Virus record (IMG/VR): IMGVR_UViG_3300033177_000258
Length of the DNA stretch: 64,000 nt
Origin: a virus
Taxonomy: Duplodnaviria > Caudoviricetes
Reading direction: 5' to 3' (one strand)
Shown: positions 1 through 64,000 of the stretch, piece after piece
Layout of the letters: the number at the start of each line of letters is the position of its first letter
Position numbering within the stretch: position 1 is the first letter of the stretch
The notes under the pieces: model-generated
Databases searched by the model: none
Told to the model about the DNA's origin: nothing
What the model saw: only the letters and a program-made list of their open reading frames with translations
Position numbers and translations under genes: made by a program

Positions 1-168
1 GCGGCCGCTGGCGCGGCCTTTCACCTGCTCTGCGCACGATTGCGGCCGCTGGCGCGGCCTTTCACCTGCTCTGCGCACGATTGCGGCCGCTGGCGCGGCC
101 TTTCACCTGCTCTGCGCACGATTGCGGCCGCTGGCGCGGCCTTTCACCTGCTCTGCGCACGATTGCGG
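1..168 (-). repeat. 41-bp perfect tandem repeat x4, each unit carrying the array motif in reverse orientation; may continue left of the window
   Basis: Unit GCGGCCGCTGGCGCGGCCTTTCACCTGCTCTGCGCACGATT at 1, 42, 83, 124; CTCTGCGCACGATTGCGG is the reverse complement of CCGCAATCGTGCGCAGAG. Confidence 0.95.
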
Positions 169-421
169 GTTCCAAAATCATGGCTCCCAGAAAGTTTGCC
201 GTTCAGCAGGAGCTAGGCGCTTGATTGCGCCCAGATACGGGTGCTCCGGCGCCCTGGGGCTCTAACGCCAGCCTGCGGCTGGCTTCCTTGGGCGCAATCC
301 TGCGGTGCTCGTCAGCGGCGTCCTGCTGCTGGAGCCGGATGCCGACCCCGCCAACATCGCTACCGGGTGGGAGCAGCCCAAGTAGCCGCAATCGTGCGCA
401 GAATGACAGGAGGCCCAACCC

Positions 422-676
422 ATGAAGATAGCCATTAGCTGCCTGAACGCCACCGAGGCCCGGCTGAAGCGGCCCCACGGCAACCATGACATCGTGTTCG
501 GCACTGACGACATCATCGTCATCGAAATCCCCGACCCTGAGCCGGGCAGCAGCGTCCTGGCGCTGAGCCTGCGCACCGAGGCCGACGACACCGACGTGCA
601 GGCCCCGCATACGTCTCTGGCCTACCGGGAGGTCTACGTCGCCAGCAGGGGCGGCATGACGTTCCGCACCCACTGA
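422..676 (+). CDS. hypothetical protein (array unit)
   Basis: AGGAGG RBS, follows motif at 387. Confidence 0.75.
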   Translation: MKIAISCLNATEARLKRPHGNHDIVFGTDDIIVIEIPDPEPGSSVLALSLRTEADDTDVQAPHTSLAYREVYVASRGGMTFRTH

Positions 677-725
677 CGGCCGCAATCGTGTGCTGTAGGA
701 TGATGATACCTACCAAGGAGGCCAC

Positions 726-1181
726 ATGAACGACTTCTGCATCAATGCCATCGGCGAAATCAGCGTGGGGGAGCGTGGCGACACGCTCGTTGACGAGAAG
801 CAGCTTGACAAGGAGCAACTCGCAATCCTCCGCAAGTGGGAGGAACTGGAGCGGTACGCGGGCAACCATAGCTCCGTCCGCGCCTATGCGGGCATCCTGC
901 GGGACAAGCCCTACCGGACCCTGTGCGTGGAGTTCTCCTGCGAGGTGAGTGACTTTGACGCCTGCCAGCGTGCGGTGGTGGCGTTCGCCGGGCGCTTCGG
1001 CGGCAACATTGACGTGATGGGCACCGGGGAGAGCGGCGAGGTGCACGACTACCCGCATTGGGCTGTGGACATCGAGTGTCTCGACCTCGACGGCTCCGAA
1101 CTGACCACCCTGTTCTGTCAGGTGTGGCTGTACCTGCAGCAGAGCGTGAGCCTGCACCGCTTCATCCACCAAGTCGGCTGA
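726..1181 (+). CDS. hypothetical protein (array unit)
   Basis: AAGGAGG RBS, GC3-rich codons, motif at 681. Confidence 0.8.
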   Translation: MNDFCINAIGEISVGERGDTLVDEKQLDKEQLAILRKWEELERYAGNHSSVRAYAGILRDKPYRTLCVEFSCEVSDFDACQRAVVAFAGRFGGNIDVMGTGESGEVHDYPHWAVDIECLDLDGSELTTLFCQVWLYLQQSVSLHRFIHQVG

Positions 1182-1233
1182 GGGCCGCAATCGTGCGCAC
1201 AGGAGTGTATCCACTACCATCTGGAGGTCATCC

Positions 1234-1938
1234 ATGAGACCACTGCGGTGCTACATCAATGACAGCGCCATGCTGCCCGACAGCGGGGACCACGAGGGCT
1301 GCGACGTGCGGCTCGACCCGCTCTTCGAGGTGGCGAGTGCGGCGCTGGACTACCCCGGCATCACCCACATCAATCCCGGCAGCACGATGTACGAGTTCGA
1401 GGTGGAGGCCGACCGGGCCGAGTCGTTCCTGGGCCTGATGTTCGACCTGTGCTTGTTCCCGGTGTTCAACGACGAGGACAAGCCCGCGTGGGCGGCGGCG
1501 CTGGCGACTGTGCTGGAGCGCAAGGGCCTCGGCAAGACGGCGGCTGAGAAGGCCGTGTCGGAGCAGGAGTACAAGATGCTCTGCACCCGGCTCGGTGGCG
1601 GCTTTGGCGACAAGCTGTACGCCTACCTGATGGACAGCACGCCCGAGAACTTCTGGGAGGCGTACACGGTGGCCGACCTCGACCACAGGCGGAAGATGGC
1701 CGACGCGGCCAACTTCCTCAACGAGTGGGGGCAGAAGGGGCGCGAGATTGCGGCTGAGAAGCATGACGCATACCTGAACCGCAGGCCGGGCGACCGTCAC
1801 AAGTGGAAGCTCGACTGCCCCGGCATCATCCCCATGATGCAGAAGTTCGGCTTCGGGCTGAAGCAGTGGGGCGACGAGCGCCGGGCCAAGCTGGAGGCGC
1901 AGCCGAAGCCCAACCCGGCCAACGACGGCGGCGGATAG
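1234..1938 (+). CDS. hypothetical protein (array unit)
   Basis: GGAGG RBS, motif at 1186. Confidence 0.8.
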   Translation: MRPLRCYINDSAMLPDSGDHEGCDVRLDPLFEVASAALDYPGITHINPGSTMYEFEVEADRAESFLGLMFDLCLFPVFNDEDKPAWAAALATVLERKGLGKTAAEKAVSEQEYKMLCTRLGGGFGDKLYAYLMDSTPENFWEAYTVADLDHRRKMADAANFLNEWGQKGREIAAEKHDAYLNRRPGDRHKWKLDCPGIIPMMQKFGFGLKQWGDERRAKLEAQPKPNPANDGGG

Positions 1939-2040
1939 AACGCCCGCTGGCGCGGGCGGCGGATAGAACGCCCGCTGGCGCGGGCGGCGGATAGAACGCC
2001 CGCTGGCGCGGGCGGCGGATAGAACGCCCGCTGGCGCGGG
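1927..2040. repeat. 28-bp perfect tandem repeat x4 containing hairpin CGCCCGC-TGGC-GCGGGCG
   Basis: Unit GGCGGCGGATAGAACGCCCGCTGGCGCG at 1927, 1955, 1983, 2011. Confidence 0.95.
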
Positions 2041-2095
2041 CGATAGCCCCGCAATCGTGCGCACAGTGGTGTAAGAACCACTCTGGAGGTCAACC

Positions 2096-2413
2096 ATGAC
2101 AAAGGGACGCATCGTGGGGTTCGCCGGGAGCCACGGCTCCGGCTTGGCCCAACTGCTGGTGATGACCGAGAACGGCATCGAGGCGCCGGCGGTGGACAAC
2201 GGGACGACCGTGCGCTCGCTGGTCGCCGCCTATGGCGACGACGTAATCGGCGAGGGTCACACCGTCAACAACGAAGCGTTGTATGACAAACCCATCGAGT
2301 TCAGCACGGACGGCATCATGATGACGGGCTTCAACGTGCCCGAAGATGATGACCCCGACCTGCCTAACCACCTGCTGCCCAAGGACGGACCCGCGTTCGT
2401 CGTGAAGGAGTAG
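2096..2413 (+). CDS. hypothetical protein (array unit)
   Basis: GGAGG RBS, motif at 2050. Confidence 0.8.
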   Translation: MTKGRIVGFAGSHGSGLAQLLVMTENGIEAPAVDNGTTVRSLVAAYGDDVIGEGHTVNNEALYDKPIEFSTDGIMMTGFNVPEDDDPDLPNHLLPKDGPAFVVKE

Positions 2414-2495
2414 CGGCCGGCCCCTGCCCAACGCATCGGGTGGGGGCTGTCCGCAATCGTGCGCATAGGAGTACAACCTACCAAGGAGGTGCTTC

Positions 2496-3086
2496 ATGCA
2501 CCAGAACGAGAAAGACATTCGCCTGGGCCGGGTCCTGCCGAACCAGCCCATCACCATCCGCACCCGGCTGGACGAGCAGAACGACAGCGCGGACATGGTA
2601 GGCCCCGGCGTGGACGTGGCTATCCGCGTCACCCGCATGGGCATCCGCGTGGAGTTCGATGGCTATGGCGACCCCATCCTCATCGAGCAGTATGACGGCC
2701 ACCCGATGGTGCGCATCTGGTCCGACATCACGCAGGAATACCCCACCCACGACGTGAGCCTCGAAGGCGCACTGGAGCGCGAGACGGACGTGTGCGGCTC
2801 CTGCGACGGCTCCGGCATCCTGACGGACGTGGACCCGTCCGAGGGCCTGTTCCGGCGCACCATCCAGAAGTGTGACGCCTGCGGCAAGTACGCCAAGGAC
2901 ATTGACGCGGCCCGCGCTTTGTCCGCGCAGGACCCGCACTTCATCTTCTACGTGCGCGACCGCAACACCGGACTGCCCATCGCATGGGATGACCCCGACC
3001 CCAAGGCCCGCCCCGTCTGCGTGCCCGATTACGAACTGTCGGCGCTTCTCGAACGTATCTTGGAGAAGCGGGCGGGCAAGAAGTAG
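2496..3086 (+). CDS. hypothetical protein with CxxC..CxxC Zn ribbon
   Basis: CGSCDG and CDACG; AAGGAGG RBS. Confidence 0.8.
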   Translation: MHQNEKDIRLGRVLPNQPITIRTRLDEQNDSADMVGPGVDVAIRVTRMGIRVEFDGYGDPILIEQYDGHPMVRIWSDITQEYPTHDVSLEGALERETDVCGSCDGSGILTDVDPSEGLFRRTIQKCDACGKYAKDIDAARALSAQDPHFIFYVRDRNTGLPIAWDDPDPKARPVCVPDYELSALLERILEKRAGKK

Positions 3087-3129
3087 GCCCGCAATCCTGC
3101 GCCGAGTGGTGTAGGGTGTCAGAAATAGC

Positions 3130-3158
3130 TTGACACGTTTCGTCTGAAGAAGTAGTAT
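3130..3158 (+). promoter_or_regulatory. sigma70-type promoter
   Basis: TTGACA-N17-TAGTAT. Confidence 0.7.
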
Positions 3159-3383
3159 ACCAACCCACGAGGAGTGATGGCCAGTAGCAGACCAGTTCTT
3201 TTCAGGCTGGATGGCCGACCCCGGCCACCGCATCGTCGCTCAGGTTGCAGCATACACCGCAGTAGGGCTGTTGTTCGTCGTATGGGCAATCATCACGCGC
3301 TGAAGAGGAGAGGCAGGGCGCGTGCAGAACGGCGACGCGTAGTGGAACAACACACTAGCCGCCACGGGCGGCGGGAGGCGAGC

Positions 3384-3896
3384 ATGATGCACAGGGCACT
3401 CGTGACGGAGAGCACGGAGCAATACGACGAACTGATGGCCCTGCAGAACGCAGAGCCGGGCACGGACCGCGAACTGACAGCCGACGAGCTGGCTGTGGTT
3501 AGCGAGATACTCGACGCGGAAGACGGGTATGTGGTGCTCCGCGCCACGGCCGACAATGATGACTGTGAGCCCGTCTGGTACCTTAGCGACGACGAGGCGC
3601 CCGCACGAGGGGACGCCTCGCACGTTGAATGGCCCGGTGGCGTCACATGGCCGCGCAAGGCCGATGAAGACCAGCGGGAGCCGCAGGCCATGGCCATCGC
3701 GCAGGCGGCCGAGGACTGGCCTCACCGCCACGAGGACTTGCGCGACGCCGAGGAGGCGGCCGACATTGCGGTAGGCGAGCTTCTCGACGACCCGGCCGGG
3801 TGGCCACGCTTTGTACCCGACCACTGGCAGCCGGGAGCATGGGTCGACTGCTACCGCACGGCCTATGCGGCGGAGTGGGAAGTGCGCAATGCTTGA
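3384..3896 (+). CDS. acidic hypothetical protein
   Basis: GGGAGG RBS before ATG 3384 (ORF-track start 3174 is probably too long). Confidence 0.7.
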   Translation: MMHRALVTESTEQYDELMALQNAEPGTDRELTADELAVVSEILDAEDGYVVLRATADNDDCEPVWYLSDDEAPARGDASHVEWPGGVTWPRKADEDQREPQAMAIAQAAEDWPHRHEDLRDAEEAADIAVGELLDDPAGWPRFVPDHWQPGAWVDCYRTAYAAEWEVRNA

Positions 3897-3979
3897 GATA
3901 CCACGCCGCAATCGTGCGCAGAGGGGTGTAGGGTGTCGGCGGACGACACCATACACTACTTCCTACCAAGGAGCATGAC

Positions 3980-4723
3980 ATGAGCGACCTGACTTTGCCG
4001 GCCGGCACCTTTGCGCGGCACTGGCTGCTGGCGGCGCACGAGACACAGAAGCTCCAACGGCGGGCGCACGCACTTATCGAGCGCTGGCCCAAGGAGAAGG
4101 GCAAGGAGCCCACGGACAAGCAGCGGCGCAGCTACTCCAACGCGTCGTGCCTCGGGCAGATGATGGAATTGGGTGGCTCTGCTGAACTGTGCCGTCTGCT
4201 GCGCTGGCGCTTCGACAAGGCCCAGGAGTTCAAGCTGGCGGCTGTCCACGAGTACCTAAACGTGGTGCTCGAAGTCCTGCAGGAGGAAGACGAGTTCTAC
4301 ATCGAAGACCTGGGCTTCGAGTGGGAGAAGATGGAGCTACGGGAAGACTATGCCGAACCGTACTACAGCATCTTCATCGGAGCGCTCAAGATGCTGGCGG
4401 ACGCCGAGGGCCTCGAAGTCGTGGTCTTCTGCTCGCACAGCGGCAGCGGCTACGTGGACGAGACCTTCTGGGACGCCGAAATCCGGCTGTACCAAGGCGA
4501 CGAGTTCATCACAGTGCCCTTCTTCCTGCTGAGCAGCGAGTTCGGAGGGCGCTCCAGTTCCCAAGGCGCCTACATGGGAGAGATGTACGGGCTTCCTGAG
4601 CGCTATGACGAGGACGCGGAGGAGATGGTGACGGAGCGCGACCGGATGGAAGCGCTGGAGGCGGCGGGGGACCCCGACGACCTGTACCAGACATCGCGCG
4701 AGGGTTGGCCTGCTACCGAGTAG
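3980..4723 (+). CDS. hypothetical protein (array unit)
   Basis: AAGGAG RBS, motif at 3907. Confidence 0.8.
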   Translation: MSDLTLPAGTFARHWLLAAHETQKLQRRAHALIERWPKEKGKEPTDKQRRSYSNASCLGQMMELGGSAELCRLLRWRFDKAQEFKLAAVHEYLNVVLEVLQEEDEFYIEDLGFEWEKMELREDYAEPYYSIFIGALKMLADAEGLEVVVFCSHSGSGYVDETFWDAEIRLYQGDEFITVPFFLLSSEFGGRSSSQGAYMGEMYGLPERYDEDAEEMVTERDRMEALEAAGDPDDLYQTSREGWPATE

Positions 4724-4858
4724 GCGCCGCAATCGTGCGCAGAGTATTGGATGGGGAGGGCGACAGCGAGACGACTTGGTAGTCCTAGCAGCTACCCACG
4801 GCTCGTTGAGTGCGCACTCCTCCCTCCCCCATCAAATTCCCCTACCAAGGAGGGCTAC

Positions 4859-5500
4859 ATGCCCAAGAGACCACCCGCAGATGAACGCAAGGTCAACCAA
4901 GTGCTTCGTGAGGCGGAGCGCATCGCGTCCAATGACCGGAGCTCGCTCTCCGGCGACATCATCCAGTTCCCGGCCAGCGTCCAGCACGCTCTGGAGGCCA
5001 TCTCGCACTTCGAGGTGACCACTCGTGACATCGAAGAGCCGAGCAACGTGGCGCGGGGCAAGCGCTTGGCCGACCACCTGCTCGCCAAGGTCGTAGACAG
5101 CGCGTGGCAGGGTGCGAGGGGCAACAAGGGCACCGAGGTCCTCGGTTGCTTCATCATGGCTCTGCGCGGCCACATGAACGACGTGCAGCACATCCTCGAC
5201 ATCGCTCTCAAGCACGCAGCCGCCGAGTTCAAGTTCGACGTGGACGACGAGACGGGCTACCCCAAGTGCCCGCACTGTGGCGACGTGCTCGACACGCTCG
5301 AAGCCGACAAGGTGACGACCGACTAGGGCGTGACGCTGGAGTGCGAAGAACTGGTGGATGGGCGCTTCGAGTACAGCTACGACAGCATGGACGACGGCGA
5401 CATGGGTGGCGAAATCAACCACGAGGGCTACGCTTGCCCGCACTGCGGCAAGGAACTGCCCGAAGTCATGCAGATGCTCATTGACGCGATGAGCGGCTAA
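4859..5500 (+). pseudogene. Zn-ribbon protein interrupted by in-frame TAG at 5324-5326
   Basis: CPHCG before the TAG and a second CPHCG after it in the same frame; ends TAA at 5498-5500. Confidence 0.65.
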
Positions 5501-5715
5501 CGGAAATCATGGCTCCAAGAGCGAGGCCGTTCAGGGCCTCCCAAAGGGTTCCCTGCCACCCTGCCGGCGCGCCGGGCGCGGCTCTAACGCCATCAAGCTG
5601 TCCTTGGTAGGGACTACAGCGCGGCGGGGGCCTGCCGACCGACATCCCGGCAGGCCGCCCGCTCCGCAATCGTGCGCACAGTAGTGTACCCATCATCCAA
5701 TGGAGGTCGCCCCCC

Positions 5716-6198
5716 ATGTCTCAGCAACGCAAGCCCTTCACTGCTGATGACGTGCGCAAGCATGGTCGCCTGAAGAGAGGTGCCATCCTCGGCGGGCCGG
5801 AACCCTACGGCTGCATCAACTCCGGCTTTCGCCCCTCCCTCGCGCATGTCAACTGCCCCACTGAACTCTGGACTGTCGGGCCCGAAATGCGGGCCGAAGA
5901 AGTACGCAAGGTGCTCAAGCAGTACGAAGCCCGCGACCGGTTCGGGCTGGCCGACAAGAGGCAGAAGGCCTTCCTGCGCAAGCGCATCCACCGGGTGCCG
6001 AACGACCCGGCAGGGACCCGTACCGTCTTCGTCTTCAGGTCCAAGGCCCCGGCCATCGAGAAGTTCGTGGAACTGTGCAACGTCATCCTCGACAGCAATG
6101 CCAAGGACCGGGCGCAGCACCAGCAGGCGCTGGATGATATGCGCTCGCCTGACCCTGAGCGCCGGGTGCGCGGGGCACTGGCTTCGATGGACTACTGA
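5716..6198 (+). CDS. hypothetical protein (array unit)
   Basis: GGAGG RBS, motif at 5665. Confidence 0.8.
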   Translation: MSQQRKPFTADDVRKHGRLKRGAILGGPEPYGCINSGFRPSLAHVNCPTELWTVGPEMRAEEVRKVLKQYEARDRFGLADKRQKAFLRKRIHRVPNDPAGTRTVFVFRSKAPAIEKFVELCNVILDSNAKDRAQHQQALDDMRSPDPERRVRGALASMDY

Positions 6199-6246
6199 GC
6201 CGCAATCGTGCGCTGAGGAGTACAACCCTACCGAGGAGGCCGCAAC

Positions 6247-6750
6247 ATGAAAGTCCGGCGCCGCAAGTCCTGCACACCCCAGGTGCCGTGCTCCGTGCAC
6301 TGCTACCACGCCGCGACCCTGTGCTTCTGTGAGAAGTGCCGCACCCAGCCGCTGGGCTACCGGGTCTGGGACCACAGTCATGGCAGTTGGTACAGCCACC
6401 TCAAAGACGTGCCCGCCGAGCAGCAGGTCTACGTCTCGCCTGAGTACGTCTCGTGCACCTTCGGGGGCCGCTTCAGCGCCGAGACCAATGTGCACGTCAT
6501 GATTGAGAACCTCGATGAACTGAAAGCGGGCCTGAGCCTCTGGCTCAAGCCCTACCGCCTGAGCGCCGGGCAGGTGCAGCAGGAAGTCAAGGAGGGGGAT
6601 GGTGTCAGCCAGCGCTACCTCATCGCCAGCGCGTTCGCCAGCATCGAGCACGGTCTCCTGTGTCTGAGGCAATTCAGCGCCAGCCAAGAGCCGACCGACG
6701 CCATCGAGGCCATCGGGGAGAAGGCCAAAGCGCAATCCTGCGCTGAGTAG
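6247..6750 (+). CDS. Cys/His-rich hypothetical protein; stop codon supplied by next motif
   Basis: GAGGAGG RBS; ends QSCAE* inside motif at 6731. Confidence 0.75.
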   Translation: MKVRRRKSCTPQVPCSVHCYHAATLCFCEKCRTQPLGYRVWDHSHGSWYSHLKDVPAEQQVYVSPEYVSCTFGGRFSAETNVHVMIENLDELKAGLSLWLKPYRLSAGQVQQEVKEGDGVSQRYLIASAFASIEHGLLCLRQFSASQEPTDAIEAIGEKAKAQSCAE

Positions 6751-6783
6751 TACAACCTTTCATCGGCCGGAGGTCACCTGCCT

Positions 6784-7230
6784 ATGCCTGAACAGAAGCA
6801 TCGCGTACAGATGAACGTGCTCTACCGCGACGGGAGCAACTACAAGGTCTGGTGTATCGTCAACTTCAAGGAAGGCGAGCACCTCGACCCCAGCGACGTG
6901 CAGGCCCTGCTCGCAGCCCGCGAGGGCGACCGGCTGGACCTTGGCTTCGCTCACGAACTGAAGCACCCCGGCCAGATGGCGGCTGAGACTGACCCCGACT
7001 GGGCCGGCTTCCCCACCGACGACGACGGCGACTTCTTCGAGGTCACCGAGAAGAGCATATACTGCCTCTGCCAACTGGTCGAGGGTCACGACTTCGACAC
7101 GGTTGCGAAGTACGGGCAGAGCGTGGGCATCACCTTCAATGCCTTCGTCCAGAACTACCTGCACCGCAAGGGGTCTGGGCGGCGGCACGATGACTGCCTG
7201 CTGATGAAGCGGGTGCGCGGCTGGCTGTAG
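6784..7230 (+). CDS. hypothetical protein (array unit)
   Basis: GGAGG RBS. Confidence 0.8.
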   Translation: MPEQKHRVQMNVLYRDGSNYKVWCIVNFKEGEHLDPSDVQALLAAREGDRLDLGFAHELKHPGQMAAETDPDWAGFPTDDDGDFFEVTEKSIYCLCQLVEGHDFDTVAKYGQSVGITFNAFVQNYLHRKGSGRRHDDCLLMKRVRGWL

Positions 7231-7305
7231 GCGCAATCGTGCGCACAGAAGTGTAACGGGGGCGGGCGACCGCCCCCGACCGCTAACCCTAACGAGGTAC
7301 GAGAC

Positions 7306-7836
7306 ATGAGTGGAGAGAAGGTCATCGGCAGCGTCAACATCATGCCCAATGGCGAGGTGTTGCGCGAGCAGTTCGGCAAGGAGTTCGCCGCCACCATCGC
7401 CGGGCTACTCTTCCCGGCCAAGTCGCTTTGGCAGCGGGCCAAGCGGATGGCGCTGGCAGAGGGCTGTGCCAACGACGACTGGTCGCCGAGCGACAGCTAT
7501 GAGCGCGTCCAGATGGAAGCCCGGCAGATGCGCGAGCAGGTCAAGCGCGTGCATGACGCTATCTGGAACCTTAGCATGGTGGCTCTGGAGCAGGGCATCA
7601 TCAACCTGCCCGCCGACATGCCCGACGAGGCTGAGTTCGTCCTGCAGCGTGAGGGCCACGAGCCGGAGAGCATCACCGCCGCCACCATTCGCAACATGAC
7701 GAAGCTGCAGATGGACTTCACCGCATTGGTGCAGGACAAGGGTACCTGCATCACCCACTTCATCCTGACCAAGCTCGACGACATCGAGGACGGGCTCTTC
7801 GAGCCCGAGGACGAGTGGGTCGTCCCCGAGAAGTAG
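7306..7836 (+). CDS. hypothetical protein (array unit)
   Basis: GAGGT RBS, motif at 7232. Confidence 0.8.
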   Translation: MSGEKVIGSVNIMPNGEVLREQFGKEFAATIAGLLFPAKSLWQRAKRMALAEGCANDDWSPSDSYERVQMEARQMREQVKRVHDAIWNLSMVALEQGIINLPADMPDEAEFVLQREGHEPESITAATIRNMTKLQMDFTALVQDKGTCITHFILTKLDDIEDGLFEPEDEWVVPEK

Positions 7837-7912
7837 GCGCAATCGTGCGCCGATAGATGTAGGGGGCGGGGAGACCTGCCCCCACACTTCTTCCCCGAAG
7901 GGATGATGCCCA

Positions 7913-8377
7913 ATGCCAATGCCTCCCCGGATGAGGCAGGCCAGGCACACCTGCAAGCTGTGCTCCGGCCATGCGCACTACTTCGTGCCGTTCGAGAAGC
8001 TGGAACCGTGGATGCGTGAGTACACCCGCACGCCACACGCTCGCTCCACCCGGCAGTTGACCGTAGACGGCCGCACCATGGAAGGCGTGTACCTGTGCAC
8101 TGTGCATAGCGCTCCGCTGCTGGACGCGTTCACCGCCAAGGCCACTCACACCGACAGTATGTACGACCTTACGCTGCAATGGGCCGAGGACCGTGTGGGC
8201 TACACCCAGCCCCTACTCCTGCGGGTCATCGAAGGCACCGTTCAGGAAGCCGCCGGTGTGCCTGCGGGCATGGGCGCGCCCAAGTTCGTACCCGGTCTCA
8301 TGCTCCGCGCTCGCGCCGCTGTGGCCAGCGCCAGCACGAAACAGGTTGACGGCACCCCGCTGGTCGCGATAGCATAG
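7913..8377 (+). CDS. hypothetical protein (array unit)
   Basis: Motif at 7838; CxxC near N-terminus. Confidence 0.7.
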   Translation: MPMPPRMRQARHTCKLCSGHAHYFVPFEKLEPWMREYTRTPHARSTRQLTVDGRTMEGVYLCTVHSAPLLDAFTAKATHTDSMYDLTLQWAEDRVGYTQPLLLRVIEGTVQEAAGVPAGMGAPKFVPGLMLRARAAVASASTKQVDGTPLVAIA

Positions 8378-8429
8378 GCGCAATCGTGCGCCAAGTAGTG
8401 TAACCCACTACACGCTGTGGAGGTTGAAC

Positions 8430-8729
8430 ATGCCCAGAAAGAAGCCGACGCTGGCTCTGGTCTTCCGTAGCCTCACCGACGTAGCCGAGCACATCAAGAA
8501 GCCCGGCACCGCCCTGCCCGAGCAGTTCGTCCTGAGCGATGCGCTCTACAAGCTCGATGACGTGGCCACCACGGGCAAGCACGCTCTGGTGCTCCCGAGT
8601 GGCAACACCAGCGCCACGGTCAAGTACCGCGCCATCGGCCAGCCCGCCAAGCTCCCCATCCACGTGCGCCTGCAGTTGCGCGGCAAGCGCCTGCACGTCA
8701 CGGACGTGGACGCCGTAGCAAACTCCTGA
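8430..8729 (+). CDS. hypothetical protein (array unit)
   Basis: GGAGG RBS, ATG 8430. Confidence 0.75.
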   Translation: MPRKKPTLALVFRSLTDVAEHIKKPGTALPEQFVLSDALYKLDDVATTGKHALVLPSGNTSATVKYRAIGQPAKLPIHVRLQLRGKRLHVTDVDAVANS

Positions 8730-8774
8730 GCCGCAATCAAGCGCTCAGATACGTGAGTTGTACATCACTGCGGG

Positions 8775-8969
8775 ATGAGGCTGCGCATGGTAGTAATGAC
8801 GGTTGTCTTGGTTGGCCTGAGCTTCGTTGCTCTGCCCCCACAAGACGTGGCGCCCACTGACGCGCTGCTGTCCAAGCCGTTGTCCTGCTGCCATCTACTA
8901 AGTCAAGGCAGCGCAGTCGAACCGTTGGAGGTGAGGCCCATTCCCCTGTACCCGACAGGGTATGGCTGA
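8775..8969 (+). CDS. possible small protein with hydrophobic N-terminus
   Basis: Follows degenerate motif at 8732; weak RBS. Confidence 0.4.
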   Translation: MRLRMVVMTVVLVGLSFVALPPQDVAPTDALLSKPLSCCHLLSQGSAVEPLEVRPIPLYPTGYG

Positions 8970-9044
8970 CGAAGCCCCAGCCCCCCAGCGCAGGCAGCGC
9001 GCTCAATAAGCAGACTGTCAGGTTTCTGAGCACAGAAATGAGAG

Positions 9045-9081
9045 AGCCCCCGGCCTGAAGACGCAATGGCCGGGGGCTTTT
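9045..9081 (+). terminator. intrinsic terminator
   Basis: AGCCCCCGGCC..GGCCGGGGGCT followed by TTT. Confidence 0.75.
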
Positions 9082-9253
9082 CGTATTCCTGGCTCCCTGT
9101 TCTGTTGCCGTTCAGACGATTCCCAACCCGCAATCGCGCGCACGCGCGGGCGCCGGCCGGCCGGGCTCTAACGCCAGGCCCATCGCAATCGTGCGCAGAG
9201 TAGTATCGGGGAGGGGCAACCCTCCCCGCACCCCAATTCACGGGAGGTCGCTC

Positions 9254-9763
9254 ATGAGGACGTACACGCGCAAGGTCTACCTGCTGGAGGGGCCAGACGG
9301 CACCAAGAGCTACATCACGGCACAGCAGGCCAGGGGCCAGATGGCGACGGCCAAGCTGGAGAGCGCCGAGACGCTGCACGCTCACGTGCACGACGCCGCA
9401 GGCATCTACTACTACAGCAGCTACCCGCGCCAGCAGACCTGCTACAAGCTGCTGTCTGGCGATACGCTCTGGGTCATCGAGCGCCTGTATGCCACGGGCG
9501 TCGAGACCACCAGCGAATCGAGGGACGTTGACCCGCAACTCGCCACACCTCCCGGCCCGCAGTACAGCATGAGCCGCGCCGGGGACTTCTGCGGCAACGC
9601 CGCAATCACCATGTACTGGCTGGGCTACGAAATCACCGCCTACTGTGGCCTGCTGGCCTACCAGGTACGCGACGGCAAGCGCCGGGACTGGCTTCTCAAG
9701 CAGCACTGGAGCGAGACGCCGGAAGACTTCCACAAGCGGGCGCAGTCCGAAGTCTATGGCTGA
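9254..9763 (+). CDS. hypothetical protein (array unit)
   Basis: GGGAGG RBS, ATG 9254. Confidence 0.8.
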   Translation: MRTYTRKVYLLEGPDGTKSYITAQQARGQMATAKLESAETLHAHVHDAAGIYYYSSYPRQQTCYKLLSGDTLWVIERLYATGVETTSESRDVDPQLATPPGPQYSMSRAGDFCGNAAITMYWLGYEITAYCGLLAYQVRDGKRRDWLLKQHWSETPEDFHKRAQSEVYG

Positions 9764-9815
9764 GCCCGCAATCCTGCGCAGAGCAGTGTACCCATCACCG
9801 CATGGAGGTCACATC

Positions 9816-10325
9816 ATGGTCAGCGGACAGCCGGGGAACGACCCGGCGACAAAGTACGACGTGGGCTGCCTCTGGCTGCCCGAGCAGGAAGTGGACGAGG
9901 AGCAGGTGGGCAAGCCGGGCTTCGTCCTCATCCGGCACGAACTGGGCTGCGTCACTGCCGGCCGCGTGCATCTGGCCGGGGAAGACAAGACGCCCACGCT
10001 GCAGGATACACAACTGCTCACACGCCGCACCGACCTGCCGCCAGCGTCCGCCTACGAACTGGCGCAGCACATCGTCACGGACGCCTGCGAGCAGCACGGA
10101 CCCGAGGTCCTGAACCCCATCCAGCTTCGGGGCTGCATCAACTTCGGCGACAGCATTCCCACGCTGGAGGAGGAACTGGAGAAGCTCGCGGACAGGTGGG
10201 AAGCGAACGCTAAGGTGCTGGACAACATGCCCGAAGGACAGGCCATGCCCTCTGACGCCGCCGTCTCCGCCAGCACCCGCCATCACGCCAGCGACCTGCG
10301 CGCAATCCTGCGCACAGTAGTGTAA
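9816..10325 (+). CDS. hypothetical protein; runs into next motif
   Basis: GGAGG RBS, ATG 9816; ends RAILRTVV* within motif at 10301. Confidence 0.75.
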   Translation: MVSGQPGNDPATKYDVGCLWLPEQEVDEEQVGKPGFVLIRHELGCVTAGRVHLAGEDKTPTLQDTQLLTRRTDLPPASAYELAQHIVTDACEQHGPEVLNPIQLRGCINFGDSIPTLEEELEKLADRWEANAKVLDNMPEGQAMPSDAAVSASTRHHASDLRAILRTVV

Positions 10326-10353
10326 GCACCCATCACAGCATGGAGGTCGCATC

Positions 10354-10722
10354 ATGGCACAGCACGGCTTCGCTTCGATGAAGACTCTGCAGGCTCTCTT
10401 CCCGAAGATAGCCACCTGCAAGCTGGCACTGCTTCGGGCCCTCATCAAGCGCGAGGTCAAGTCTATCCCGGTCGCCGATATGCTCGGTGTGCAGCCGGGG
10501 AAGCACGACTACCTGCCTGCGGGCAACCGCAGCAGCAACATTCTCCTCATCGCCGACCACCTGCTCGGCACCTTCGGGGTCGAGACCCTCGGCCACGGTG
10601 TGTACTACTGCAACACCGGGGAGACCTACGACGCCACCCTGCTCTATGACGCTCGGCAGGGCCGCTTCTGGGTCGGTAGCTGGGGCGACCTCGTGGAGGC
10701 CAACCCCACGAAGTTCGGGTAG
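10354..10722 (+). CDS. conserved-looking phage hypothetical protein
   Basis: GGAGG RBS; YCNTGETYDATLLYD..SWGDLVE pattern. Confidence 0.8.
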   Translation: MAQHGFASMKTLQALFPKIATCKLALLRALIKREVKSIPVADMLGVQPGKHDYLPAGNRSSNILLIADHLLGTFGVETLGHGVYYCNTGETYDATLLYDARQGRFWVGSWGDLVEANPTKFG

Positions 10723-10797
10723 CAGCAATCCTGCGCAGACAAGTGTACAACGGGGCAGCATCTGCTGCCCCAACCCATACCTCTGGAGGTCTCACCC

Positions 10798-11007
10798 ATG
10801 GTCATCTCGACGTGCAATGCGAACACCTGCTCCCGCCCCAACGGCACGCCCAACTGCAGCTCCTGCAGCCAGCGCCGCACCCCGAAGGACCGCAACGGCA
10901 ACGCCCGCAAGCTCACCTTCGCCGACACGCAGGCCATGCTCAACCACCGCGCCGCAGGCCGCCGCGTCCGCAACCGCGCCGCCCGCCAGGGCCAGGTGGT
11001 GTCCTAA
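10798..11007 (+). CDS. small basic Cys-rich protein
   Basis: GGAGG RBS; motif at 10725. Confidence 0.7.
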   Translation: MVISTCNANTCSRPNGTPNCSSCSQRRTPKDRNGNARKLTFADTQAMLNHRAAGRRVRNRAARQGQVVS

Positions 11008-11151
11008 TGAGCGTCGCCGCTCAGGTCAAGGCCGTGCAGGACATCATGCAGGAGGGTCTGGGCGCAGCGTGGAAGTAGCCCCGCAATCGTGCGCAGAGTA
11101 GTATCGGGGAGGGGCAACCCTCCCCGCACCCCAATTCACGGGAGGTCGCAC

Positions 11152-11511
11152 ATGGCACAGTTCAGAGGGACTTTGCGGGGCGGTCGTGGCGAAGCGTCGC
11201 GGCTCGGTGACAAGCAGACGGGGCTCACCGCCCACGTCAACGGCTGGCACTGCGGTATCGAGGTTGTCGCCCACCACGGCGGCGGGCAGGACCACTTCAA
11301 CGTCTACGCCACCGGGGGCAGCGGGGGCAGCGGGGGGCGCACCTTCCTCGGCGTCTTGATTGACGGCGAATGGCAGCCCGCCAAGCCCAAGAGCGACGAA
11401 GACGAAGACGGGGGCCGCGATGGCCGTTGCCGCCGCTGCGGCAACTATGACAGCGAATGCACCTGCGAGGATACGCCCTCGCTCGATGACGTGCAGATGC
11501 GGGAACGGTAG
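11152..11511 (+). CDS. hypothetical protein (array unit)
   Basis: GGGAGG RBS, ATG 11152. Confidence 0.8.
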   Translation: MAQFRGTLRGGRGEASRLGDKQTGLTAHVNGWHCGIEVVAHHGGGQDHFNVYATGGSGGSGGRTFLGVLIDGEWQPAKPKSDEDEDGGRDGRCRRCGNYDSECTCEDTPSLDDVQMRER

Positions 11512-11585
11512 CCCCGCAATCGTGCGCAGAGTAGTATCGGGGGCGGGCAACCGCCCCCGCACCCTGTCTCACAGGAGGTCGTCTC

Positions 11586-11867
11586 ATGCCAGTCGAGATG
11601 AAGTGCTTCGGCGTCTCAGAGAGTCGCAATGACTTTGGTATGTTGGGTGTGCGCCTACTCACGCAGGAGGGCCACTTCTACGAGGTCGCGGCCAACGACC
11701 TGAACGTGCCCCGGCGCGGTGACGTGGTGGAAGTCCCCACCCTGCCCAATGGCGAACTCAACTTCGCCGCCAAGGGCTTCGAGATTCCCGACCGCAAGTA
11801 CCCGGACGCTCCGGCCAACGTCATCCAAGCGGCATGGTCTATCCCGGTCCCGCCGCCCATCGAGTAG
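11586..11867 (+). CDS. hypothetical protein (array unit)
   Basis: AGGAGG RBS. Confidence 0.8.
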   Translation: MPVEMKCFGVSESRNDFGMLGVRLLTQEGHFYEVAANDLNVPRRGDVVEVPTLPNGELNFAAKGFEIPDRKYPDAPANVIQAAWSIPVPPPIE

Positions 11868-11939
11868 CCGCAATCGTGCGCAGAGAAGTATCGGGGAGGG
11901 GCAACCCTCCCCGCACCCTGATTCACAGGAGGTCGTACC

Positions 11940-12113
11940 ATGCCCGATGATGTGGTCCTGGAGCCCTATATGGACTTCGCCACCATCCGCGACGAGTCCG
12001 ACATGCGCTATGCGCGGCTGGCCGTGGCAGGCAAGCACCCCCAATTCAGCGGCACTTACCGAGTCGTGCGCGCCGGCAAGCCAGTCCTGTCTCCGCAATC
12101 GTGCGCAGAGTAG
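11940..12113 (+). CDS. 57-aa hypothetical protein; stop codon supplied by next motif
   Basis: AGGAGG RBS; MPDDVVLEPY..SPQSCAE*. Confidence 0.7.
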   Translation: MPDDVVLEPYMDFATIRDESDMRYARLAVAGKHPQFSGTYRVVRAGKPVLSPQSCAE

Positions 12114-12148
12114 TGTAAGCACGAACCATGAACTCAGGAGGTCGTACC

Positions 12149-12592
12149 ATGCCCCAGGCGGAAATCATCAGTGAGGCCAAGCCGGTCGATTGCGTGGAGT
12201 ACAGTCTGGCGTGCGATGTGCACGGGCGCGGCTCCGGCTTCGCTTTCAAGTCCGACGAGCGCGGCTGTGTGGACTTCGAGGGCAAGTCCCAGACGTGGCT
12301 TGACAACTATCGCAAGGTCGTCACCGACTTCATCACGGGCGCCAAGCGCTTCCCCATCTACGTGCAGAAGTATGAATGGAGCTACGTCGAGCCCGCAATC
12401 GCGCGCTGTGTAGTGTGCAGAGCCGAAGTGACTCTCGATGACTTCACGTCCTGCTGCGACAACTGCGGCCAACTCTATGACAAGAGCGGGTGGCCGCTGC
12501 AGCCCCGGCACCTGTGGGAGGAGCAGGAGGAGCCGGAGCCGAGCGTCCCCATCTTCACGGGGCGCGGCTTCGAGACGGTTCCCACATTCTAG
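12149..12592 (+). CDS. Zn-ribbon hypothetical protein
   Basis: AGGAGG RBS; CVVC..CDNCG. Confidence 0.8.
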   Translation: MPQAEIISEAKPVDCVEYSLACDVHGRGSGFAFKSDERGCVDFEGKSQTWLDNYRKVVTDFITGAKRFPIYVQKYEWSYVEPAIARCVVCRAEVTLDDFTSCCDNCGQLYDKSGWPLQPRHLWEEQEEPEPSVPIFTGRGFETVPTF

Positions 12593-12827
12593 GTCCCGAA
12601 AGGGAGGCCGTTCAGGCGGCCTCCCTTGCCGCAATCCTGCGCAGAGATGTGTGGAGAGCGGCCGGCCTGGCTCTAACGCCAGGCTTGTCGGGTATCGTCA
12701 ATGGCATTGCCACTTCCAACTGGCTACGGTTGGCACCGACCAGCAGGAAGGCCGTTGGCGGTACACGACAAGCCTGCCGCAATCGTGCGCACAACAGTGT
12801 AGCACACACCCCGACAGGGAGGTCGTC

Positions 12828-13112
12828 ATGAGACCCATTCAGAAGGAAGCGTGTCGCGTCCGTGAGGTCTGGTACATGGGCGTCTTTCAGGGTATGCAGG
12901 TGACCCTGCGCGGCGAGAAGTTCCCCCGCCAGAAGGGGCACGTCTATGCCACCAGCAGCGTTATCGGCGCAGTGGAGTCCGCCTTCCGCGAGAAGGCCGG
13001 GCTGCCTGCAGGCGACGACAAGACCAAGCCCATCGCCGAGCAACTCGGCGACGACGTGGGCCATCACATTCAGGAGGCTGTGGACCAGCGCCCCGGTCGC
13101 ACGATACGGTAG
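12828..13112 (+). CDS. hypothetical protein (array unit)
   Basis: GGGAGG RBS, ATG 12828. Confidence 0.75.
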   Translation: MRPIQKEACRVREVWYMGVFQGMQVTLRGEKFPRQKGHVYATSSVIGAVESAFREKAGLPAGDDKTKPIAEQLGDDVGHHIQEAVDQRPGRTIR

Positions 13113-13188
13113 CCGCAATCGTGCGCAGAGTATCGTGGGGAGCCGCAGTGCTCCCCACGTATCCATCACATCTATGGAGGTCGCACCC

Positions 13189-13413
13189 ATGGCCAAGCTG
13201 ACCAAGACGGAGCAGGTCATCGCCAAGCTGCAGGAACTCGGGTACACCGAGACCCAGACCAGAGGGCGCAAGTACCGCTGCTTCACGCACCCGAAGATGA
13301 GCGAGGACCGCAAGGTCTTCGTGGGCAACGCGGGGGCCGTGCGCATCGGCCGCTGCATCACCCAGAGCTTCAGCCACACCGAGCGCTTCCACGCGAAGTA
13401 CGCCATCAAGTAG
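13189..13413 (+). CDS. small basic hypothetical protein
   Basis: GGAGG RBS, ATG 13189. Confidence 0.75.
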   Translation: MAKLTKTEQVIAKLQELGYTETQTRGRKYRCFTHPKMSEDRKVFVGNAGAVRIGRCITQSFSHTERFHAKYAIK

Positions 13414-13485
13414 CCCGCAATCGTGCGCAGAGTAGTATAGGGGGCAGGGTGACCTGCCCCCAACCCCATACCGGGAGGTCGCATC

Positions 13486-13812
13486 ATGCCCCTGCAGAAG
13501 CTACTGGAGAAGATTGTCAGGAACCACGGCTACCTGAACGGCCCGGACGTTGACGAACTGGCCAAGCTCGACCGAATGCACCAAGTGTGCGTGCGCTGCA
13601 ACGCCGCGCGCTTCACCTGCCCCGTGCAGTGCTGCGCCCACCTCTGCACTATCATCGGTGAGAGTGGCAAGGACTGGGTACGCGACGTGAGCCTGCTGAG
13701 CACCGACCCCGCGCTGCAGACGTATGCCCACGTCTACGGCGTGCCCGAGCCCACCCCGGTGCTCGTGCTCAGTGGCGTGATGATAGTGGTGCCCCTCGGC
13801 GACGAGGGGTAG
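13486..13812 (+). CDS. hypothetical protein (array unit)
   Basis: GGGAGG RBS. Confidence 0.75.
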   Translation: MPLQKLLEKIVRNHGYLNGPDVDELAKLDRMHQVCVRCNAARFTCPVQCCAHLCTIIGESGKDWVRDVSLLSTDPALQTYAHVYGVPEPTPVLVLSGVMIVVPLGDEG

Positions 13813-14195
13813 CCGCAATCGTGCGCATAGAGATGTGAGCGGACGGCGCATCCCGAGTAACAGCAGCGAACCCCGTAGCCGGCTACAGGGGCGTAGCAGC
13901 GGGAGCAGCAATGCCCAGTGCGCCGTCCGGTCGCAGTTTTCTAGGTCCCCGTTCAGTTGCCGTTCAATCGTAATCCGACCCGCAATCATGCGCAGACGTG
14001 TGGACCAGGGGCCCAGGTCTAACGCCAGATGGCGAGGCAGACGCCGGCAGGCCAATCCTCTCGCTCCCAAGTGTTCGCTCTGTGGAGTGCCCCTCATGAG
14101 GCGAAGCAGAGGCACGGGGAGAAAGAGTGGCTGTCGGCGTGTGCCCCGCAATCGTGCGCAGAGGAGTGTACCCACTACACTGTGGAGGTCGCATC

Positions 14196-14534
14196 ATGTC
14201 CTACGACGAAGCGCTCGCGGCTGCGCTGGCCGCACTCAAGCAGACAGAAGAACTGGCGCCCGGCCACATCATCCACCCGATTGATGCTCTGACGAACGCG
14301 GGCTTCCGCATCGAGTCGGGCCGCCATACGTGGACGCCTGAGGAGAAACAGGTCTGGGAGCACCCCGAAGCGACGAAGCGCAATCAGAAGCTGCGCCGTG
14401 GCACGCCCGATGTCATGCGGGCGGTCTTCTGCACGCTCTACGGCTTCCCCGAATACCCGGCGCTCGCTCCCCTGCACCTCATTGTGGGGCGCTGCGGCAA
14501 TACCCGCTGCTACGACATCTGGCCGCCGTCGTAG
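14196..14534 (+). CDS. hypothetical protein (array unit)
   Basis: GGAGG RBS, ATG 14196. Confidence 0.75.
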   Translation: MSYDEALAAALAALKQTEELAPGHIIHPIDALTNAGFRIESGRHTWTPEEKQVWEHPEATKRNQKLRRGTPDVMRAVFCTLYGFPEYPALAPLHLIVGRCGNTRCYDIWPPS

Positions 14535-14588
14535 GGCGGCCGCAATCGTGCGCATAGGAGTGTAACCACTCACTTCTGGAGGTCTCAC

Positions 14589-15029
14589 ATGCCCACACCC
14601 GGACTGCACAGCGACGAAGCGCGGCAGGCGGTCGCCATGATTTACCTGAATCAGGCCGGCGACGAAGTACCCTTCCCTGGCGGCAAGGACCTGGACGAAC
14701 TGCCCTCATGGGAGCGCGGCGCAGAGTACGCCCGGCGCCGCAATCTCGCGCGCGATGAATGGCTCAAGCAGCGCGCCAGCGAGACGCCCGACTTCCCCGA
14801 GCCCGACCCCGCCTATATGTTCCACATCGGCAGCGGCTACGTCAAGCTCACGGTCGCGGTCTTCTGCAGCAACGTGATGCCGGCGCACGCCGAACAGGAG
14901 TGCTACAGAATCATGGAGGAGTGGATTCAGGAGCACCGCCCCGACGAACTGAATGACGAGGGCGAACTCGATGAGGTCTACTGCGAAATCATCCCGGCAG
15001 AGGTGGAGCCCCCCGACCCCAACGGGTAG
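14589..15029 (+). CDS. acidic hypothetical protein
   Basis: GGAGG RBS. Confidence 0.8.
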   Translation: MPTPGLHSDEARQAVAMIYLNQAGDEVPFPGGKDLDELPSWERGAEYARRRNLARDEWLKQRASETPDFPEPDPAYMFHIGSGYVKLTVAVFCSNVMPAHAEQECYRIMEEWIQEHRPDELNDEGELDEVYCEIIPAEVEPPDPNG

Positions 15030-15093
15030 GGGCTCTGCCCCGCAATCGTGCGCAGAGTGGTGTAAGAACCCACTACGCTGTGGAGGTTGCATC

Positions 15094-15390
15094 ATGAGAC
15101 GGCGATACATACGGGCGACGGGCAGCACCGGCTATGACAAGACGGGCATCACCTTCCCGGTGCAGGAGCCGGTGGACTGGGAGGTCCTGCTGGCCGGCCT
15201 GAAGAGGCCGAACCCCACCTGGGAGCACGAGCACGGCTGGGAGAATCAGCCGGAGGTCCTGGTCTTCACTGCCAGCGACGAAGAAGCGCGGATGGTAGAC
15301 GAACGCATCACGGAGCACCCCGCCCTGCGTATGCGCACGCTTGTGCGCGACAGGCACTGGCGGGCGAAGCCGCAATCCTGCGCAGAGTAG
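15094..15390 (+). CDS. hypothetical protein; stop codon supplied by next motif
   Basis: GGAGG RBS; ends KPQSCAE*. Confidence 0.75.
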   Translation: MRRRYIRATGSTGYDKTGITFPVQEPVDWEVLLAGLKRPNPTWEHEHGWENQPEVLVFTASDEEARMVDERITEHPALRMRTLVRDRHWRAKPQSCAE

Positions 15391-15421
15391 TGTAAGAACC
15401 CAGCTACTCTGGAGGTTGGAT

Positions 15422-15568
15422 ATGCCCTACAGGCAGAGTGACGAAGGCAAGTGCCCGCGCTGCGGCCAAGTCGGCTGCAGCGTTGGCTGCGCGTGGAACC
15501 GCCCGAACCAGAACATCACGCGCCCGAAGTGGCGTGTGCAGCCACTCATACCCAAGGAGGCACGCTGA
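15422..15568 (+). CDS. 48-aa Zn-binding-like peptide
   Basis: GGAGG RBS; CPRCGQVGCSVGC. Confidence 0.65.
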   Translation: MPYRQSDEGKCPRCGQVGCSVGCAWNRPNQNITRPKWRVQPLIPKEAR

Positions 15569-15596
15569 TGCGGCGCGGCTAGATGATTGCGGAAGG

Positions 15597-15622
15597 GCCC
15601 CCGGTGAGAGCCGGGGGCTTTT
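15597..15622 (+). terminator. intrinsic terminator
   Basis: GCCCCCGG-TGAGAG-CCGGGGGC-TTTT. Confidence 0.75.
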
Positions 15623-15809
15623 CCATTTCATGGGTCCCAGTTCAAGACCGTTCAATCGATTGCACACATCCGCAATCGTGCCCCTGCCGTGCCGGGGCGC
15701 CGGGCTCTAACGCCAGAGCCAATCATCCCAAGGGGTAATTGTGTCGCAATCGTGCGCAGAGTAGTGTCAGGTGTCAACCTGACCAATACCACCTAACAGG
15801 TGAGGCAAC

Positions 15810-16202
15810 ATGAAACGCGTGCAGAAGACCCTCAAGCCCGACTCCCGTCACAACTTCCAGTATGAGGAGGGGGAGTTTGAGCAGTATTGCGCTCGGCTCA
15901 CCGCCTCCAAGCGCCGCCACCTCGCCGCCCGGCAGGCGGAAGCGGAAGCGGACCCGGTGCACGACCTCAAGCAGGCGGAAGTCCGCGCCTTCCACGCCAT
16001 GATGCGCAACCGCACCGCCGAAACGGAAGCGGTCTACAAGACCGCGTGGCAGGCGCTGCACGACTATCGCATGAAGCATGACACCGGGTACCGCCGCACC
16101 GTGGAGCACGACCAGCGCCGCGCGCAAGAGAAGCACGCCGAGGTCTTGCAGGCGCGCTTCGGCGTGGCCACGACCGGAATGGTCGCCGCCGACAGTATGT
16201 AG
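15810..16202 (+). CDS. helical hypothetical protein
   Basis: GTGAGG RBS, motif at 15745. Confidence 0.75.
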   Translation: MKRVQKTLKPDSRHNFQYEEGEFEQYCARLTASKRRHLAARQAEAEADPVHDLKQAEVRAFHAMMRNRTAETEAVYKTAWQALHDYRMKHDTGYRRTVEHDQRRAQEKHAEVLQARFGVATTGMVAADSM

Positions 16203-16717
16203 ACAGGTGCGCGGGGGAGACAACCCCTCCCCCGCAATCATGCGCACAGTAGTGTATGAAGCGGGTGGCGCCCAGAAACATCGCGTGAGACGCTCGCCGT
16301 CTCAATCGGGCGAAAAGCGGGCTCAAAAGCGGCGCCAGACCAGCGCCAAAGCCACCCGCAATCCTGCGCAGAGTAGTGTACAGAGTAATCCTGCTGCCTA
16401 TCCCAAGATGAACTTGGTGGGTTCTAGAGAGGTTCGGGCACCTGCAAAGGTGAGCTACCCACCGTCCCGGCATCGCAGACTAGCGGCTGCCGGAGGCGCC
16501 TAACTCAACGCCTCCGCCCTCTCCGGGGAAGGCACACAGGTACACCGGAGGGCCAAGGGAAGGCTCACACCTGCTTTCCCTTGGCTCTTCTGTTCAGCCG
16601 TTCAATCGAAGTCTTAACCGCAATCGTGCGCAGAGCAGCGGGGGCAGGGGCTGGGCTCTAACGCCAGGCACTGCGGCCGGCCGCAATCATGCGCACAATG
16701 GCATGATGTGATGCCCT

Positions 16718-16798
16718 ATGTGGCTGCTGGTGATGCTGCCCGTCTGTCTGGAGAAGACACTCGACTTCCTCGCGTGGCTCTTCCCGGCAGGTGAGTGA
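16718..16798 (+). CDS. 26-aa hydrophobic micro-peptide
   Basis: MWLLVMLPVCLEKTLDFLAWLFPAGE*, fills the interval between motifs 16682 and 16801. Confidence 0.45.
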   Translation: MWLLVMLPVCLEKTLDFLAWLFPAGE

Positions 16799-16835
16799 GC
16801 CGCAATCGTGCGCCCAGTCGTGTGAGGTGATGCCG

Positions 16836-16898
16836 ATGTACATAGTCGCGCTGCTGCTCAACCTGATGTCCTACTGCTACCCGCCGCCCCGGCAGTAG
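16836..16898 (+). CDS. 20-aa hydrophobic micro-peptide
   Basis: GAGGTG RBS; MYIVALLLNLMSYCYPPPRQ*. Confidence 0.5.
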   Translation: MYIVALLLNLMSYCYPPPRQ

Positions 16899-17157
16899 GG
16901 CCGCAATCGTGCGCAGAGTAGTGTACGGAGTAAGCGAACGCGAACCTCCGGCAACTCCCCCTACCAAAGGTGATGCCTATGCGCTGAGTGTTGCTACGTT
17001 GTCCGCCACCCGCCTTCTAGAGGCCCTGCGGGGTAAGTGGTGGCGGAAGCGTATGGAAGTCGTGCCGGGGAGCCGGGGGCACCGTCGCCCCCGCCCCCGC
17101 CCCCGCAATCGTGCGCATAGCTGTGTACGCACCAAAAACATGCCGGAGGGCAGACGC

Positions 17158-17421
17158 ATGACACGACTCATCATCAGCCACATCATCACAGCACTGGTCG
17201 GTGTCTTCTCGGTCCACTACTACCAATTCCTCAAGGCCCACGACCTGCAGCGGGGCGACATCATCCCCGGCTGCTGCGCCCTGGCCGCCGCCGTGCTCAT
17301 TGTCGCCTTCACGCAGGCGGTCGCCGCCCTGCGCGCCCAGCACGCGCAGACGCGCATCGCAATCCTGCGCCAGCGCAAGCTCACCGATATGACCGGACGG
17401 GTAGAGCTCGACGCAGAGTAG
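17158..17421 (+). CDS. small two-TM membrane protein
   Basis: GGAGG RBS; two hydrophobic segments. Confidence 0.7.
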   Translation: MTRLIISHIITALVGVFSVHYYQFLKAHDLQRGDIIPGCCALAAAVLIVAFTQAVAALRAQHAQTRIAILRQRKLTDMTGRVELDAE

Positions 17422-17616
17422 CCCGCAATCGTGCGCCCAGTGATGTAGGGAGGGACTTCGGCCCCTCCTGATTCCATGGCTCCCTGTTCAGTGCCGTTCA
17501 GCGAAAGTCACAAACGCAATCATCCAGCGCCGCCGTGAGCCAGGGCTGGGCTCTAACGCCAAGGGCCGCGCAATCGTGCGCCGGGTAGTGTACCAACTAC
17601 ACTTCGGAGGTCGCCT

Positions 17617-17676
17617 ATGATAGCACTCGCACTCATCGGACTCGTGATGTTAGGACTCGCCGCACTCTTTGGGTAG
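17617..17676 (+). CDS. 19-aa hydrophobic micro-peptide
   Basis: GGAGGT RBS; MIALALIGLVMLGLAALFG*. Confidence 0.55.
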   Translation: MIALALIGLVMLGLAALFG

Positions 17677-17839
17677 ACGACCGGGCCGCAATCGTGCGCA
17701 TACGTAGTGTAAGAAAGTAGTTTACACAACTCTTCTGCTATGCTAAACTCTCTTCTGTAGGGCCGAGGAGGTCGGCCCGCAATCATGCGCACAGTAGTGT
17801 AGGACGGACGTACAACACACCATAGGGAAGTGATAGGCT

Positions 17840-18181
17840 ATGCGCACGAACCCGAACCAAGTGTACTACAAGCCGAACGCGCAGGTCAATTTCCGCAAGG
17901 GTGACCTGTACCAGCAGGGGCCGTCGAAGAATCACCCGAAACCCGTCGCCGAAGTCTACACCGGCGTGCCGCTGGACCTCCTCGCCGTCGCGCCCTATGG
18001 CGATGACCACGCCAATCGCAACTGGTATCGGCGCACCTTCGGTCGATACCCCAACTTCACCGGGCCGCGCGCCCTCAGCTTCATCCGCGCGCAAGCCGAA
18101 GTCTTCAATGCCAACTTCGGCCGCTATCCCCACGAACGGGCCGCTATCGCACTCGGCGCCAACGCGGAGGCCGTCGCCTAA
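17840..18181 (+). CDS. hypothetical protein (array unit)
   Basis: Motif at 17778; hairpin after stop. Confidence 0.75.
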   Translation: MRTNPNQVYYKPNAQVNFRKGDLYQQGPSKNHPKPVAEVYTGVPLDLLAVAPYGDDHANRNWYRRTFGRYPNFTGPRALSFIRAQAEVFNANFGRYPHERAAIALGANAEAVA

Positions 18182-18474
18182 CCACGGACGAACGGGCCGG
18201 CCTTCGGGCCGGCCCGTTGCTATTCCTACCCGCAATCGTGCGCCGTAGAGTGTAGACAGGAAAACATGGGCCCGAGAGACGGGCCGTTCATATCAAGACC
18301 AACCCGCAATCCTGCGCACAGCAGCGGGGGCAGGGGCTGGGCTCTAACGCCAAGACCGTTCAGGAAACTTGGCTCCAGGATGATTGCCGTTCAGTTCATG
18401 CCCCATCCGCAATCATCCCCACCCACCCCCAGCAGCAGCTCAGCCTCTAACGCCAACACCTGGCTACACAAACG

Positions 18475-18508
18475 AAAGGGCCCGCGCCTCTCGGCGCGGG
18501 CCCTTTTT
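18475..18508. terminator. bidirectional-type terminator closing the array
   Basis: AAAGGGCCCGCGCC-TCTC-GGCGCGGGCCCTTTTT between convergent units. Confidence 0.8.
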
Positions 18509-18512
18509 GTCT

Positions 18513-19574
18513 CTACTCCCAGACTGCCTCCTCCTCCGCTTCCTGCAGCGCCTCTTCCTGCCTCCACGCCTTCTCCTGCAGGACTTCCCACGAGACTGTC
18601 TGGATTCCGTGGACTCGCCTACGGTTGCGCATCTTGCCTTGCGGCTTGCTCAGCGGAACCTCCTCGTCAGTCCAAGTCCGCCCTCCGTCAAGGGACCTAC
18701 GGAACTTGATTGTACCCACCTCCGCCTCCGCCTCCGCCTTCTCCTGCAGGACCTCAGCGCGCTTTTCCTTGGCCTTTTCAATATACGCGTCGTAGAGGGC
18801 CCCGCCTCGCGTCTTGAACTCCTGCAGGACTTCGGCGACCCCTAGCCTCAGCGTCACGTATTCAGCGCAAGCCTCAGCGGTCACATCGGCGGAAACGTCC
18901 GGGTTTGTGAGGCAGGAGAGAAACAGCTCCATTGCTTGCCTCACTTTTACGAGGTACAGGACCACCTCGCACAAGGCCTCGCCGAAGGGCGAGTCTTGGC
19001 ACAGGTTACGGATAACCTGTGTCTTGCGCAGGATATTTCTCGGCTTGCCTGCGATGCCGTTTACCGCGCGACATGCGCGTATGTAAGCCTGCCCCCTCTT
19101 TCCCTCGTCGCTCAAGTCCTCGCCTCGTGAGGACTTTCCTCCACACCCTCTGTAACCAGCGAGGAGGCGAATGGTCTCGCCAAGGTCCTTGTCGGCGAGG
19201 TCTGCCGACTTTGCCACGAACTCCACTTCGGAAGCGAAGTCCTGTGACAAGGAGGGGACCGCCGTTAGGGCGAGGAACGCCGCCTTAATGCACGCGAGGA
19301 GGGAAGATGCCGTAAAGGTGCCACCCTCCCTCAGTTTTGCCTCAGTCCTTCGGAAGGCGCGGGAGGCGCGCTTCTTTTCCTCCCCCTCAAGGGCGCGGAG
19401 GGCGCGGAGTCCATCCCCACACCAAAGCGCCACAAGGTATGCTTTCGGATTCAGGATACCCTTCTGCCGTACCCCTTGCACGTACCCCTCTGGAGCGTCA
19501 GCATAGCGCGCTAGATGCTCGTTGCGATACTCATCTTGATACTGCTGCTGTGCCTTCATTGACTTCCCTTTCAT
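18513..19574 (-). CDS. 353-aa basic helical hypothetical protein
   Basis: Long ORF, lower GC3 than neighbours, own strong promoter. Confidence 0.75.
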   Translation of the reverse strand: MKGKSMKAQQQYQDEYRNEHLARYADAPEGYVQGVRQKGILNPKAYLVALWCGDGLRALRALEGEEKKRASRAFRRTEAKLREGGTFTASSLLACIKAAFLALTAVPSLSQDFASEVEFVAKSADLADKDLGETIRLLAGYRGCGGKSSRGEDLSDEGKRGQAYIRACRAVNGIAGKPRNILRKTQVIRNLCQDSPFGEALCEVVLYLVKVRQAMELFLSCLTNPDVSADVTAEACAEYVTLRLGVAEVLQEFKTRGGALYDAYIEKAKEKRAEVLQEKAEAEAEVGTIKFRRSLDGGRTWTDEEVPLSKPQGKMRNRRRVHGIQTVSWEVLQEKAWRQEEALQEAEEEAVWE

Positions 19575-19715
19575 GCGACAGGTGTAACGTCTTGCGAAAG
19601 GGAAACCATGCCTGCGCCAATAGCGCAGGAACGTCAGGTTTCTTGCGTATCTGCTATGCAGCAGGAGTGCGCCCTTCCTGCGTTGTCAAGGTGCCCTTGT
19701 TGCTTGAAACGCCTT

Positions 19716-19764
19716 ACCATACCACCATATCCGGCATTAGTCAAGACCTTTTTTTCAGTTTTTT
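19716..19764 (-). promoter_or_regulatory. sigma70-type promoter with A-tract UP element
   Basis: Minus strand TTGACT-N17-TATGGT preceded by AAAAAACTGAAAAAAA. Confidence 0.75.
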
Positions 19765-19935
19765 GGTGCACAGGATTGCGCGCATCATACGCGCAGGATA
19801 GCACGCAACGAAGTATAAACAGGTTATAGACCAGGGGCATTTATTCGTTGGAAACGACTCGCGCCCATTCTCAGACTATGGCACCCACGGACATAAAGCT
19901 AGCCCGTTTTTCGCCCAACCGATTCGGTTGCCTTC

Positions 19936-19964
19936 TTGACACGTTCTCCAAGAACCACTACCAT
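19936..19964 (+). promoter_or_regulatory. sigma70-type promoter
   Basis: TTGACA-N17-TACCAT. Confidence 0.7.
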
Positions 19965-19996
19965 GCCGGTTCATCGCAGCTCTCATCGAGGCACTC

Positions 19997-20488
19997 ATGT
20001 CTGAACACCCCAACCAAGTCCCTGGCTATCCCCCGTTCTTTGGCGAGCCCATCGAGGGCAAGGTACGCGTGGACGAACATGGCTATCCCGTCGTGTGCGT
20101 GCCGGCCACACGCTGGGGACCCGATGGCAAACGCAGAGGCAAACGCTACCGCAAGGTGCATCAGCTTGTCTGGGAGAAGCACTACGGGCCTTTGCCCCCT
20201 GGTTTCCACCTGCATCACATCAACCAGAACAAACTGGACTGGCGCCTGGAGAACTTGCGCTCGATGCCTCATGAAGAGCACATCAGTCTCCATCACTTCC
20301 TTGACCGCCAAGCTGGGGGTTGGGTCATGGGCGAGGATGGCGAATGGGCGGCCAAGCCCTGCAAGAAGTGCGAGAAGGTTCTCCCGTTGAGCGAGTTCTA
20401 CAAAGTCACTGGCACCGGCGTGCCCTTTGCCGAGTGCAAGCCTTGCTTTCGGGAGCGACAGGCGCAAAGAAGGGCGCAGAGCGCATAG
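19997..20488 (+). CDS. HNH endonuclease with C-terminal Zn ribbon
   Basis: VHQLVWEKHYGPLP..LHHINQNKLDWRLENL; CKKC..CKPC. Confidence 0.85.
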   Translation: MSEHPNQVPGYPPFFGEPIEGKVRVDEHGYPVVCVPATRWGPDGKRRGKRYRKVHQLVWEKHYGPLPPGFHLHHINQNKLDWRLENLRSMPHEEHISLHHFLDRQAGGWVMGEDGEWAAKPCKKCEKVLPLSEFYKVTGTGVPFAECKPCFRERQAQRRAQSA

Positions 20489-20516
20489 ATACCCCCTTTG
20501 GACCAGGGAGGTACCA

Positions 20517-20971
20517 ATGCGCCTACTCTTCATCACACTGCTGCTTGTTCTCTTCATCACCCCGTTGCACGCAGCCCAAGTCGAGTACCATGCCTGGAGC
20601 CTCCGGGGCGTCACCGTCTACGGCGCTGTCTGTTCTCCCCCCATTGACGCTCATCTGGCTATCGCCCAGGGCTCACGGCCCGGCCGGGGGCAGTGGGCGT
20701 CCGAGAACTTCTCCCACATGGTCCACCGCCTGGGACCCCAGGCCGCCATCTCCCACGCCAGTGGGCGCAGGCCGCCATCTCCCACGCCAGTGGGCGCAGA
20801 GGCATCCAGGCCGCCATCACCGCTGTCGAAGTCAGTGCCATGGGCGAGCTGCTCTTGCGCCTGACCAACGGGCGCTTCAAAGCCTACGCGGCCGGGACCT
20901 GGAAGACGGCCCAGTTCCACTCACCAACCGCCACCTTCATCGTCGTCAGCCAGGGAGCGGAGCCGGTATGA
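20517..20971 (+). pseudogene. secreted protein frameshifted by a 29-bp tandem duplication at 20739-20796
   Basis: Signal peptide MRLLFITLLLVLFITPLHA; removing one copy of CAGGCCGCCATCTCCCACGCCAGTGGGCG joins the frame ending at 20971. Confidence 0.65.
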
Positions 20972-21300
20972 CCGCCAACAACCTCAAGCACCTGTGCAAA
21001 CTGCTCACCAGGCTCGGCTACGAGTGCCACACGGCGGCTGTCTCCGTCCGCAGTCCGCTCCATGGGGTACAGTACCGGCACCAGCTCACGGTGCGCAGCC
21101 AGAACGAACCCCCGGCCGGCAAGTCGCGGGCCAGCATCACCCTGTACCTGATGGCGTGGGGCGGCGTGCGCATCGAGAGCGTCTATGCCCGGCTGCCGGC
21201 CCTCGGGTTTCCGGCCGATGCCGACCCCTACCGGGTCGTGGCCAAACTGCTGGACAAGCTGGACGAAGACGAGCGCTACCGGCGCGCGATTGGGGACTGA
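20968..21300 (+). CDS. hypothetical protein
   Basis: ATG overlaps upstream stop (ATGA). Confidence 0.7.
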   Translation: MTANNLKHLCKLLTRLGYECHTAAVSVRSPLHGVQYRHQLTVRSQNEPPAGKSRASITLYLMAWGGVRIESVYARLPALGFPADADPYRVVAKLLDKLDEDERYRRAIGD

Positions 21301-21305
21301 GTGCC

Positions 21306-21590
21306 ATGGAAGTCATCCTGCTCTGTCTCGTCTTGATGGGGGCTATCGGCATCCTGCTTGATGGCTGCGGCTGTCTCGTCAGCCTGTTCTTTGTCACCGC
21401 CATGTGCGGGCTGGGCAACGTGCTCGGCTACCCCTGGCTCGGGCTGTTTGCTGGCCTCGTGCTGCTGTGGTTCCTGCAGGGCTTCCTGCGCGCCCTGCTG
21501 AACCGGCCGGCGCCACCGAGCGTCCCTCCTTGCTCAAGGAGCGGATGCCCGTATGTACCGTCGCCCGCCTGTCGGGCCCGCAAGCGTTGA
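21306..21590 (+). CDS. membrane protein
   Basis: Three hydrophobic segments. Confidence 0.65.
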   Translation: MEVILLCLVLMGAIGILLDGCGCLVSLFFVTAMCGLGNVLGYPWLGLFAGLVLLWFLQGFLRALLNRPAPPSVPPCSRSGCPYVPSPACRARKR

Positions 21591-21882
21591 GCTGCCCGAG
21601 CTCCTCACGGCCCAGGCCCAGGGGCTCTTTGATGAACTGCTCGAACAGATGCTCCACGAGCTAATCGCCCACCCGCAGACCGACGACCGGATGCGCTACT
21701 GGGCCAGGGTCCTGCGCGCCACCCTCCATGACCACCTGCTGGACCTGGAGCGCCAGGCCGAGGAAATCGTCCTGCCCCATGTCACCGTAGACGTGTTCCG
21801 GCAGTACGAGCACTGGGTAGACATCGGCCTGTACTGGAGCGACACGCTCGACAGCCGGCAGCACCTGGAGCTGGTCAGATAG
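21553..21882 (+). CDS. hypothetical protein
   Basis: AAGGAG RBS, coding bias. Confidence 0.7.
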   Translation: MYRRPPVGPASVELPELLTAQAQGLFDELLEQMLHELIAHPQTDDRMRYWARVLRATLHDHLLDLERQAEEIVLPHVTVDVFRQYEHWVDIGLYWSDTLDSRQHLELVR

Positions 21883-21934
21883 ACGGTTGGTACAGATAGT
21901 TCATCGTGACCTCCTTTCACTCTCCTATCGAGTG

Positions 21935-21968
21935 GCCCGGCCGGCGGCAGTTGGCCGGGTTCTTTTTT
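21935..21968 (+). terminator. intrinsic terminator
   Basis: CCCGGCC..GGCCGGG-TTCTTTTTT. Confidence 0.75.
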
Positions 21969-22042
21969 CACCTCATCACCTGAACTGAAAGCGGTTGACA
22001 ATCACCTCATCGCCCAGCCCGCCAGGGATGGGGGGTCGGAGA

Positions 22043-22071
22043 TTGACAACAAGCTACGCATCTGGTACAAT
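22043..22071 (+). promoter_or_regulatory. near-consensus sigma70 promoter with no convincing downstream ORF
   Basis: TTGACA-N17-TACAAT. Confidence 0.75.
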
Positions 22072-22633
22072 GGACGTGGTTGAGAAAGAAACCCCCACTT
22101 GCCCGAGCCCTCCCCTTCCCCTGGAGGGCTTTGGCGTTTGTAGGGGTTAAGCGTAGAGTGGAGGATGGCTCTATTCTTCCCGACCTTCAACAAGCAGTTG
22201 TGTTGTGCCATCCGAGCCGAGCCCCCGCGCCAGGGGGCGAGCGAGGGCGAAACGTCCCTCGGGAGCCCCAGGTTTCGTAAAATCCCCTGTTTACGTAGAC
22301 AGAAACCCCACCATTTTGCGCAACCGTGGACCCTGTGAGCGTCGAAATCACTGTGAGAGCGTCGAAAAGAGCGTCTGTGGGGCCTATCAGGTCGCGAAAG
22401 CTACCTGTCGGAGCGCCAGGAAGCGCTCTGTGGTCGAAAAGTGGGCCAGATGGGCTCAGGGATGTTTGGGGGGCTGGAGAGAGTGGGGAGAAGCGTGTGG
22501 GGCTGAGAATGGGGGGTAGGAGAGAGTGGGGACGGAATGCCAGGTTTTGAAGGGGGACATGTCGCCCAGGAACGCGCGCGGCGCCACATTTCGGCGGCGC
22601 CGGCGCGTCTCCTGGATGGCACGGAGCGAACGG

Positions 22634-23063
22634 CTATGTGAAGCTCGCGAGCATGCGCTTGTGGAGCAGCTCAGCGACTTCCAGTATGGCATCACAGGCC
22701 ACCACGAGCGGCTCCATCGGCTCATTGCGGGGCGGGATGTTCTCCTTGGCGCGCTCCACGGCTTGACGGGCGTCCATCAGGATTTCCTCGGTGACGGCCA
22801 CGGCGCTGATTCCGGGCTGGAAGTCCTCATGGGTCACCTTGCCGTAGGTGACGAACCCGTAGCGCTTCTTCAGGCGCTCGCAGCGCGCGGCAGGTGGCCA
22901 GGGTATCATTGGGCCGGCCCATGTGGACCTCGATGCCGTCGCAACTGTACTCGGCGGCCAGGGCCTTGACTTCGGGGTCATCGCCGCCCTTGTAGGTGTC
23001 AGCCGGGCAGGAGTAGAGCAGGCCGCCGCTCTCGGTGTTGAAGATAAGCACGTGGTCTATCAT
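22634..23063 (-). pseudogene. hypothetical protein split by a one-base frameshift near 22885
   Basis: MIDHVLIFN..ATCR frame joins the ..CERLKKRYGF frame; removing one base gives CRAC (CxxC). Confidence 0.5.
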
Positions 23064-23482
23064 GATGATTCTCCGGGCGTGTAGGATGGTTGGAACTCGT
23101 CGGGCCGGTCATCGGCGACCCAACCGCATTGCCGGCAGCGGCTCTTGGCTCCGAAAACGTAGGGCCCGCCTTCGCTGGGAAAGGGCGAGAAGCGCACGAA
23201 CTCACTGTGCTGACAGCGCGGGCATTGGGCCGGTACGGGGATGTGACGGCAAACGCCAGTGGCCTCATTCTCGCAGGCCGAGCCCCAGAGGTTGCGGCCC
23301 GCCTCGTCAGTCGCTTCCCCCTCCAGGGTAAGAAAGAAGCGCGCGCGGCCAAGGGCTCCCGTGCGGGCGGCATCGTAGTCCCCGAACCGGAAGGGCTTCA
23401 CGCTTCTGGCGATGGGCCACGAACGCTGGTCGTTGGTTGAGACAAGGGCTGGCTGGGTCACGGCGTCTCCTTGGGCGGCCAT
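23060..23482 (-). CDS. Zn-ribbon hypothetical protein
   Basis: CPRC..CRQC. Confidence 0.7.
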   Translation of the reverse strand: MAAQGDAVTQPALVSTNDQRSWPIARSVKPFRFGDYDAARTGALGRARFFLTLEGEATDEAGRNLWGSACENEATGVCRHIPVPAQCPRCQHSEFVRFSPFPSEGGPYVFGAKSRCRQCGWVADDRPDEFQPSYTPGESS

Positions 23483-23880
23483 AGGTTCACGGCCTCGTAG
23501 GCTTCGACCTCTATGGGCGGGAAGCCCGAGCGACGCAAGACCGCCCAAAGCAAGTTCTGCCAAAAGACCTTCCAGGCCCCCTGCCGGCAGTGGAAGAGCT
23601 CGTGGGTCAAGGTGATTCCGAGCTGGTCGTCATCGAGCGCCAGAGCGGACGGCAGCAGGGTGATTCTTGGGGGCTGGCCCCACATTGAGAGCTTGGTGAT
23701 GGCGTGGGTGTCCTGCTCAAGCTGCTGGTCTTCCAGGTGGATGTCCAGCTCCTTGCGGAAGGACACCAGGTCGAGAGCCTTGCAGAGCAGCTTGGTGACC
23801 CGGTGGGCCACTTCATTGCCACCGTGGAACATGTGGTAGCAGGCGCCATCAGGACGGCAGACGATTTTGGTGAAGACCAC
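23458..23880 (-). CDS. small zincin-like metallopeptidase-domain protein
   Basis: LTHELFH (HExxH) plus downstream EVEAY. Confidence 0.7.
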   Translation of the reverse strand: MVFTKIVCRPDGACYHMFHGGNEVAHRVTKLLCKALDLVSFRKELDIHLEDQQLEQDTHAITKLSMWGQPPRITLLPSALALDDDQLGITLTHELFHCRQGAWKVFWQNLLWAVLRRSGFPPIEVEAYEAVNLWPPKETP

Positions 23881-23882
23881 GG

Positions 23883-24056
23883 CTACTCTCCCAGTGTATG
23901 TGCGCGTCGTACCTGCTCCTGTAGCGCGGCCGGATTAGGCGGGCCCGAGAGCAACATCCAAACGAGCAGAGCGACGACTGCAACGGCGGTGATGGTCCAG
24001 GGGCTGAGCCCCCACCAGATGGCCTCGACCGAGTGTTGCTCCCACCAGCGTCTCAT
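23883..24056 (-). CDS. small single-TM protein
   Basis: MRRWWEQHS..ITAVAVVALLVWMLL. Confidence 0.55.
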   Translation of the reverse strand: MRRWWEQHSVEAIWWGLSPWTITAVAVVALLVWMLLSGPPNPAALQEQVRRAHTLGE

Positions 24057-24154
24057 TGTCCGTTGTAGGCCCGGTCCAGCAGCTTATCAAGGTGTTCCAG
24101 CAGCTCTGGCAGTCTGCGCCGGCCGGGGCCATCCAGTCCAGCAATGTGGGGGCG

Positions 24155-24505
24155 CTACTGAGTGGCATCTGTGGGCTCCCCGAAGCGGGTGTTGGGCTTC
24201 ACGTCCAGGCCGATGAACTCGCCGGCCTCATCGAACTCGCCCACCAGGGTCATGCCCTTCTTGGCCAACAGGCCGTTGATGACGCCGATGGGGTGGAGCT
24301 CGAACAGCTTGGACATCGGGTCCTGCAAGAACGCGACTTCGAGGCCTTCGCCGCGCGCGGCCGCCGCGTCAAACTCCTCGACAATGCGCTCGGGCAGGTT
24401 GCGGATGAACTGGTGATGGAAGAGCATGTTGCCCAGGGCCTTGACCCAGCCCGCGCTGACCTTCCCGTACTCTGGCGCCGGTTGTATTGGCTTCTGCTGT
24501 TTCAT
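24155..24505 (-). CDS. hypothetical protein
   Basis: AGGAGA RBS, coding bias. Confidence 0.7.
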   Translation of the reverse strand: MKQQKPIQPAPEYGKVSAGWVKALGNMLFHHQFIRNLPERIVEEFDAAAARGEGLEVAFLQDPMSKLFELHPIGVINGLLAKKGMTLVGEFDEAGEFIGLDVKPNTRFGEPTDATQ

Positions 24506-24514
24506 GGCTGTCTC

Positions 24515-25360
24515 CTATTGCTGTGGTAGTGCGAACGTGATGCCGGGCTTCAGCCGAAACGCCACCCGGTCATTGAACCCCCCGCGCTCGGCGAGCTTCT
24601 TGTCGGCGGCGGCCACTACGTCGGCCTCCGCGAAACCAAACTCGCGCGCCAGCGAACGGATGACCTCGTACAGGTCTCCCAGCTCCGCGAGTTTGTCGTC
24701 TTTGCCGGGAGCCGAGATGACTTCCCTGGCCTCTTCGAGCAGCTTGTCTTGGAGCAACTGGCGCCAGGCGTGTGGGGAGCGGATGGCGATGATGTCGGCC
24801 AGGTGCAACTCGTTGCGCGCGGCAACGAGGCCAGGGATACCATCACGAACGGCCTTGAACGGAGGCTTGGGTTGGCACTCCGGCCGCAGGTAGAGCTCGT
24901 CTCGCACCATCATCAGGAGCTCGCCCATCCGGTTCTTGCCGGCGCCATCGCCGCCGTCACCCCAGTAGGCATCGCCCCAGGGGCTATGCTCCACGATGTC
25001 CTCGAAGCCCGTGGCCAGGAGCACCGCGCGGCAGTCCATGTCCAGCACGAACTTGTAGCGGAGACCCTTGAGCATCACGAGTTCCTTGACCGGGGCCTCG
25101 AAGCCGGTGAGCAGCTCCGTGGTGACGGTCTCCCAATCGTCGCGGATGACGTGGCACTCGCCGCGCACCAGGCGCTTGGCCTTGCCGGGGGTCTCGGCGT
25201 TCTGGATGATGCCGGCGTACATCGGGTCGTGGGGTATGAACTTCTGCGACTGGTAGTAGTGCTCCACGCTGGGATAGGACTCGCCATCAATGCGCAGCGA
25301 GACCGGGTGGAAGTTGGAGAGTACCGACCAGCGCGTGTCTTTGGAGTTGAACTGTATCAT
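24515..25360 (-). CDS. NADAR (YbiA-like) domain fused to MazG-like/PRA-PH-like NTP pyrophosphohydrolase
   Basis: LSNFHP..YPSVEHYYQSQKF..LLATG..EHSPWGDAYWG..GKNRMGELLMMVR; C-term VRDGIP..KLLEEARE..ELGDLYEV..ERGGF. Confidence 0.85.
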   Translation of the reverse strand: MIQFNSKDTRWSVLSNFHPVSLRIDGESYPSVEHYYQSQKFIPHDPMYAGIIQNAETPGKAKRLVRGECHVIRDDWETVTTELLTGFEAPVKELVMLKGLRYKFVLDMDCRAVLLATGFEDIVEHSPWGDAYWGDGGDGAGKNRMGELLMMVRDELYLRPECQPKPPFKAVRDGIPGLVAARNELHLADIIAIRSPHAWRQLLQDKLLEEAREVISAPGKDDKLAELGDLYEVIRSLAREFGFAEADVVAAADKKLAERGGFNDRVAFRLKPGITFALPQQ

Positions 25361-25587
25361 CCCTGTATCCTTCGCAGTAGTTCACGGTCTGGGTAGCGGT
25401 AGTTGGCGAGTGGGTCGTCCATCTTCTGGTAGCCCTGCTTGGCGCGGAGCCACACCTGGTACCCGTCATGCGGTTCGCAATACTCGCCGATGATGCGAAT
25501 CAGGTCGGTCACCTGGTACTGCCACTCCAGCGGCATTTCCTGCAGCAGGGGGCGCGGCAGCGCCAGGTAGCACTTGTACTGGGCCAT
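25357..25587 (-). CDS. hypothetical protein
   Basis: Overlaps the start of the NADAR gene; coding bias. Confidence 0.65.
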   Translation of the reverse strand: MAQYKCYLALPRPLLQEMPLEWQYQVTDLIRIIGEYCEPHDGYQVWLRAKQGYQKMDDPLANYRYPDRELLRRIQG

Positions 25588-25646
25588 CTGGCTGATGCGC
25601 TGCGGGATGCCGCCTTCGATGCCCTGTAGGCCCCACCTGTCCGGTT

Positions 25647-26135
25647 CTACTGGGCAGTGCCCCGCGATGAAGCGGTCGGCCAGTCCTCGATGGGGATGTC
25701 ATCGTGGACCCGCCTAATCGGCTCCACTTGGCCGCCATAGACGACGCCGGCGATTTCGCGCCCGAGACAGAAGAGCGCCTCGTCCAGAGGTTTGAGCATG
25801 AGAATGTCATGGCTCCCCGCCTGTGAGTGGCGGAACGCGCCACCACCAAGCATGGTGTTGGGAGCCGTGGGGTCGGCGAAGTCTGAAACCATCTGGAAGC
25901 GGCCACCCTGCGAGTATACGAAGGTGACCGCCCGCGCCGCGCGAACCTGCGGGGGCATCAACGGGTCGGCGCCGGGCATGGTCCGGGCTTCATCCAGTTC
26001 GAGGTAGATGCTGCTCTTGGCCACAACCTGCCCGGCGTCGTCGCGCCAGATATAGGCGTGAAGCGAGGTGCCCAGGTCGGGCAGGTGGCTATTGGAAAGG
26101 CAGGTGGGGGTGATTTTGGGGACCGTCTCGCTCAT
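25647..26135 (-). CDS. hypothetical protein
   Basis: AAGGA RBS before MSETVPK; promoter upstream. Confidence 0.7.
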   Translation of the reverse strand: MSETVPKITPTCLSNSHLPDLGTSLHAYIWRDDAGQVVAKSSIYLELDEARTMPGADPLMPPQVRAARAVTFVYSQGGRFQMVSDFADPTAPNTMLGGGAFRHSQAGSHDILMLKPLDEALFCLGREIAGVVYGGQVEPIRRVHDDIPIEDWPTASSRGTAQ

Positions 26136-26163
26136 GGTTTCATCCTTTGCTGTTGATGTGCTC

Positions 26164-26192
26164 AGTATATGCTTCTTGGAGAACCATGTCAA
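26164..26192 (-). promoter_or_regulatory. sigma70-type promoter
   Basis: Minus strand TTGACA-N17-TATACT. Confidence 0.75.
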
Positions 26193-26538
26193 TACATCAC
26201 ATCGCCGGTGCCCCGGAATGACGTGTGCTCTGGCACCGCCAACGACAGGCGTAGGCGGTAGCTTCTCACCCACACCTTGTCGTGATGCTGTGGTATCCCC
26301 AATTCCACGGCATGGATGGGGGTTGACCTGTGCTCGGCAATGACGGACGCCAGCACGTTGCCATCCCCGCAATACTGGCACTCCCCGCAAGTGCAGGTAG
26401 TGCGCTCGGCTAACGGCTTGAACCCACAGCAGACGCCTCACGTAGCAATAGGGCGTCCATAACCCGCTCCGGTAGGATGCGTCCGAACATGGCGTTCTTG
26501 GGTTGCGGCGGTAGAATCATCGCAGACATGGTGGCTAC

Positions 26539-29680
<3,142 letters not shown>

Positions 29681-29702
29681 TGCTGCAACTCCTTCCCCGG
29701 CG

Positions 29703-31913
29703 TTAGGCCGGCAGTTCGCCCCTGCTTCGCATCATGGCATAGGCCATGTCCATTTCGGCTTTGACGGCCTCGTCGTCCGAGCGGTAGGTCCGGTTCTCCC
29801 AGGTCCGCGAGTCGGACAGCTCCAGGAACTTCTTGAAGTCCTCGAAGTACGACCCGTAGATGTGGAAGCTGTCGGCATGGTGGGTGTACTGGCCCACGCC
29901 GATTTCGCGGCCGAGACGGTTGGACAACTCGCCGGCCATCCACTTCTGGAACTCGATGAAGGCGTAGGCGTTCATGAAGCCGGCCTTGAACGCGTCGTTG
30001 CTGCGGATATGCACGTTCATGAGGAGCTTGTCCTCGAAAACGCGGAACCACATGCGCTGCAGGCACGGGCAGTGGCCGTAGGTCGTGTCGAACCACGGTT
30101 GCCAGGTAATCATCTGGGCCCGGCGCGTGTGTGGCGCTTCCACGAGCTTGTTCAGCGCGTACTCGACCTGGTTGACCTTGCTGCCATCTGGCATGGGGTA
30201 GTCGAATAAGCGCTGATGGTAGCTGTTATGACACACAATGCCACCACCAATGAAGTTGTGGTCCTTGTGGTCAACGGCAATGTCATAGAGTACAGGCTCT
30301 CGACATGCAGTGATTTCTATGACGGGCCTAAACAGCACCTTCCACATTCTCCTTCTTTCGGCCTCCCACTCCCCCCACGGTATGTCTGCACCCTGCTCCA
30401 CATACGCGGTGTAGATGTCGGCGCGCTCCATCTTCGTCTGGCAGGCCGTGAACGGTAGCTCGGTAAGCCAACTATCTACACCACCGGCGCTAAGTACCTT
30501 TATCACGTGCGAGACAGATGCGCAGTCTTCCAGCCAGCTCCCCTCGGTGATGTCACGCACCCCGCACTGCTCCATGAGGTCCTTCATCTGGCTCATGAAG
30601 ATGGCGAGGTTGTTTTCGAGTTCTGCGCGCTTCGACTGCCGGAACTCAATTCGTGCGCCGGCACCAGAGCGTTCTGCGGCTTTCCATGGCGCACTGGCTT
30701 CGGCGTCAACGAAGCCGAGTAGGAACGCTCGCTTGGCTTCAATGGGGGCGTCAGTCAGCCATTCGGGAACTTCGTACTCCACGGTTGATTTGTCGCCCAC
30801 CGGAGCCCCGAGGGCCCTAAATAGGACCCAGAGAGCACTGTGGCAACACACCATGGATGGCGACGCACCGGCGACATCGCTCCCCCTAAGATTCGCTTTC
30901 TGTTGAATGATGCGAGTCTCACCACAACTGAAACCCAGAGTTCTGAGCGCTCGCCTGATAGTCTCAAGCGTGGACACGTCTCCGCTGAAACCCACCTTGC
31001 CCGAAAGGAATTGGCTCGTCGACTTCTTCTTTGGCGTTTCCAACCAGCCATCTCCAAAGAGATACCCCAACAGCCAGCACACGAGCGCCCCTTTGTGGTC
31101 GCTGAGACGCAGGGGGAGAAGACCCTGCGCCGATAGTTCTCCGGTGGTTCTATCGGTGTTGAAGCCTTCTAGCTTCTCAATCTCGTCGCGTACCCATTGT
31201 AGAGAGTGCCCAATCGGAGCTGTTGGTGGGGAAAGCTCCACGCCGTCTACCCAAGAAACAGCCACTTCGTCCCCCAGGCTCAGGTCACCAGCTTTCACCC
31301 ATCCTCGCTCCCGTGTGAGCAGAGGGTGTGTCAAAGACGCGACCAGTCTTTCGCTCTTCCCCCCAATGCGGAGCGACACTGCTTCCACATCCCGAGATTC
31401 CACGACCTGCTTGATGGCCCCTGTCTCGTACTTGTTGCCAGCAGGGTTGAAGACCACCACGTTGTCCCCTACAGCACAGTCCCGAATTGGCTTCTGCTTG
31501 CCATCCGACATCAATACGGGCGTCTCAGGGCCCACGCAGTACCACCACTTCTGCGGGTCGTCCAGGTCAATCCACGAGTCATGGATGCCGGCCACAACCT
31601 CCTCGACGTAGGTTACCAACTCGGTGATGCCGCCAGGGATGCCGCGATGGATGCGTGGCTCGCTCAGCGGGTCGAAGACGGTCAGGGTGGCCATGACATC
31701 ACGGCTGTTGGGGTCGGCAGGGGCGTCGTACTCAGTGGGCTGAGGGGCCCCGCCCAACCAAGCCGCCCGCACGGCCTTCTCCCAGACACTGGGAAGGTTC
31801 TGGCCGTAGGCGTGTATGGTAGGGAAGCCGGTAGTCTCAATGAGACAGTAGGCGGAGGTTGCGTCTTGGGGGATGGCGATGCCGCGTGCGTCGCTGAGAT
31901 GTAGTGCGTACAT
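29703..31913 (-). CDS. thyA: thymidylate synthase-family protein (archaeal-like ThyA) containing an intein
   Basis: TRRAQMITWQP, HCPCLQ, IRSNDAFKAGFMN, DSFHIY. Confidence 0.85.
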   Translation of the reverse strand: MYALHLSDARGIAIPQDATSAYCLIETTGFPTIHAYGQNLPSVWEKAVRAAWLGGAPQPTEYDAPADPNSRDVMATLTVFDPLSEPRIHRGIPGGITELVTYVEEVVAGIHDSWIDLDDPQKWWYCVGPETPVLMSDGKQKPIRDCAVGDNVVVFNPAGNKYETGAIKQVVESRDVEAVSLRIGGKSERLVASLTHPLLTRERGWVKAGDLSLGDEVAVSWVDGVELSPPTAPIGHSLQWVRDEIEKLEGFNTDRTTGELSAQGLLPLRLSDHKGALVCWLLGYLFGDGWLETPKKKSTSQFLSGKVGFSGDVSTLETIRRALRTLGFSCGETRIIQQKANLRGSDVAGASPSMVCCHSALWVLFRALGAPVGDKSTVEYEVPEWLTDAPIEAKRAFLLGFVDAEASAPWKAAERSGAGARIEFRQSKRAELENNLAIFMSQMKDLMEQCGVRDITEGSWLEDCASVSHVIKVLSAGGVDSWLTELPFTACQTKMERADIYTAYVEQGADIPWGEWEAERRRMWKVLFRPVIEITACREPVLYDIAVDHKDHNFIGGGIVCHNSYHQRLFDYPMPDGSKVNQVEYALNKLVEAPHTRRAQMITWQPWFDTTYGHCPCLQRMWFRVFEDKLLMNVHIRSNDAFKAGFMNAYAFIEFQKWMAGELSNRLGREIGVGQYTHHADSFHIYGSYFEDFKKFLELSDSRTWENRTYRSDDEAVKAEMDMAYAMMRSRGELPA
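30225..31538 (-). mobile_element. intein (438 aa) with LAGLIDADG homing endonuclease
   Basis: Y|CVGPETPV..IVCHN|S; LLGYLFGDG and FLLGFVDAEA; lower GC. Confidence 0.92.
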
Positions 31914-31924
31914 GTTGGTTCCTT

Positions 31925-32137
31925 TCAGTTGCCTGTTGCTTTGGTCATGCCGGCCGGGGTAACCGGCTCTCCGCCTTCTTCAGCGCGCCGCTGCCGCAGT
32001 TCGCTGGGCGGGACCCCATACACCTTCGCCATTGGTGAGACCATGGCGCCACACTTTGGGCAAGGGTTCTCACCCAGTGGGCACGTGGAAGCGCAATTGT
32101 GGCAGATGGTGTACGGCCCCTCAGTTGGTTGGCTCAT
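31925..32137 (-). CDS. small Zn-ribbon protein
   Basis: CHNC..CPKCG. Confidence 0.65.
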   Translation of the reverse strand: MSQPTEGPYTICHNCASTCPLGENPCPKCGAMVSPMAKVYGVPPSELRQRRAEEGGEPVTPAGMTKATGN

Positions 32138-32649
32138 TACTGTTGCTCTCCAGCCGGCTCTTCTGGGTTCTCTGAGCCGACACTGATGTCCAGGCTACTC
32201 TCCTGGGCGTCGTTCCCCTTCCATGCTACTGTGATGACCTGTGTCTCGGTGGGGGTAGTGACGCCCAGGAAGAGCTGCTCTGGGGCGCGTTTGGCTACGC
32301 ATGCGGCGGCGAGCAGCCACCTCGCGTCTTGGATGTAGTGGGTGTTTTGCTCGCCATAGGTTATCCGAACCTCGCGGGGCGGCAGGTAGCTCGAACCCAT
32401 GGCGCCCATCAGGCGCAGGTTACAAGCCATGAACTGCTCCCACGAGAGGAAATTGGCTGTCAGTGAGAGGATGGCTGAGCCGTCAGATGGGTTGGCCACC
32501 CCGTCATCGCAGGGGATGTGGAGAGCCCGAAGCAGGGCGCCCATCGCTGCGAGAACGGAGCTCGCTTGAGACATCGCGGGAAGGTTCACCTGCGGGATGC
32601 GCAGGGAATACTCCGCGACTGCTTTGGGCTCCAGTTCATAGGTGGCCAT
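32137..32649 (-). CDS. hypothetical protein
   Basis: GAGG RBS, coupled to next gene. Confidence 0.7.
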   Translation of the reverse strand: MATYELEPKAVAEYSLRIPQVNLPAMSQASSVLAAMGALLRALHIPCDDGVANPSDGSAILSLTANFLSWEQFMACNLRLMGAMGSSYLPPREVRITYGEQNTHYIQDARWLLAAACVAKRAPEQLFLGVTTPTETQVITVAWKGNDAQESSLDISVGSENPEEPAGEQQ

Positions 32650-32683
32650 TGTCTATTTCCTCTCAGGTCTTGCGCGGCGCCCG

Positions 32684-33277
32684 CTAGAAGTTGATGAGGG
32701 CCTGCCGCAGGTAGAACTCGAAGCCGATGTCGCCGCCGTCGCCGCCTTCACGCAGTACGCAGGCGCCAGCGCGCAGTCCATAGTCCTTCTGGTCGAGCCG
32801 GCTCAGGCTCACGTCGAGGCCGATGTTGAAGCCGATGTTGAAGCCGGGCTTATCCGTATCTACGCCGATAAAGGTAACGAACAGCGCGCGGTTGCCCAGG
32901 ATGGGCCAGGAGTTCGGAAACGCGCCGAGCTTACGCGACAGGTTGACGCCGCTGTTGCCGAGCAGTTCGCCAGTGAATAGACCAGTCACGATGCCGGTCT
33001 CGAAGCCAGGTAGGTTGTCGAACGCGACATTCGCGATGGCGCGGTCAACCTTGTCTGAGTAGTCCTGCGCATCGGACAGCGGTACTGCCGGCAGCGTGTC
33101 TGCCGCCAACGGCTTGAACGTGTGTGTATCCGGGGCAAAGTCAGTGGCCGGCGACGGGGGAGCGGGGAGAACCACGGTGGGCTCATCGGCCGCGTAGGCG
33201 GTGCCGGCGAGGGTGGTGGTTACGACGAGCGTCATGAGCAGCACTAGCAGCAGCATGACAGGGAGCGTCTTGTACAT
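32684..33277 (-). CDS. secreted or outer-membrane-like hypothetical protein
   Basis: Signal peptide MYKTLPVMLLLVLL..AYA; beta-rich C-term ending in F. Confidence 0.7.
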   Translation of the reverse strand: MYKTLPVMLLLVLLMTLVVTTTLAGTAYAADEPTVVLPAPPSPATDFAPDTHTFKPLAADTLPAVPLSDAQDYSDKVDRAIANVAFDNLPGFETGIVTGLFTGELLGNSGVNLSRKLGAFPNSWPILGNRALFVTFIGVDTDKPGFNIGFNIGLDVSLSRLDQKDYGLRAGACVLREGGDGGDIGFEFYLRQALINF

Positions 33278-33322
33278 TGGGAGTCTCCAGGGTATCGTAG
33301 TCGCGTAGCCTCGCGCTGTGGG

Positions 33323-33351
33323 ATAATATCTGCTCGTTAGCTTCTTGTCAA
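33323..33351 (-). promoter_or_regulatory. sigma70-type promoter
   Basis: Minus strand TTGACA-N17-TATTAT. Confidence 0.75.
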
Positions 33352-33421
33352 GAACCATTGCAAAAAGATTGGAGAAGACCGAGCAGATATACCCAGTGGC
33401 TACTCAGGTAGGTGTATTCGC

Positions 33422-36400
33422 ATGGCACAACTGCATTGGGGTCGTAACGGTACGACGTGGCACATCCGCGAACAAGGCGAGGAGCTCATGCTTCTGGCCA
33501 TCACGACGTTGGGTCGCGAACAAATGCTGAAGCACATCACGTGGGACCCTGGCGTCCCGGTGCTTCGGCTACTTGTGTGTGACGCCAGTGGTGAGCTGGT
33601 AGACGCCGAAGACTGGGACCGGGCCGTCCACGGCTACGACTGTCACCAGACGGTGCCAAGCGGCAGCCGCGCTCTCTTCGCTTTGGTTGTGCCTAAGTTT
33701 GTGCCCAACGCTGACTCCATCGTGGCTTCTGTCGAACTGTCCCCGGCCCGCTCGACCGCCGTCAACAAGTCTGGCGGCTCTTCCTCCTTCCCGTACAAGT
33801 TCGATGTCGTGGAAGGCGAGCGCACCAGCCGGGGCGTCTCTATCGCCAACTCCCCCAATGCGAAGATGAGTATTCTGGTGTCGGGGTTCAAGCCCGGCGA
33901 GCGCATCGCGTCTGTCCGAGCCGATGTCTCTGGTGGAAAGTTGGAAGGCGTGTGGGCCAACCTCGGTGGCGATAGCACCTTCTACAAGGCCGGCCGCAGC
34001 AATAGCGCAGATACTCAGGGCGCCGTCGTGGACAGCATCCAAGTGGATGTGCGCGGCACGAGAGGTCAGCGCGCGCACGTGGAGCGCCTCGAAATCGTCT
34101 GGGGGGAAGAAGAGCAGGCGGAGGCCGCGCCCGCGCCCAAGCGACGAGTGAAACCACTCACCCCCAGCAGCTATGCGCCGACGACCGGCGCTCCTGCCGT
34201 GAGCGTCATCATCCCCGCGTACAACCGTGCCCACTGCATCTTCGCCACCATTGCCTCAGTCTTTGCCCAGACCTACCAGGACTTTGAGGTGATTGTGGTT
34301 GACGACGCAAGCTCCGACAACACCTGGGGCGAGACATTCTGGTTCCGCGAGAACTTCCCTGGCCGGCTACGCTTCATCAAGCTCAGCCACAACCAGGGGG
34401 AGTCTTTCGCGCGCAACGTAGCTTTCGAGAAGTCGCGGGGCCGCTACATCGCCTGCATAGACAGCGATGACCAGTGGGAGCCGACGTACTTGGAGAAGAT
34501 GGTTGCCGCCCTGGAAGGCCGCAATGCCGACCTAGTGTGGAGCTTCGTGTCGTTCTTCACCGTGACTGATGATGGCACCCTGAAGCCCGAGCAGTACGGG
34601 TGGATTAACATACCCGACCAGATTCGCAACCCGAACCACAACCGCATCTGGATAGGGCCGCAGCACTGCATCTACCGGCGCCAGTGGTTTCTGGGGTACG
34701 ACGAAGATGTTGACAAAGGCGAAGATGCCGAGATGTACGAGCGCATGCTGGCCAAGGGCGCCCGCTTCGTCTGCCTGCCGGAGAACCTCGTGCGTATCAT
34801 CCATCACCGGGATAGCCAGAACCGCAGCGGTGAGTGGACCAAGGAAGACCGCTGGCGCCTACGCCTGGCCACAAGGCCGCAGACCGTAGCGGCGGAGTAC
34901 CCCGCGCGCGCATCCATGGTCTCTCTCACGATGCTGGCCTGGAATCGCCTGCACTTCGTACCGGGCACACTGGACAACCTACGCAGCACCATCAACCAGA
35001 ACGAGACGCCCTATGAGCTCATCATCATTGACAACGGCAGCAGCGACGGAACAACACAGTGGCTGGACGACCGCTACGAAGAGCTAGTGCTGGACGGGCA
35101 CAAAATCATCTTCAACGGCTGGAACGCCGGCATCCCTAACGCCCTGAACCAGGGTTTGCTGCTGAAAGAAGGCGACGTGTTCCTACACGCTGCTTCCGAC
35201 ATCCACATGGAGGATGGTTGGCTGAGCCGCCTTCTTGGCTCCTACAACAGGTACCCTAACCTGGCCGTCTCGGGCGTCACTTACGATGGCATCCCCAACG
35301 ACATTCTGCGTCGCGACCCGGACTACCCCGGCCTGCTGTTCCCGCCCGACGATGCTGCCATAGGGCCCGCGTTCTCATTCCCGAACGACATCTTCCGCAG
35401 GGTGGGCTACTTCAATGTTGAGCTCGGGAAGTACGGCCGAGAAGACACGCTCTACTGCCGGCGCGCCAGGGCGGCAGGCTACAAGGTTGCCTACGTTGAC
35501 GGCACTCGATGCGTGCACGCTGGGGAGCACCTCTCACCCAAGGGCAAGACCGCCGAGTCTGAGTACAAACGGCGTATGTTGGAAGTCAGCAAAGCCTACA
35601 CCCTGCACTACACGGACGTACTCAAGACCCGCGAGGAGAGCTACATCCAGCGCCCGGTCAACCCACTCTTCTCGCTCTCTCCGGGGGCGACCATGGCGTT
35701 CAGCAACCAGCGCATACTGCCCTCCCAGGTGGCGCTCTGCTTCACGTTGCGCAGTTCCAACCTGGATATGGTCAAGCGCGCGGTGGACACTTGTGTCTCC
35801 AACACTCACCTGCCGGTCGAGATAGTCTTCGTCTGCAACAACGCGCCCAGCAAAGTCGTGGAGTGGGCGCTCTTGACCAGGCGCGCCCTGCTGGAGCGTA
35901 ACACCCTGGCGCACGTCATCAACTTCCGGGGCAACTGGGGCATCGCCAAGAGCTACAATGCGGCGCTGGCCTGCACATGGGCCCCGTTCCTGGCCACTCT
36001 CAATGACGACATCATTGCGTCAGAGGGCTGGTTGGAGCGCCTGCTTGAGATTGCCGCTTTGCCGCATGTGGGGTACGTCTGCTCCAACACCTCCCAGCAC
36101 CGGGCGTACCTGAGCGGGGACTACTCAATCAGACGACCTGAAGACATCCCCTTGGGGAGCGAGACATCCGCCCCCGTGGACCCCAACAGGTTCGTTGGTT
36201 TCGCCTCGGTAGTCCAGCGCAACAAGCTCTGCGACGTGGGCCCGTTCGACACAAGCACATTCGTCTACCACGGCGAGACCGAGTTGGCCGCTCGCCTGGG
36301 GGAGGCGGGCTATGCCCCGTACCAAAAGCTCAACAGCCGCGTGCTGCATCTTCGAGCCGGCAGCACCCAGTATGCCGAAAGGAGCCTGAGACACCTTGCA

Positions 36401-36439
36401 GACCAATACCTGCCCGAAAGCCTGCGCCGCTTGCGATAG
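33422..36439 (+). CDS. multi-domain glycosyltransferase with three GT2 (GT-A) domains
   Basis: VSVIIPAYN..VVDDASSD..IDSDD; ELIIIDNGSSDGT..EDTLYCRR; IVFVCNN..LNDDI. Confidence 0.9.
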   Translation: MAQLHWGRNGTTWHIREQGEELMLLAITTLGREQMLKHITWDPGVPVLRLLVCDASGELVDAEDWDRAVHGYDCHQTVPSGSRALFALVVPKFVPNADSIVASVELSPARSTAVNKSGGSSSFPYKFDVVEGERTSRGVSIANSPNAKMSILVSGFKPGERIASVRADVSGGKLEGVWANLGGDSTFYKAGRSNSADTQGAVVDSIQVDVRGTRGQRAHVERLEIVWGEEEQAEAAPAPKRRVKPLTPSSYAPTTGAPAVSVIIPAYNRAHCIFATIASVFAQTYQDFEVIVVDDASSDNTWGETFWFRENFPGRLRFIKLSHNQGESFARNVAFEKSRGRYIACIDSDDQWEPTYLEKMVAALEGRNADLVWSFVSFFTVTDDGTLKPEQYGWINIPDQIRNPNHNRIWIGPQHCIYRRQWFLGYDEDVDKGEDAEMYERMLAKGARFVCLPENLVRIIHHRDSQNRSGEWTKEDRWRLRLATRPQTVAAEYPARASMVSLTMLAWNRLHFVPGTLDNLRSTINQNETPYELIIIDNGSSDGTTQWLDDRYEELVLDGHKIIFNGWNAGIPNALNQGLLLKEGDVFLHAASDIHMEDGWLSRLLGSYNRYPNLAVSGVTYDGIPNDILRRDPDYPGLLFPPDDAAIGPAFSFPNDIFRRVGYFNVELGKYGREDTLYCRRARAAGYKVAYVDGTRCVHAGEHLSPKGKTAESEYKRRMLEVSKAYTLHYTDVLKTREESYIQRPVNPLFSLSPGATMAFSNQRILPSQVALCFTLRSSNLDMVKRAVDTCVSNTHLPVEIVFVCNNAPSKVVEWALLTRRALLERNTLAHVINFRGNWGIAKSYNAALACTWAPFLATLNDDIIASEGWLERLLEIAALPHVGYVCSNTSQHRAYLSGDYSIRRPEDIPLGSETSAPVDPNRFVGFASVVQRNKLCDVGPFDTSTFVYHGETELAARLGEAGYAPYQKLNSRVLHLRAGSTQYAERSLRHLADQYLPESLRRLR

Positions 36440-37400
36440 ACCCTGGCGCTTCCTGTATCTGACGGAAGACTGCGCCTACAACTGTCCCATCATGGGCGCG
36501 GTGGCCGCGCAGCCGTTCCGCGTGCGCGGGAAGAGCTGGGACTATTTCTCCACAACCACAAGCCTGCTGCATGCGGGTGAACTGATGGCGTTTCGGCAGG
36601 GCATGCTGGAGCGCGGTCCGGCCATCTGCGGCGACCGCAACTGCTCGCCAAATGACATGGCGCCCATCGAGCTCGGGCGTGTCGAAGCGCGCGGGTATCT
36701 GGACCGACACGACGGCAAGTACGAGTTGGATACCATGGCGCTCAGCCTGACGGACTACTGCAAAGGAGGCTGCCGCATCTGCTTCCAGCGCTGTGACGTG
36801 AAGGATGTCATTTCGGTGCCGCAGTTCGTGCTTGACGACCTCGCCGCCAACCTGCGGGTGCGCAAAGTCTTCCTGATGGGGGGAGAAGTTTTCCATCTTC
36901 CTCAGGAGCAGGTGGAGCGCGCGCTGGACTGGGCCACGACACTGGGCGGCAGCATTGGGGTGACGACGGCCGGCGACGGGGTGCTGGGCCAGTTCCTGAG
37001 CAGATACCAATGGGGAGAGTTGAGGTTCAGCATGGATGCGGCCTCGCGCTCTCTGCACAAGTTCCTGCGGCCCGGCATCAACTATGACCTCCTGTGGGAG
37101 AACCTGACGGAAGCGGCGCGGCTGTACAGCAGTCGAGTGGTGGTACTGGTGACCGCATCTGCCCACAATGCCCCCGAGCTTCCCGACCTGGTAGACAAAC
37201 TGGCGTCCATAGTCAGTCGTATCCGCATCAACATGTCGTTCAAGGGCGGCCGGGCCAGCGAAGACTCTCTACTCGATTCTCGCCCCGACCTCCTCGCTGA
37301 ACTAGCCTACACGCTGCCGCCGCGCATCCACGCTGCCGAGCAGCAAGGAGTACGCATTGAATGGCCTCGCCTGCAGACAATGCTTTCGGACCTGACGTGA
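36396..37400 (+). CDS. radical SAM-like protein
   Basis: CKGGCRIC (CxxxCxxC), LMGGE, FSMDAAS; start uncertain. Confidence 0.75.
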   Translation: MQTNTCPKACAACDRPWRFLYLTEDCAYNCPIMGAVAAQPFRVRGKSWDYFSTTTSLLHAGELMAFRQGMLERGPAICGDRNCSPNDMAPIELGRVEARGYLDRHDGKYELDTMALSLTDYCKGGCRICFQRCDVKDVISVPQFVLDDLAANLRVRKVFLMGGEVFHLPQEQVERALDWATTLGGSIGVTTAGDGVLGQFLSRYQWGELRFSMDAASRSLHKFLRPGINYDLLWENLTEAARLYSSRVVVLVTASAHNAPELPDLVDKLASIVSRIRINMSFKGGRASEDSLLDSRPDLLAELAYTLPPRIHAAEQQGVRIEWPRLQTMLSDLT

Positions 37401-37954
37401 AGATTCACCCGACCGCAGAAGTAGAACCCGGCGCGCATGTTGGAGAAGGCACCACAATCTGGGGCTGGACGCACGTGCGCAGCGGAGGCAGTATCGGAAA
37501 GCATTGCATGATTGCAGAGCGCTGCTTCATAGACACTGGGGCCATCATCGAGGACTGCTGCCGCATCCAGAACGGGGTCTCGGTCTACAACGGGGTGTGG
37601 CTGAAGCACCATGTCTTCGTAGGGCCCGAAGTCACCTTTACGAACGACATGTTCTCGGCCCCCTGGCCGGAAGGTGAGGAGCACCCGCCCTGGTCTTTCG
37701 GCTGCACCACCGTGGGCCCCTACACCCGTATCGGCGCCAACTGCACCATCCTGGCCAACATCACCATCGGCAGCCACTGCACCATCGGCGCCGGAGCCAT
37801 CGTGCTTGCGGATGTGCCCGACAACACGACTGTGGTGGGGACCTGGAAGGGGAAGTACCATTGGCTGCGCAAGCTGCTGCGATTCCTGTGGCCGCGACGG
37901 CGCAAACAGGCGCACGATGTCATTGTACCTTTGTCGGTAAGGAATGTTGACTGA
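37397..37954 (+). CDS. hexapeptide-repeat acetyltransferase (sugar N/O-acetyltransferase type)
   Basis: IHPTAEVEPGAHVGEGT..FVGPEVTFTND..IGANCTIL..IGAGAIV. Confidence 0.88.
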   Translation: MKIHPTAEVEPGAHVGEGTTIWGWTHVRSGGSIGKHCMIAERCFIDTGAIIEDCCRIQNGVSVYNGVWLKHHVFVGPEVTFTNDMFSAPWPEGEEHPPWSFGCTTVGPYTRIGANCTILANITIGSHCTIGAGAIVLADVPDNTTVVGTWKGKYHWLRKLLRFLWPRRRKQAHDVIVPLSVRNVD

Positions 37955-39057
37955 TGAACTTCAAGGTAGACGAGCACCGGCGCCAGGCTCTGGAGACGAT
38001 AGCAGCCATGGGCCGGCTCGCCGGTTTCACGCGCGATACGGATGACGACCTGCTTGCGGCCATCATGCGTGTGGCTGTTCGCCACGAGATGGTATGCCGC
38101 AACCAAGGCCGGCTCCTCATACTGGATAGCGACGGCACGCCCCGCACTCTTTCGGCGCGGAACCCGGTAAGTTGGGTGCCGCGCGCTCGCGCGAGCGCGG
38201 CGCTGTATCGTCAAGCCCAACAGTGCGAGATACCCGAGGTGGCGCTTCAGCATTTTGGGGTCTGGGCCAACGGCCGCGTCTACCTCTCTCACGGTAACGA
38301 CGAACTACTCTGTTGGGCTCTGGGCAACCGCACCTTCGCGTTGCGCTGTCTGCCCGGCAAGGATGGCGTCTTCGTCTCCCCTTCGTCCTGCCACCACAAG
38401 TGGCTGCAGGACGAGCGCGCCTCTGGCCTGCCGCTGTCCCCCGGCCTGTTTGACGACCAGTCTAGCCTGCTACCAAAACGAGCTGTCGGCCGCTGGACCG
38501 CCACAGTGCAATACCAGGTATGGCGCAGTTGGCTTGCGCTGGCGTTGAGCGGGTTCCCCGGCAAGCTGCCCCCTCTGGTCTTGTGGGCCAACGGGAACGC
38601 CGATGGTGCTCTGCTCTTCAGGTTGACGGCTGCAGTATTGGGCGGAGAGCCGGTCGTAGCCCGCACTGGCTTTGAGGTTCCCATGTCGGAGCGCACCAGC
38701 GTCCGCCTCGTGGGCGACAACATCCGCGTCAGGCTGTCGCGTGTCCCCATGGCTTACTTTCTGGGGGCGCGCCAGCGGGTGCGGCTGCAGGAGCGCTGCA
38801 TCCACCTCTACTGCTCCGACAGCCGGGTGTCCGCGTCCGTCGCGGAGGCCGAGCGCGCGGCCCCGATGGTCAGAGCGGAGCTCCTGCGCGAACTTCTGGC
38901 CGGCACCAAGCGTGTCCATCCGTCGCTTGCCATTGAAGAGTTGTGGCGGGTGTACATGAAGAACTCGCTGCAGCGGTTGGTCCCCGGTTTCACACCGGAC
39001 AAAGCCGAAACCATCATGAAGTGGTTGACCATCTGGTCGCCAGGAGGTGTCGTCTAA
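37954..39057 (+). CDS. hypothetical protein
   Basis: 367-aa ORF coupled to neighbours. Confidence 0.65.
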   Translation: MNFKVDEHRRQALETIAAMGRLAGFTRDTDDDLLAAIMRVAVRHEMVCRNQGRLLILDSDGTPRTLSARNPVSWVPRARASAALYRQAQQCEIPEVALQHFGVWANGRVYLSHGNDELLCWALGNRTFALRCLPGKDGVFVSPSSCHHKWLQDERASGLPLSPGLFDDQSSLLPKRAVGRWTATVQYQVWRSWLALALSGFPGKLPPLVLWANGNADGALLFRLTAAVLGGEPVVARTGFEVPMSERTSVRLVGDNIRVRLSRVPMAYFLGARQRVRLQERCIHLYCSDSRVSASVAEAERAAPMVRAELLRELLAGTKRVHPSLAIEELWRVYMKNSLQRLVPGFTPDKAETIMKWLTIWSPGGVV

Positions 39058-39506
39058 TGAGTTGGTTCGAGATGTGGTGGAGGAAGTTCCTATTCAACTG
39101 CATCGTGCAGGTCATCACCAAGGCCACCGTGGACGAGGCTGACGTGCGGGAGCTCGTGGGCAAGCTGGAGAAGGCGCTGACGGATGCGACGAAGGGCACG
39201 GAGCTGCTCAGCATCCTGGGCGAGGTCTTCACCAAGGGCCTGAAGGTCACCGAAACTGACCTCATCGCCAAGGCGGCGAAGCAGAGCGGCGGGGTGTTGG
39301 CTCCCGTTGTCACGATGGGTCTGTCGGAGCTGGTAGGCAAGGGGAATAGTGAACTCGCCGCCAAGCTCAGCAAAGCCGACTATGCGGCCCTGATGAACTC
39401 TGGCGGCGAGGAGTTGTTGGTCGGGGTGGCGATGGAGAAGAGCGACGAGTTGAAAGCGCTGGTAGTCGAAGCGGTGCGGCGGTTGCTCGACGTGCCGGCG
39501 ACTTAG
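39057..39506 (+). CDS. hypothetical protein
   Basis: AGGAGG RBS; TAATG coupling. Confidence 0.7.
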   Translation: MSWFEMWWRKFLFNCIVQVITKATVDEADVRELVGKLEKALTDATKGTELLSILGEVFTKGLKVTETDLIAKAAKQSGGVLAPVVTMGLSELVGKGNSELAAKLSKADYAALMNSGGEELLVGVAMEKSDELKALVVEAVRRLLDVPAT

Positions 39507-39907
39507 CCGCTCCCGTCCGGGATGAATGGCTCGTCGTACTTGGACTCTTCCCCTGCCAGTATCACCAGCAGTACGTTCGAGCGCAGGCCGTCCACCGTGA
39601 CGGCCTGCAGCTTTATGGTGGAGTTGGCAGGGAAGTACATGGTGTCAATGCGGACCCGGCCGTCACCGACTGAGCCGGCGATGGCGCGGAATGACCCGCC
39701 CGCCGTCATCTTCGGGTCGAACTGGCCGATGAACTCGATGTCGGCCGAAGGCTGGACAACTTCCCGCTCCTTCCAGAGCCGCACGAGCAGCGGGCTCTCA
39801 TACGGCTGGATAAGCATGGTGGCGCCCTTGGTGTCATCGGCTTCGGCACCGACCAGCTCAAAGGCTGGCTCGGCCACTTCCTTGATGATGGGGATTTCGT
39901 CTATCAT
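39503..39907 (-). CDS. hypothetical protein
   Basis: Coding bias, overlaps upstream stop. Confidence 0.7.
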   Translation of the reverse strand: MIDEIPIIKEVAEPAFELVGAEADDTKGATMLIQPYESPLLVRLWKEREVVQPSADIEFIGQFDPKMTAGGSFRAIAGSVGDGRVRIDTMYFPANSTIKLQAVTVDGLRSNVLLVILAGEESKYDEPFIPDGSG

Positions 39908-40782
39908 TTCGTGCTCTGTCGTAGGGTTGCTCGTAATGAGAAGCCTCCTCTGCCGCTCTCAAACTTGGCCCCGATGAATTGCCCGTCTGTCAGGCTGGCG
40001 CGCAGCAGCGGCTTGTCGGGAACTACGATGGCGCTGTTGCCGCCCATCCGGCCCAGGGGCATGTCTCCGGCCCAGAAGCAGCGCACCAATACTACACCAA
40101 GATTCCGGGCCGTGTCAACAAATTGTAGGTCATACTCGGTCTCGCTCCAGCCCTCGGGGCGCCAGCCCCAACTCGGGATGGCAACGATGTCACCCGAGAG
40201 CGGCTGGTGCTTCCACTGGTCAACGAACTCGATGTCGTAGCAGATGGCGGCATGGAGGTAGCGGCCGTCGTCAGGGAAGTGGTAAGAGCCGATGCCGTCC
40301 AACGGTATGCAGGCCGGCCCCAACTTCCCCGTCTTCACTCCCATCATCTTCTCGACGTGGATGGGGTTCAGTTTGTCGTAGCGCGCCACAACTTCCCCGT
40401 CGTAAGCCACCACCCCTACGTTGTACAAGCCGTCTTCCCGCTTGACCACGACGCTGCCCCCAACGATGTAGGTCTTGGGGGAGTCCTTTGAGACGTTCCT
40501 GATGACCTGCTCGTAGAGCGCTTCGTCCATGGCTTCGTGCAGGCCGAGCCAGGGAATGGAAGGCGGGTGCCGCGCGAGCCAGTCCCCCGCTTTGTCCCAC
40601 CAACCCTGCTTGACTTCCAGCGGGCCGAACCCGTCCTTGTAGCCCCGCACCACGGCCGGCATGTTGAGCATCTCAGGCAGCACGACGACATCAACGCTGT
40701 TGCTGCGGCACAACTCGGCACAGTGCTTCAATTGCGGGATAAGCTGCAGACGGTAGTCCAACTGTGCGGCGGCAACTAGCAT
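39904..40782 (-). CDS. carbon-nitrogen hydrolase (nitrilase superfamily)
   Basis: E-K-C triad: VVLPEM, YDKLNP, ICYD. Confidence 0.85.
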   Translation of the reverse strand: MLVAAAQLDYRLQLIPQLKHCAELCRSNSVDVVVLPEMLNMPAVVRGYKDGFGPLEVKQGWWDKAGDWLARHPPSIPWLGLHEAMDEALYEQVIRNVSKDSPKTYIVGGSVVVKREDGLYNVGVVAYDGEVVARYDKLNPIHVEKMMGVKTGKLGPACIPLDGIGSYHFPDDGRYLHAAICYDIEFVDQWKHQPLSGDIVAIPSWGWRPEGWSETEYDLQFVDTARNLGVVLVRCFWAGDMPLGRMGGNSAIVVPDKPLLRASLTDGQFIGAKFESGRGGFSLRATLRQSTK

Positions 40783-40793
40783 TGGTCATCCCC

Positions 40794-41513
40794 TCACTTC
40801 AGCGCGGCGGCGGTCTCCAGCAGGAGCAGCATGGACAGGTGGGCGGCTACCAGGTGGAACGACACCACCGGCTTGCCGTTCTCGTCCATGGAGAAGCAGC
40901 CGACGTAGTGCACATCGCGCGACAGCATCTGCGTCAGGCACATCGAGCAGCGGTAGATGCGGTCCAGCGGGTTCGCCGCCGCCATGTCCTTGCGGGCCCA
41001 CTGGTACTCGCCGCTGGCGTTGCGGACAGCGCCGCCCTCCAACCACAGCAGGTCGGTACCCGCTGTCTTTGGTGGGAACAGGTTGCTGGCCGCGTGTACG
41101 GCGGGGCAGTTGTTGTAGTTGTTCGTCTTGCTCTTCCCGGTGAGCGCGCGGATACAGGTGTCGCATGACTCCTTGCAAACCGATAGCGCCGGGCCGGGCG
41201 GGGCGTTGAAGCCGGGACCAGCCACGACTTCCTTGGAGTCGGGGTTGTAGACCAGGGCCCCGAAGCACGACCTGTAGCAGTGCGGGTAGCTCTGCGTGCG
41301 CACGACTTGCCCGATGCGACGGAACAATGGACGCGCGGCGGCCATGGCGTCATCGGCATAGGTGCGCCACACGGTCTCGCAAGCGCGGTCGCTAGCGGCC
41401 ACAATACCCCAGCCAGCTTCGAGACACTCATCAGCCTCGGAGACGCCTTCGGTTAGTTGGCGCATCAGTTCCTGGAAATCCCCCGATACGGTGCGTTCAA
41501 GACCCTTCTTCAT
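40794..41513 (-). CDS. dCMP deaminase-like protein with HAA in place of HAE
   Basis: FGALV..GFNAPPG..CIR..CPAVHAASN..CSMC. Confidence 0.7.
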   Translation of the reverse strand: MKKGLERTVSGDFQELMRQLTEGVSEADECLEAGWGIVAASDRACETVWRTYADDAMAAARPLFRRIGQVVRTQSYPHCYRSCFGALVYNPDSKEVVAGPGFNAPPGPALSVCKESCDTCIRALTGKSKTNNYNNCPAVHAASNLFPPKTAGTDLLWLEGGAVRNASGEYQWARKDMAAANPLDRIYRCSMCLTQMLSRDVHYVGCFSMDENGKPVVSFHLVAAHLSMLLLLETAAALK

Positions 41514-41559
41514 CAGATACTCCTCTCGGCGAGTTGCAGAGGGAACCTATCTGTGCAGC

Positions 41560-41588
41560 TTGACGCCGGCGCCGCGTGCAGATACAAT
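41560..41588 (+). promoter_or_regulatory. sigma70-type promoter
   Basis: TTGACG-N17-TACAAT. Confidence 0.7.
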
Positions 41589-41606
41589 GCGTACAGGTAA
41601 CCACGA

Positions 41607-41816
41607 ATGGCCGACATCATTCTTGCAGGCGACCAACTAGAGGCTTATTGCAGAAAGTGCGGTCGTAGCATAGCACGCATTGACCCTCCGCGCAAGGGTG
41701 GCTTCATGAACGCCAGCCTCGATGCAGAGCAAGTCGTCAAGTGCAGCGTATGCGGCGAACTTCACACCGTCCAATGCCAACATGGCGCCAAGCTCAAGGA
41801 AATCGTGTTCACGTAG
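41607..41816 (+). CDS. small Zn-ribbon protein
   Basis: CRKCG..CSVCG. Confidence 0.7.
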   Translation: MADIILAGDQLEAYCRKCGRSIARIDPPRKGGFMNASLDAEQVVKCSVCGELHTVQCQHGAKLKEIVFT

Positions 41817-41828
41817 GAGAGAAATCCA

Positions 41829-42170
41829 ATGGCAGGCCATCCCGACCAGGCTACTATCTACGTCACCCCGTCGTCGGACGGCGGCAGCAACATCAGTTGC
41901 GCGGTGAGACCGCCCGCGTTCGACATCCGGGGCGCCGGCATGCAGGAGCTCGGCTTCCTGCAGTTCAACTGGAAGACCCTCATCCGCTCGTTCCTGACGC
42001 CGCTCGTCTCTGCGCTGCTCAAGGAGAAGGCGGCGGAGCGCATCACCGCGCATGTCACCGAGAAGTACGGCAAGGACGCTCTCACTGCGCTGTTGCAGGA
42101 GCGGGGCGTCGAATGCGTGGTCGAAGTCGTTATCGAGGCCACCGTCGCCGAGTGCGCGCAGCTCGTATAA
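41829..42170 (+). CDS. hypothetical protein
   Basis: AGGAG RBS. Confidence 0.7.
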   Translation: MAGHPDQATIYVTPSSDGGSNISCAVRPPAFDIRGAGMQELGFLQFNWKTLIRSFLTPLVSALLKEKAAERITAHVTEKYGKDALTALLQERGVECVVEVVIEATVAECAQLV

Positions 42171-42171
42171 C

Positions 42172-42417
42172 ATGACCACCATCGCCTGGAACTTTCCTTG
42201 CAACGTTTCACTCAGCGAGCAGATGGGGCGCGGTGTGCTTGGTGACGGGGACACCATCTGTCTGGCTGCGACTGTCGAGACCGTGGGGGCCGCCCTGCTT
42301 ATGGCCGGCCAGCACGGAACGGAAGAACAGGCGTTTATCGCTGCCGAAGCGTTAGTGGCCGGCCTCTGCAAACTGGGGCCGGCCGCTACCGTCTCATGTT
42401 CCATCAGCATCCCCTGA
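42172..42417 (+). CDS. hypothetical protein
   Basis: ATG directly after upstream stop. Confidence 0.55.
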   Translation: MTTIAWNFPCNVSLSEQMGRGVLGDGDTICLAATVETVGAALLMAGQHGTEEQAFIAAEALVAGLCKLGPAATVSCSISIP

Positions 42418-42432
42418 CCCGGAGGAAGACCC

Positions 42433-44286
42433 TTGGACCCTGCCCTGCTCAACAAGATTGCCCACGCCAAGTGCGAGACCATCCTGCCCAGCATCCCGGA
42501 CAACACGTTCGACATGATTTACTGGGACCCGCCGTACTACCTGCGGCTCGGGCGCGAGCGCCTGCTTACGCTGGAGAGCGGCCGGGAAGTCAATGGCTGC
42601 TTCGAGGAGTGGGACCAATTCGAGAGCCTGGAAGACTATGACCAGAAGATGGGCACCGTCATAGCCGAACTTCAGCGGGTGCTCAAGCCATCTGGAAGCC
42701 TGTGGGCCAGCGGAACCTACCATTGCGTGCATCGTATCGGACGGCTTGCCGAGGACCTTGGCATGTGGCACTTCAGTGAGTGTATATGGCAGAAATGTCT
42801 CTCACGAACTACCAGGCTGTACGTGAGGTGGGGGGAAGAAGGTGAGCGTGAAGGGGTCGCGACACTAGAAGACGTGGCTGAAGCCAAGTCCCAGGTATAT
42901 CTCTGGGATGGGGTAAAATGGAATCGCGTAAAGCAGATAGCCCGTACTGCACAGCCGGAAGCGCCGCTAGGCCTCAGACTGCGTAATGGGGAAATTGTGC
43001 GGTGCACCGCTAATCATCGGTGGCCGACCAATCGCGGGCTGTTGCGTGCTGACGAAGTGCGTCCCGGAGACATCATTGAGACCTGCCGGCTACCCGAGCC
43101 GCCCTCAAAAGCAAAGAACAAACACATACCGGATGCAATTGGGTGGCTGGTTGGACTCTTTCTTGCCGAGGGCAGTTGGGACCGCGTTGACAAGGATGGC
43201 GGATACGCTTTCAAGCTGTCTATCCATACAGATGAGCTCGGGGCGTTTCTCCCTCGCGTTCGGGAAGCCGCAGACTGGTACGACAGCACCGTCTCGACAT
43301 ACACGTCCGGGAACAGGACTTACATCCGAGTTTGCGGCCGGGTCCTATGCCAGATAGTCTCAACGTATATCAGCGGAGACAGCTCTAGAACCAAGCATCT
43401 TCGGCCAGTAGTGTGGGACCGAAGCAATCTATTCCTAGAAGAATTATTCCAAGGGTATCTCGACGGAGACGGAAGCAGCTATGGTGTGGGGCAGTGGAGG
43501 CTGGGCTTCTCTCGCAATGATACTTTAGCCAGCCAACTCCGTACTTTGGGGGCTCGGTTGGGTTACCAAGTGTATGTGAAACCGACGAGAGCATCCAAAA
43601 AGGACAATGTGGACGCCGGGTTTTCTGGGTGGGTCAGCAATGGCGCGTCTCGTCAGCGTGCGAACAGTGGAGAGGTCGTCGCCATCGTTGGCTCCAAGGC
43701 CGATGCCGTATTCTACGACATCTGTCTAGAGGAAGAGCCCCACCTGTTCGCACTAGCTTCGGGCATACTTAGCCACAACAGCAACCCGATGCCCAACTTC
43801 CTCAAGGCGCGCCCCACCAACAGCTTCGAGACCCTGCTCTGGTTCTGCAAGAACGAGAAGAGCTCCAAACAGGTTAGCCGCAAGTTCAACTTCGAGCTCA
43901 TGCGGGAGTATGGCATCAATGACCACGGGTCGGCTGGCGGCATGGGTATCTGGAAGGTGGCTCTGTGTCAGGGGGGAGAGCGGCTGAAGAGCGACGGGGA
44001 GTCTCTGCACAGCACTCAGAAGCCACTGGAGCTCCTGCGCCGGATGCTGAGTGTCTGTACCGCGCAGGGGGACCTGGTGCTGGACCCGATGGGTGGTACG
44101 TGCACCACCGCCGTGGCCTGCAAGCAGATGCGCCGCAACTTCGTAGTGATTGAGCAGATAGCTAAGTATGCGGAGGCGGGACGTGGGCGTCTCAAGAAAC
44201 TTAGCCCTCTGGACATTATCGCTACGGAGACAGACGATGAACGAAATAGGAAGGCAGGTGCTTCGGCAGAGACTGGAGACGATTAG
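42433..44286 (+). CDS. beta-class amino (N6A/N4C) DNA methyltransferase, CcrM/M.HinfI-like, containing an intein
   Basis: DPPY, GTYHC, spliced IWQK|SNPMPNF..TNSFETLLW, HSTQKP, VLDPMGGTCTT. Confidence 0.9.
   Translation: MDPALLNKIAHAKCETILPSIPDNTFDMIYWDPPYYLRLGRERLLTLESGREVNGCFEEWDQFESLEDYDQKMGTVIAELQRVLKPSGSLWASGTYHCVHRIGRLAEDLGMWHFSECIWQKCLSRTTRLYVRWGEEGEREGVATLEDVAEAKSQVYLWDGVKWNRVKQIARTAQPEAPLGLRLRNGEIVRCTANHRWPTNRGLLRADEVRPGDIIETCRLPEPPSKAKNKHIPDAIGWLVGLFLAEGSWDRVDKDGGYAFKLSIHTDELGAFLPRVREAADWYDSTVSTYTSGNRTYIRVCGRVLCQIVSTYISGDSSRTKHLRPVVWDRSNLFLEELFQGYLDGDGSSYGVGQWRLGFSRNDTLASQLRTLGARLGYQVYVKPTRASKKDNVDAGFSGWVSNGASRQRANSGEVVAIVGSKADAVFYDICLEEEPHLFALASGILSHNSNPMPNFLKARPTNSFETLLWFCKNEKSSKQVSRKFNFELMREYGINDHGSAGGMGIWKVALCQGGERLKSDGESLHSTQKPLELLRRMLSVCTAQGDLVLDPMGGTCTTAVACKQMRRNFVVIEQIAKYAEAGRGRLKKLSPLDIIATETDDERNRKAGASAETGDD
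42796..43779 (+). mobile_element. intein (328 aa) with LAGLIDADG homing endonuclease
   Basis: K|CLSRTT..CTANHRW..GILSHN|S; LVGLFLAEGS and FQGYLDGDG. Confidence 0.92.
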
Positions 44287-44521
44287 TGAGACCATCACCC
44301 GAGTGGCCGGCTTTCACGAGCCTGTGCGGACCCACCGCCTACATGGGAGCGCACGGGCCCTGCGCCAGACGGCTAAGTCGTGCAAGGACGTACATGAGGA
44401 GCACCTGGCCCGTCGCGTCACCGTCGCTTCCGTGCTGCTGTTCAAGAACCCCGCCGAACCAGACGAAGCTCTGAAAGTGCTCGCAGAAATCACCGAGGGC
44501 CTGGTGTCAAAAAAAGGTTGA
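44237..44521 (+). CDS. hypothetical protein
   Basis: GGAG RBS, ATG 44237. Confidence 0.6.
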   Translation: MNEIGRQVLRQRLETISETITRVAGFHEPVRTHRLHGSARALRQTAKSCKDVHEEHLARRVTVASVLLFKNPAEPDEALKVLAEITEGLVSKKG

Positions 44522-44546
44522 CAGGATTCGCCAACCTTGTTATCAT
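44514..44546 (+). promoter_or_regulatory. sigma70 promoter overlapped by an inverted repeat (probable operator)
   Basis: TTGACA-N17-TATCAT; AAGGTTG-N11-CAACCTT. Confidence 0.75.
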
Positions 44547-44564
44547 CGCCTCGGTGAGAGAACT

Positions 44565-45482
44565 ATGAGCGACAACAAACCCCTTATCACACAGATGGTC
44601 CAGAAGCGCGGGCTCAACATCTCTGAGCTCGCCAAGAAGCTCGACATCAGCCGCACCAGCCTCTACGACCTGTCCAACCCCGACAAGCCGTCCACTGCCG
44701 CCATGCTGAATCTGGTATGCGCCGAGCTGAAGTGTGCACCCCAGGACATCATGCCGCTTAGTAAGCTCGCGCAGTTCATCGGCGGCGGCTGGGAGAACTC
44801 GGGCCAGGTAGCGGTCATCGGCTCCAGCGCCTTCCATCGCGCCAAGCTGCGCGGGATGGGCCAGGACATGGCCGGTCTCGCGGCGGAGCTGTGTATCGCC
44901 TTCTGGCGCTACAAGCACTCCCTGCCATCAGCCAAGCAGGTGGGGGACCTGGCGAAGGAACTGGCCGGCCAGGACGGCAAGAAGGTCGTGGAGGTCGTGT
45001 GGGAGGTGTTGACGGACCCCGTGGTAGTGACGCTCCGGGGCCCCAGCGACTTCGACGCGGAGACCCCCAGCGTCTTCCTCATCAGCCCCGTGCGGACAGA
45101 TGATGAAGAGCTCAAGCGGTTGGCCGAACGGCACACGAAGATGCTGGAGCAGCATGGGGTCAAGGTCCATTCCCCCATCCGCGATACCTACCAGGAGGAG
45201 CCGCACGGGTTTGGTATCGTCTGCCACAACATTGACGCCATATCCCGCGCGAGCGAAATCCACGTCCTGTGGCATCCTAAGTCGCAGGGCATCGCGGCGG
45301 ACCTGCAGGTGGCCATGGCCCTCTCTAAGCCGACGTTCCTCATCAATTTCGAGGGTCTGGAGCCCATGCCCGAGAAGTCCTACACCAACGTGATGCTCCT
45401 GGTTGACGCCATCTGGCGTGAGACGTTGGAGCGTCAGGGGCTGGACAGCGAAGGCATGGCCATCGCTCTGTCGCTACAATGA
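44565..45482 (+). CDS. XRE/Cro HTH regulator fused to a nucleoside 2-deoxyribosyltransferase-like domain
   Basis: LNISELAKKLDISRTSLYDL; VFLISPVR..VHSPIRD..NIDAISRA..SQGIAADLQVAMALSKP. Confidence 0.75.
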   Translation: MSDNKPLITQMVQKRGLNISELAKKLDISRTSLYDLSNPDKPSTAAMLNLVCAELKCAPQDIMPLSKLAQFIGGGWENSGQVAVIGSSAFHRAKLRGMGQDMAGLAAELCIAFWRYKHSLPSAKQVGDLAKELAGQDGKKVVEVVWEVLTDPVVVTLRGPSDFDAETPSVFLISPVRTDDEELKRLAERHTKMLEQHGVKVHSPIRDTYQEEPHGFGIVCHNIDAISRASEIHVLWHPKSQGIAADLQVAMALSKPTFLINFEGLEPMPEKSYTNVMLLVDAIWRETLERQGLDSEGMAIALSLQ

Positions 45483-45871
45483 AAGGCGGGACCGGAATGA
45501 CTTTCGACCAGACACACAACCCGGATGCCATCTGCTCGTGCGGGCACACCTACATCAACCACTTCATAGAGCGAGTACAAGACGAAGTGGCCGGCTGCCG
45601 CTACTGTGCATGCAGGACATTCGTATTGGTCGCGCCGGGCGAACTTCCCGCGTCCCCATTTCGGTCGGCCGTCCAACAGATGGTGGGCTTGTTGATGGGC
45701 TCAGATACTGACCTGTATCTTCGCTACAAGGGCGGTGGCCGGCTGTCAAGTGAAGAGAAGGCGCGCGTAGCGTCCTGGGGGTGGGACAAAGAAGGCGAGC
45801 CTCCTCTGGCCACACCCCCAGACATTCGCGCCGGGGCTACATCGGCATATGCCGACCGACCGCTTCCTTGA
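45479..45871 (+). CDS. hypothetical protein with Cys/His cluster
   Basis: CSCGH..H..CRYCAC. Confidence 0.65.
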   Translation: MKGGTGMTFDQTHNPDAICSCGHTYINHFIERVQDEVAGCRYCACRTFVLVAPGELPASPFRSAVQQMVGLLMGSDTDLYLRYKGGGRLSSEEKARVASWGWDKEGEPPLATPPDIRAGATSAYADRPLP

Positions 45872-46265
45872 ACTTCCGCACCTCGGACGACGACACGAAC
45901 TTCCCCTCCACCATCACGCGCTCCAGCATGTTGATGAACCTCAACTGGTCGCCCTGAGGCGCCAGCTCCCCACAGATGCGCCCCAGGTGCTGCGCCACCA
46001 TGTGCTTCGGAATGGTGGCCAGGTGCTGGAACGTCTCCTCCGTGTCCACCTTCTCCACTACCCGCTGCAGGGCGCCGGCCGTAGCGTCGTCCAGGTCGTG
46101 CTGGAACTTAGCCAGGTTCTCGCGGATGGTCTGGGCGAAGGCCTTGGTTGGGAACTGACCGGGGGCGTGCTGCGCGAACCCCTTGTTCTCTTGGATTTCG
46201 ACAGGCATTAACTTCCTCCTGGCGTTCTGCTCAGATACTAGTACCAGAGCTATCTTTACAGCCAT
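45837..46265 (-). CDS. hypothetical protein
   Basis: Coding bias; AGGAGG before an alternative ATG at 46208. Confidence 0.65.
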   Translation of the reverse strand: MAVKIALVLVSEQNARRKLMPVEIQENKGFAQHAPGQFPTKAFAQTIRENLAKFQHDLDDATAGALQRVVEKVDTEETFQHLATIPKHMVAQHLGRICGELAPQGDQLRFINMLERVMVEGKFVSSSEVRKFKEAVGRHMPM

Positions 46266-46340
46266 TTCTGCATTTCTGCTGCAGTTCTTGGCCCCCTCTT
46301 CGGAATACTTCCAAGGTAGCGTTTTGGAGGTCTACTCTCA

Positions 46341-47333
46341 ATGGCGCATACTTTGTGGGTCAACCCCGCCATACTGGCTCTCCTCGGGGAGAACACTGAC
46401 GCCCTGAAGGTATTGGCGGATTGGTTCATCATCGAGGAGACGTATCCCAACGGCACCGGCCGGCCCACGTACATGGGCCGCGTGGCCGGAGCAAAGAAGA
46501 CCGGCCTCAACCGCCGTCTCTCGGGCGCCAAGATTGTGCTTCAGGTGGAGAGCGATTCCACCTGGGCGACCCTTGACGGCAACAACACCCCGCGCGACCA
46601 GTACGTGTCGCTCAATGACGTTCGGCGACAGTTGGCCGCGCACAGCATCACCATCGAATTGCCCGAGAGCAAAGCCCCGGTTCGCAAGCTGGACGACGAG
46701 GCCCAGGCGGAGGAGCCTTCCACCGAGCCGCCCCAAGAAGACACTGGGGAGGCCATGGACGACAGCTTCAGGCGCCTGCTCCCCAGCATCACCGAGCACA
46801 CCCTGGTGCTGAGTCTCATTGACGCCATCCAGGACCGCAAAGAGAATCTCTTCGCTCAGCAGCGGATAGCCAAGTATTTCCAGGACTTCCCGGAGCTCAA
46901 CATCGCTCCCGACGAGACGCTGGTCGCGGCATTGATGATTAACGAGCTCACGACCTACCGGCTGCAGCGCGACGTGGCGCAGGGCAAGGATGTCAACCCC
47001 AACCAGATTGCCAAGGCCCAGGAGAACTGGATGAGCGCGGCCATGGCGCTGGGCGTGACCCGCACACAGCGGCTCAAGCAGGGCGACACGCTTGGCTCCT
47101 CTATCGCCGACCTGGCGGCGCAGTATGACGAGCTGCAGCGCCAGGCGCTGAGACAGTTCGAGCGCGACATCGAGGAAGAGAAGCCCATCATCGAGCGGGC
47201 CCGCGAGCGCCAGCAGCGCGAGCTCTCGCCGGGCACGGCGGAAGCGGTCCTGGAAGCCGAGTTCGGTATCCGTGCCGACATTCAGCGTAACGAGTTCGCT
47301 GTGACGGAGGAAGAAGCTGATGCCCCGTCTTAG
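46341..47333 (+). CDS. hypothetical protein, terminase small subunit candidate
   Basis: Directly upstream of and overlapping terL; helical C-term with ALGVTRTQR. Confidence 0.6.
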   Translation: MAHTLWVNPAILALLGENTDALKVLADWFIIEETYPNGTGRPTYMGRVAGAKKTGLNRRLSGAKIVLQVESDSTWATLDGNNTPRDQYVSLNDVRRQLAAHSITIELPESKAPVRKLDDEAQAEEPSTEPPQEDTGEAMDDSFRRLLPSITEHTLVLSLIDAIQDRKENLFAQQRIAKYFQDFPELNIAPDETLVAALMINELTTYRLQRDVAQGKDVNPNQIAKAQENWMSAAMALGVTRTQRLKQGDTLGSSIADLAAQYDELQRQALRQFERDIEEEKPIIERARERQQRELSPGTAEAVLEAEFGIRADIQRNEFAVTEEEADAPS

Positions 47334-49005
47334 CCCACTCACCAAGAACGACATTGCTCTGCTGAGGCTGTTCAGAAGCGACCCCGTATTCGCCGGCACC
47401 ATTCTCATCGGCGATGAGTACATGCCGCACCAGCGGTTCTTCTACCGGGACTCGTGGAACAAGACGTTCATCATGAACGCGCGTGGTCGTGGTACCACCA
47501 AGACGTTCGACCTCAGCCGCATGGCCATCCTGGAAGCCATCCTGTACTCGGGCTGGAAGGTCGGCATCGTCGGCCCGTCGTTCCGTCAGGCCAAGTTCGT
47601 CTTCGCCGAAATCGAGCGTGCCATTAACAAGAGCCCGTTCCTGCAGCGCTGCACGATGAGAAACGGCGGCCCATCGAACCTGGCTGACCAGTCCATCTGG
47701 AAGCTCAGGAACGGCAGCATGGTCTTTGCCCTGCCGCTGGGTGATGGCAACAAGATTCGCGGCGCTCGCGCCAACAGCATCCTCATGGACGAGGCGGCGC
47801 AGATTACGCCAGAGGTCATTGACCTGGTTATCAAGCCGCTGGCGGCCACGGCTGCTGACCCGGCTGCCCAAGTGCGCCTGGCGCGCCTGAAGCGATACGA
47901 AGCCGAAATCCGCGAAGCCGGCATTGACTTCGACCGGCTGTCCCGGAGCAACCGCCTCATCCTGTCGTCTTCTGCCTACTACCAGTTCAATCACTTCTAT
48001 GAGAAGTACAAGCAGTACCTGAGGTACACCGCAGAGTTCCTTGAGGATGGCAGCCACAACCCCGAGTACGACCCGGCCTATGGGCTCTACGTGTTCGACT
48101 ACCGCGACCTGCCTGAAGGGTTCATGTCCGCTTCCGTCATCAATGACGCCATGAAGACGATGGGCGTCATCGAGTTCCTGATGGAGTGGTGCGCCTACTT
48201 CCCTGCCGACAGCGACGGCTTCTTCAACGCCAGCCTCATCCAGCAGTGCGTGAACCCGCAACTGTCCGTGCGCCTGGCCCCGGTCCCTGGCCGGCGCTAT
48301 GTGATGGCTGTTGACCCCGCCCGCACGGGTGACTACTTCGCGATTTCGGTGTTCGAAGAAGTCGAGCCCGGCCTGTGGGCCATGGTCTACTGCTTCGCGG
48401 ACAAAGGGCTCAGCACCCCCGTCATGCGCGACATCATCGGGGGCATCGCCGCCAGGTTCAACGTGGCTCACATCTGCATAGATAGAGGAGGCGGTGGCTT
48501 GGCGCTCGTGGACCTGCTCTGCGAGCCGGGGGACAAGGAAGGCTTCATGCCGCCGCTCTCAAACGTGGTGATTCCCTACGGGCAGTTCGGGCTCTTCGAT
48601 GAGGAGAACCCCGGCGACCCCAAGAACATCCTGGACCCGGTGGCGCAAAGCACCGAAGTCAACAAAGAGCTCTACATGGGCCTGAAGAGCGGCCTGGAAA
48701 CTAAGCGCATCCAGTTCGCGGGCAAGGTTGACCCGTTCGTCACCGGGGGCCCTCTACTCGAAGCGGCCGAGCAAGCTCAGGACCACATCATGGCCGCCCA
48801 GCGCGAACTTCGCGCTATCCAGATGAGCGCCAACAACAACGGCACCCTGCATTTCGACACACCGGGCAACCAGCCCAAAGACCGCGCGATAGTGACCTGT
48901 CTGGGGAACTACGCTGCGAAGCGCGTAACTCTGCAAACCACGAGCGAAGGCGACCCCTTGCCGGGTGGCTCAGTCAGTACGGGCGTATTCGGCCAGCGTC
49001 GCTAG
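47320..49005 (+). CDS. terL: terminase large subunit
   Basis: ARGRGTTKT Walker A, KIRGARANSILMDEA Walker B, ILSSSA, nuclease AVDPARTGD and PKDR. Confidence 0.93.
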   Translation: MPRLSPLTKNDIALLRLFRSDPVFAGTILIGDEYMPHQRFFYRDSWNKTFIMNARGRGTTKTFDLSRMAILEAILYSGWKVGIVGPSFRQAKFVFAEIERAINKSPFLQRCTMRNGGPSNLADQSIWKLRNGSMVFALPLGDGNKIRGARANSILMDEAAQITPEVIDLVIKPLAATAADPAAQVRLARLKRYEAEIREAGIDFDRLSRSNRLILSSSAYYQFNHFYEKYKQYLRYTAEFLEDGSHNPEYDPAYGLYVFDYRDLPEGFMSASVINDAMKTMGVIEFLMEWCAYFPADSDGFFNASLIQQCVNPQLSVRLAPVPGRRYVMAVDPARTGDYFAISVFEEVEPGLWAMVYCFADKGLSTPVMRDIIGGIAARFNVAHICIDRGGGGLALVDLLCEPGDKEGFMPPLSNVVIPYGQFGLFDEENPGDPKNILDPVAQSTEVNKELYMGLKSGLETKRIQFAGKVDPFVTGGPLLEAAEQAQDHIMAAQRELRAIQMSANNNGTLHFDTPGNQPKDRAIVTCLGNYAAKRVTLQTTSEGDPLPGGSVSTGVFGQRR

Positions 49006-49014
49006 GAGTCCTTA

Positions 49015-50610
49015 ATGGCGGAAATCATCACAGCCAAGCAGACCGGCCAGGGGCAATTCAAGATGCTCCTGCGGCAGGACGTTCTCGCCGGCCATCGGGA
49101 GTTGGCGATGGGGGGCCAAGGGACCAATCTCTTTGGCGGCAAAGCGCGCGCCGGGCTCTTCGACACCATCAACACCTCATACTCCGGGGGCGGCACCGAC
49201 GCCACCGGCCTGTTCCAGATTCCAATTTCTTCCACTGGCGGCGACCCGTTCTTGGAGTGGCAGAAGCGCTGCGACTATGTGCTGAAGCTCTACTACTGGG
49301 ATGCCGTCGTGGGCACCAGCATTGACACCCTGTGCGACCTCATCTCTGCCGGTTGCCGCGTCGTGCTTTCCGGCAAGGAAGCTACCAACAAGAAGCGCAG
49401 CAGCGGCAATGTCGCCGACTTCTACAACTGGGTGGAGACCATCGGCCTCAACGACCTGATGCGCTGGTCCATCCGCGACCATACCCTGTTCGGCCGCGCC
49501 GTCCCCATCCGCCTGGGCGAGGTAGACGGCAAGAACAGGTTCTACACCCTGTACAACCCCGCCCACTGCGCCGTGCTCGGCGCCCTCAATGTGCAGTTCG
49601 ATGACATGCTTCAGCCCGCACAGGACACCAGCAACATCATCAAGGTGGGCGTGCCGGCCGACGTTCTCAAGCCACAGAACCTCACCTACATGGGCCTGCA
49701 GAACGAGAGCGAGTACAAGCCACCGCCGTGGATGAAGCCGTTCAGCGTGGGGAGCAAGGACTACTACGTCTTCGACCCCAATGTGGTCAACTTCATTGAC
49801 CGCAAGAAGCAACCCTACTCGCGCTACCCCGTGCCGTTCCTGCTGCGCGCCAGCTTCTCGTACCGCACCAAGCGCATCATGCAGCTCATGGACGAAGCGA
49901 CCGCCGAGGACATGGTGAACTGCATCGTGCTGGTCACGGTGGGCAACGACAAGTACCCGGCGAACGTGAAGCAGATTCGCGAAATCCAGCGCGCGTTCGA
50001 GACGGACAAGCGCAGCTTCACCGTGTACTGGAACCACACGCTCAATGTCCAGATGTTGCGCCCACCGGCCGGTGAGATTCTCGGTCGCGACAAGTACGAG
50101 GCCGTCAACGCCGAGCTCTATGCTGGCATCGGCGTCCCCATGTTCCTCGTTGACGCATCGGCGGGCGGGGGCGGCAGCGGCTACAGCAACCAGTGGGTCC
50201 AGGTCGAAGTCCTGTTGCGGCGCCTGGATGTTGCCCGGCTCGAAGTCAAGGCGTTCTGGGAGCGCGAGCTCAACGCCGTAGCCCAGAAGTTCGGCATCAA
50301 GGAACGCGTCCACATCGTGTTCGACAAGGTGGACCTGCGACCACAGGACCGCTTCAAGGCCATCGTACTCGGTCTCCGGCATTTGGGCCTCATCTCGGGC
50401 CAGACAGCGTTGGAAGAGGCGGGCCACGACCCGGCCACGGAAATCGCCCGTCTTGAGGAAGAGCTTGAGTTCCAGAAGAAGGGTCTCTTCATCTCTCAGC
50501 AGACCCAGACCAAGATGGCGCAGGACCCCGGACGGCCGCCGAGCGGCCCCGGCCAGGACTACCCTCCGGGCCGGCAGCCGACAGGCGACCAACCCACTCC
50601 ACAGGCATAA
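49015..50610 (+). CDS. portal protein
   Basis: 531 aa directly after terL; RKKQPYSRYPVPFL, LVTVGNDKYPA, GLISGQTALEEAG. Confidence 0.8.
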   Translation: MAEIITAKQTGQGQFKMLLRQDVLAGHRELAMGGQGTNLFGGKARAGLFDTINTSYSGGGTDATGLFQIPISSTGGDPFLEWQKRCDYVLKLYYWDAVVGTSIDTLCDLISAGCRVVLSGKEATNKKRSSGNVADFYNWVETIGLNDLMRWSIRDHTLFGRAVPIRLGEVDGKNRFYTLYNPAHCAVLGALNVQFDDMLQPAQDTSNIIKVGVPADVLKPQNLTYMGLQNESEYKPPPWMKPFSVGSKDYYVFDPNVVNFIDRKKQPYSRYPVPFLLRASFSYRTKRIMQLMDEATAEDMVNCIVLVTVGNDKYPANVKQIREIQRAFETDKRSFTVYWNHTLNVQMLRPPAGEILGRDKYEAVNAELYAGIGVPMFLVDASAGGGGSGYSNQWVQVEVLLRRLDVARLEVKAFWERELNAVAQKFGIKERVHIVFDKVDLRPQDRFKAIVLGLRHLGLISGQTALEEAGHDPATEIARLEEELEFQKKGLFISQQTQTKMAQDPGRPPSGPGQDYPPGRQPTGDQPTPQA

Positions 50611-50838
50611 GTGGCCGTTCTTGCCTGACACGACCGAGAAATGACGGAATACTTCCACTGTGGAGTTTGCACCGGATGCGTCTCCGCCTACGGCGCGCGA
50701 AGTCTCAACGAGATTTCGGGTTGGCCCGTACCATAACGGGATGGTGTCGTATGCACCTTGACACTTGAGCGTATCAGGTTGCGACAGAGAAGCGTCTGTC
50801 GCGCAAAACTCTCAGCGTGTGGGCACAATAAAGCCCAA

Positions 50839-50947
50839 AAGTATCCTGGGGTCAAGCTCCAGGTAGTTCCGGGGGGCGCCCGGCAAGTAGCTCGTGAAAG
50901 CGAGAAGTCGCACAAGCGGCAGCGTCACATGTCTTACGTCCTGCACC
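50839..50947 (+). ncRNA. orphan copy of the TnpB omegaRNA-like 3' scaffold plus putative guide
   Basis: About 88% identical to 56416-56505 with structure-preserving changes; no tnpB attached. Confidence 0.7.
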
Positions 50948-50973
50948 GAACTTCTTCCAGAAGAGGTCATTTA

Positions 50974-53547
50974 ATGCCCGAAACACAGCAGCACATCAAA
51001 GTGCTATCGGCACCCATTGACCTGACCCCGGTAGTGGCCGACAACTGGACGCAGCTCTACATGAGTTATGTCCTGTGTCATGCGCTGCCGGCCATTAACG
51101 CCAATAGCGATAGCTGGACCCCGGCCACCCTGGCCAACTCATTCAAGTCCGTCATCCACAGCCCGTTCAACATCGAGCACTGGGACACCGACATCGTGGG
51201 CCACACCTACGACGCCGCCCTCATCGAGCAGGACGGGCAGGTCTTCATCGTCGGCGCCGCCGTCATCTACCGCGACATCTTCTACTGCCTCGCGCACGAC
51301 CTGCAGAACAACGAGGAAGAGGGCAACAACTGGCGCGTCAGCATGGAGTGCTACTTCGATAAGGTGGCGCTCTCCTACAAGGGGCGCACGTACACCGAGA
51401 AGAGTGAACGCTGGAAAGAGCTCTCACCCTACATGGGCGCGCTCTACGACGGCAAGCCCGTCGTGCGGCTCCTCGGTGGTGCGGAGGATGACTCTCGCGT
51501 CTTCTTCAGCGGCGCCGCGCTGGTCAAGGTCCCCGCCGACACGAACGCGCGCATCCTCTCCGTCAAGTACGTTGACAACGATGGCAAGGCCGCCGAGAAG
51601 ACCTACGACGCATCGGTGGCGTCCCGCATCATCCGCGTCTCGCCCGAGCCGGTTGTCTTGTCGCGCGGCAGTCTGGCTACGGCTAGCGATGTCTCCCGTC
51701 GCATCGAAGAGTTGCGCGAGACCGTGGCCGAGCGCCGCGCCGCGAACTCCATTTCCAACATCTGCCCCCTCAGCTACGGGGACTGCGCCATGGCGAAGCC
51801 GAGCGCGGACGGCCTGGCCTGCCTGAACTTCGACCCCGTGTCGGCGACTTGCAGCAACTACGACCCCGGCACCGAACCACTGGATATAACCCCCATCGTG
51901 GATGTCATCGAGCAGCAGAGTTCCGTCAGCCCCGAGCCGGCTGAGGGGTCTGCTTTGTCGGGCTTCGAGAACGACCTGTACAAGCTGCAGGTATCCGAGA
52001 CGGACGCCGGCGTCATTCTCCAAGTCCTCATCAAGAACCCGGACGGCTCCTGGTCCGAGCACGAAAGCAACACCGTCCCACACGACATCGCAGGACAGCG
52101 CATCGAAGAGTGGGTCACGGTACTAGCTGACGGCCTGGACGATGTAGGCGAACTGGTTGGCGAGCTCGATGAAGCGATGGCGGCCGAAGCCGGCATGTTC
52201 ATCATCAGCGACAGCACTGACGCAGCCGTATGGACGCAGAAGTACGTCAACGACCTTCCTGACGCGGCTTTCGCCGGTCTCCTGCCGGGCGGCAAGAAGG
52301 ACGAGGGCGGCAACACTGCTCCCCGCGCCAAGCGGAAGCTCCCCCATCATGATGCTTCGGTCAAGAAGTCCGACGAGAATGGCAGTGTGGGCCTTGCCCC
52401 TCTGCGCAACGCGTTGGCGCGTCTGCCGATGACGCAGTGCCCGAGCAGCATGAAGAAGCGCATGAAGTCGCACCTCGCTGCACACGCTAAGGTGTTGCTC
52501 AAGGGCGATAGTGGCAAAAGTTCTCTGACACAGGCCACAGATACACGGAATACTTCTGACACGAGAGGTGACACGGCAATGCCTATGACCACTGAAGACT
52601 TCAAGCAGATGCTCGACGAGAGCGTCGCCACCGCTATCAAGCCCATCGGCGACAAGCTCGAAACCTTCGCCAGCGGACTCGGCGAGGTCCAGGAAGAGCT
52701 CAAGTCGCGCGGCAGCCAGCTCGACGGACTGCTGACCGCCCAGCGCACCGAGACCCGCCTGGCCCAGCTCGACCCGCTCCCGATTACGGACGATGTGCGC
52801 GCCCTGGCCAACGACATGAGCGACGAGATGTGGGGCAAGTACGTCGCTTCATCCCAGCCGTTCATCCAGGCCGCGAAGGACGCCGCCGCAGCCGCCCAGG
52901 CCGAGACGGAGACCGCCCAGGCCGAGACGGAGACCGCCCAGGCCGAGACTGAGACCCAGACCGAGACGCCCGCCGATGGCGGCGAAGCCCAGGCCCAGGC
53001 CCAGACCGAGACCCAGAACGAGACCCCCGCTGAGGGCGGCGAGGCCCAGGCCGAGACTGAGACCCAGACCGAGACGCCCGCCGATGGCGGCGAAGCCCAG
53101 GCCCAGACCGAGACCCAGACCGAGACCCAGACCGAGACCCCCGCTGAGGGCGGCGAGGCCCAGGCCGAGACTGAGACCCAGACCGAGACGCCCGCCGATG
53201 GCGGCGAAGCCCAGGCCCAGGCCGAGACCCAGACCGAGACCCTCGCTGAGGGTGGCGAGGCCCAGGCCGAGACCGAGACGCAGGACGAGGAAGCCAGCGC
53301 CCAGACCGAAGGTGGCGAAGGCGGCGAGGCTCAGGCCTCCCAGCAGCAGCCACCGGCCGGCGCCCAACTCCCCGTGACCAGCGGCGGCGGCGGCAGCGCG
53401 CAGAGCATGTTCGTCTTCCGTGGCCCTGGCGGCGAGACCGCTGCGGGCGGCTCAGTCGGCGAAGTGTCCGCGAAGGGTAGCTACGAGGCCCTGACCCAGG
53501 GCTACCAGAAGCTGTGGCACGAGCAGCTCAAGTCGTCCGACGAGTAG
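50974..53547 (+). CDS. prohead protease/scaffold-like protein
   Basis: NANSDSW..PFNIEH..IVGH..WRVSMECYF..FSGAALVKVPAD; acidic low-complexity C-term; position between portal and capsid. Confidence 0.75.
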   Translation: MPETQQHIKVLSAPIDLTPVVADNWTQLYMSYVLCHALPAINANSDSWTPATLANSFKSVIHSPFNIEHWDTDIVGHTYDAALIEQDGQVFIVGAAVIYRDIFYCLAHDLQNNEEEGNNWRVSMECYFDKVALSYKGRTYTEKSERWKELSPYMGALYDGKPVVRLLGGAEDDSRVFFSGAALVKVPADTNARILSVKYVDNDGKAAEKTYDASVASRIIRVSPEPVVLSRGSLATASDVSRRIEELRETVAERRAANSISNICPLSYGDCAMAKPSADGLACLNFDPVSATCSNYDPGTEPLDITPIVDVIEQQSSVSPEPAEGSALSGFENDLYKLQVSETDAGVILQVLIKNPDGSWSEHESNTVPHDIAGQRIEEWVTVLADGLDDVGELVGELDEAMAAEAGMFIISDSTDAAVWTQKYVNDLPDAAFAGLLPGGKKDEGGNTAPRAKRKLPHHDASVKKSDENGSVGLAPLRNALARLPMTQCPSSMKKRMKSHLAAHAKVLLKGDSGKSSLTQATDTRNTSDTRGDTAMPMTTEDFKQMLDESVATAIKPIGDKLETFASGLGEVQEELKSRGSQLDGLLTAQRTETRLAQLDPLPITDDVRALANDMSDEMWGKYVASSQPFIQAAKDAAAAAQAETETAQAETETAQAETETQTETPADGGEAQAQAQTETQNETPAEGGEAQAETETQTETPADGGEAQAQTETQTETQTETPAEGGEAQAETETQTETPADGGEAQAQAETQTETLAEGGEAQAETETQDEEASAQTEGGEGGEAQASQQQPPAGAQLPVTSGGGGSAQSMFVFRGPGGETAAGGSVGEVSAKGSYEALTQGYQKLWHEQLKSSDE
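52579..53547 (+). CDS. probable nested in-frame scaffolding protein
   Basis: Internal CGGAATACTTC at 52546, GAGAGGTG RBS and in-frame ATG at 52579. Confidence 0.6.
   Translation: MPMTTEDFKQMLDESVATAIKPIGDKLETFASGLGEVQEELKSRGSQLDGLLTAQRTETRLAQLDPLPITDDVRALANDMSDEMWGKYVASSQPFIQAAKDAAAAAQAETETAQAETETAQAETETQTETPADGGEAQAQAQTETQNETPAEGGEAQAETETQTETPADGGEAQAQTETQTETQTETPAEGGEAQAETETQTETPADGGEAQAQAETQTETLAEGGEAQAETETQDEEASAQTEGGEGGEAQASQQQPPAGAQLPVTSGGGGSAQSMFVFRGPGGETAAGGSVGEVSAKGSYEALTQGYQKLWHEQLKSSDE
52894..53340 (+). repeat. coding repeats (AQAETETQTETPA(D/E)GGE)n
   Basis: Near-identical in-frame units. Confidence 0.9.
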
Positions 53548-53642
53548 TACCTGACCAAGGCAGCAACCAGTCGTTTGACCGATAGACGTTCCCAATACCC
53601 GCCACTTTAGTGGCGGAGCATCCTGAGCACGAGGTGTAACCA

Positions 53643-54200
53643 ATGGCTCGCAAGTTCCAGAGGATTCTTGGTGGGTATGAGGCTCCGTTCTTCAAGACGG
53701 AGAGCGGCTTCATCCCCAACGGTGCCTCCTTGGTGGAAGCGGGTCTGGCCGTCATGTACAAGTCCGGTTCTCCGGTCGCTGACATTGACGAAGCCCAGCC
53801 CATCGTCCTGAGCGACGGTACTTCCGCCATCGGGCTCCTGAACCAGGATGTTACCCCGTCCCGTGCCGCCTCTACCCTCGGGTATGTGGTCGGCTCCAAG
53901 ACGGAAGGTAACTTCCGACGCCGCCTGACGCACGAGGCCGAAGAAGGCGACGTGTGCGCCGTAACCATCGGCCCGGCCCACTGCATCATCCCCGACGAGT
54001 GTTACGTCGGGACCCCGGCCCCCAGCAATCCGCTCTACGTGACGAACGCAGGCAAGCTCACCGCTGCCTACAACGCCACCCCGAGTGCGACCGAAGGCGG
54101 CCTCATGGCGGCGGTCTGTGAGAGCGCCCCCACGGCAGATGGAAACATCCGTATCCTTCTGCTGGGACCCTACGCTACATACTACAGCTACGTGGCCTAA
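53643..54200 (+). CDS. head decoration-like structural protein
   Basis: Position before capsid; LYVTNAGKLT. Confidence 0.6.
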   Translation: MARKFQRILGGYEAPFFKTESGFIPNGASLVEAGLAVMYKSGSPVADIDEAQPIVLSDGTSAIGLLNQDVTPSRAASTLGYVVGSKTEGNFRRRLTHEAEEGDVCAVTIGPAHCIIPDECYVGTPAPSNPLYVTNAGKLTAAYNATPSATEGGLMAAVCESAPTADGNIRILLLGPYATYYSYVA

Positions 54201-54217
54201 CAGGAGGTAGATGAGTA

Positions 54218-55174
54218 ATGAGCAAGACAGCCTTCCAGCGCAAGCGCATCGCCTCCTTCTTCAACCCGAAGCTGGCAGACAATGACATCAAGGCGGGCCT
54301 CGCTGCCGCCGTAGCCAGCCCCGACGAGTTCAGGAAGTGGGCCGCCAGTCTGACTGACCCCATCGTCATCGGACTGGACGACATGAGCACCGTGCGCGGC
54401 ATCTTCTCCGTCCAGTCGTTCTCGGTCGGCCAGGAGATTTCGTTCCCGGTCTTCAACAAGGACGAACTGGTGAGCCAGATTTGGACTGTGCCGCAGCTCT
54501 ACAGCCAGCCCACTCAGCTCCCCATCGCGGACATCGCGTACCCGACCACGTATGAGCTCGGCACCTCCATGGAGTGGCCGAAGCGCATGCAGCAGGACGG
54601 ACGCATTGATGTGGTCAACATGTGCCTCCGTCTCATCAGCGAGGCCATCGCCGCCGCCGAGGAAGCCTCCGGCTGGGCGCTCCTGAAGACCGCATCCACC
54701 GCCGCCAACACCGCCGTGCAGCTCGATGACGGGGCCGCGGGTCACGACTCGTTCTCGCCTCAGCTCCTGAAGCTCATGCTAGCCCGGATGATGGAACACC
54801 CCACCAACCCGCGCCAGCAGATGGGCCGGCAGCTCACCGACATCTACGGCGCGCCGACGCGCCTCCTCGACACCATTGACTGGACTTCCATGTACGGCAA
54901 CGCCGAGAAGTCTGCCGTCATCCGCAGCGGGGCCATTGACCGCGTGATGGGCGTCCAGCTCACCCCGTACTGGGGCCTGACCCAGTACGAGCTCTACGGG
55001 TTCGACCTGAGCGCCAAGGAAGAGGCCTTCAACATGGCTCTCCAGGGCGCCTTCGAGTCCGAAGAGCTGGTCGGGGCCGCCGACAACTGGCGCGTGGGTG
55101 TCCGGGTCCGCGAGATTATCGGCTTCCTCGTGAAGGATGCCCGGTACCTCCTCAAGGGTATCGTGGGCACGTAG
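54218..55174 (+). CDS. major capsid protein
   Basis: 318 aa, strong RBS AGGAGGT, position, followed by terminator. Confidence 0.75.
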   Translation: MSKTAFQRKRIASFFNPKLADNDIKAGLAAAVASPDEFRKWAASLTDPIVIGLDDMSTVRGIFSVQSFSVGQEISFPVFNKDELVSQIWTVPQLYSQPTQLPIADIAYPTTYELGTSMEWPKRMQQDGRIDVVNMCLRLISEAIAAAEEASGWALLKTASTAANTAVQLDDGAAGHDSFSPQLLKLMLARMMEHPTNPRQQMGRQLTDIYGAPTRLLDTIDWTSMYGNAEKSAVIRSGAIDRVMGVQLTPYWGLTQYELYGFDLSAKEEAFNMALQGAFESEELVGAADNWRVGVRVREIIGFLVKDARYLLKGIVGT

Positions 55175-55204
55175 TTAGCCACGAGCCAGACAGCAGGATA
55201 GGAG

Positions 55205-55233
55205 AGGGGGCGTCGCGAGGCGCCCCCTTTTTT
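55205..55233 (+). terminator. intrinsic terminator
   Basis: AGGGGGCGTC-GCGA-GGCGCCCCCT-TTTTT. Confidence 0.85.
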
Positions 55234-55271
55234 GCGCCCGGACCCTGCGGTACGGAATACTTCAAGTACCA

Positions 55272-56493
55272 ATGCCAACCGCTTACAGGTCTGTAACCAT
55301 TGCCAACCGCTTACAGGTCTGTAACCATTGACTGGCTCCCCCGCTCGCAGGCCGAGTGGGCTACATTCACGGCTGCCCGCCGTGAAGCTGGCCGACTCTG
55401 GTCCGACTTGGTAGAGCGCCATCTGCGCATCCGTCGCCGCCAACTCAAGTGGCCGTCAGAAAAGCGCTGGCGCAAATGGGCCAAAGGCAAGTACCCCAAT
55501 CTCCATAGCCAGTCCGTGCAACTAATCATATCCGAGTTCTGCGAAGCACTTGCTTCGGCAGCTACCCTGCGCCGCAATGGGCACCCAGAGGCCAACTACC
55601 CACATAAGCCTCGTGAGTTCCATGGGGTCCCGCATACGAACCAGGGCGCGGTGGTGCGGGATGCCAACTTGCGGTTGTCCAATGGTTCTGCCGGCTATCT
55701 CTACATCCCGCTCCCGCGTACCATTGTTCTTCCTGGCCGACTTATGGAGGCCAGACTCACCTATGGTGCAGTAATCTTGGTCTGCCAATGTGAAGCCCAG
55801 ATTACCCCGACCGGCCCCATTCTCGGCATAGACCTCGGCGTCAATACGCTCCTCGCCGCCACAGATGGCCAGACCGCAGTTCTCGTCTCGGGTCGCGAAG
55901 CAAAAGCCACAGTCCAATGGCGCGCTAAGCGTCTGGCGTCTCTCCGCAGTAAGCAGTCCAACTGTCACCGGGGCTCCCGTCAGTATGGCCGGCTCCAGCG
56001 CCGCAAGCATAAGCTGCTGAAGAAGTCTGAGAACCGAGTCAAAGACCTCACTCACAAGGCTACGCGCACGATTGCGGACGCGTTCCCAGGAGCTAAGTGT
56101 TACGTCGGCGAGCCGTTCAATGACGCCGCTCAGAAGCTCGGCAGACGCCAGGCTCAACAGGTTTCAGAAGCCTGCAATTCTCGCATTATTACGCAACTCG
56201 ACTACAAGACGGCCGGTGCCATTACGGTAGGCGAGGCGTATAGTTCCCAAACGTGTCCCGTTTGCGGAACTCGGAACAAGTGTCGGCGAACCTACCGCTG
56301 TTGTGACTGCGGCTTTACTGCCCATCGTGACGTGGTGGGTTCCGCCAACATCCGCTGCATCGGGATGCGCGGCGAGCTTGTTCCAGGCTGTGACGTGCCT
56401 AACGTCTGGACCTACAAGTATCCTGGGGTCATCGCTCCAGGTAGTTCCGGGGGACGCCCGGCATGTAGCTCGCGCAAGCGAGAAGCCGCTTAG
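55272..56493 (+). CDS. tnpB: TnpB RNA-guided nuclease (IS200/IS605 family); ATG frame disrupted by a 28-bp duplication, alternative TTG start at 55300
   Basis: LHSQSVQ, GIDLGVN (RuvC-I), VGEP, EAYSSQTCPVCG..CCDCG, HRDVVGSANI (RuvC-III). Confidence 0.9.
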
Positions 56494-56525
56494 GCGGTAG
56501 CGTCAAGACGCCCCCGCTTCTCTAT
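56416..56525 (+). ncRNA. omegaRNA (right-end RNA) 3' scaffold and putative guide of tnpB
   Basis: Hairpin series overlapping the tnpB 3' end, ending GCCGC-TTAG-GCGGT..CGTCAA. Confidence 0.7.
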
Positions 56526-56564
56526 CGCGGAATACTTCATAGAGACACTACGGAGGGTTCGGCA

Positions 56565-57599
56565 ATGGCAACCATCACCGTCTACCAAGGACAGAACGCA
56601 ACCCTCGAAGTGGCGTTTCGCACCACAGCCGGTGTCAATGTGCCGGTCTACAAGACGGCCGGGGGTGCCGAGGGCGTCAACGTGGTCATCAAGCGCGGCG
56701 GGGTGTCCATGCTCACCAGCACGGGGTCTGGCTCAGATGGTGTCTACTCTTTCCAGAACACCTTCTACCATGGGCAGTGGGAAGAGGGCACCTACAATGT
56801 GACGTTCAGTGGCTTCAACGGTTCCGGCACGGCCGTCTCCATGAGCGCCGAGCTCGTCATCCTCAAGAGCTACGTCTTCACCCCGAGCGGCAACCAATAC
56901 TTCATCGCCGACATCATCCCCTTCTTGGAGGAAGCCATCGGCAATGGCCCCCATTCCGCCATGGGGGAAATGGCGTTCGGCGCGTCTAACGGCACCAACA
57001 GGCGCTTCTCTGTCATGGGGAATAACCTGGTGCCTGGCTCTGAAACCGTGACGAAGATGGCGGCCAGCGGCACCCAGACCGGCTTCACGGCGGGGGCCCA
57101 GAGCAACGGCTACACCGCCGATTACGACAACGGCGTCTTCGACCTCACGGCGGCGCCCGCTGCCGGCGACAGCATCATCGTCAGCTACTTCCACAAGACC
57201 TACAGCCGAGGGCAGCTCACGCAGGCCGCAATGCGCGCCTGTACCGCGCTATCCAACCGTGGGCTCCTGGCAGTATCCAACGTCAATGGCCAACCCACCA
57301 TAGACACCAACCCCGCCACTATCTTGGGCATGCTCATGCTCTCCGCCCAGATTGCGGTCCTGGAAATGCAGGTCCAGGTGGACGCGCGCCGCAGCTTCGA
57401 CTTCACTGACGCCGGCCTGTCCATGAAGCGGAGCAGCATCCCGCGCAATGAGGCCCAGGTGCTCAAGGACTTCAAGCAGCAGTTGGAAGACCAGGTATGC
57501 GCTGCGGCCATGGACACCGTGGCTACCGCGCCGCCCGCCGACGCCGACCGTCCCGAGCCCCAGGTGATGATAAGCACCATCTTCGAGCTTAATCCGTAA
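56565..57599 (+). CDS. virion structural protein, head-tail adaptor candidate
   Basis: Position; beta-rich N-term and helical C-term FDFTDAGLSMKRS. Confidence 0.6.
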   Translation: MATITVYQGQNATLEVAFRTTAGVNVPVYKTAGGAEGVNVVIKRGGVSMLTSTGSGSDGVYSFQNTFYHGQWEEGTYNVTFSGFNGSGTAVSMSAELVILKSYVFTPSGNQYFIADIIPFLEEAIGNGPHSAMGEMAFGASNGTNRRFSVMGNNLVPGSETVTKMAASGTQTGFTAGAQSNGYTADYDNGVFDLTAAPAAGDSIIVSYFHKTYSRGQLTQAAMRACTALSNRGLLAVSNVNGQPTIDTNPATILGMLMLSAQIAVLEMQVQVDARRSFDFTDAGLSMKRSSIPRNEAQVLKDFKQQLEDQVCAAAMDTVATAPPADADRPEPQVMISTIFELNP

Positions 57600-57610
57600 C
57601 GAGGTAAGCA

Positions 57611-58060
57611 ATGGACATGCTGCTCTCACCAGAAGACAGGGCGCAGATTGCTCAGGACACCCATGATGTGATGCGCGCCGTAGGCCGACCCATCACCGTG
57701 CAGGTTGTCACGACAGCAAGCTGCCCAGTCTGTGGCGGGGTAGACCAGACCACTGGCTTCCCTAAGAACCCACTGTGCCCGACCTGCGATGGAACTGGAG
57801 AGAGCCACACCGAACAGCCGGTACAGATTCAGGCCGCTGTGCGCTGGGTGAAGACTGACGACCTGAAGTACACGGAGCCGGGCCGGGTGGACCTGGGTAG
57901 CTGCACCGTTGAAGTCGAGCCGCAGTGGCGCCCGTACTTCAAGGAAGGCATGGAGCTCATGGTTGACGGCCAGCGCGTCACCGTCGTGAACATCGCCGCA
58001 TCGGGCATAGGGCAAGTCAACCGCATCATCGTTGAGTGCCAGAAGGTAGTGGAGCAGTAG
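57611..58060 (+). CDS. head closure-like protein with Zn finger
   Basis: CPVCGG..CPTCDGTG; position. Confidence 0.6.
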   Translation: MDMLLSPEDRAQIAQDTHDVMRAVGRPITVQVVTTASCPVCGGVDQTTGFPKNPLCPTCDGTGESHTEQPVQIQAAVRWVKTDDLKYTEPGRVDLGSCTVEVEPQWRPYFKEGMELMVDGQRVTVVNIAASGIGQVNRIIVECQKVVEQ

Positions 58061-58065
58061 CGTGA

Positions 58066-58857
58066 ATGCGACGCCCCCTCATCAACCAGCGAGAGCTTGT
58101 CGAAGCCTTCCGGGCTGAAGTTCTTGAAGCCGCCCGGCGCTCCGCCCTGGAAGCTGCCCAGCAAGCCCTGCAACGGTTGAAGAGCCCCGCCATCTGGGGT
58201 TCTCGGCGCGGGGTCCAAGCGGGAGGCAAGTCATTGTGGGGGTCGGCCAAGTCCCGCCCAGGCTTTCACAGCGGGCAGTTGTACCAGGCCGTGAATCTCG
58301 TCGGCCCGTTCGTCACCGGGGACAGAGTGTACGTGGGTATCGGCGACATCAACGTCCTGGACAATCTTCGTCCTCCGTCCTTTTTCGTGCCCGGCCAGAA
58401 CAGGACCATCAAGCGCAACAACAGCCAGCGCCATGGCTACTGGTGGTACCTGGAGTACGGCGTGCAGCCCAACTCCAGCTACCGCTTTGTGCCGGTTGGT
58501 CTCAGCCCCTGGTCCAGGCGAGGGGTAGGACGCACTAAGGGTATGGCCCGCATCAACGACTGGGGCGTGAGCCGCAAAGAGAGCCGCAACATGCTCGTGC
58601 CCATCGCTCGCTCGCCGATGTTCAACATGAAGAAGAACCTGCTGCCGAAACGGCCGGCCGGCGCCGGCTCCAGGTTCTATGGCAATGCGGGAGTAGGCTT
58701 CATGGTTCGCAGCCGCGCTGGCGGACACCCTGGGGTCAGACCAACCTACATGTTCCTGCGGGCCCAGCGCGACATGGAGCGGAGGTTCCAAAGCCTCTTC
58801 AACACTCGCCTGCGGGCCATCAAAGCCAAGTACATGAAGAAACTCATGGGAGGCTAA
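58066..58857 (+). CDS. basic neck/tail completion protein (HK97 gp10-like)
   Basis: SGQLYQAV..YWWYLEYG..HPGVRPTYMF. Confidence 0.65.
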   Translation: MRRPLINQRELVEAFRAEVLEAARRSALEAAQQALQRLKSPAIWGSRRGVQAGGKSLWGSAKSRPGFHSGQLYQAVNLVGPFVTGDRVYVGIGDINVLDNLRPPSFFVPGQNRTIKRNNSQRHGYWWYLEYGVQPNSSYRFVPVGLSPWSRRGVGRTKGMARINDWGVSRKESRNMLVPIARSPMFNMKKNLLPKRPAGAGSRFYGNAGVGFMVRSRAGGHPGVRPTYMFLRAQRDMERRFQSLFNTRLRAIKAKYMKKLMGG

Positions 58858-59340
58858 ATGGACTTCACCACTTGCACCCTCAATAGCCTCGTGCGCGCCA
58901 TCATCTCCGGCTTGGGTACCGGCCAGGGAGGGCTGGGGCCGGGCACCTCACTCAACACTCAGGTTGTGCCCAGCTACAAGCATGGCGAGAAGCTCAAGAC
59001 CCTCCCGAAAGTAGCCGTAGACCAGGCGACGAACAGCGGCTTCCCAACTGGATTGGGTGAGATTGGCCGGGCTCGCGAAATGGACATTGCGGTCCACATC
59101 TGGGCCAAGAACATGAGCCAGGGACGCGCGCTGGCGGAGAAGGTTTGGGACATTCTTCTGTTTGCGACCAATGGCGGCATCTTCCCAATCTACGACTACG
59201 GCACCAACCCGGCGCCGCAAGTGGCGGCCGGTCAGCAGTTCCTGGACGAGCGCGGCACCATCACCGAACAGGACGAAGAAGACTCCGGGTACGTGCGGCT
59301 CGTCATCATCTGTCCGATTCTCGTGCACAAGGCCATCTGA
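58858..59340 (+). CDS. tail terminator-like protein
   Basis: LPKVAV..MDIAVHIWAKN; position before tail tube. Confidence 0.6.
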   Translation: MDFTTCTLNSLVRAIISGLGTGQGGLGPGTSLNTQVVPSYKHGEKLKTLPKVAVDQATNSGFPTGLGEIGRAREMDIAVHIWAKNMSQGRALAEKVWDILLFATNGGIFPIYDYGTNPAPQVAAGQQFLDERGTITEQDEEDSGYVRLVIICPILVHKAI

Positions 59341-59412
59341 CACGGAATACTTCCAGTGTAAGGTGCGCTGTCCTGCTTAGCTTTTCAGACGACACACAGG
59401 AGGAAACCCTCA

Positions 59413-60498
59413 ATGCCCGACAAGAAAGACTTCCCATTCGGCGAAGGCGCTGACAACAGCGGCGGGCTCGGCGACTTTCCTGCTGCGCCGTCCGGTGGCG
59501 CGTTCGAGGCCAGTGACGCTGGCGGTTTCGAGGCCAAGGACCTGCAGGGTCTGGCTGCCACGATTCCCTACTACAACGTCACTCTGACGCAGTTCTCCGC
59601 TGGTGGTACCAACTACACCTTCGGCGCTGCGCAGAACGTCACCATCCAGACCCGCAGCAACGAGAGCGATGTCCGTGCCCTGGGCACCACGACCATGTGG
59701 CTGTCCTATGACGTGCCCGACGTAAGCTGCACCGTGTCCCAGAACATGGGATACGGCGACCCGTGCCCCGGCCTGCTGGGGCAGGACGACGCCGGCATGG
59801 TGACCACCCAGACCACAATCTCCAACGGCGACCTGCCGTTCTACGCCCTGGACATCACCGTTGGCGCCATGCGCGCCGAGATGCCCCGCATGCGCCTTGA
59901 CCGTGTTACGGTCTCGGCCGCTGTCGGCAACTTCGCGACGCTGGAATGGGGCTTCACCGGCTACAACATCAGACTGTCGAACAACGTGAACTTCACCCAG
60001 ACCGGGTGGGAAAGCCCGGACGTGACGACCCAGGCCGTCTTCGTCAAGCAGGGCAACGTGTTTGCCAACATCGCCGGCGTGCAGCACCGCGTGCAGAACG
60101 CGAGCATCACCGCCACCCTGGCGCGGGACCCGTTGAAGCAGCTCGGCACGCACGAGCCCTTCGCGTCGGTTCCCACCCTGCCGGTTGCAGTCGAAGCCAC
60201 CATCGAGGCCTTCCCCGTTGGGCAGACCTCGGCCCAGGTGATTTCGTACTACACCGCCAATGCCGACCCGGCCATCTACGCCCGCCCGAGTGCGACGGCG
60301 GATGCCACGCTCATCATGTTCACGCCCACCGGCGACGGCGGCTACTTCGGCTCGAACACGGCGCACAACAAGTGCACGTTCACCATCCCGAACGCATCTG
60401 TCCAGGTCATCGGCCTGAGCGGCAGCACGAGCGACTACGGCGCCCTGACGTACTCCCTGCGCGGGTACGACCTGAAGTACACGTCCGAGACCGCGTAG
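59413..60498 (+). CDS. major tail tube-like protein
   Basis: Thr/Gly-rich beta protein; own late motif upstream and hairpin downstream. Confidence 0.65.
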   Translation: MPDKKDFPFGEGADNSGGLGDFPAAPSGGAFEASDAGGFEAKDLQGLAATIPYYNVTLTQFSAGGTNYTFGAAQNVTIQTRSNESDVRALGTTTMWLSYDVPDVSCTVSQNMGYGDPCPGLLGQDDAGMVTTQTTISNGDLPFYALDITVGAMRAEMPRMRLDRVTVSAAVGNFATLEWGFTGYNIRLSNNVNFTQTGWESPDVTTQAVFVKQGNVFANIAGVQHRVQNASITATLARDPLKQLGTHEPFASVPTLPVAVEATIEAFPVGQTSAQVISYYTANADPAIYARPSATADATLIMFTPTGDGGYFGSNTAHNKCTFTIPNASVQVIGLSGSTSDYGALTYSLRGYDLKYTSETA

Positions 60499-60515
60499 AC
60501 GCACCAAGGAAGTGA

Positions 60516-60545
60516 AGAGGGGGCGGGCAGGTGCCCGCCCCCTCT
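60516..60545 (+). terminator. GC-rich hairpin after tail tube gene
   Basis: AGAGGGGGCGGGCA-GG-TGCCCGCCCCCTCT; no U-tract. Confidence 0.55.
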
Positions 60546-60579
60546 GTAGCAAGGTTACCCCAAAGGAAAGGACAAGGCA

Positions 60580-60924
60580 ATGACACCCGATACCAACTCG
60601 GGCGCGCCCCCGGCGCCCGCCCCCGAAGAGCGTCATCCCGACTTTGACCGCTCGTCCCTCAAGCACCAGCTCTCTTTCAGCACGCGTGGCCTCATTCGTC
60701 CGATTCTGTCGGCGTTCGAGGGCCGCGACTGTTCAGACCCGCATGTCTTCGCCATCGCCCGCAAGCAGGTTCTCGACCTGCTGAACGGGATGGACCGCGA
60801 CACCCGGCTGCTCTTGGACAGATACGAAGTGGTAGAGAAGACCGATGTCCAGCAGATTGCCGTCGTGCTCCCCGAATGTGCCCAGGGGCGCGGCATGCTG
60901 GTGTCGGAAGAAAAGCCGCAATAA
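60580..60924 (+). CDS. hypothetical protein
   Basis: AAGGA RBS. Confidence 0.7.
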   Translation: MTPDTNSGAPPAPAPEERHPDFDRSSLKHQLSFSTRGLIRPILSAFEGRDCSDPHVFAIARKQVLDLLNGMDRDTRLLLDRYEVVEKTDVQQIAVVLPECAQGRGMLVSEEKPQ

Positions 60925-60964
60925 CGGCAAGGCAGTCATCCACAAAGGACAGGTGAGACAGACA

Positions 60965-61735
60965 ATGAGCGACGTTATCCCCGCTGGTGGGGACGCCCAG
61001 GCGACCCCTACCGACACCAACATCCCTGAAGAGCAGCTCGACCAGGCCATGGCAATCGTCATGGCGGACGTGGCCGTGGAGCCATCCGAGGACTACCCGG
61101 ACGCCATCAGGACCGAACGCTTCGGCTGGGTGCAGGTCACGGCGCCGACCGTAGGCGCCACCTTTGACTCGCGCCAGTTCTACAGCAAGGCGGTCCAGCA
61201 CCACATCAACTCCGGCGTTGTCTCGCGCGGCGGCATCCTCAAGCGCCTCAACGAGACCGGCGTCTACACGGTCAAGGAGGAGCAAGAGCTCCGCCGCATG
61301 GGCCAGACGATGGAGGGCTACCAGAAGGCTTACGCGGAGACCGAGAAGGTCACCGACGCGGATGCCAAGGCCGCCGCCAAGAAGGAGCTGGAAGACAAGA
61401 TGACCGACCTCCAGGCCAAGATTGACTTCATCAACCAGCCGCTGCAGCAGGAGCTGGAGACCTCCGCCGAGGCCCTCGCGGAATCCGACCGCTGGCTGTT
61501 CGTGGCCACGCGCTGCGTCCGCTACAAGAAGGACGACCTGGAGAAGGGCATCACGGCCGGCATGCCGCTGTGGAGCTCCGTCCAGGCCCTGCGCGATGAA
61601 GTGCAGGACGCCGATGTCAACGAAATCCTGGATGGCTTCAACCGGGTGCGAGCTGGCTACCCTTTGAAGTTCTCCGCGCCCTCGCCCGAGGAGCCGGCAC
61701 AGCCGGCCGACGATGGCGCGACATCTGGCGAGTAG
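60965..61735 (+). CDS. tail assembly chaperone (G-like)
   Basis: ATG 60965; slippery CCCTTTG at 61660. Confidence 0.65.
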   Translation: MSDVIPAGGDAQATPTDTNIPEEQLDQAMAIVMADVAVEPSEDYPDAIRTERFGWVQVTAPTVGATFDSRQFYSKAVQHHINSGVVSRGGILKRLNETGVYTVKEEQELRRMGQTMEGYQKAYAETEKVTDADAKAAAKKELEDKMTDLQAKIDFINQPLQQELETSAEALAESDRWLFVATRCVRYKKDDLEKGITAGMPLWSSVQALRDEVQDADVNEILDGFNRVRAGYPLKFSAPSPEEPAQPADDGATSGE

Positions 61736-62154
61736 CCAAAGAGCTGGGTGTGCCTCCGTTCCCTGGTAAGTCGCAGCAGGAATGGACGGAGGCGCAAGTC
61801 ATGCTCTGTTCACTGACGGCGTTCTACGATGATGTCAATGCCAGCATGGACCGGCCTCCTGACCACATCGTGAACAACGACCATCTGCTGGACGACTGGC
61901 TACAGCGGCGTAAGCGGGAACACGACATAGAGACGGCCAAACGGTTTGCCAAACAGTCCCCTGGGTCCCCACAGGCTCTGGGCGATGTGTCTGAGGGCTC
62001 GTTTACCGCCCGAGATGTTGCCGCCGCCGAGAACCCAATGCACCTCATCCAGAAGGGTGGTACCATCAGTCTGCCCAACCAAAACGTCGTGCCGGTCATG
62101 GTGTTAGAAGAACCGACGTTCGAGGACATGCAGCGCATCCACCCCACTCAGTAA
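61660..62154 (+). CDS. -1 frame extension of tail chaperone (GT-like)
   Basis: -1 frame open from CCC TTT GAA: PFEVLRALAR..WRDIWRVAKELG..RPPDHIVNNDHLLDDWL. Confidence 0.65.
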   Translation, partial: PFEVLRALARGAGTAGRRWRDIWRVAKELGVPPFPGKSQQEWTEAQVMLCSLTAFYDDVNASMDRPPDHIVNNDHLLDDWLQRRKREHDIETAKRFAKQSPGSPQALGDVSEGSFTARDVAAAENPMHLIQKGGTISLPNQNVVPVMVLEEPTFEDMQRIHPTQ

Positions 62155-62173
62155 TGTCACCCTCTCGTGACAG

Positions 62174-62207
62174 CAGAAGCGCCCCCTTTTTGGGGGCGCT
62201 TCTGTTT
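62174..62207 (+). terminator. intrinsic terminator
   Basis: CAGAAGCGCCCCC-TTTTT-GGGGGCGCTTCTG-TTT. Confidence 0.75.
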
Positions 62208-62447
62208 GCCACGGAATACTTCCTATCTGGAAATGGTGTATGGCAAGGCACCCCCTGGTGGGGTAACGGCTATCAAACCCATTTGTTACGCCGCTTCCTT
62301 CGCTGACGGAATCTACCGTCAGGGCTACTCGCGGTCTAGCCATACGTACCGGCGCACAGCCAGGTACGAGCTGGTTCCATACAGCGGGCCGCCTCTGCCT
62401 CTGTGCTTCATTCTCGGAAGGCTTTTCCTTCCAAGAGGTCACGGTTG

Positions 62448-64000
62448 ATGAATCCCCAGGGCCAGGGCCCCTACAATTCCGTAGCGGGCATCAACTTCTC
62501 AGCCCAACAGCACATCACCGACTTCGAGCGCTTGGTCTCCGAGGTGTCGAGCCTCAACCAGAGACTGAACGATACCGGAGTGGGCACCTCTGCTGGCGCC
62601 GGCAAGGCAACCGGCATCAACCTCTCAGCTCTTCGCACCCAAGTCTCCGAAGCTGAAGCCATGCTCGCGCGCATCCACAGCGTGCACGATAGCATCCGCC
62701 GCGAGACTGCCGCTATGCAGCGCAGTCTTGACGAAATGCGCCGTGTCATGAGCACCGCTACCAACCAAGGGGTCGGCACCGCTCGCTCCGGTGGCGGCGC
62801 CGGCACGGTCTATGGCGGCAGCTACGCGCATCCGCTCTACCAGTCCACTCACCCCGACCGGCAGAAGGTCCAGGCTGGCTTCCAGAAAGACCTGGACTCT
62901 CTCAAGACGAACTTCGACCGCATCATCAAGACCACGGTAGACCAGGCCGTAGGTCGAAGCGTCAACGACTGGCTCACGAAGAACCAGGGCAACCTGCGCG
63001 ACTCATCCGGCGCGCTCATCACCACCGACAAGCGCCCCGGCAGTCTCTGGGCCGAAGCCGTCGAGATGGTGCGCCGCGCCGTGGCGCAGCAGTTCGGGGC
63101 CGGCAACTCCCAGGAGTTCGCATCGAAGCTGAACCAGGCCACTCGGGCTCAGGTCGAGGCCGCCGTGACGCGCGCCATCGAAGAGTCGGCGCGCCGCTTC
63201 AGCAACTTGCAGCGCGTTGACGAGCAGCAGGTAGTTGGCAGCGCCCCTCGCTATGTTGAAGCCAGCATGCTGCGAGGCATGTGGGACCAGCAGATTGCGT
63301 CGCGCACCAACCCGCGCCTCAACCTGGACACCAGCAGCAAGGGCGCCGGTTACGCCACAGAGTTCGAGCAGCAGCTTCGCCGCGCCGGAGTGGACCCCCA
63401 GGCTTTCCGCACGTTCATGAGCGCCACAGGCTACTCTGGCGGCGCCGGCCATAAGAACCCGCTCACCGAAGCCCCGGTTCGCCAGGCCATCTTGGACATG
63501 ATTGCGAAGCACTACCGCACGTCCGGGCGCGCCGACTTGGCTGAGCTCCGTAACCTGTTGGCTACGGTGCCGCCCAGCGGTGCCCGCGCCCTGGACGCCA
63601 ACGGCGAGACCATCCCCTACATGCCCATCACCCGCTCAGACTCCGGCTGGACAACCCAGCGGATGATGACCCGGTACGGGCGCGTGTCCACGGGGGGTTC
63701 TGGTTTCGGCTCAACCGCCGAGCCCGACTTCATGGCCCCCGTAGCCATCTTCGGCCGCTCCCCGCAAGACATCCGAGGCTACCTGCAGACGCTTTTGCAG
63801 TGGCAGGGCACCAGCCATGGCATCTCAGCCATGATGAACCTGTACACGGGCAACCTCGGCTCCCGGCCAGGCCAGCCCATCAGCATGGGTGGCCAGTCCT
63901 ACGCCGCTTCGTCGTTCACGCCCCAGGGGCTCAATAACCAGCTTCGCCTGACCGCCACCGAACGCGAGCAGGTCGGGCGCGTTTTGGCCGACCTCATCCG
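62448..64000 (+). CDS. N-terminal part of a probable tape measure protein (runs off the window)
   Basis: AAGAGGT RBS, ATG 62448; frame appears open to the window end; follows chaperone pair. Confidence 0.65.
   Translation, partial: MNPQGQGPYNSVAGINFSAQQHITDFERLVSEVSSLNQRLNDTGVGTSAGAGKATGINLSALRTQVSEAEAMLARIHSVHDSIRRETAAMQRSLDEMRRVMSTATNQGVGTARSGGGAGTVYGGSYAHPLYQSTHPDRQKVQAGFQKDLDSLKTNFDRIIKTTVDQAVGRSVNDWLTKNQGNLRDSSGALITTDKRPGSLWAEAVEMVRRAVAQQFGAGNSQEFASKLNQATRAQVEAAVTRAIEESARRFSNLQRVDEQQVVGSAPRYVEASMLRGMWDQQIASRTNPRLNLDTSSKGAGYATEFEQQLRRAGVDPQAFRTFMSATGYSGGAGHKNPLTEAPVRQAILDMIAKHYRTSGRADLAELRNLLATVPPSGARALDANGETIPYMPITRSDSGWTTQRMMTRYGRVSTGGSGFGSTAEPDFMAPVAIFGRSPQDIRGYLQTLLQWQGTSHGISAMMNLYTGNLGSRPGQPISMGGQSYAASSFTPQGLNNQLRLTATEREQVGRVLADLI

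Follow-up and report, generated by a model that had tools for sequence, protein, structure and literature searches.

The window, i.e. the whole 64,000-nucleotide stretch analysed here, belongs to the ~215-kb genome of a large uncultured phage that comes from sludge and digester samples. At its left end lie two divergent arrays of a short repeated box: one leads leftward from ~170 with its boxes on the - strand (five cores at 32–228), the other leads rightward and meets a convergent gene for 353 aa (P0001). On either side of the divergence point the orientation of the box is that of each downstream gene. The main elements are:

1–168, - strand: leftward tandem 'empty cassettes' of 41 bp (4.1 copies, 100% identical)
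32–43, 73–84, 114–125 and 155–166, - strand: cores of the empty cassettes, with one box and one GGCCGC/GCGGCC hairpin per cassette
292–18330, + strand: rightward array with 50 box cores (≤1 mismatch)
294, + strand: degenerate box copy of the rightward array
388, 682, 1187, 2051, 2453, 3091, 3908, 4729, 5666, 6202, 6732, 7233, 7839, 8380, 9130, 9185, 9768, + strand: core starts, first third of the rightward array
10302, 10725, 11083, 11516, 11870, 12095, 12395, 12631, 12779, 13115, 13417, 13815, 13982, 14148, 14542, 15042, 15372, + strand: core starts, second third
15672, 15746, 16234, 16358, 16620, 16683, 16802, 16903, 17105, 17359, 17425, 17570, 17688, 17779, 18232, 18306, + strand: core starts, last third
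3130–3158, + strand: canonical promoter TTGACA-N17-TAGTAT within the array, downstream of the box at 3091
18475–18506, bidirectional: intrinsic terminator common to the array and to P0001, which converges on it
18513–19574, - strand: P0001, the 353-aa gene, convergent with the array

The array carries ~34 unrelated small early genes, nearly each with its own box. The 34 ORFs gave no blastp match to one another, and none of the 32 scanned against Pfam at the default threshold fell into a family, in agreement with the initial annotation, which had counted about 35 mutually unrelated short ORFs. Its array start at 293 is correct for the rightward array (from ~292), but five more cores at 32–228 on the - strand point leftward. 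The number of empty cassettes varies by sample, with 2 copies in L002 and at least 4 in L006.

Allowing at most one mismatch, we found 54 copies of the 12-base core GCAATCNTGCGC on the + strand at 294–18317 (~2 by chance), and 63 matches when the window as a whole was scanned, compared to 2.35 expected. The 24-mer with up to three mismatches gave 29 matches, all of them on the + strand between 1186 and 17801, and shuffled sequences gave 0. For GCAATCGTGCGC (≤1 mismatch) there are 50 copies, 36 of which also match the second-half consensus at 7 or more of its 10 bases. The full box spans 25 nt, CCGCAATC(G)TGCGC-AnAG-tAGTGTA, and has sharp edges, as the information content drops steeply beyond this contiguous span. 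Position by position, its first half is near-invariant (the invariant 14-mer is CCGCAATCGTGCGC) and has the geometry of a 5-bp stem with a 4-nt loop, the inverted repeat being 4–5 bp long. In the second half GTGTA is the conserved part. A reading of TAGTGT as a sigma-70 -10 element is not supported, and its fit to TAnnnT, noted initially, is weak: T17 (52%), A18 (64%) and T22 (74%) fall below G19, T20 and G21 (76–82%) in conservation, and the second half of the box in the distant relative L083 has no TAnnnT.

The placement of the box is just as regular. A box lies 43–74 nt upstream of 31 of the 34 start codons, the distance from core start to ATG being 43–54 nt for heads without a hairpin and 69–74 nt where a GC hairpin follows the box, and a separate GGAGG is present downstream of the box, ahead of the start codon. 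For 23 boxes the preceding stop codon is only 1–11 nt away. The earlier description of ~50 motif copies, placed ahead of nearly every gene, soon after most stop codons and before the ribosome-binding site, is thus borne out, and the units are indeed self-contained as to parts, each having its own box, leader and Shine-Dalgarno (SD) sequence. Nine of the 54 + strand cores fall within a separate repeated module (see below) and not ahead of a gene. Two heads may serve as examples:

14146–14198, + strand: short head, consisting of box, A/C-rich leader, GGAGGTC and ATG
9183–9256, + strand: hairpin head, consisting of box, a GGGGAGGGG/CCCTCCCC hairpin from the first base past the box, then SD and ATG

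The hairpin head at 9183 is identical to the head at 11081 over 69 nt, and at least 8 heads have a stable hairpin that starts at the first base past the box. In the head at 388 the SD lies only ~8 nt past the first half of the box.

The separate module, hereafter the unit, is ~100 nt long and consists of two or three GTTCA repeats followed by GGGCTCTAACGCCA, often beside a hairpin. It occurs 10 times, and its copies stand near terminators:

178–270, + strand: unit copy 1, where the two arrays diverge
5506–5592, + strand: unit copy 2
9087–9176, + strand: unit copy 3, right after the intrinsic terminator 9044–9081
12587–12681, + strand: unit copy 4
13939–14027, + strand: unit copy 5
15629–15715, + strand: unit copy 6, right after the terminator 15595–15624
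16577–16666, + strand: unit copy 7
17473–17561, + strand: unit copy 8
18263–18455, + strand: unit copies 9 and 10, adjoining each other where the array ends

After the terminators inside the array at 9044–9081 and 15595–15624 come first a unit and next a box, and the last two units directly precede the terminator that shields the convergent 353-aa gene.

The box is limited to the early arrays, with about 75 copies in the phage lineage. Between 18.5 and 64 kb we found a degenerate pair at 19768–19802 and a single core at 56064 (- strand) within tnpB; the initial remark that none was seen past 18.5 kb except near 19780 holds for the pair but misses the core in tnpB. The pair belongs to the surroundings of P0001:

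19716–19744, - strand: canonical promoter of P0001, TTGACT-N17-TATGGT (with TG)
19768–19802, - strand: degenerate box pair GCAATCCTGTGC and GCTATCCTGCGC, with a spacing of 23 bp, on the upstream side of the P0001 promoter

P0001 represents a small family whose members always adjoin box arrays; across four lineages they have a canonical host-type promoter or else border on a box array. The promoters of the members in L083 and L085 are equally canonical, and the degenerate pair upstream of the promoter is kept in L010. When we examined P0001 for its fold, we found none that was recognisable, and no DNA-binding fold.

Comparison with related contigs showed that the box is uniform inside one genome and differs between genomes. 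L083 has the same architecture with another invariant box, GCGTATTCCTGCGC, and the same GGCTCTAACGCC block: GCAATCG of the window is replaced by GTATTCC, and GTGTA and GGCTCTAACGCC are common to both. The L083 box keeps the stem/loop geometry via a C-to-T change, as T (as U) would still pair with G in RNA. A hairpin stands ahead of 11 of the 17 L083 boxes (two of these hairpins pass a strict terminator scan), and in the heads at 2298 and 5376 the SD is only ~8 nt past the first half of the box. Three further relatives, all of them short contigs, allowed us to locate breakpoints:

13433–13938, + strand: segment of 506 nt with a 108-aa gene, a box and a non-coding slot; strain L056 has 87 nt of different sequence in its place
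14028–14146, + strand: spacer of ~120 nt, ~17 nt instead in L056, limited by the unit end block and the next box
15743–16202, + strand: cassette of a box and a 130-aa gene, compared with L085

The left breakpoint of the L056 replacement lies immediately past the box core. In L085 the sequenced part of the cassette (15743–16044) is 98.7% identical, the upstream neighbour differs, and homology sets in 3 nt ahead of the box core. The L072 contig has a homologous gene between perfect boxes in another context. Indels and rearrangements in all three comparisons (L056, L085 and L072) thus break at the box. This directly supports the initial proposal that the repeats act as recombination joints, for which breakpoints at the motif had been named as the check.

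The layout itself is already known from T4-like phages, and the box array is a variant of it. The hyperplastic regions of T4-type phages contain PeSL (promoter-early stem-loop) cassettes, a precedent for gene shuffling at heads (Arbiol et al. 2010, PMC2839356; PMC4122927). Both systems have ~50 repeated intergenic heads per genome, mostly ahead of ORFans, both arrange each head as stop codon of the upstream gene, promoter motif, stem-loop, SD and start codon, and in both the differences between related phages start and stop at heads (here in the three short-contig comparisons). However, the PeSL promoter follows the host sigma-70 consensus, whereas the box has no -35 element 17 bp upstream and only a weak TAnnnT; the 14-mer is invariant here and its sequence shifts between lineages; an extra conserved module of ~100 nt is present; and the phage is large, high in G/C and siphovirus-like, in contrast to the T4-type myoviruses.

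With the early promoters of the virion RNA polymerases of AR9 and phiKZ the box shares dozens of copies, an extended and highly conserved motif near the (here presumed) start site and a single temporal class (in AR9, 41 early promoters have a long and strongly conserved consensus in common; PMC5312081). Contiguous and sharp-edged, it resembles the promoters of single-subunit or virion polymerases, and, as expected for a phage-encoded polymerase (T7-like, N4-like or multisubunit), the motif falls within ~17–25 nt, is the same throughout one genome and changes from relative to relative. The phages T7, T3 and SP6 have promoters for phage-encoded polymerases whose specificity differs between related phages, and T7-type polymerases have a sequence-specific termination signal common to relatives, to which the conserved unit block of the box arrays would be the parallel. 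The box is, however, GC-rich, not AT-rich, and we found no polymerase gene in the window; Pfam searches gave no polymerase match there or in the tape-measure protein (first 2683 aa), nor did we find a sigma factor or a recognisable activator in this 64-kb part of the ~215-kb genome. T4 middle promoters combine a MotA box near -30 with a good sigma-70 -10, and MotA and AsiA are phage-encoded; the -10 match of the box is weak, and searches of the window showed neither family. The start-associated sequences of cluster K mycobacteriophages, named initially as another analogue, are 13-bp motifs that precede the start codon by a few bases and overlap the ribosome-binding site. This likeness fails, as the box core begins 43–74 nt ahead of the start codon and has a separate GGAGG after it.

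The reading that we favour, at about even chances, takes the box as the promoter of a phage-specific transcription apparatus and the unit as its terminator, with both serving as PeSL-like shuffling joints. The apparatus may be a phage-encoded RNA polymerase or the host polymerase redirected by a phage factor. Promoter activity, start site, reader and the terminator role of the unit are inferences; what speaks for them is the co-orientation of box and gene at a set distance from SD and ATG, the restriction to the early arrays next to other promoter classes, the sharp-edged motif, the change of box between genomes, the hairpins from the first base past the box, the two units ahead of the terminator at the array end and the breakpoints at the box. 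Nearly all of the small early genes, peptide genes and non-coding slots would receive an individual start signal from the box, with the 14-mer as specificity element and AnAGtAGTGTA as the melting and start region or else the first transcribed bases; the unit would be the terminator or insulator that belongs to the box. As each gene has an identical head of 25–75 nt (box, leader and SD), homologous recombination between heads could add, delete and reorder genes, as in the PeSL cassettes of T4-type phages. Terminators (9044–9081 and 15595–15624 in the array) and, in L083, hairpins stand ahead of boxes, and therefore transcription must restart between terminator and SD. Where the SD lies ~8 nt past the first half of the box (388; L083 2298 and 5376), a start near box position 13 would be required; the hairpin heads suggest a start near position 24, which conflicts with this. 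Clearly less probable is the further step that box and unit block are promoter and sequence-specific terminator of a system undescribed in large high-GC siphovirus-like phages, read by a new polymerase or specificity factor. The fold-less P0001 family is one candidate for such a reader.

The C-to-T change in the L083 stem remains compatible with G and would suit an RNA hairpin no less than a DNA site. An unlikely alternative is the box as an RNA processing site. Long polycistronic RNAs from few promoters, possibly the units, would be cut by a sequence-specific endoribonuclease where the small hairpin (C/G)CGCA-AUCG-UGCGC has its 3' edge, as Cas6/Csy4 cut CRISPR repeats, so that one mRNA per gene starting with AGAGUAGUGUA results. 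Besides the stem/loop geometry retained in L083, this would leave the hairpins at or close to the new 5' end and keep those heads sensible in which the SD follows ~8 nt past the first half, and units at the array start and past terminators occupy the places expected of operon promoters. The leftward array, however, opens with boxes and without a unit, the last two units of the array, if promoters, would have no cargo and lead straight into a terminator, and our search for canonical promoters found none at the array start. The stem of 4–5 bp is also very weak, and no candidate endoribonuclease was identified for the box. In favour of processing, some of the heads allow the second half of the box to pair with the leader (permutation p = 0.05), although this complementarity is not enriched overall.

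Processing aside, the box could be an operator or a recombination site. In cluster A mycobacteriophages, stoperators are short asymmetric sites with many copies, one orientation, minimal intergenic gaps and links to lineage (PMC9283540, PMC6550527). The box has the same form (asymmetric, 13–14 bp, many copies in one orientation, short stop-start gaps, co-variation with lineage), and its near-invariant first half is what a protein-binding site leads one to expect. A phage repressor bound to the asymmetric 14-mer between genes could block elongation or initiation and so keep the toxic early genes silent during a carrier or lysogenic state, or switch them off once the early phase is over; the degenerate boxes upstream of the canonical P0001 promoter, kept in L010, could then give autoregulation. 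We nevertheless regard this as quite unlikely: stoperators occur genome-wide, in early and late regions, and have a known helix-turn-helix repressor, and the boxes are confined to the arrays; no helix-turn-helix repressor adjoins the array (the only helix-turn-helix protein is encoded far off, at 44565–45482) and P0001 lacks a DNA-binding fold; and the arrays would still need promoters, the canonical type being absent ahead of most genes. Highly improbable is a dedicated integron-like site-specific recombination site with a secondary link to expression. Integron cassettes too are unrelated small genes in tandem with a repeated element between them at which genes are gained and lost, and breakpoints at the box, tandem empty cassettes of variable copy number and a serine recombinase gene on the box-bearing contig L042 point the same way, though this gene may be unlinked to the phage and may belong to an IS607-type element. 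The initially suggested analogy does not hold, since family searches of the window found no integrase, intI included (as the initial annotation had itself noted for integrases), and the 25-nt box has nothing of the attC architecture (imperfect inverted repeats, 57–141 bp long, with R and L boxes). Moreover, attC stands at the 3' end of a cassette, whereas the box is 5' of its gene at a fixed distance to SD and ATG, strictly co-oriented with transcription, and each unit has its own expression signals. Homologous recombination needs no more than the identical 25–75-nt repeats.

If the box is a promoter, it would be a highly specific and compact (14–25 nt) control signal accompanied by a conserved terminator module of its own, the sister lineage with its naturally diverged specificity would provide a ready-made orthogonal pair of expression signals, and the pair of boxes would be a direct handle for finding the protein that reads them. 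Identical expression heads as exchange joints extend this mode of exchange among host-takeover genes beyond T4-type phages and help to explain the fast-turning repertoire of small ORFans in large phages. Unlike the box, canonical TTGACA-N17-TAnnnT promoters drive a few other genes of the phage. The late genes are marked by a different motif, GGAATACTTC (7 copies), and its separation from the box of the early arrays fits class-specific promoters.

The motif that the initial annotation had described as about 50 copies of a 24-bp repeat is indeed present in an array. The reported 24-mer has 29 matches with three or fewer mismatches (0 by chance), and its 12-base core has 63 (2.35 expected), 54 of them on the + strand between 294 and 18317. 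Tabulated by position, 50 copies define a 25-nt motif with sharp edges, the box, consisting of a nearly invariant first half, CCGCAATC(G)TGCGC, and a semi-conserved second half, AnAGtAGTGTA. The gap between the previous stop codon and the box is 1-11 nt in most cases, and for four upstream ORFs the second half itself supplies the stop (TAG or TAA). The ATG follows 43-54 nt from the start of the box core, or 69-74 nt where a GC-rich hairpin is inserted directly after the box. The repeat extends beyond the box to the whole head, i.e. box, leader and SD; the leaders fall into a few classes, and 69 nt are identical between the heads that start at 9183 and 11081. In the short heads at 2051, 8380, 14542, 15042 and 15372 the second half of the box is complementary to the leader just ahead of the SD, with differing pairing partners; this pairing was marginal in one permutation test (p = 0.05), with no overall enrichment. 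Left of about position 170, boxes lie on the - strand within 41-bp tandem units whose copy number varies between samples, and in contigs reaching further left the - strand boxes go on ahead of leftward genes; the rightward and leftward arrays form a divergent pair. Searches for the box returned one match in IMG/VR, by chance, and 20 single matches in 185,579 species genomes, all of them chance, so the box is not a host repeat. One exact core on the opposite strand, 56064-56075 (-), lies within tnpB (55300-56493) and lacks the second half, and could be a chance match.

The 34 ORFs of the array show no similarity among themselves, and no Pfam family was found in the 32 that were scanned. Some slots encode small hydrophobic peptides and others contain no ORF. 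The proposal that the repeats act as recombination joints is partly supported by three contigs that differ from the window at the box. L056 matches 12721-13432 at 98% identity; directly after the box core it then carries 87 nt of other sequence where the window has 13433-13938, with its 108-aa gene, box and non-coding slot. It also differs at 14028-14146, a stretch limited by the end block of the second conserved module (the unit, see below) and the next box. L085 shares the cassette 15743-16044 at 98.7% identity, with homology starting 3 nt ahead of the box core; upstream it has another cassette (unit, box and peptide gene), like window 17538-17640, beside a gene of the P0001 family. In L072 a homologue of gene 13189-13413 (52-58% amino-acid identity) is flanked by two perfect boxes and has a leader of another class and other neighbours. 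The PeSL cassettes of T4-type phages (PMC2839356) provide a precedent for the architecture and shuffling of the array; the suggested analogies with integrons and start-associated sequences found no support. L042, a 7-kb contig with four boxes from the study that also yielded the window's phage, contains a serine recombinase gene (Resolvase domain) at its positions 6574-7086 (+).

The unit, of about 100 nt and with 10 copies in the window, combines two GTTCA repeats with a box-like core and with GGGCTCTAACGCCA, which is invariant. Its GTTCA repeats are 8-11 bp apart (10-11 bp in four of the five units measured), and no consensus RNA fold was found across the 10 units. Units occur at the divergence point, beside the intrinsic terminators 9044-9081 and 15595-15624, and, as a pair, at the end of the array just ahead of the bidirectional terminator 18475-18506. 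If the box is a promoter, the unit would be a terminator or insulator. In layout the GTTCA direct repeats (e.g. 17473-17561) resemble binding sites of winged-helix response regulators, and in L085 a perfect 11-bp repeat, GGTCCTGTTCA, occurs three times at about 500-470 (- strand).

A related array is found on L081 and L083 (99.9% identical to each other), which also encode P0011, a family member with 27-28% identity to P0001, the 353-aa product of the gene that converges with the array of the window. In their 9.5 kb of small genes another invariant box, GCGTATTCCTGCGC, recurs 16-17 times, and the half that follows it is GTGTAG-like and looser. The window's GGCTCTAACGCC block is present there in 14 copies, 33-65 nt ahead of the box. 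Ahead of each GGCTCTAACGCC block is a hairpin containing GCCGTTCAG, often with a T-rich run after it. Comparing the two arrays, we conclude that the lineages differ in the 14-mer of the first half and have GTGTA and the unit block in common. Of the array genes, one or two are weakly shared, in the same order; the remaining cargo is different.

The box is most likely a promoter that a phage-specific apparatus recognises, as judged from its sequence features. It is contiguous, sharply bounded, genome-specific and restricted to one gene class, all of which fits such a promoter, as do the re-initiation needed after terminators and the existence of a separate late motif, GGAATACTTC. The latter has seven exact copies, only at the 46-62 kb structural-gene region (0.09 expected by chance), and probably represents a late promoter class of its own:

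46302, 50646, 52547, 55254, 56529, 59344 and 62213, + strand: exact matches to GGAATACTTC

The earlier view of an array of expression cassettes, each with its own box, leader and SD, is partly supported; neither a polymerase nor a sigma factor was found in the window. Our search likewise found no integrase there, as had been noted. The reading of TAGTGT as a sigma-70 -10 element found no support, nor is the box a promoter of host type: a -35 element is lacking, the TAnnnT positions show less conservation than those around them, variants such as TGGTGT, GGGTGT and GAGTAC stand ahead of good genes, and the second half in L083 is without TAnnnT. Sigma-54, ECF and short-spacer -35/-10 readings were rejected by eye because the spacing does not fit. 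Clues to a start site conflict: hairpins beginning directly after the box suggest position 24, heads with the SD 8 nt past the first half position 13. Less probable than a promoter is RNA processing at the small hairpin of the first half, a geometry that L083 keeps by means of a G-U-compatible change; an operator for stoperator-like repression is slightly less probable still. For the preferred promoter reading, the 41 early promoters of AR9 for its virion polymerase (PMC5312081) are a precedent in scale.

P0001 (18513-19574, -) belongs to a small family and was considered as a candidate activator. This role found no support: the protein has no Pfam or PHROG family and its AlphaFold model (pLDDT 75) no recognisable fold; Foldseek gave no match at E <= 0.001, and VIA-align only generic helical matches (Z <= 5.6). 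A near-consensus TTGACA-N16/17-TAnnnT promoter serves each of the P0001-family genes in the window, L083 and L085, and the array genes have none. The contig of P0010, a further member, shows the same convergent layout with a small-gene array, and two paralogues of the family stand on either side of a one-gene box cassette in L011 (131-3118) and L083 (789-3504), so that members of the family seem to be linked to array ends. In the window the P0001 gene has a long 5' leader, 19575-19715 (-), with a hairpin region kept in L010 and L011 (85% and 66% protein identity), which may be an autoregulatory element.

The source of the window (64% G+C) is a large uncultured phage with genes for a terminase, an NAD-dependent ligase and tnpB. 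Contigs with the window's genes reach 132-134 kb, one being in the 0.2-1 Mb class, and the contigs that belong to the window's phage are mostly colinear. Megablast found no close relatives in public phage records; the identity of the terminase to Bacillus phages is only about 30%. An Rfam search of 1-21000 gave nothing relevant, and a search for tRNA genes found none. The tape-measure gene begins at 62448-63998 (+) and runs on in L008; its product of 4397 aa implies an extremely long tail, and PhageMin_Tail is the only domain found in the first 2683 aa. An intein splicing domain is present in each of two genes, thymidylate-synthase-like 29703-31913 (-) and DNA methylase 42433-44286 (+). Genes most often stop with TAG (22 of 34 in the array and 16 of 33 others), unusual at this G+C content and without enrichment in the array versus the rest of the window. 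Finally, a 28-bp tandem repeat at 1927-2042 (4.1 copies, 100% identity) takes in the stop codon of gene 1234-1938 and a hairpin that follows it, and has two fewer copies in L002, a contig from another sample.

Follow-up and report, generated by a model that had tools for sequence, protein, structure and literature searches.

A transposase-less tnpB and a nuclease-less omegaRNA module behind structural-gene motifs in a phage genome

Two cassettes in the structural-gene module

The host of both cassettes described here is a phage with a genome of ~200 kb, of which we analysed a 64-kb stretch (hereafter the window); both lie within its structural-gene module (Table 1). One contains tnpB, whose 3′ end overlaps a guide-RNA scaffold (the omegaRNA module), and the other contains an orphan copy of that module preceded by a structured leader. 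A sequence-only reading of the window had noted that the 3′-terminal 90 nt at tnpB recur upstream without the ORF, and had proposed a domesticated multi-guide TnpB system, with a non-autonomous IS derivative as its alternative. Alignment of the two stretches (~88% identity, 10 substitutions and 1 indel) upheld the repeat and the earlier count of about 11 differences, as well as the reported end of similarity at CGTCA: both copies terminate at GCGTCA, after which their 3′ flanks diverge (AGACGCCCCCGC... versus CATGTCTTACGT...). Searches with blastn and a covariance model found only these two scaffold copies in the window; one further module lies elsewhere in the same genome, in a 5′-truncated tnpB paralog (L007).

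The motif CGGAATACTTC has seven exact matches in the window, for which 0.43 would be expected; they are confined to the + strand and to the interval from 46.3 to 62.2 kb. It is conserved across related phages and restricted to the structural module, and we infer that it acts as a promoter for structural (late) genes. The copy next to the orphan cassette is ancestral: the same position is occupied in three relatives (L020, L021 and L010), and the left flank (50633–50663) is homologous to L020 (p<0.0003) and contains a −10-like AATACT. L021 and L010 lack the motif in the interval that follows the capsid gene; in tnpB family relatives a −10 element lies 6–10 nt before the tnpB start. Both cassettes are, as had been claimed, directly behind motif copies, and both are in the sense orientation; the distance of about 40 bp given earlier between the capsid terminator and tnpB also agrees with our reading, the T-run ending 38 nt before the original ATG. 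The orphan lies ~10 nt past the ancestral motif in what would be the leader of the protease/scaffold mRNA, with which it is predicted to be co-transcribed.

Table 1. Positions of features at the two cassettes and their flanks (window coordinates)
Feature	Position	Strand	Basis and remarks
Candidate promoter motif CGGAATACTTC, ancestral copy between portal and protease/scaffold genes	50645..50655	+	Exact motif; adjoins orphan cassette
Structured leader, 183 nt; from ~50664 on part of inserted block	50656..50838	+	Absent from relatives' gaps; fold
Orphan omegaRNA 3′ module, no ORF	50839..50927	+	Four helices and pseudoknot all kept
Orphan guide-position flank CATGTCTTACGTCCTGCACC	50928..50947	+	Protease/scaffold gene 5′ UTR (ATG 50974); similarity to tnpB copy ends at 50927
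Capsid terminator: 5′ arm GGGGGCGTC, loop GCGA, 3′ arm GGCGCCCCC, then T6	55206..55233	+	Read from sequence
Candidate promoter motif, copy 8 nt before original tnpB ATG (55272)	55253..55263	+	Exact motif; nearly leaderless arrangement
28-bp tandem duplication	55268..55323	+	Repeat family D5; ATG 55272 out of frame, TTG 55300 left as start
tnpB, 397 aa, RuvC and zinc-finger motifs	55300..56493	+	Pfam matches, ISDra2 TnpB structure matches
Mosaic tract within tnpB	55959..56121	+	Holds 36/40 tnpB differences between window and L008
tnpB-linked omegaRNA 3′ module, overlaps last 26 codons	56416..56505	+	Consensus structure; model score 84.6 bits
tnpB guide-position flank AGACGCCCCCGCTTCTCTATCG: second terminator 3′ arm and ancestral tail	56506..56527	+	Matches L009
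Candidate promoter motif, second copy, for downstream structural gene (ATG 56565)	56528..56538	+	Exact motif

Conservation of the guide-RNA module and of TnpB

The omegaRNA module folds into four helices and a pseudoknot that are conserved in tnpB-linked relatives, 11 of the 23 predicted consensus pairs covarying. The pseudoknot itself covaries across relatives in three complementary variants (GACGC/GCGTC, GACAC/GTGTC and GAACC/GGTTC), and the module has a sharp boundary at GTCA in all family members. These comparisons identify the repeat as a genuine guide-RNA module. With tnpB-linked copies alone used to build the model, those copies score 76–95 bits and the orphan 73.6 bits, close to the 76.2 bits of an independent linked copy. 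Its changes relative to the tnpB-linked copy fall in loops and linkers or keep the pairing, much as the sequence-only reading had it: in simulations 10 random substitutions spared all 26 pairs in 0.5% of trials, and the orphan breaks none (p = 0.005). It carries the pseudoknot variant of the window clade and should therefore be cognate to this TnpB. The orphan departs from the linked copies at two positions where these never vary (A39G and C71U).

The leader upstream of the orphan module does have the structure of its own that had been described, a multibranch fold closed by a long-range stem that folds better than shuffled sequences (z = −2.55). It has no Rfam match and no similarity to the tnpB coding sequence, to a left end or to any locus, and directly upstream of the module there is zero residual similarity.

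The product of tnpB has the domains OrfB_IS605 (PF01385, 6.7e-12) and Cas12f1-like_TNB, a zinc ribbon (PF07282, 2.4e-14), and matches ISDra2 TnpB chains at 2e-12. Residues D178, E271 and D344 and the CxxC...CxxC motif are all present. D178 and D344 are invariant among homologs, as is E312; since, of 121 homologs, 59 have E and 54 have K in the canonical RuvC-II column (position 271), the catalytic Glu is ambiguous from sequence and catalytic competence cannot be trivially read off. The clade may correspond to a branch with rearranged RuvC-II as understood in PMC10691335. The protein deviates at 2 of 116 conserved columns (family median, 1), so it looks intact and is apparently functional.

The 28-bp duplication that displaces the ATG probably lowers TnpB translation in this strain. 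It is also present in two independent assemblies (L005 and L006) and is missing in a 97.8%-identical strain (L008). Between the window and L008 the genes flanking tnpB are nearly identical, the differences within tnpB are mostly synonymous (25 versus 14), and tnpB is kept in all close strains recovered. Its closest homologs are in Chloroflexota metagenome-assembled genomes (MAGs) that also encode TnpA.

Insertion sites, guide flanks and missing transposon parts

Comparison with related phages revealed that both sites are polymorphic for the cassettes. Portal and protease genes are 363 nt apart in the window and 77, 65 and 103 nt apart in L020, L021 and L010, respectively, and the gap from capsid to next gene is 1390 nt versus 107 (L021) and 114 (L010). 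Read across these three relatives, each with short gaps at the site or sites that it covers, both cassettes are lineage-specific, recent insertions. The consensus terminator scan made no call at the capsid terminator, both arms of which nevertheless match the terminator of a further relative, L009. In L009 the terminator arm and tail run on without interruption (GGGCGCCCCCGCTTTCTCTAA) and match the flank in the guide position of tnpB, with one indel and with differences at two of the three positions that begin the putative guide. The predicted tnpB guide is an old flank, namely the ancestral 3′ arm of the capsid terminator and its tail. Each guide is the DNA next to the insertion, and the different guides that had been taken as a sign of domestication therefore require none. 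Flanking DNA as guide is shown by any IS605-type right end and is also predicted by homing.

No near-identical empty allele or exact guide match was found among the relatives, which are diverged (46–76% identity in capsid, 59–69% in portal) and to none of which the right flank of the orphan can be aligned. Neither guide has a match elsewhere in the window (none longer than 10 nt for the orphan flank), and in IMG/VR both returned chance matches only. That reading had also held that empty sites in relatives together with an IS left end common to both loci would speak against it; the relatives do have empty sites, but the two loci have no such left end in common.

A search of 77 kb of the ~200-kb genome (the window and the 13-kb L007) with TnpA proteins from related MAGs as queries returned no Y1 TnpA-like sequence at E<0.3, in line with the earlier description of a tnpB without tnpA. 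The same holds for three other TnpB-bearing viral records, whereas host-like MAGs carry 11 and 3. Two tnpB-linked relatives (L001 and L014) have a common left end, GGGCTTTAGCC...GTGGATGAAA..., with TTAC 6–7 nt before it. This left end has no counterpart, and no room, in the 97 nt from the capsid stop to the tnpB ATG, and the left junctions of the two phage cassettes have no obvious motif in common. The lack of a Y1 gene in the sequence searched and of a left end speaks against an autonomous or TnpA-mobilisable IS605 element. Cassette 1, that is tnpB with its module, appears to have lost, or never to have had, TnpA and the left end of L001 and L014. The flank at 56506–56527 includes an imperfect 10-nt repeat of 55218–55227 (p = 0.07); a terminator arm duplicated around the cassette in this way does not belong to the IS605 mode of insertion.

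Possible homing, exclusion or erosion

We propose that the two cassettes are insertions from one IS200/IS605-family TnpB element and serve TnpA-independent homing or the exclusion of competitors, a reading that we regard as about evenly balanced between right and wrong. In cassette 1, tnpB and its omegaRNA would be driven by the structural-gene motif copy before the original ATG, the insertion at the capsid terminator having left the ancestral terminator arm and tail in the guide position. Cassette 2 would provide an unrelated structured RNA of ~175 nt followed by the 89-nt omegaRNA module, and no protein. Late in infection TnpB would load its own processed omegaRNA and possibly, in trans, the orphan. 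In a related phage infecting the same cell, each TnpB–RNA complex would then recognise its own site in the empty state, and repair of the break would use the genome with the cassette as donor, or else the competitor would merely be damaged. This would amount to homing or marker exclusion independent of TnpA, like that of free-standing phage homing endonucleases, with the orphan as a PATE-like non-autonomous rider. For the orphan itself, the best reading is that it is such a rider served in trans by TnpB, or an inert remnant.

The likeness to ISDra2-type IS200/IS605 TnpB extends to the OrfB_IS605 and TNB domains, a putative RuvC D...E...D set and the C4 zinc finger, and to a scaffold lying across the end of the reading frame, a pseudoknot adjoining the guide and a guide formed by the right-end flank. 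The phage cassette differs in having neither TnpA nor left-end hairpins and in its position in a late operon with a phage structural-gene motif as its putative promoter, and the phage clade differs in having E or K as the RuvC-II residue and another invariant Glu at 312. Protein-less omegaRNA elements that need TnpB in trans have been described in bacteria (Meers et al., 10.1101/2023.03.14.532601). The orphan resembles these PATEs in being an omegaRNA without a nuclease gene, for which TnpB would have to come from another element of the same genome. PATEs, however, are mobilisable by TnpA and have both transposon ends, whereas in the orphan only the right-end module is left, fused behind an unrelated 5′ RNA and placed within the leader of a phage mRNA. 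A true PATE requires both ends, and the 5′ 183 nt match neither a left end nor tnpB, which excludes that identity. TldR, likewise an immobilised TnpB relative with a guide RNA, is ruled out by the catalytic Asp residues and full C-terminus, and by guides that match only their own flanks.

Free-standing phage homing endonucleases (T4 Seg and Mob; intronless homing) are also intergenic and in the orientation of their neighbours, and are served by phage promoters, as tnpB would be; they too are present or absent among otherwise syntenic relatives, and their expected target is the allele without them (PMC13565253). Recognition here would instead be RNA-guided, with self told from non-self by the insertion splitting the TAM from the target rather than by protein–DNA specificity. 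TnpA-independent gene drive of IS605 by TnpB is reported in multicopy plasmids (PMC11870625, as cited by PMC13565253), and for co-infecting phages such spread ('non-restorative homing') has been proposed only (PMC13565253). In both the plasmid drive and our scheme TnpB cuts the empty orthologous site, which is repaired from the occupied copy with no transposase involved; the phage has in addition a second, nuclease-less locus.

Several observations count against homing. Homing copies to the same site, which leaves the copies at three loci (two in the window, one in L007) unexplained, and their series from full length through the 5′-truncated L007 to module only fits plain erosion equally well. 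The structure-preserving changes in the orphan could predate the loss of the ORF. No near-identical empty allele was found, L009 mismatches the start of the guide and the junctions have no obvious motif in common; the displaced ATG, the E-or-K column and the duplication of the terminator arm add to these points.

The scheme might be carried further: TnpB would act as an RNA-guided free-standing homing or exclusion nuclease, and omegaRNA modules in late transcripts would be extra guides in trans, letting one nuclease drive or exclude at several sites in a CRISPR-array-like arrangement made from transposon right ends. We think this extension unlikely.

To our knowledge, the sole demonstrated natural role of TnpB is keeping its own transposon in place. 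The locus offers a concrete test system, a viral tnpB that is transposase-less, left-end-less and fused to a putative late promoter, with identifiable empty alleles in related phages and, elsewhere in its own genome, a nuclease-less guide module whose structure is intact. Should TnpB both cut empty alleles and load the orphan, this would be RNA-guided homing between viruses and a natural transition from elements with a guide each to a single nuclease served by several, with a bearing on the origin of CRISPR–Cas12 arrays. If not, the locus documents erosion of an IS605 right end in a phage genome.

In a rival reading both units would be inert, tnpB being a passenger IS fragment from a Chloroflexota-type host and the orphan the deletion leftover of a second copy. 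We judge this rather improbable. The three copies can be read as a decay series in which the right end is always kept, one stem-2 pair is broken in the module of L007, the ATG of the full copy is put out of frame by the duplication, the orphan is changed at two otherwise invariant positions and the nearest homologs are in MAGs with TnpA. However, the full-length TnpB is as conserved as typical family members, the 10 substitutions in the orphan break no pair, no leftover similarity precedes its module, every close strain recovered keeps tnpB, and both units are placed exactly behind the motifs in the sense orientation.

A domesticated system with guides aimed at unrelated host or rival targets, to the benefit of the phage, is very unlikely. 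It would fit the phage-type expression signals, the lack of TnpA and left end, and one nuclease gene with two differently flanked scaffolds in the window, but the guides are insertion flanks, that of tnpB being an ancestral terminator arm, with no other match in the window and chance matches only in IMG/VR, and both units are missing in relatives, which marks them as recent, site-specific arrivals and not as parts of a conserved system. The original proposal is thus not supported, and the alternative offered with it, a non-autonomous IS derivative, comes closer to the evidence. Least probable of all is that the orphan is a cis-acting leader that keeps the protease/scaffold mRNA stable or controls it, perhaps by being bound or processed by TnpB and with no DNA targeting: it does lie within the 5′ UTR, beginning near the expected transcript start with a 5′ domain closed by a long-range stem, and according to PMC10278001 TnpB processes the transcript that encodes it, but the idea is purely inferential and relatives express the same gene with a leader of 25–40 nt from which the element is absent.

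A guide-RNA module with and without tnpB

The sequence-only reading had the 3′ 90 nt of tnpB recurring without the ORF, behind the phage late motif, and this was borne out by alignment, blastn, a covariance model and a count of the motif. The tnpB-linked copy, made up of the last 78 nt of the ORF and the next 12 nt, differs from the protein-less (orphan) copy by 10 substitutions and one indel; both finish at GCGTCA and then diverge. No third copy was found in the 64-kb window by blastn or the covariance model. The same architecture is shared at tnpB 3′ ends in two viral contigs, Chloroflexota and Deinococcus MAGs and a 197-kb phage, and runs AAGTATCC, helix 1, GGTAGTTC, helix 2, CAAGTAGCTC, helix 3, GAGAAGCC, helix 4 and a short tail ending GTCA. 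Compensatory changes affect 11 of the 23 pairs in the consensus fold. A pseudoknot that would join the helix-2 loop to the five bases preceding the terminal A was put to the test and covaried perfectly, with three variants (GACGC/GCGTC, GACAC/GTGTC and GAACC/GGTTC); 5/5 bases pair in 10 of 11 sequences. The covariance model, trained on tnpB-linked copies only, scored the training copies at 80.8–94.8 bits, an independent linked copy at 76.2 bits and the orphan at 73.6 bits. The covariation marks the repeat as a real guide-RNA module.

An Rfam scan of 50000-57000 returned nothing at E≤1. Matches from a loose omegaRNA pattern scan of IMG/VR were mostly due to chance, with three real ones; an orphan copy was absent from all three records concerned. 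The idea that the linked omegaRNA has a conserved 5′ domain was dropped, since the consensus fold is weak and many of its pairs are broken. Two loci of an Ardenticatenaceae MAG have helix 3 enlarged by tandem GTCCCCTACGGGGGA-type units and still finish in the conserved pseudoknot tail. Ten of 11 family members, the orphan among them, carry C directly past the terminal GTCA, and the window tnpB-linked copy has A instead; this conserved C may be part of the scaffold or of a transposon-end motif.

Relative to the tnpB-linked structure, the orphan breaks no pair. Seven of its differences lie in loops or linkers, its helix changes either put U for C opposite G or, by U-to-C, bring back a G-C pair, and in the pseudoknot loop a change from A to G makes a G-U pair. 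All 26 pairs survived in 0.5% of simulations in which 10 random substitutions were made with the same transition/transversion mix. This shows selection on structure somewhere on the path between the two copies, which does not imply persistence after loss of the ORF. Between motif and orphan module lie 183 nt that form a closed multibranch fold (z = −2.55). They match nothing in Rfam, and no resemblance was found to any fetched locus or, whether compared as nucleotides, as protein or by profile, to the tnpB coding sequence. Decayed tnpB coding sequence was rejected as the origin of this part, tblastn and HMM matches being limited to the module tail and global nucleotide and protein alignments scoring no higher than shuffles; a CxVC...RD.VV collinearity seen by eye was dropped given these shuffle-level alignments. 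Similarity to the tnpB copy jumps from none to ∼90% at the first base of the module, an abrupt switch that suggests a breakpoint rather than slow decay.

Coordinates of the tnpB-related loci and neighbouring features
Feature	Record	Coordinates	Detail
Orphan module	Window	50839-50927	No ORF
Orphan guide position	Window	from 50928
tnpB ORF	Window	55300-56493	397 aa
tnpB-linked module	Window	56416-56505	90 nt
tnpB guide position	Window	56506-56527	22 nt, AGACGCCCCCGCTTCTCTATCG
Tandem duplication	Window	55268-55323	28 bp
Divergent tract in tnpB	Window	55959-56121	163 nt
Terminator left of tnpB	Window	55206-55233	Complete
Imperfect direct repeat	Window	55218-55227 / 56506-56515	10 nt, AGGCGCCCCC and AGACGCCCCC
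Orphan left flank	Window	50633-50663	Aligns to L020
Acidic tandem repeats	Window	52883-53340	Periodicities 12, 39 and 51 nt
Truncated tnpB paralog	L007	6001-7038	∼85 N-terminal residues missing
tnpB of another family	L007	3621-4743	368 aa
Module with enlarged helix 3	L012	4118-4400	Ardenticatenaceae MAG
Module with enlarged helix 3	L013	4115-4330	Ardenticatenaceae MAG

TnpB, its start codon and the late motif

The window TnpB matches OrfB_IS605, a Cas12f1-like TNB zinc ribbon and the solved ISDra2 TnpB. It retains D178, D344 and the zinc-finger cysteines and deviates at 2 of 116 columns with conservation of 95% or more, the family median being 1. At the canonical RuvC-II column (residue 271) the window has E, which is found in 59 of 121 close homologs (K in 54 of 121); E312, immediately ahead of the zinc finger, does not vary among the 121. 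The catalytic glutamate may have been relocated in this clade, which may fall among the RuvC-II-rearranged TnpBs that have been described (PMC10691335).

In the second copy of the tandem duplication ATG has become TTG; the original ATG is out of frame, the start is TTG 55300, and a 19-codon out-of-frame upstream ORF is created. Two independent assemblies have the duplication, strain L008 (97.8% identical) does not, and the mutation could be attenuating or act like a switch. Between window and L008, 36 of the 40 tnpB differences, including E271K, fall in the divergent tract, whereas the neighbouring capsid gene differs by 1 base and the next gene by 2. Such clustering between near-identical genes argues for exchange with another tnpB copy, and the tract looks like gene conversion from one. 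The paralog on L007, another piece of the same genome, was considered and is not the donor.

The phage genome (∼195–215 kb) is found in several metagenomes. Its local order is terminase, portal, (orphan), protease/scaffold, a 185-aa protein, capsid, (tnpB) and more structural genes, an order kept in phages with portal identity of 51–69% and capsid identity of 46–76%. There was no match in GenBank phage DNA, and a capsid search of IMG/VR and JGI metagenomes gave nothing beyond 29%-identical fragments. The motif CGGAATACTTC occurs in seven exact copies against 0.43 expected, all on the + strand within 46.3–62.2 kb of the window; one abuts the orphan and another lies 8 nt 5′ of the original tnpB ATG (55272). 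Related phages carry it at equivalent positions, often directly past terminators, and it contains a −10-like AATACT; by inference, it is reasonable to regard it as a structural-gene promoter. Family relatives have a −10 element 6–10 nt before the start codon, whereas window tnpB has the phage motif at that position. The L007 tnpB of another family starts 6 nt past a one-mismatch variant, CGGGATACTTC, so promoter fusion is not unique to window tnpB. At 52546-53547, an intragenic motif copy 23 nt 5′ of an in-frame ATG within the 857-aa protease/scaffold ORF suggests a nested scaffold gene. Acidic tandem repeats also occur in the window.

Insertion sites, flanks and ends

The portal-to-protease gap is 363 nt in the window, compared with 77, 65 and 103 nt in the related phages L020, L021 and L010, each of which has the motif in the gap. 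The orphan left flank is homologous to L020 (p<0.0003) through 50663, so the inserted block begins near 50664; the right flank aligned to no relative. Similarly, the capsid-to-next-gene gap is 1390 nt compared with 107 (L021) and 114 nt (L010). On this comparison both units are lineage-specific insertions.

The related phage L009 (capsid 76% identical) has an intact terminator 3′ of the capsid, with GGGCGCCCCCGCTTTCTCTAA as its 3′ arm and tail, to which the sequence at the tnpB guide position corresponds. Since this counterpart is an uninterrupted terminator, the tnpB ‘guide’ is ancestral flank, and a guide RNA drawn from it would match the uninterrupted allele. No near-identical empty allele was found among the relatives. 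The window retains a complete terminator on the left and so has the 3′ arm twice, a duplication neither predicted nor explained by IS605-type insertion. The cassette is flanked by an imperfect direct repeat of this arm, the left copy of which completes a working terminator. A diverged guide duplicate to the left is marginal for tnpB (10-mer, p = 0.07) and absent for the orphan (p = 0.28) and the L007 paralog (p = 0.94).

A left end of two hairpins, ∼75 nt 5′ of tnpB, is common to the tnpB-linked relatives L001 and L014; nothing similar was found in the 97 nt that separate the capsid stop from the tnpB ATG. That tnpB lacks tnpA, as first noted, stands: neither the window nor 13 kb from another part of this genome gave a Y1-like sequence. 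Nor was a Y1 transposase detected in three other TnpB-bearing viral records, among them the complete genome of a 197-kb phage that has three tnpB genes; in two host-like MAGs the counts are 11 and 3.

The L007 paralog is 5′-truncated. Its module shows three differences from the window tnpB-linked copy, one breaking a helix-2 pair, and is followed by a third, different flank. The phage genome thus holds full-length, 5′-truncated and module-only copies of this family, the right end being kept in all. By eye, a minus-strand ORF apparently overlaps the missing 5′ part of the paralog. The right end of the paralog finishes in TCA, and these bases form the stop codon of a convergent SNF2-type helicase gene.

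Proposed homing and its alternatives

The best fit to the evidence, at chances we judge to be even, would be a selfish tnpB cassette that spreads without a transposase and has adapted to late expression in the phage. In related phages the empty allele would be the target of its guide, which on co-infection would lead to homing or exclusion; the orphan would be PATE-like, its omegaRNA served by TnpB in trans. TnpA-independent homing or exclusion by TnpB has been demonstrated for plasmids (PMC11870625, as cited in PMC13565253) and proposed for co-infecting phages (PMC13565253). Bacterial PATEs are a source of omegaRNAs for which TnpB has to be supplied in trans (10.1101/2023.03.14.532601); the orphan would resemble them in this respect but has no left end. 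Homing leaves the arrival of copies at three different loci unexplained.

That these units are inert remnants is possible, though we think it unlikely. A domesticated multi-guide system, as the sequence-only reading proposed from the different guides, is improbable. Two IS605-type right ends always show different guides, so the difference is no evidence for multiple targets; the guides are the flanks of two right ends, and neither matches elsewhere in the window. Searches of IMG/VR gave 13 and 3 exact 16–17-mer matches, which did not extend into the flanks, lay in several cases in unrelated terminators and are taken as chance. Equally hard to credit is the orphan as a cis-regulatory leader.

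One of the three tnpB genes of the complete 197-kb phage (IMGVR_UViG_3300027908_000001, with terminal repeats) has the window omegaRNA family. This phage, which is without Y1 TnpA, is apparently unrelated, having no match to the window phage portal; transposase-less tnpB may be recurrent in large phages.
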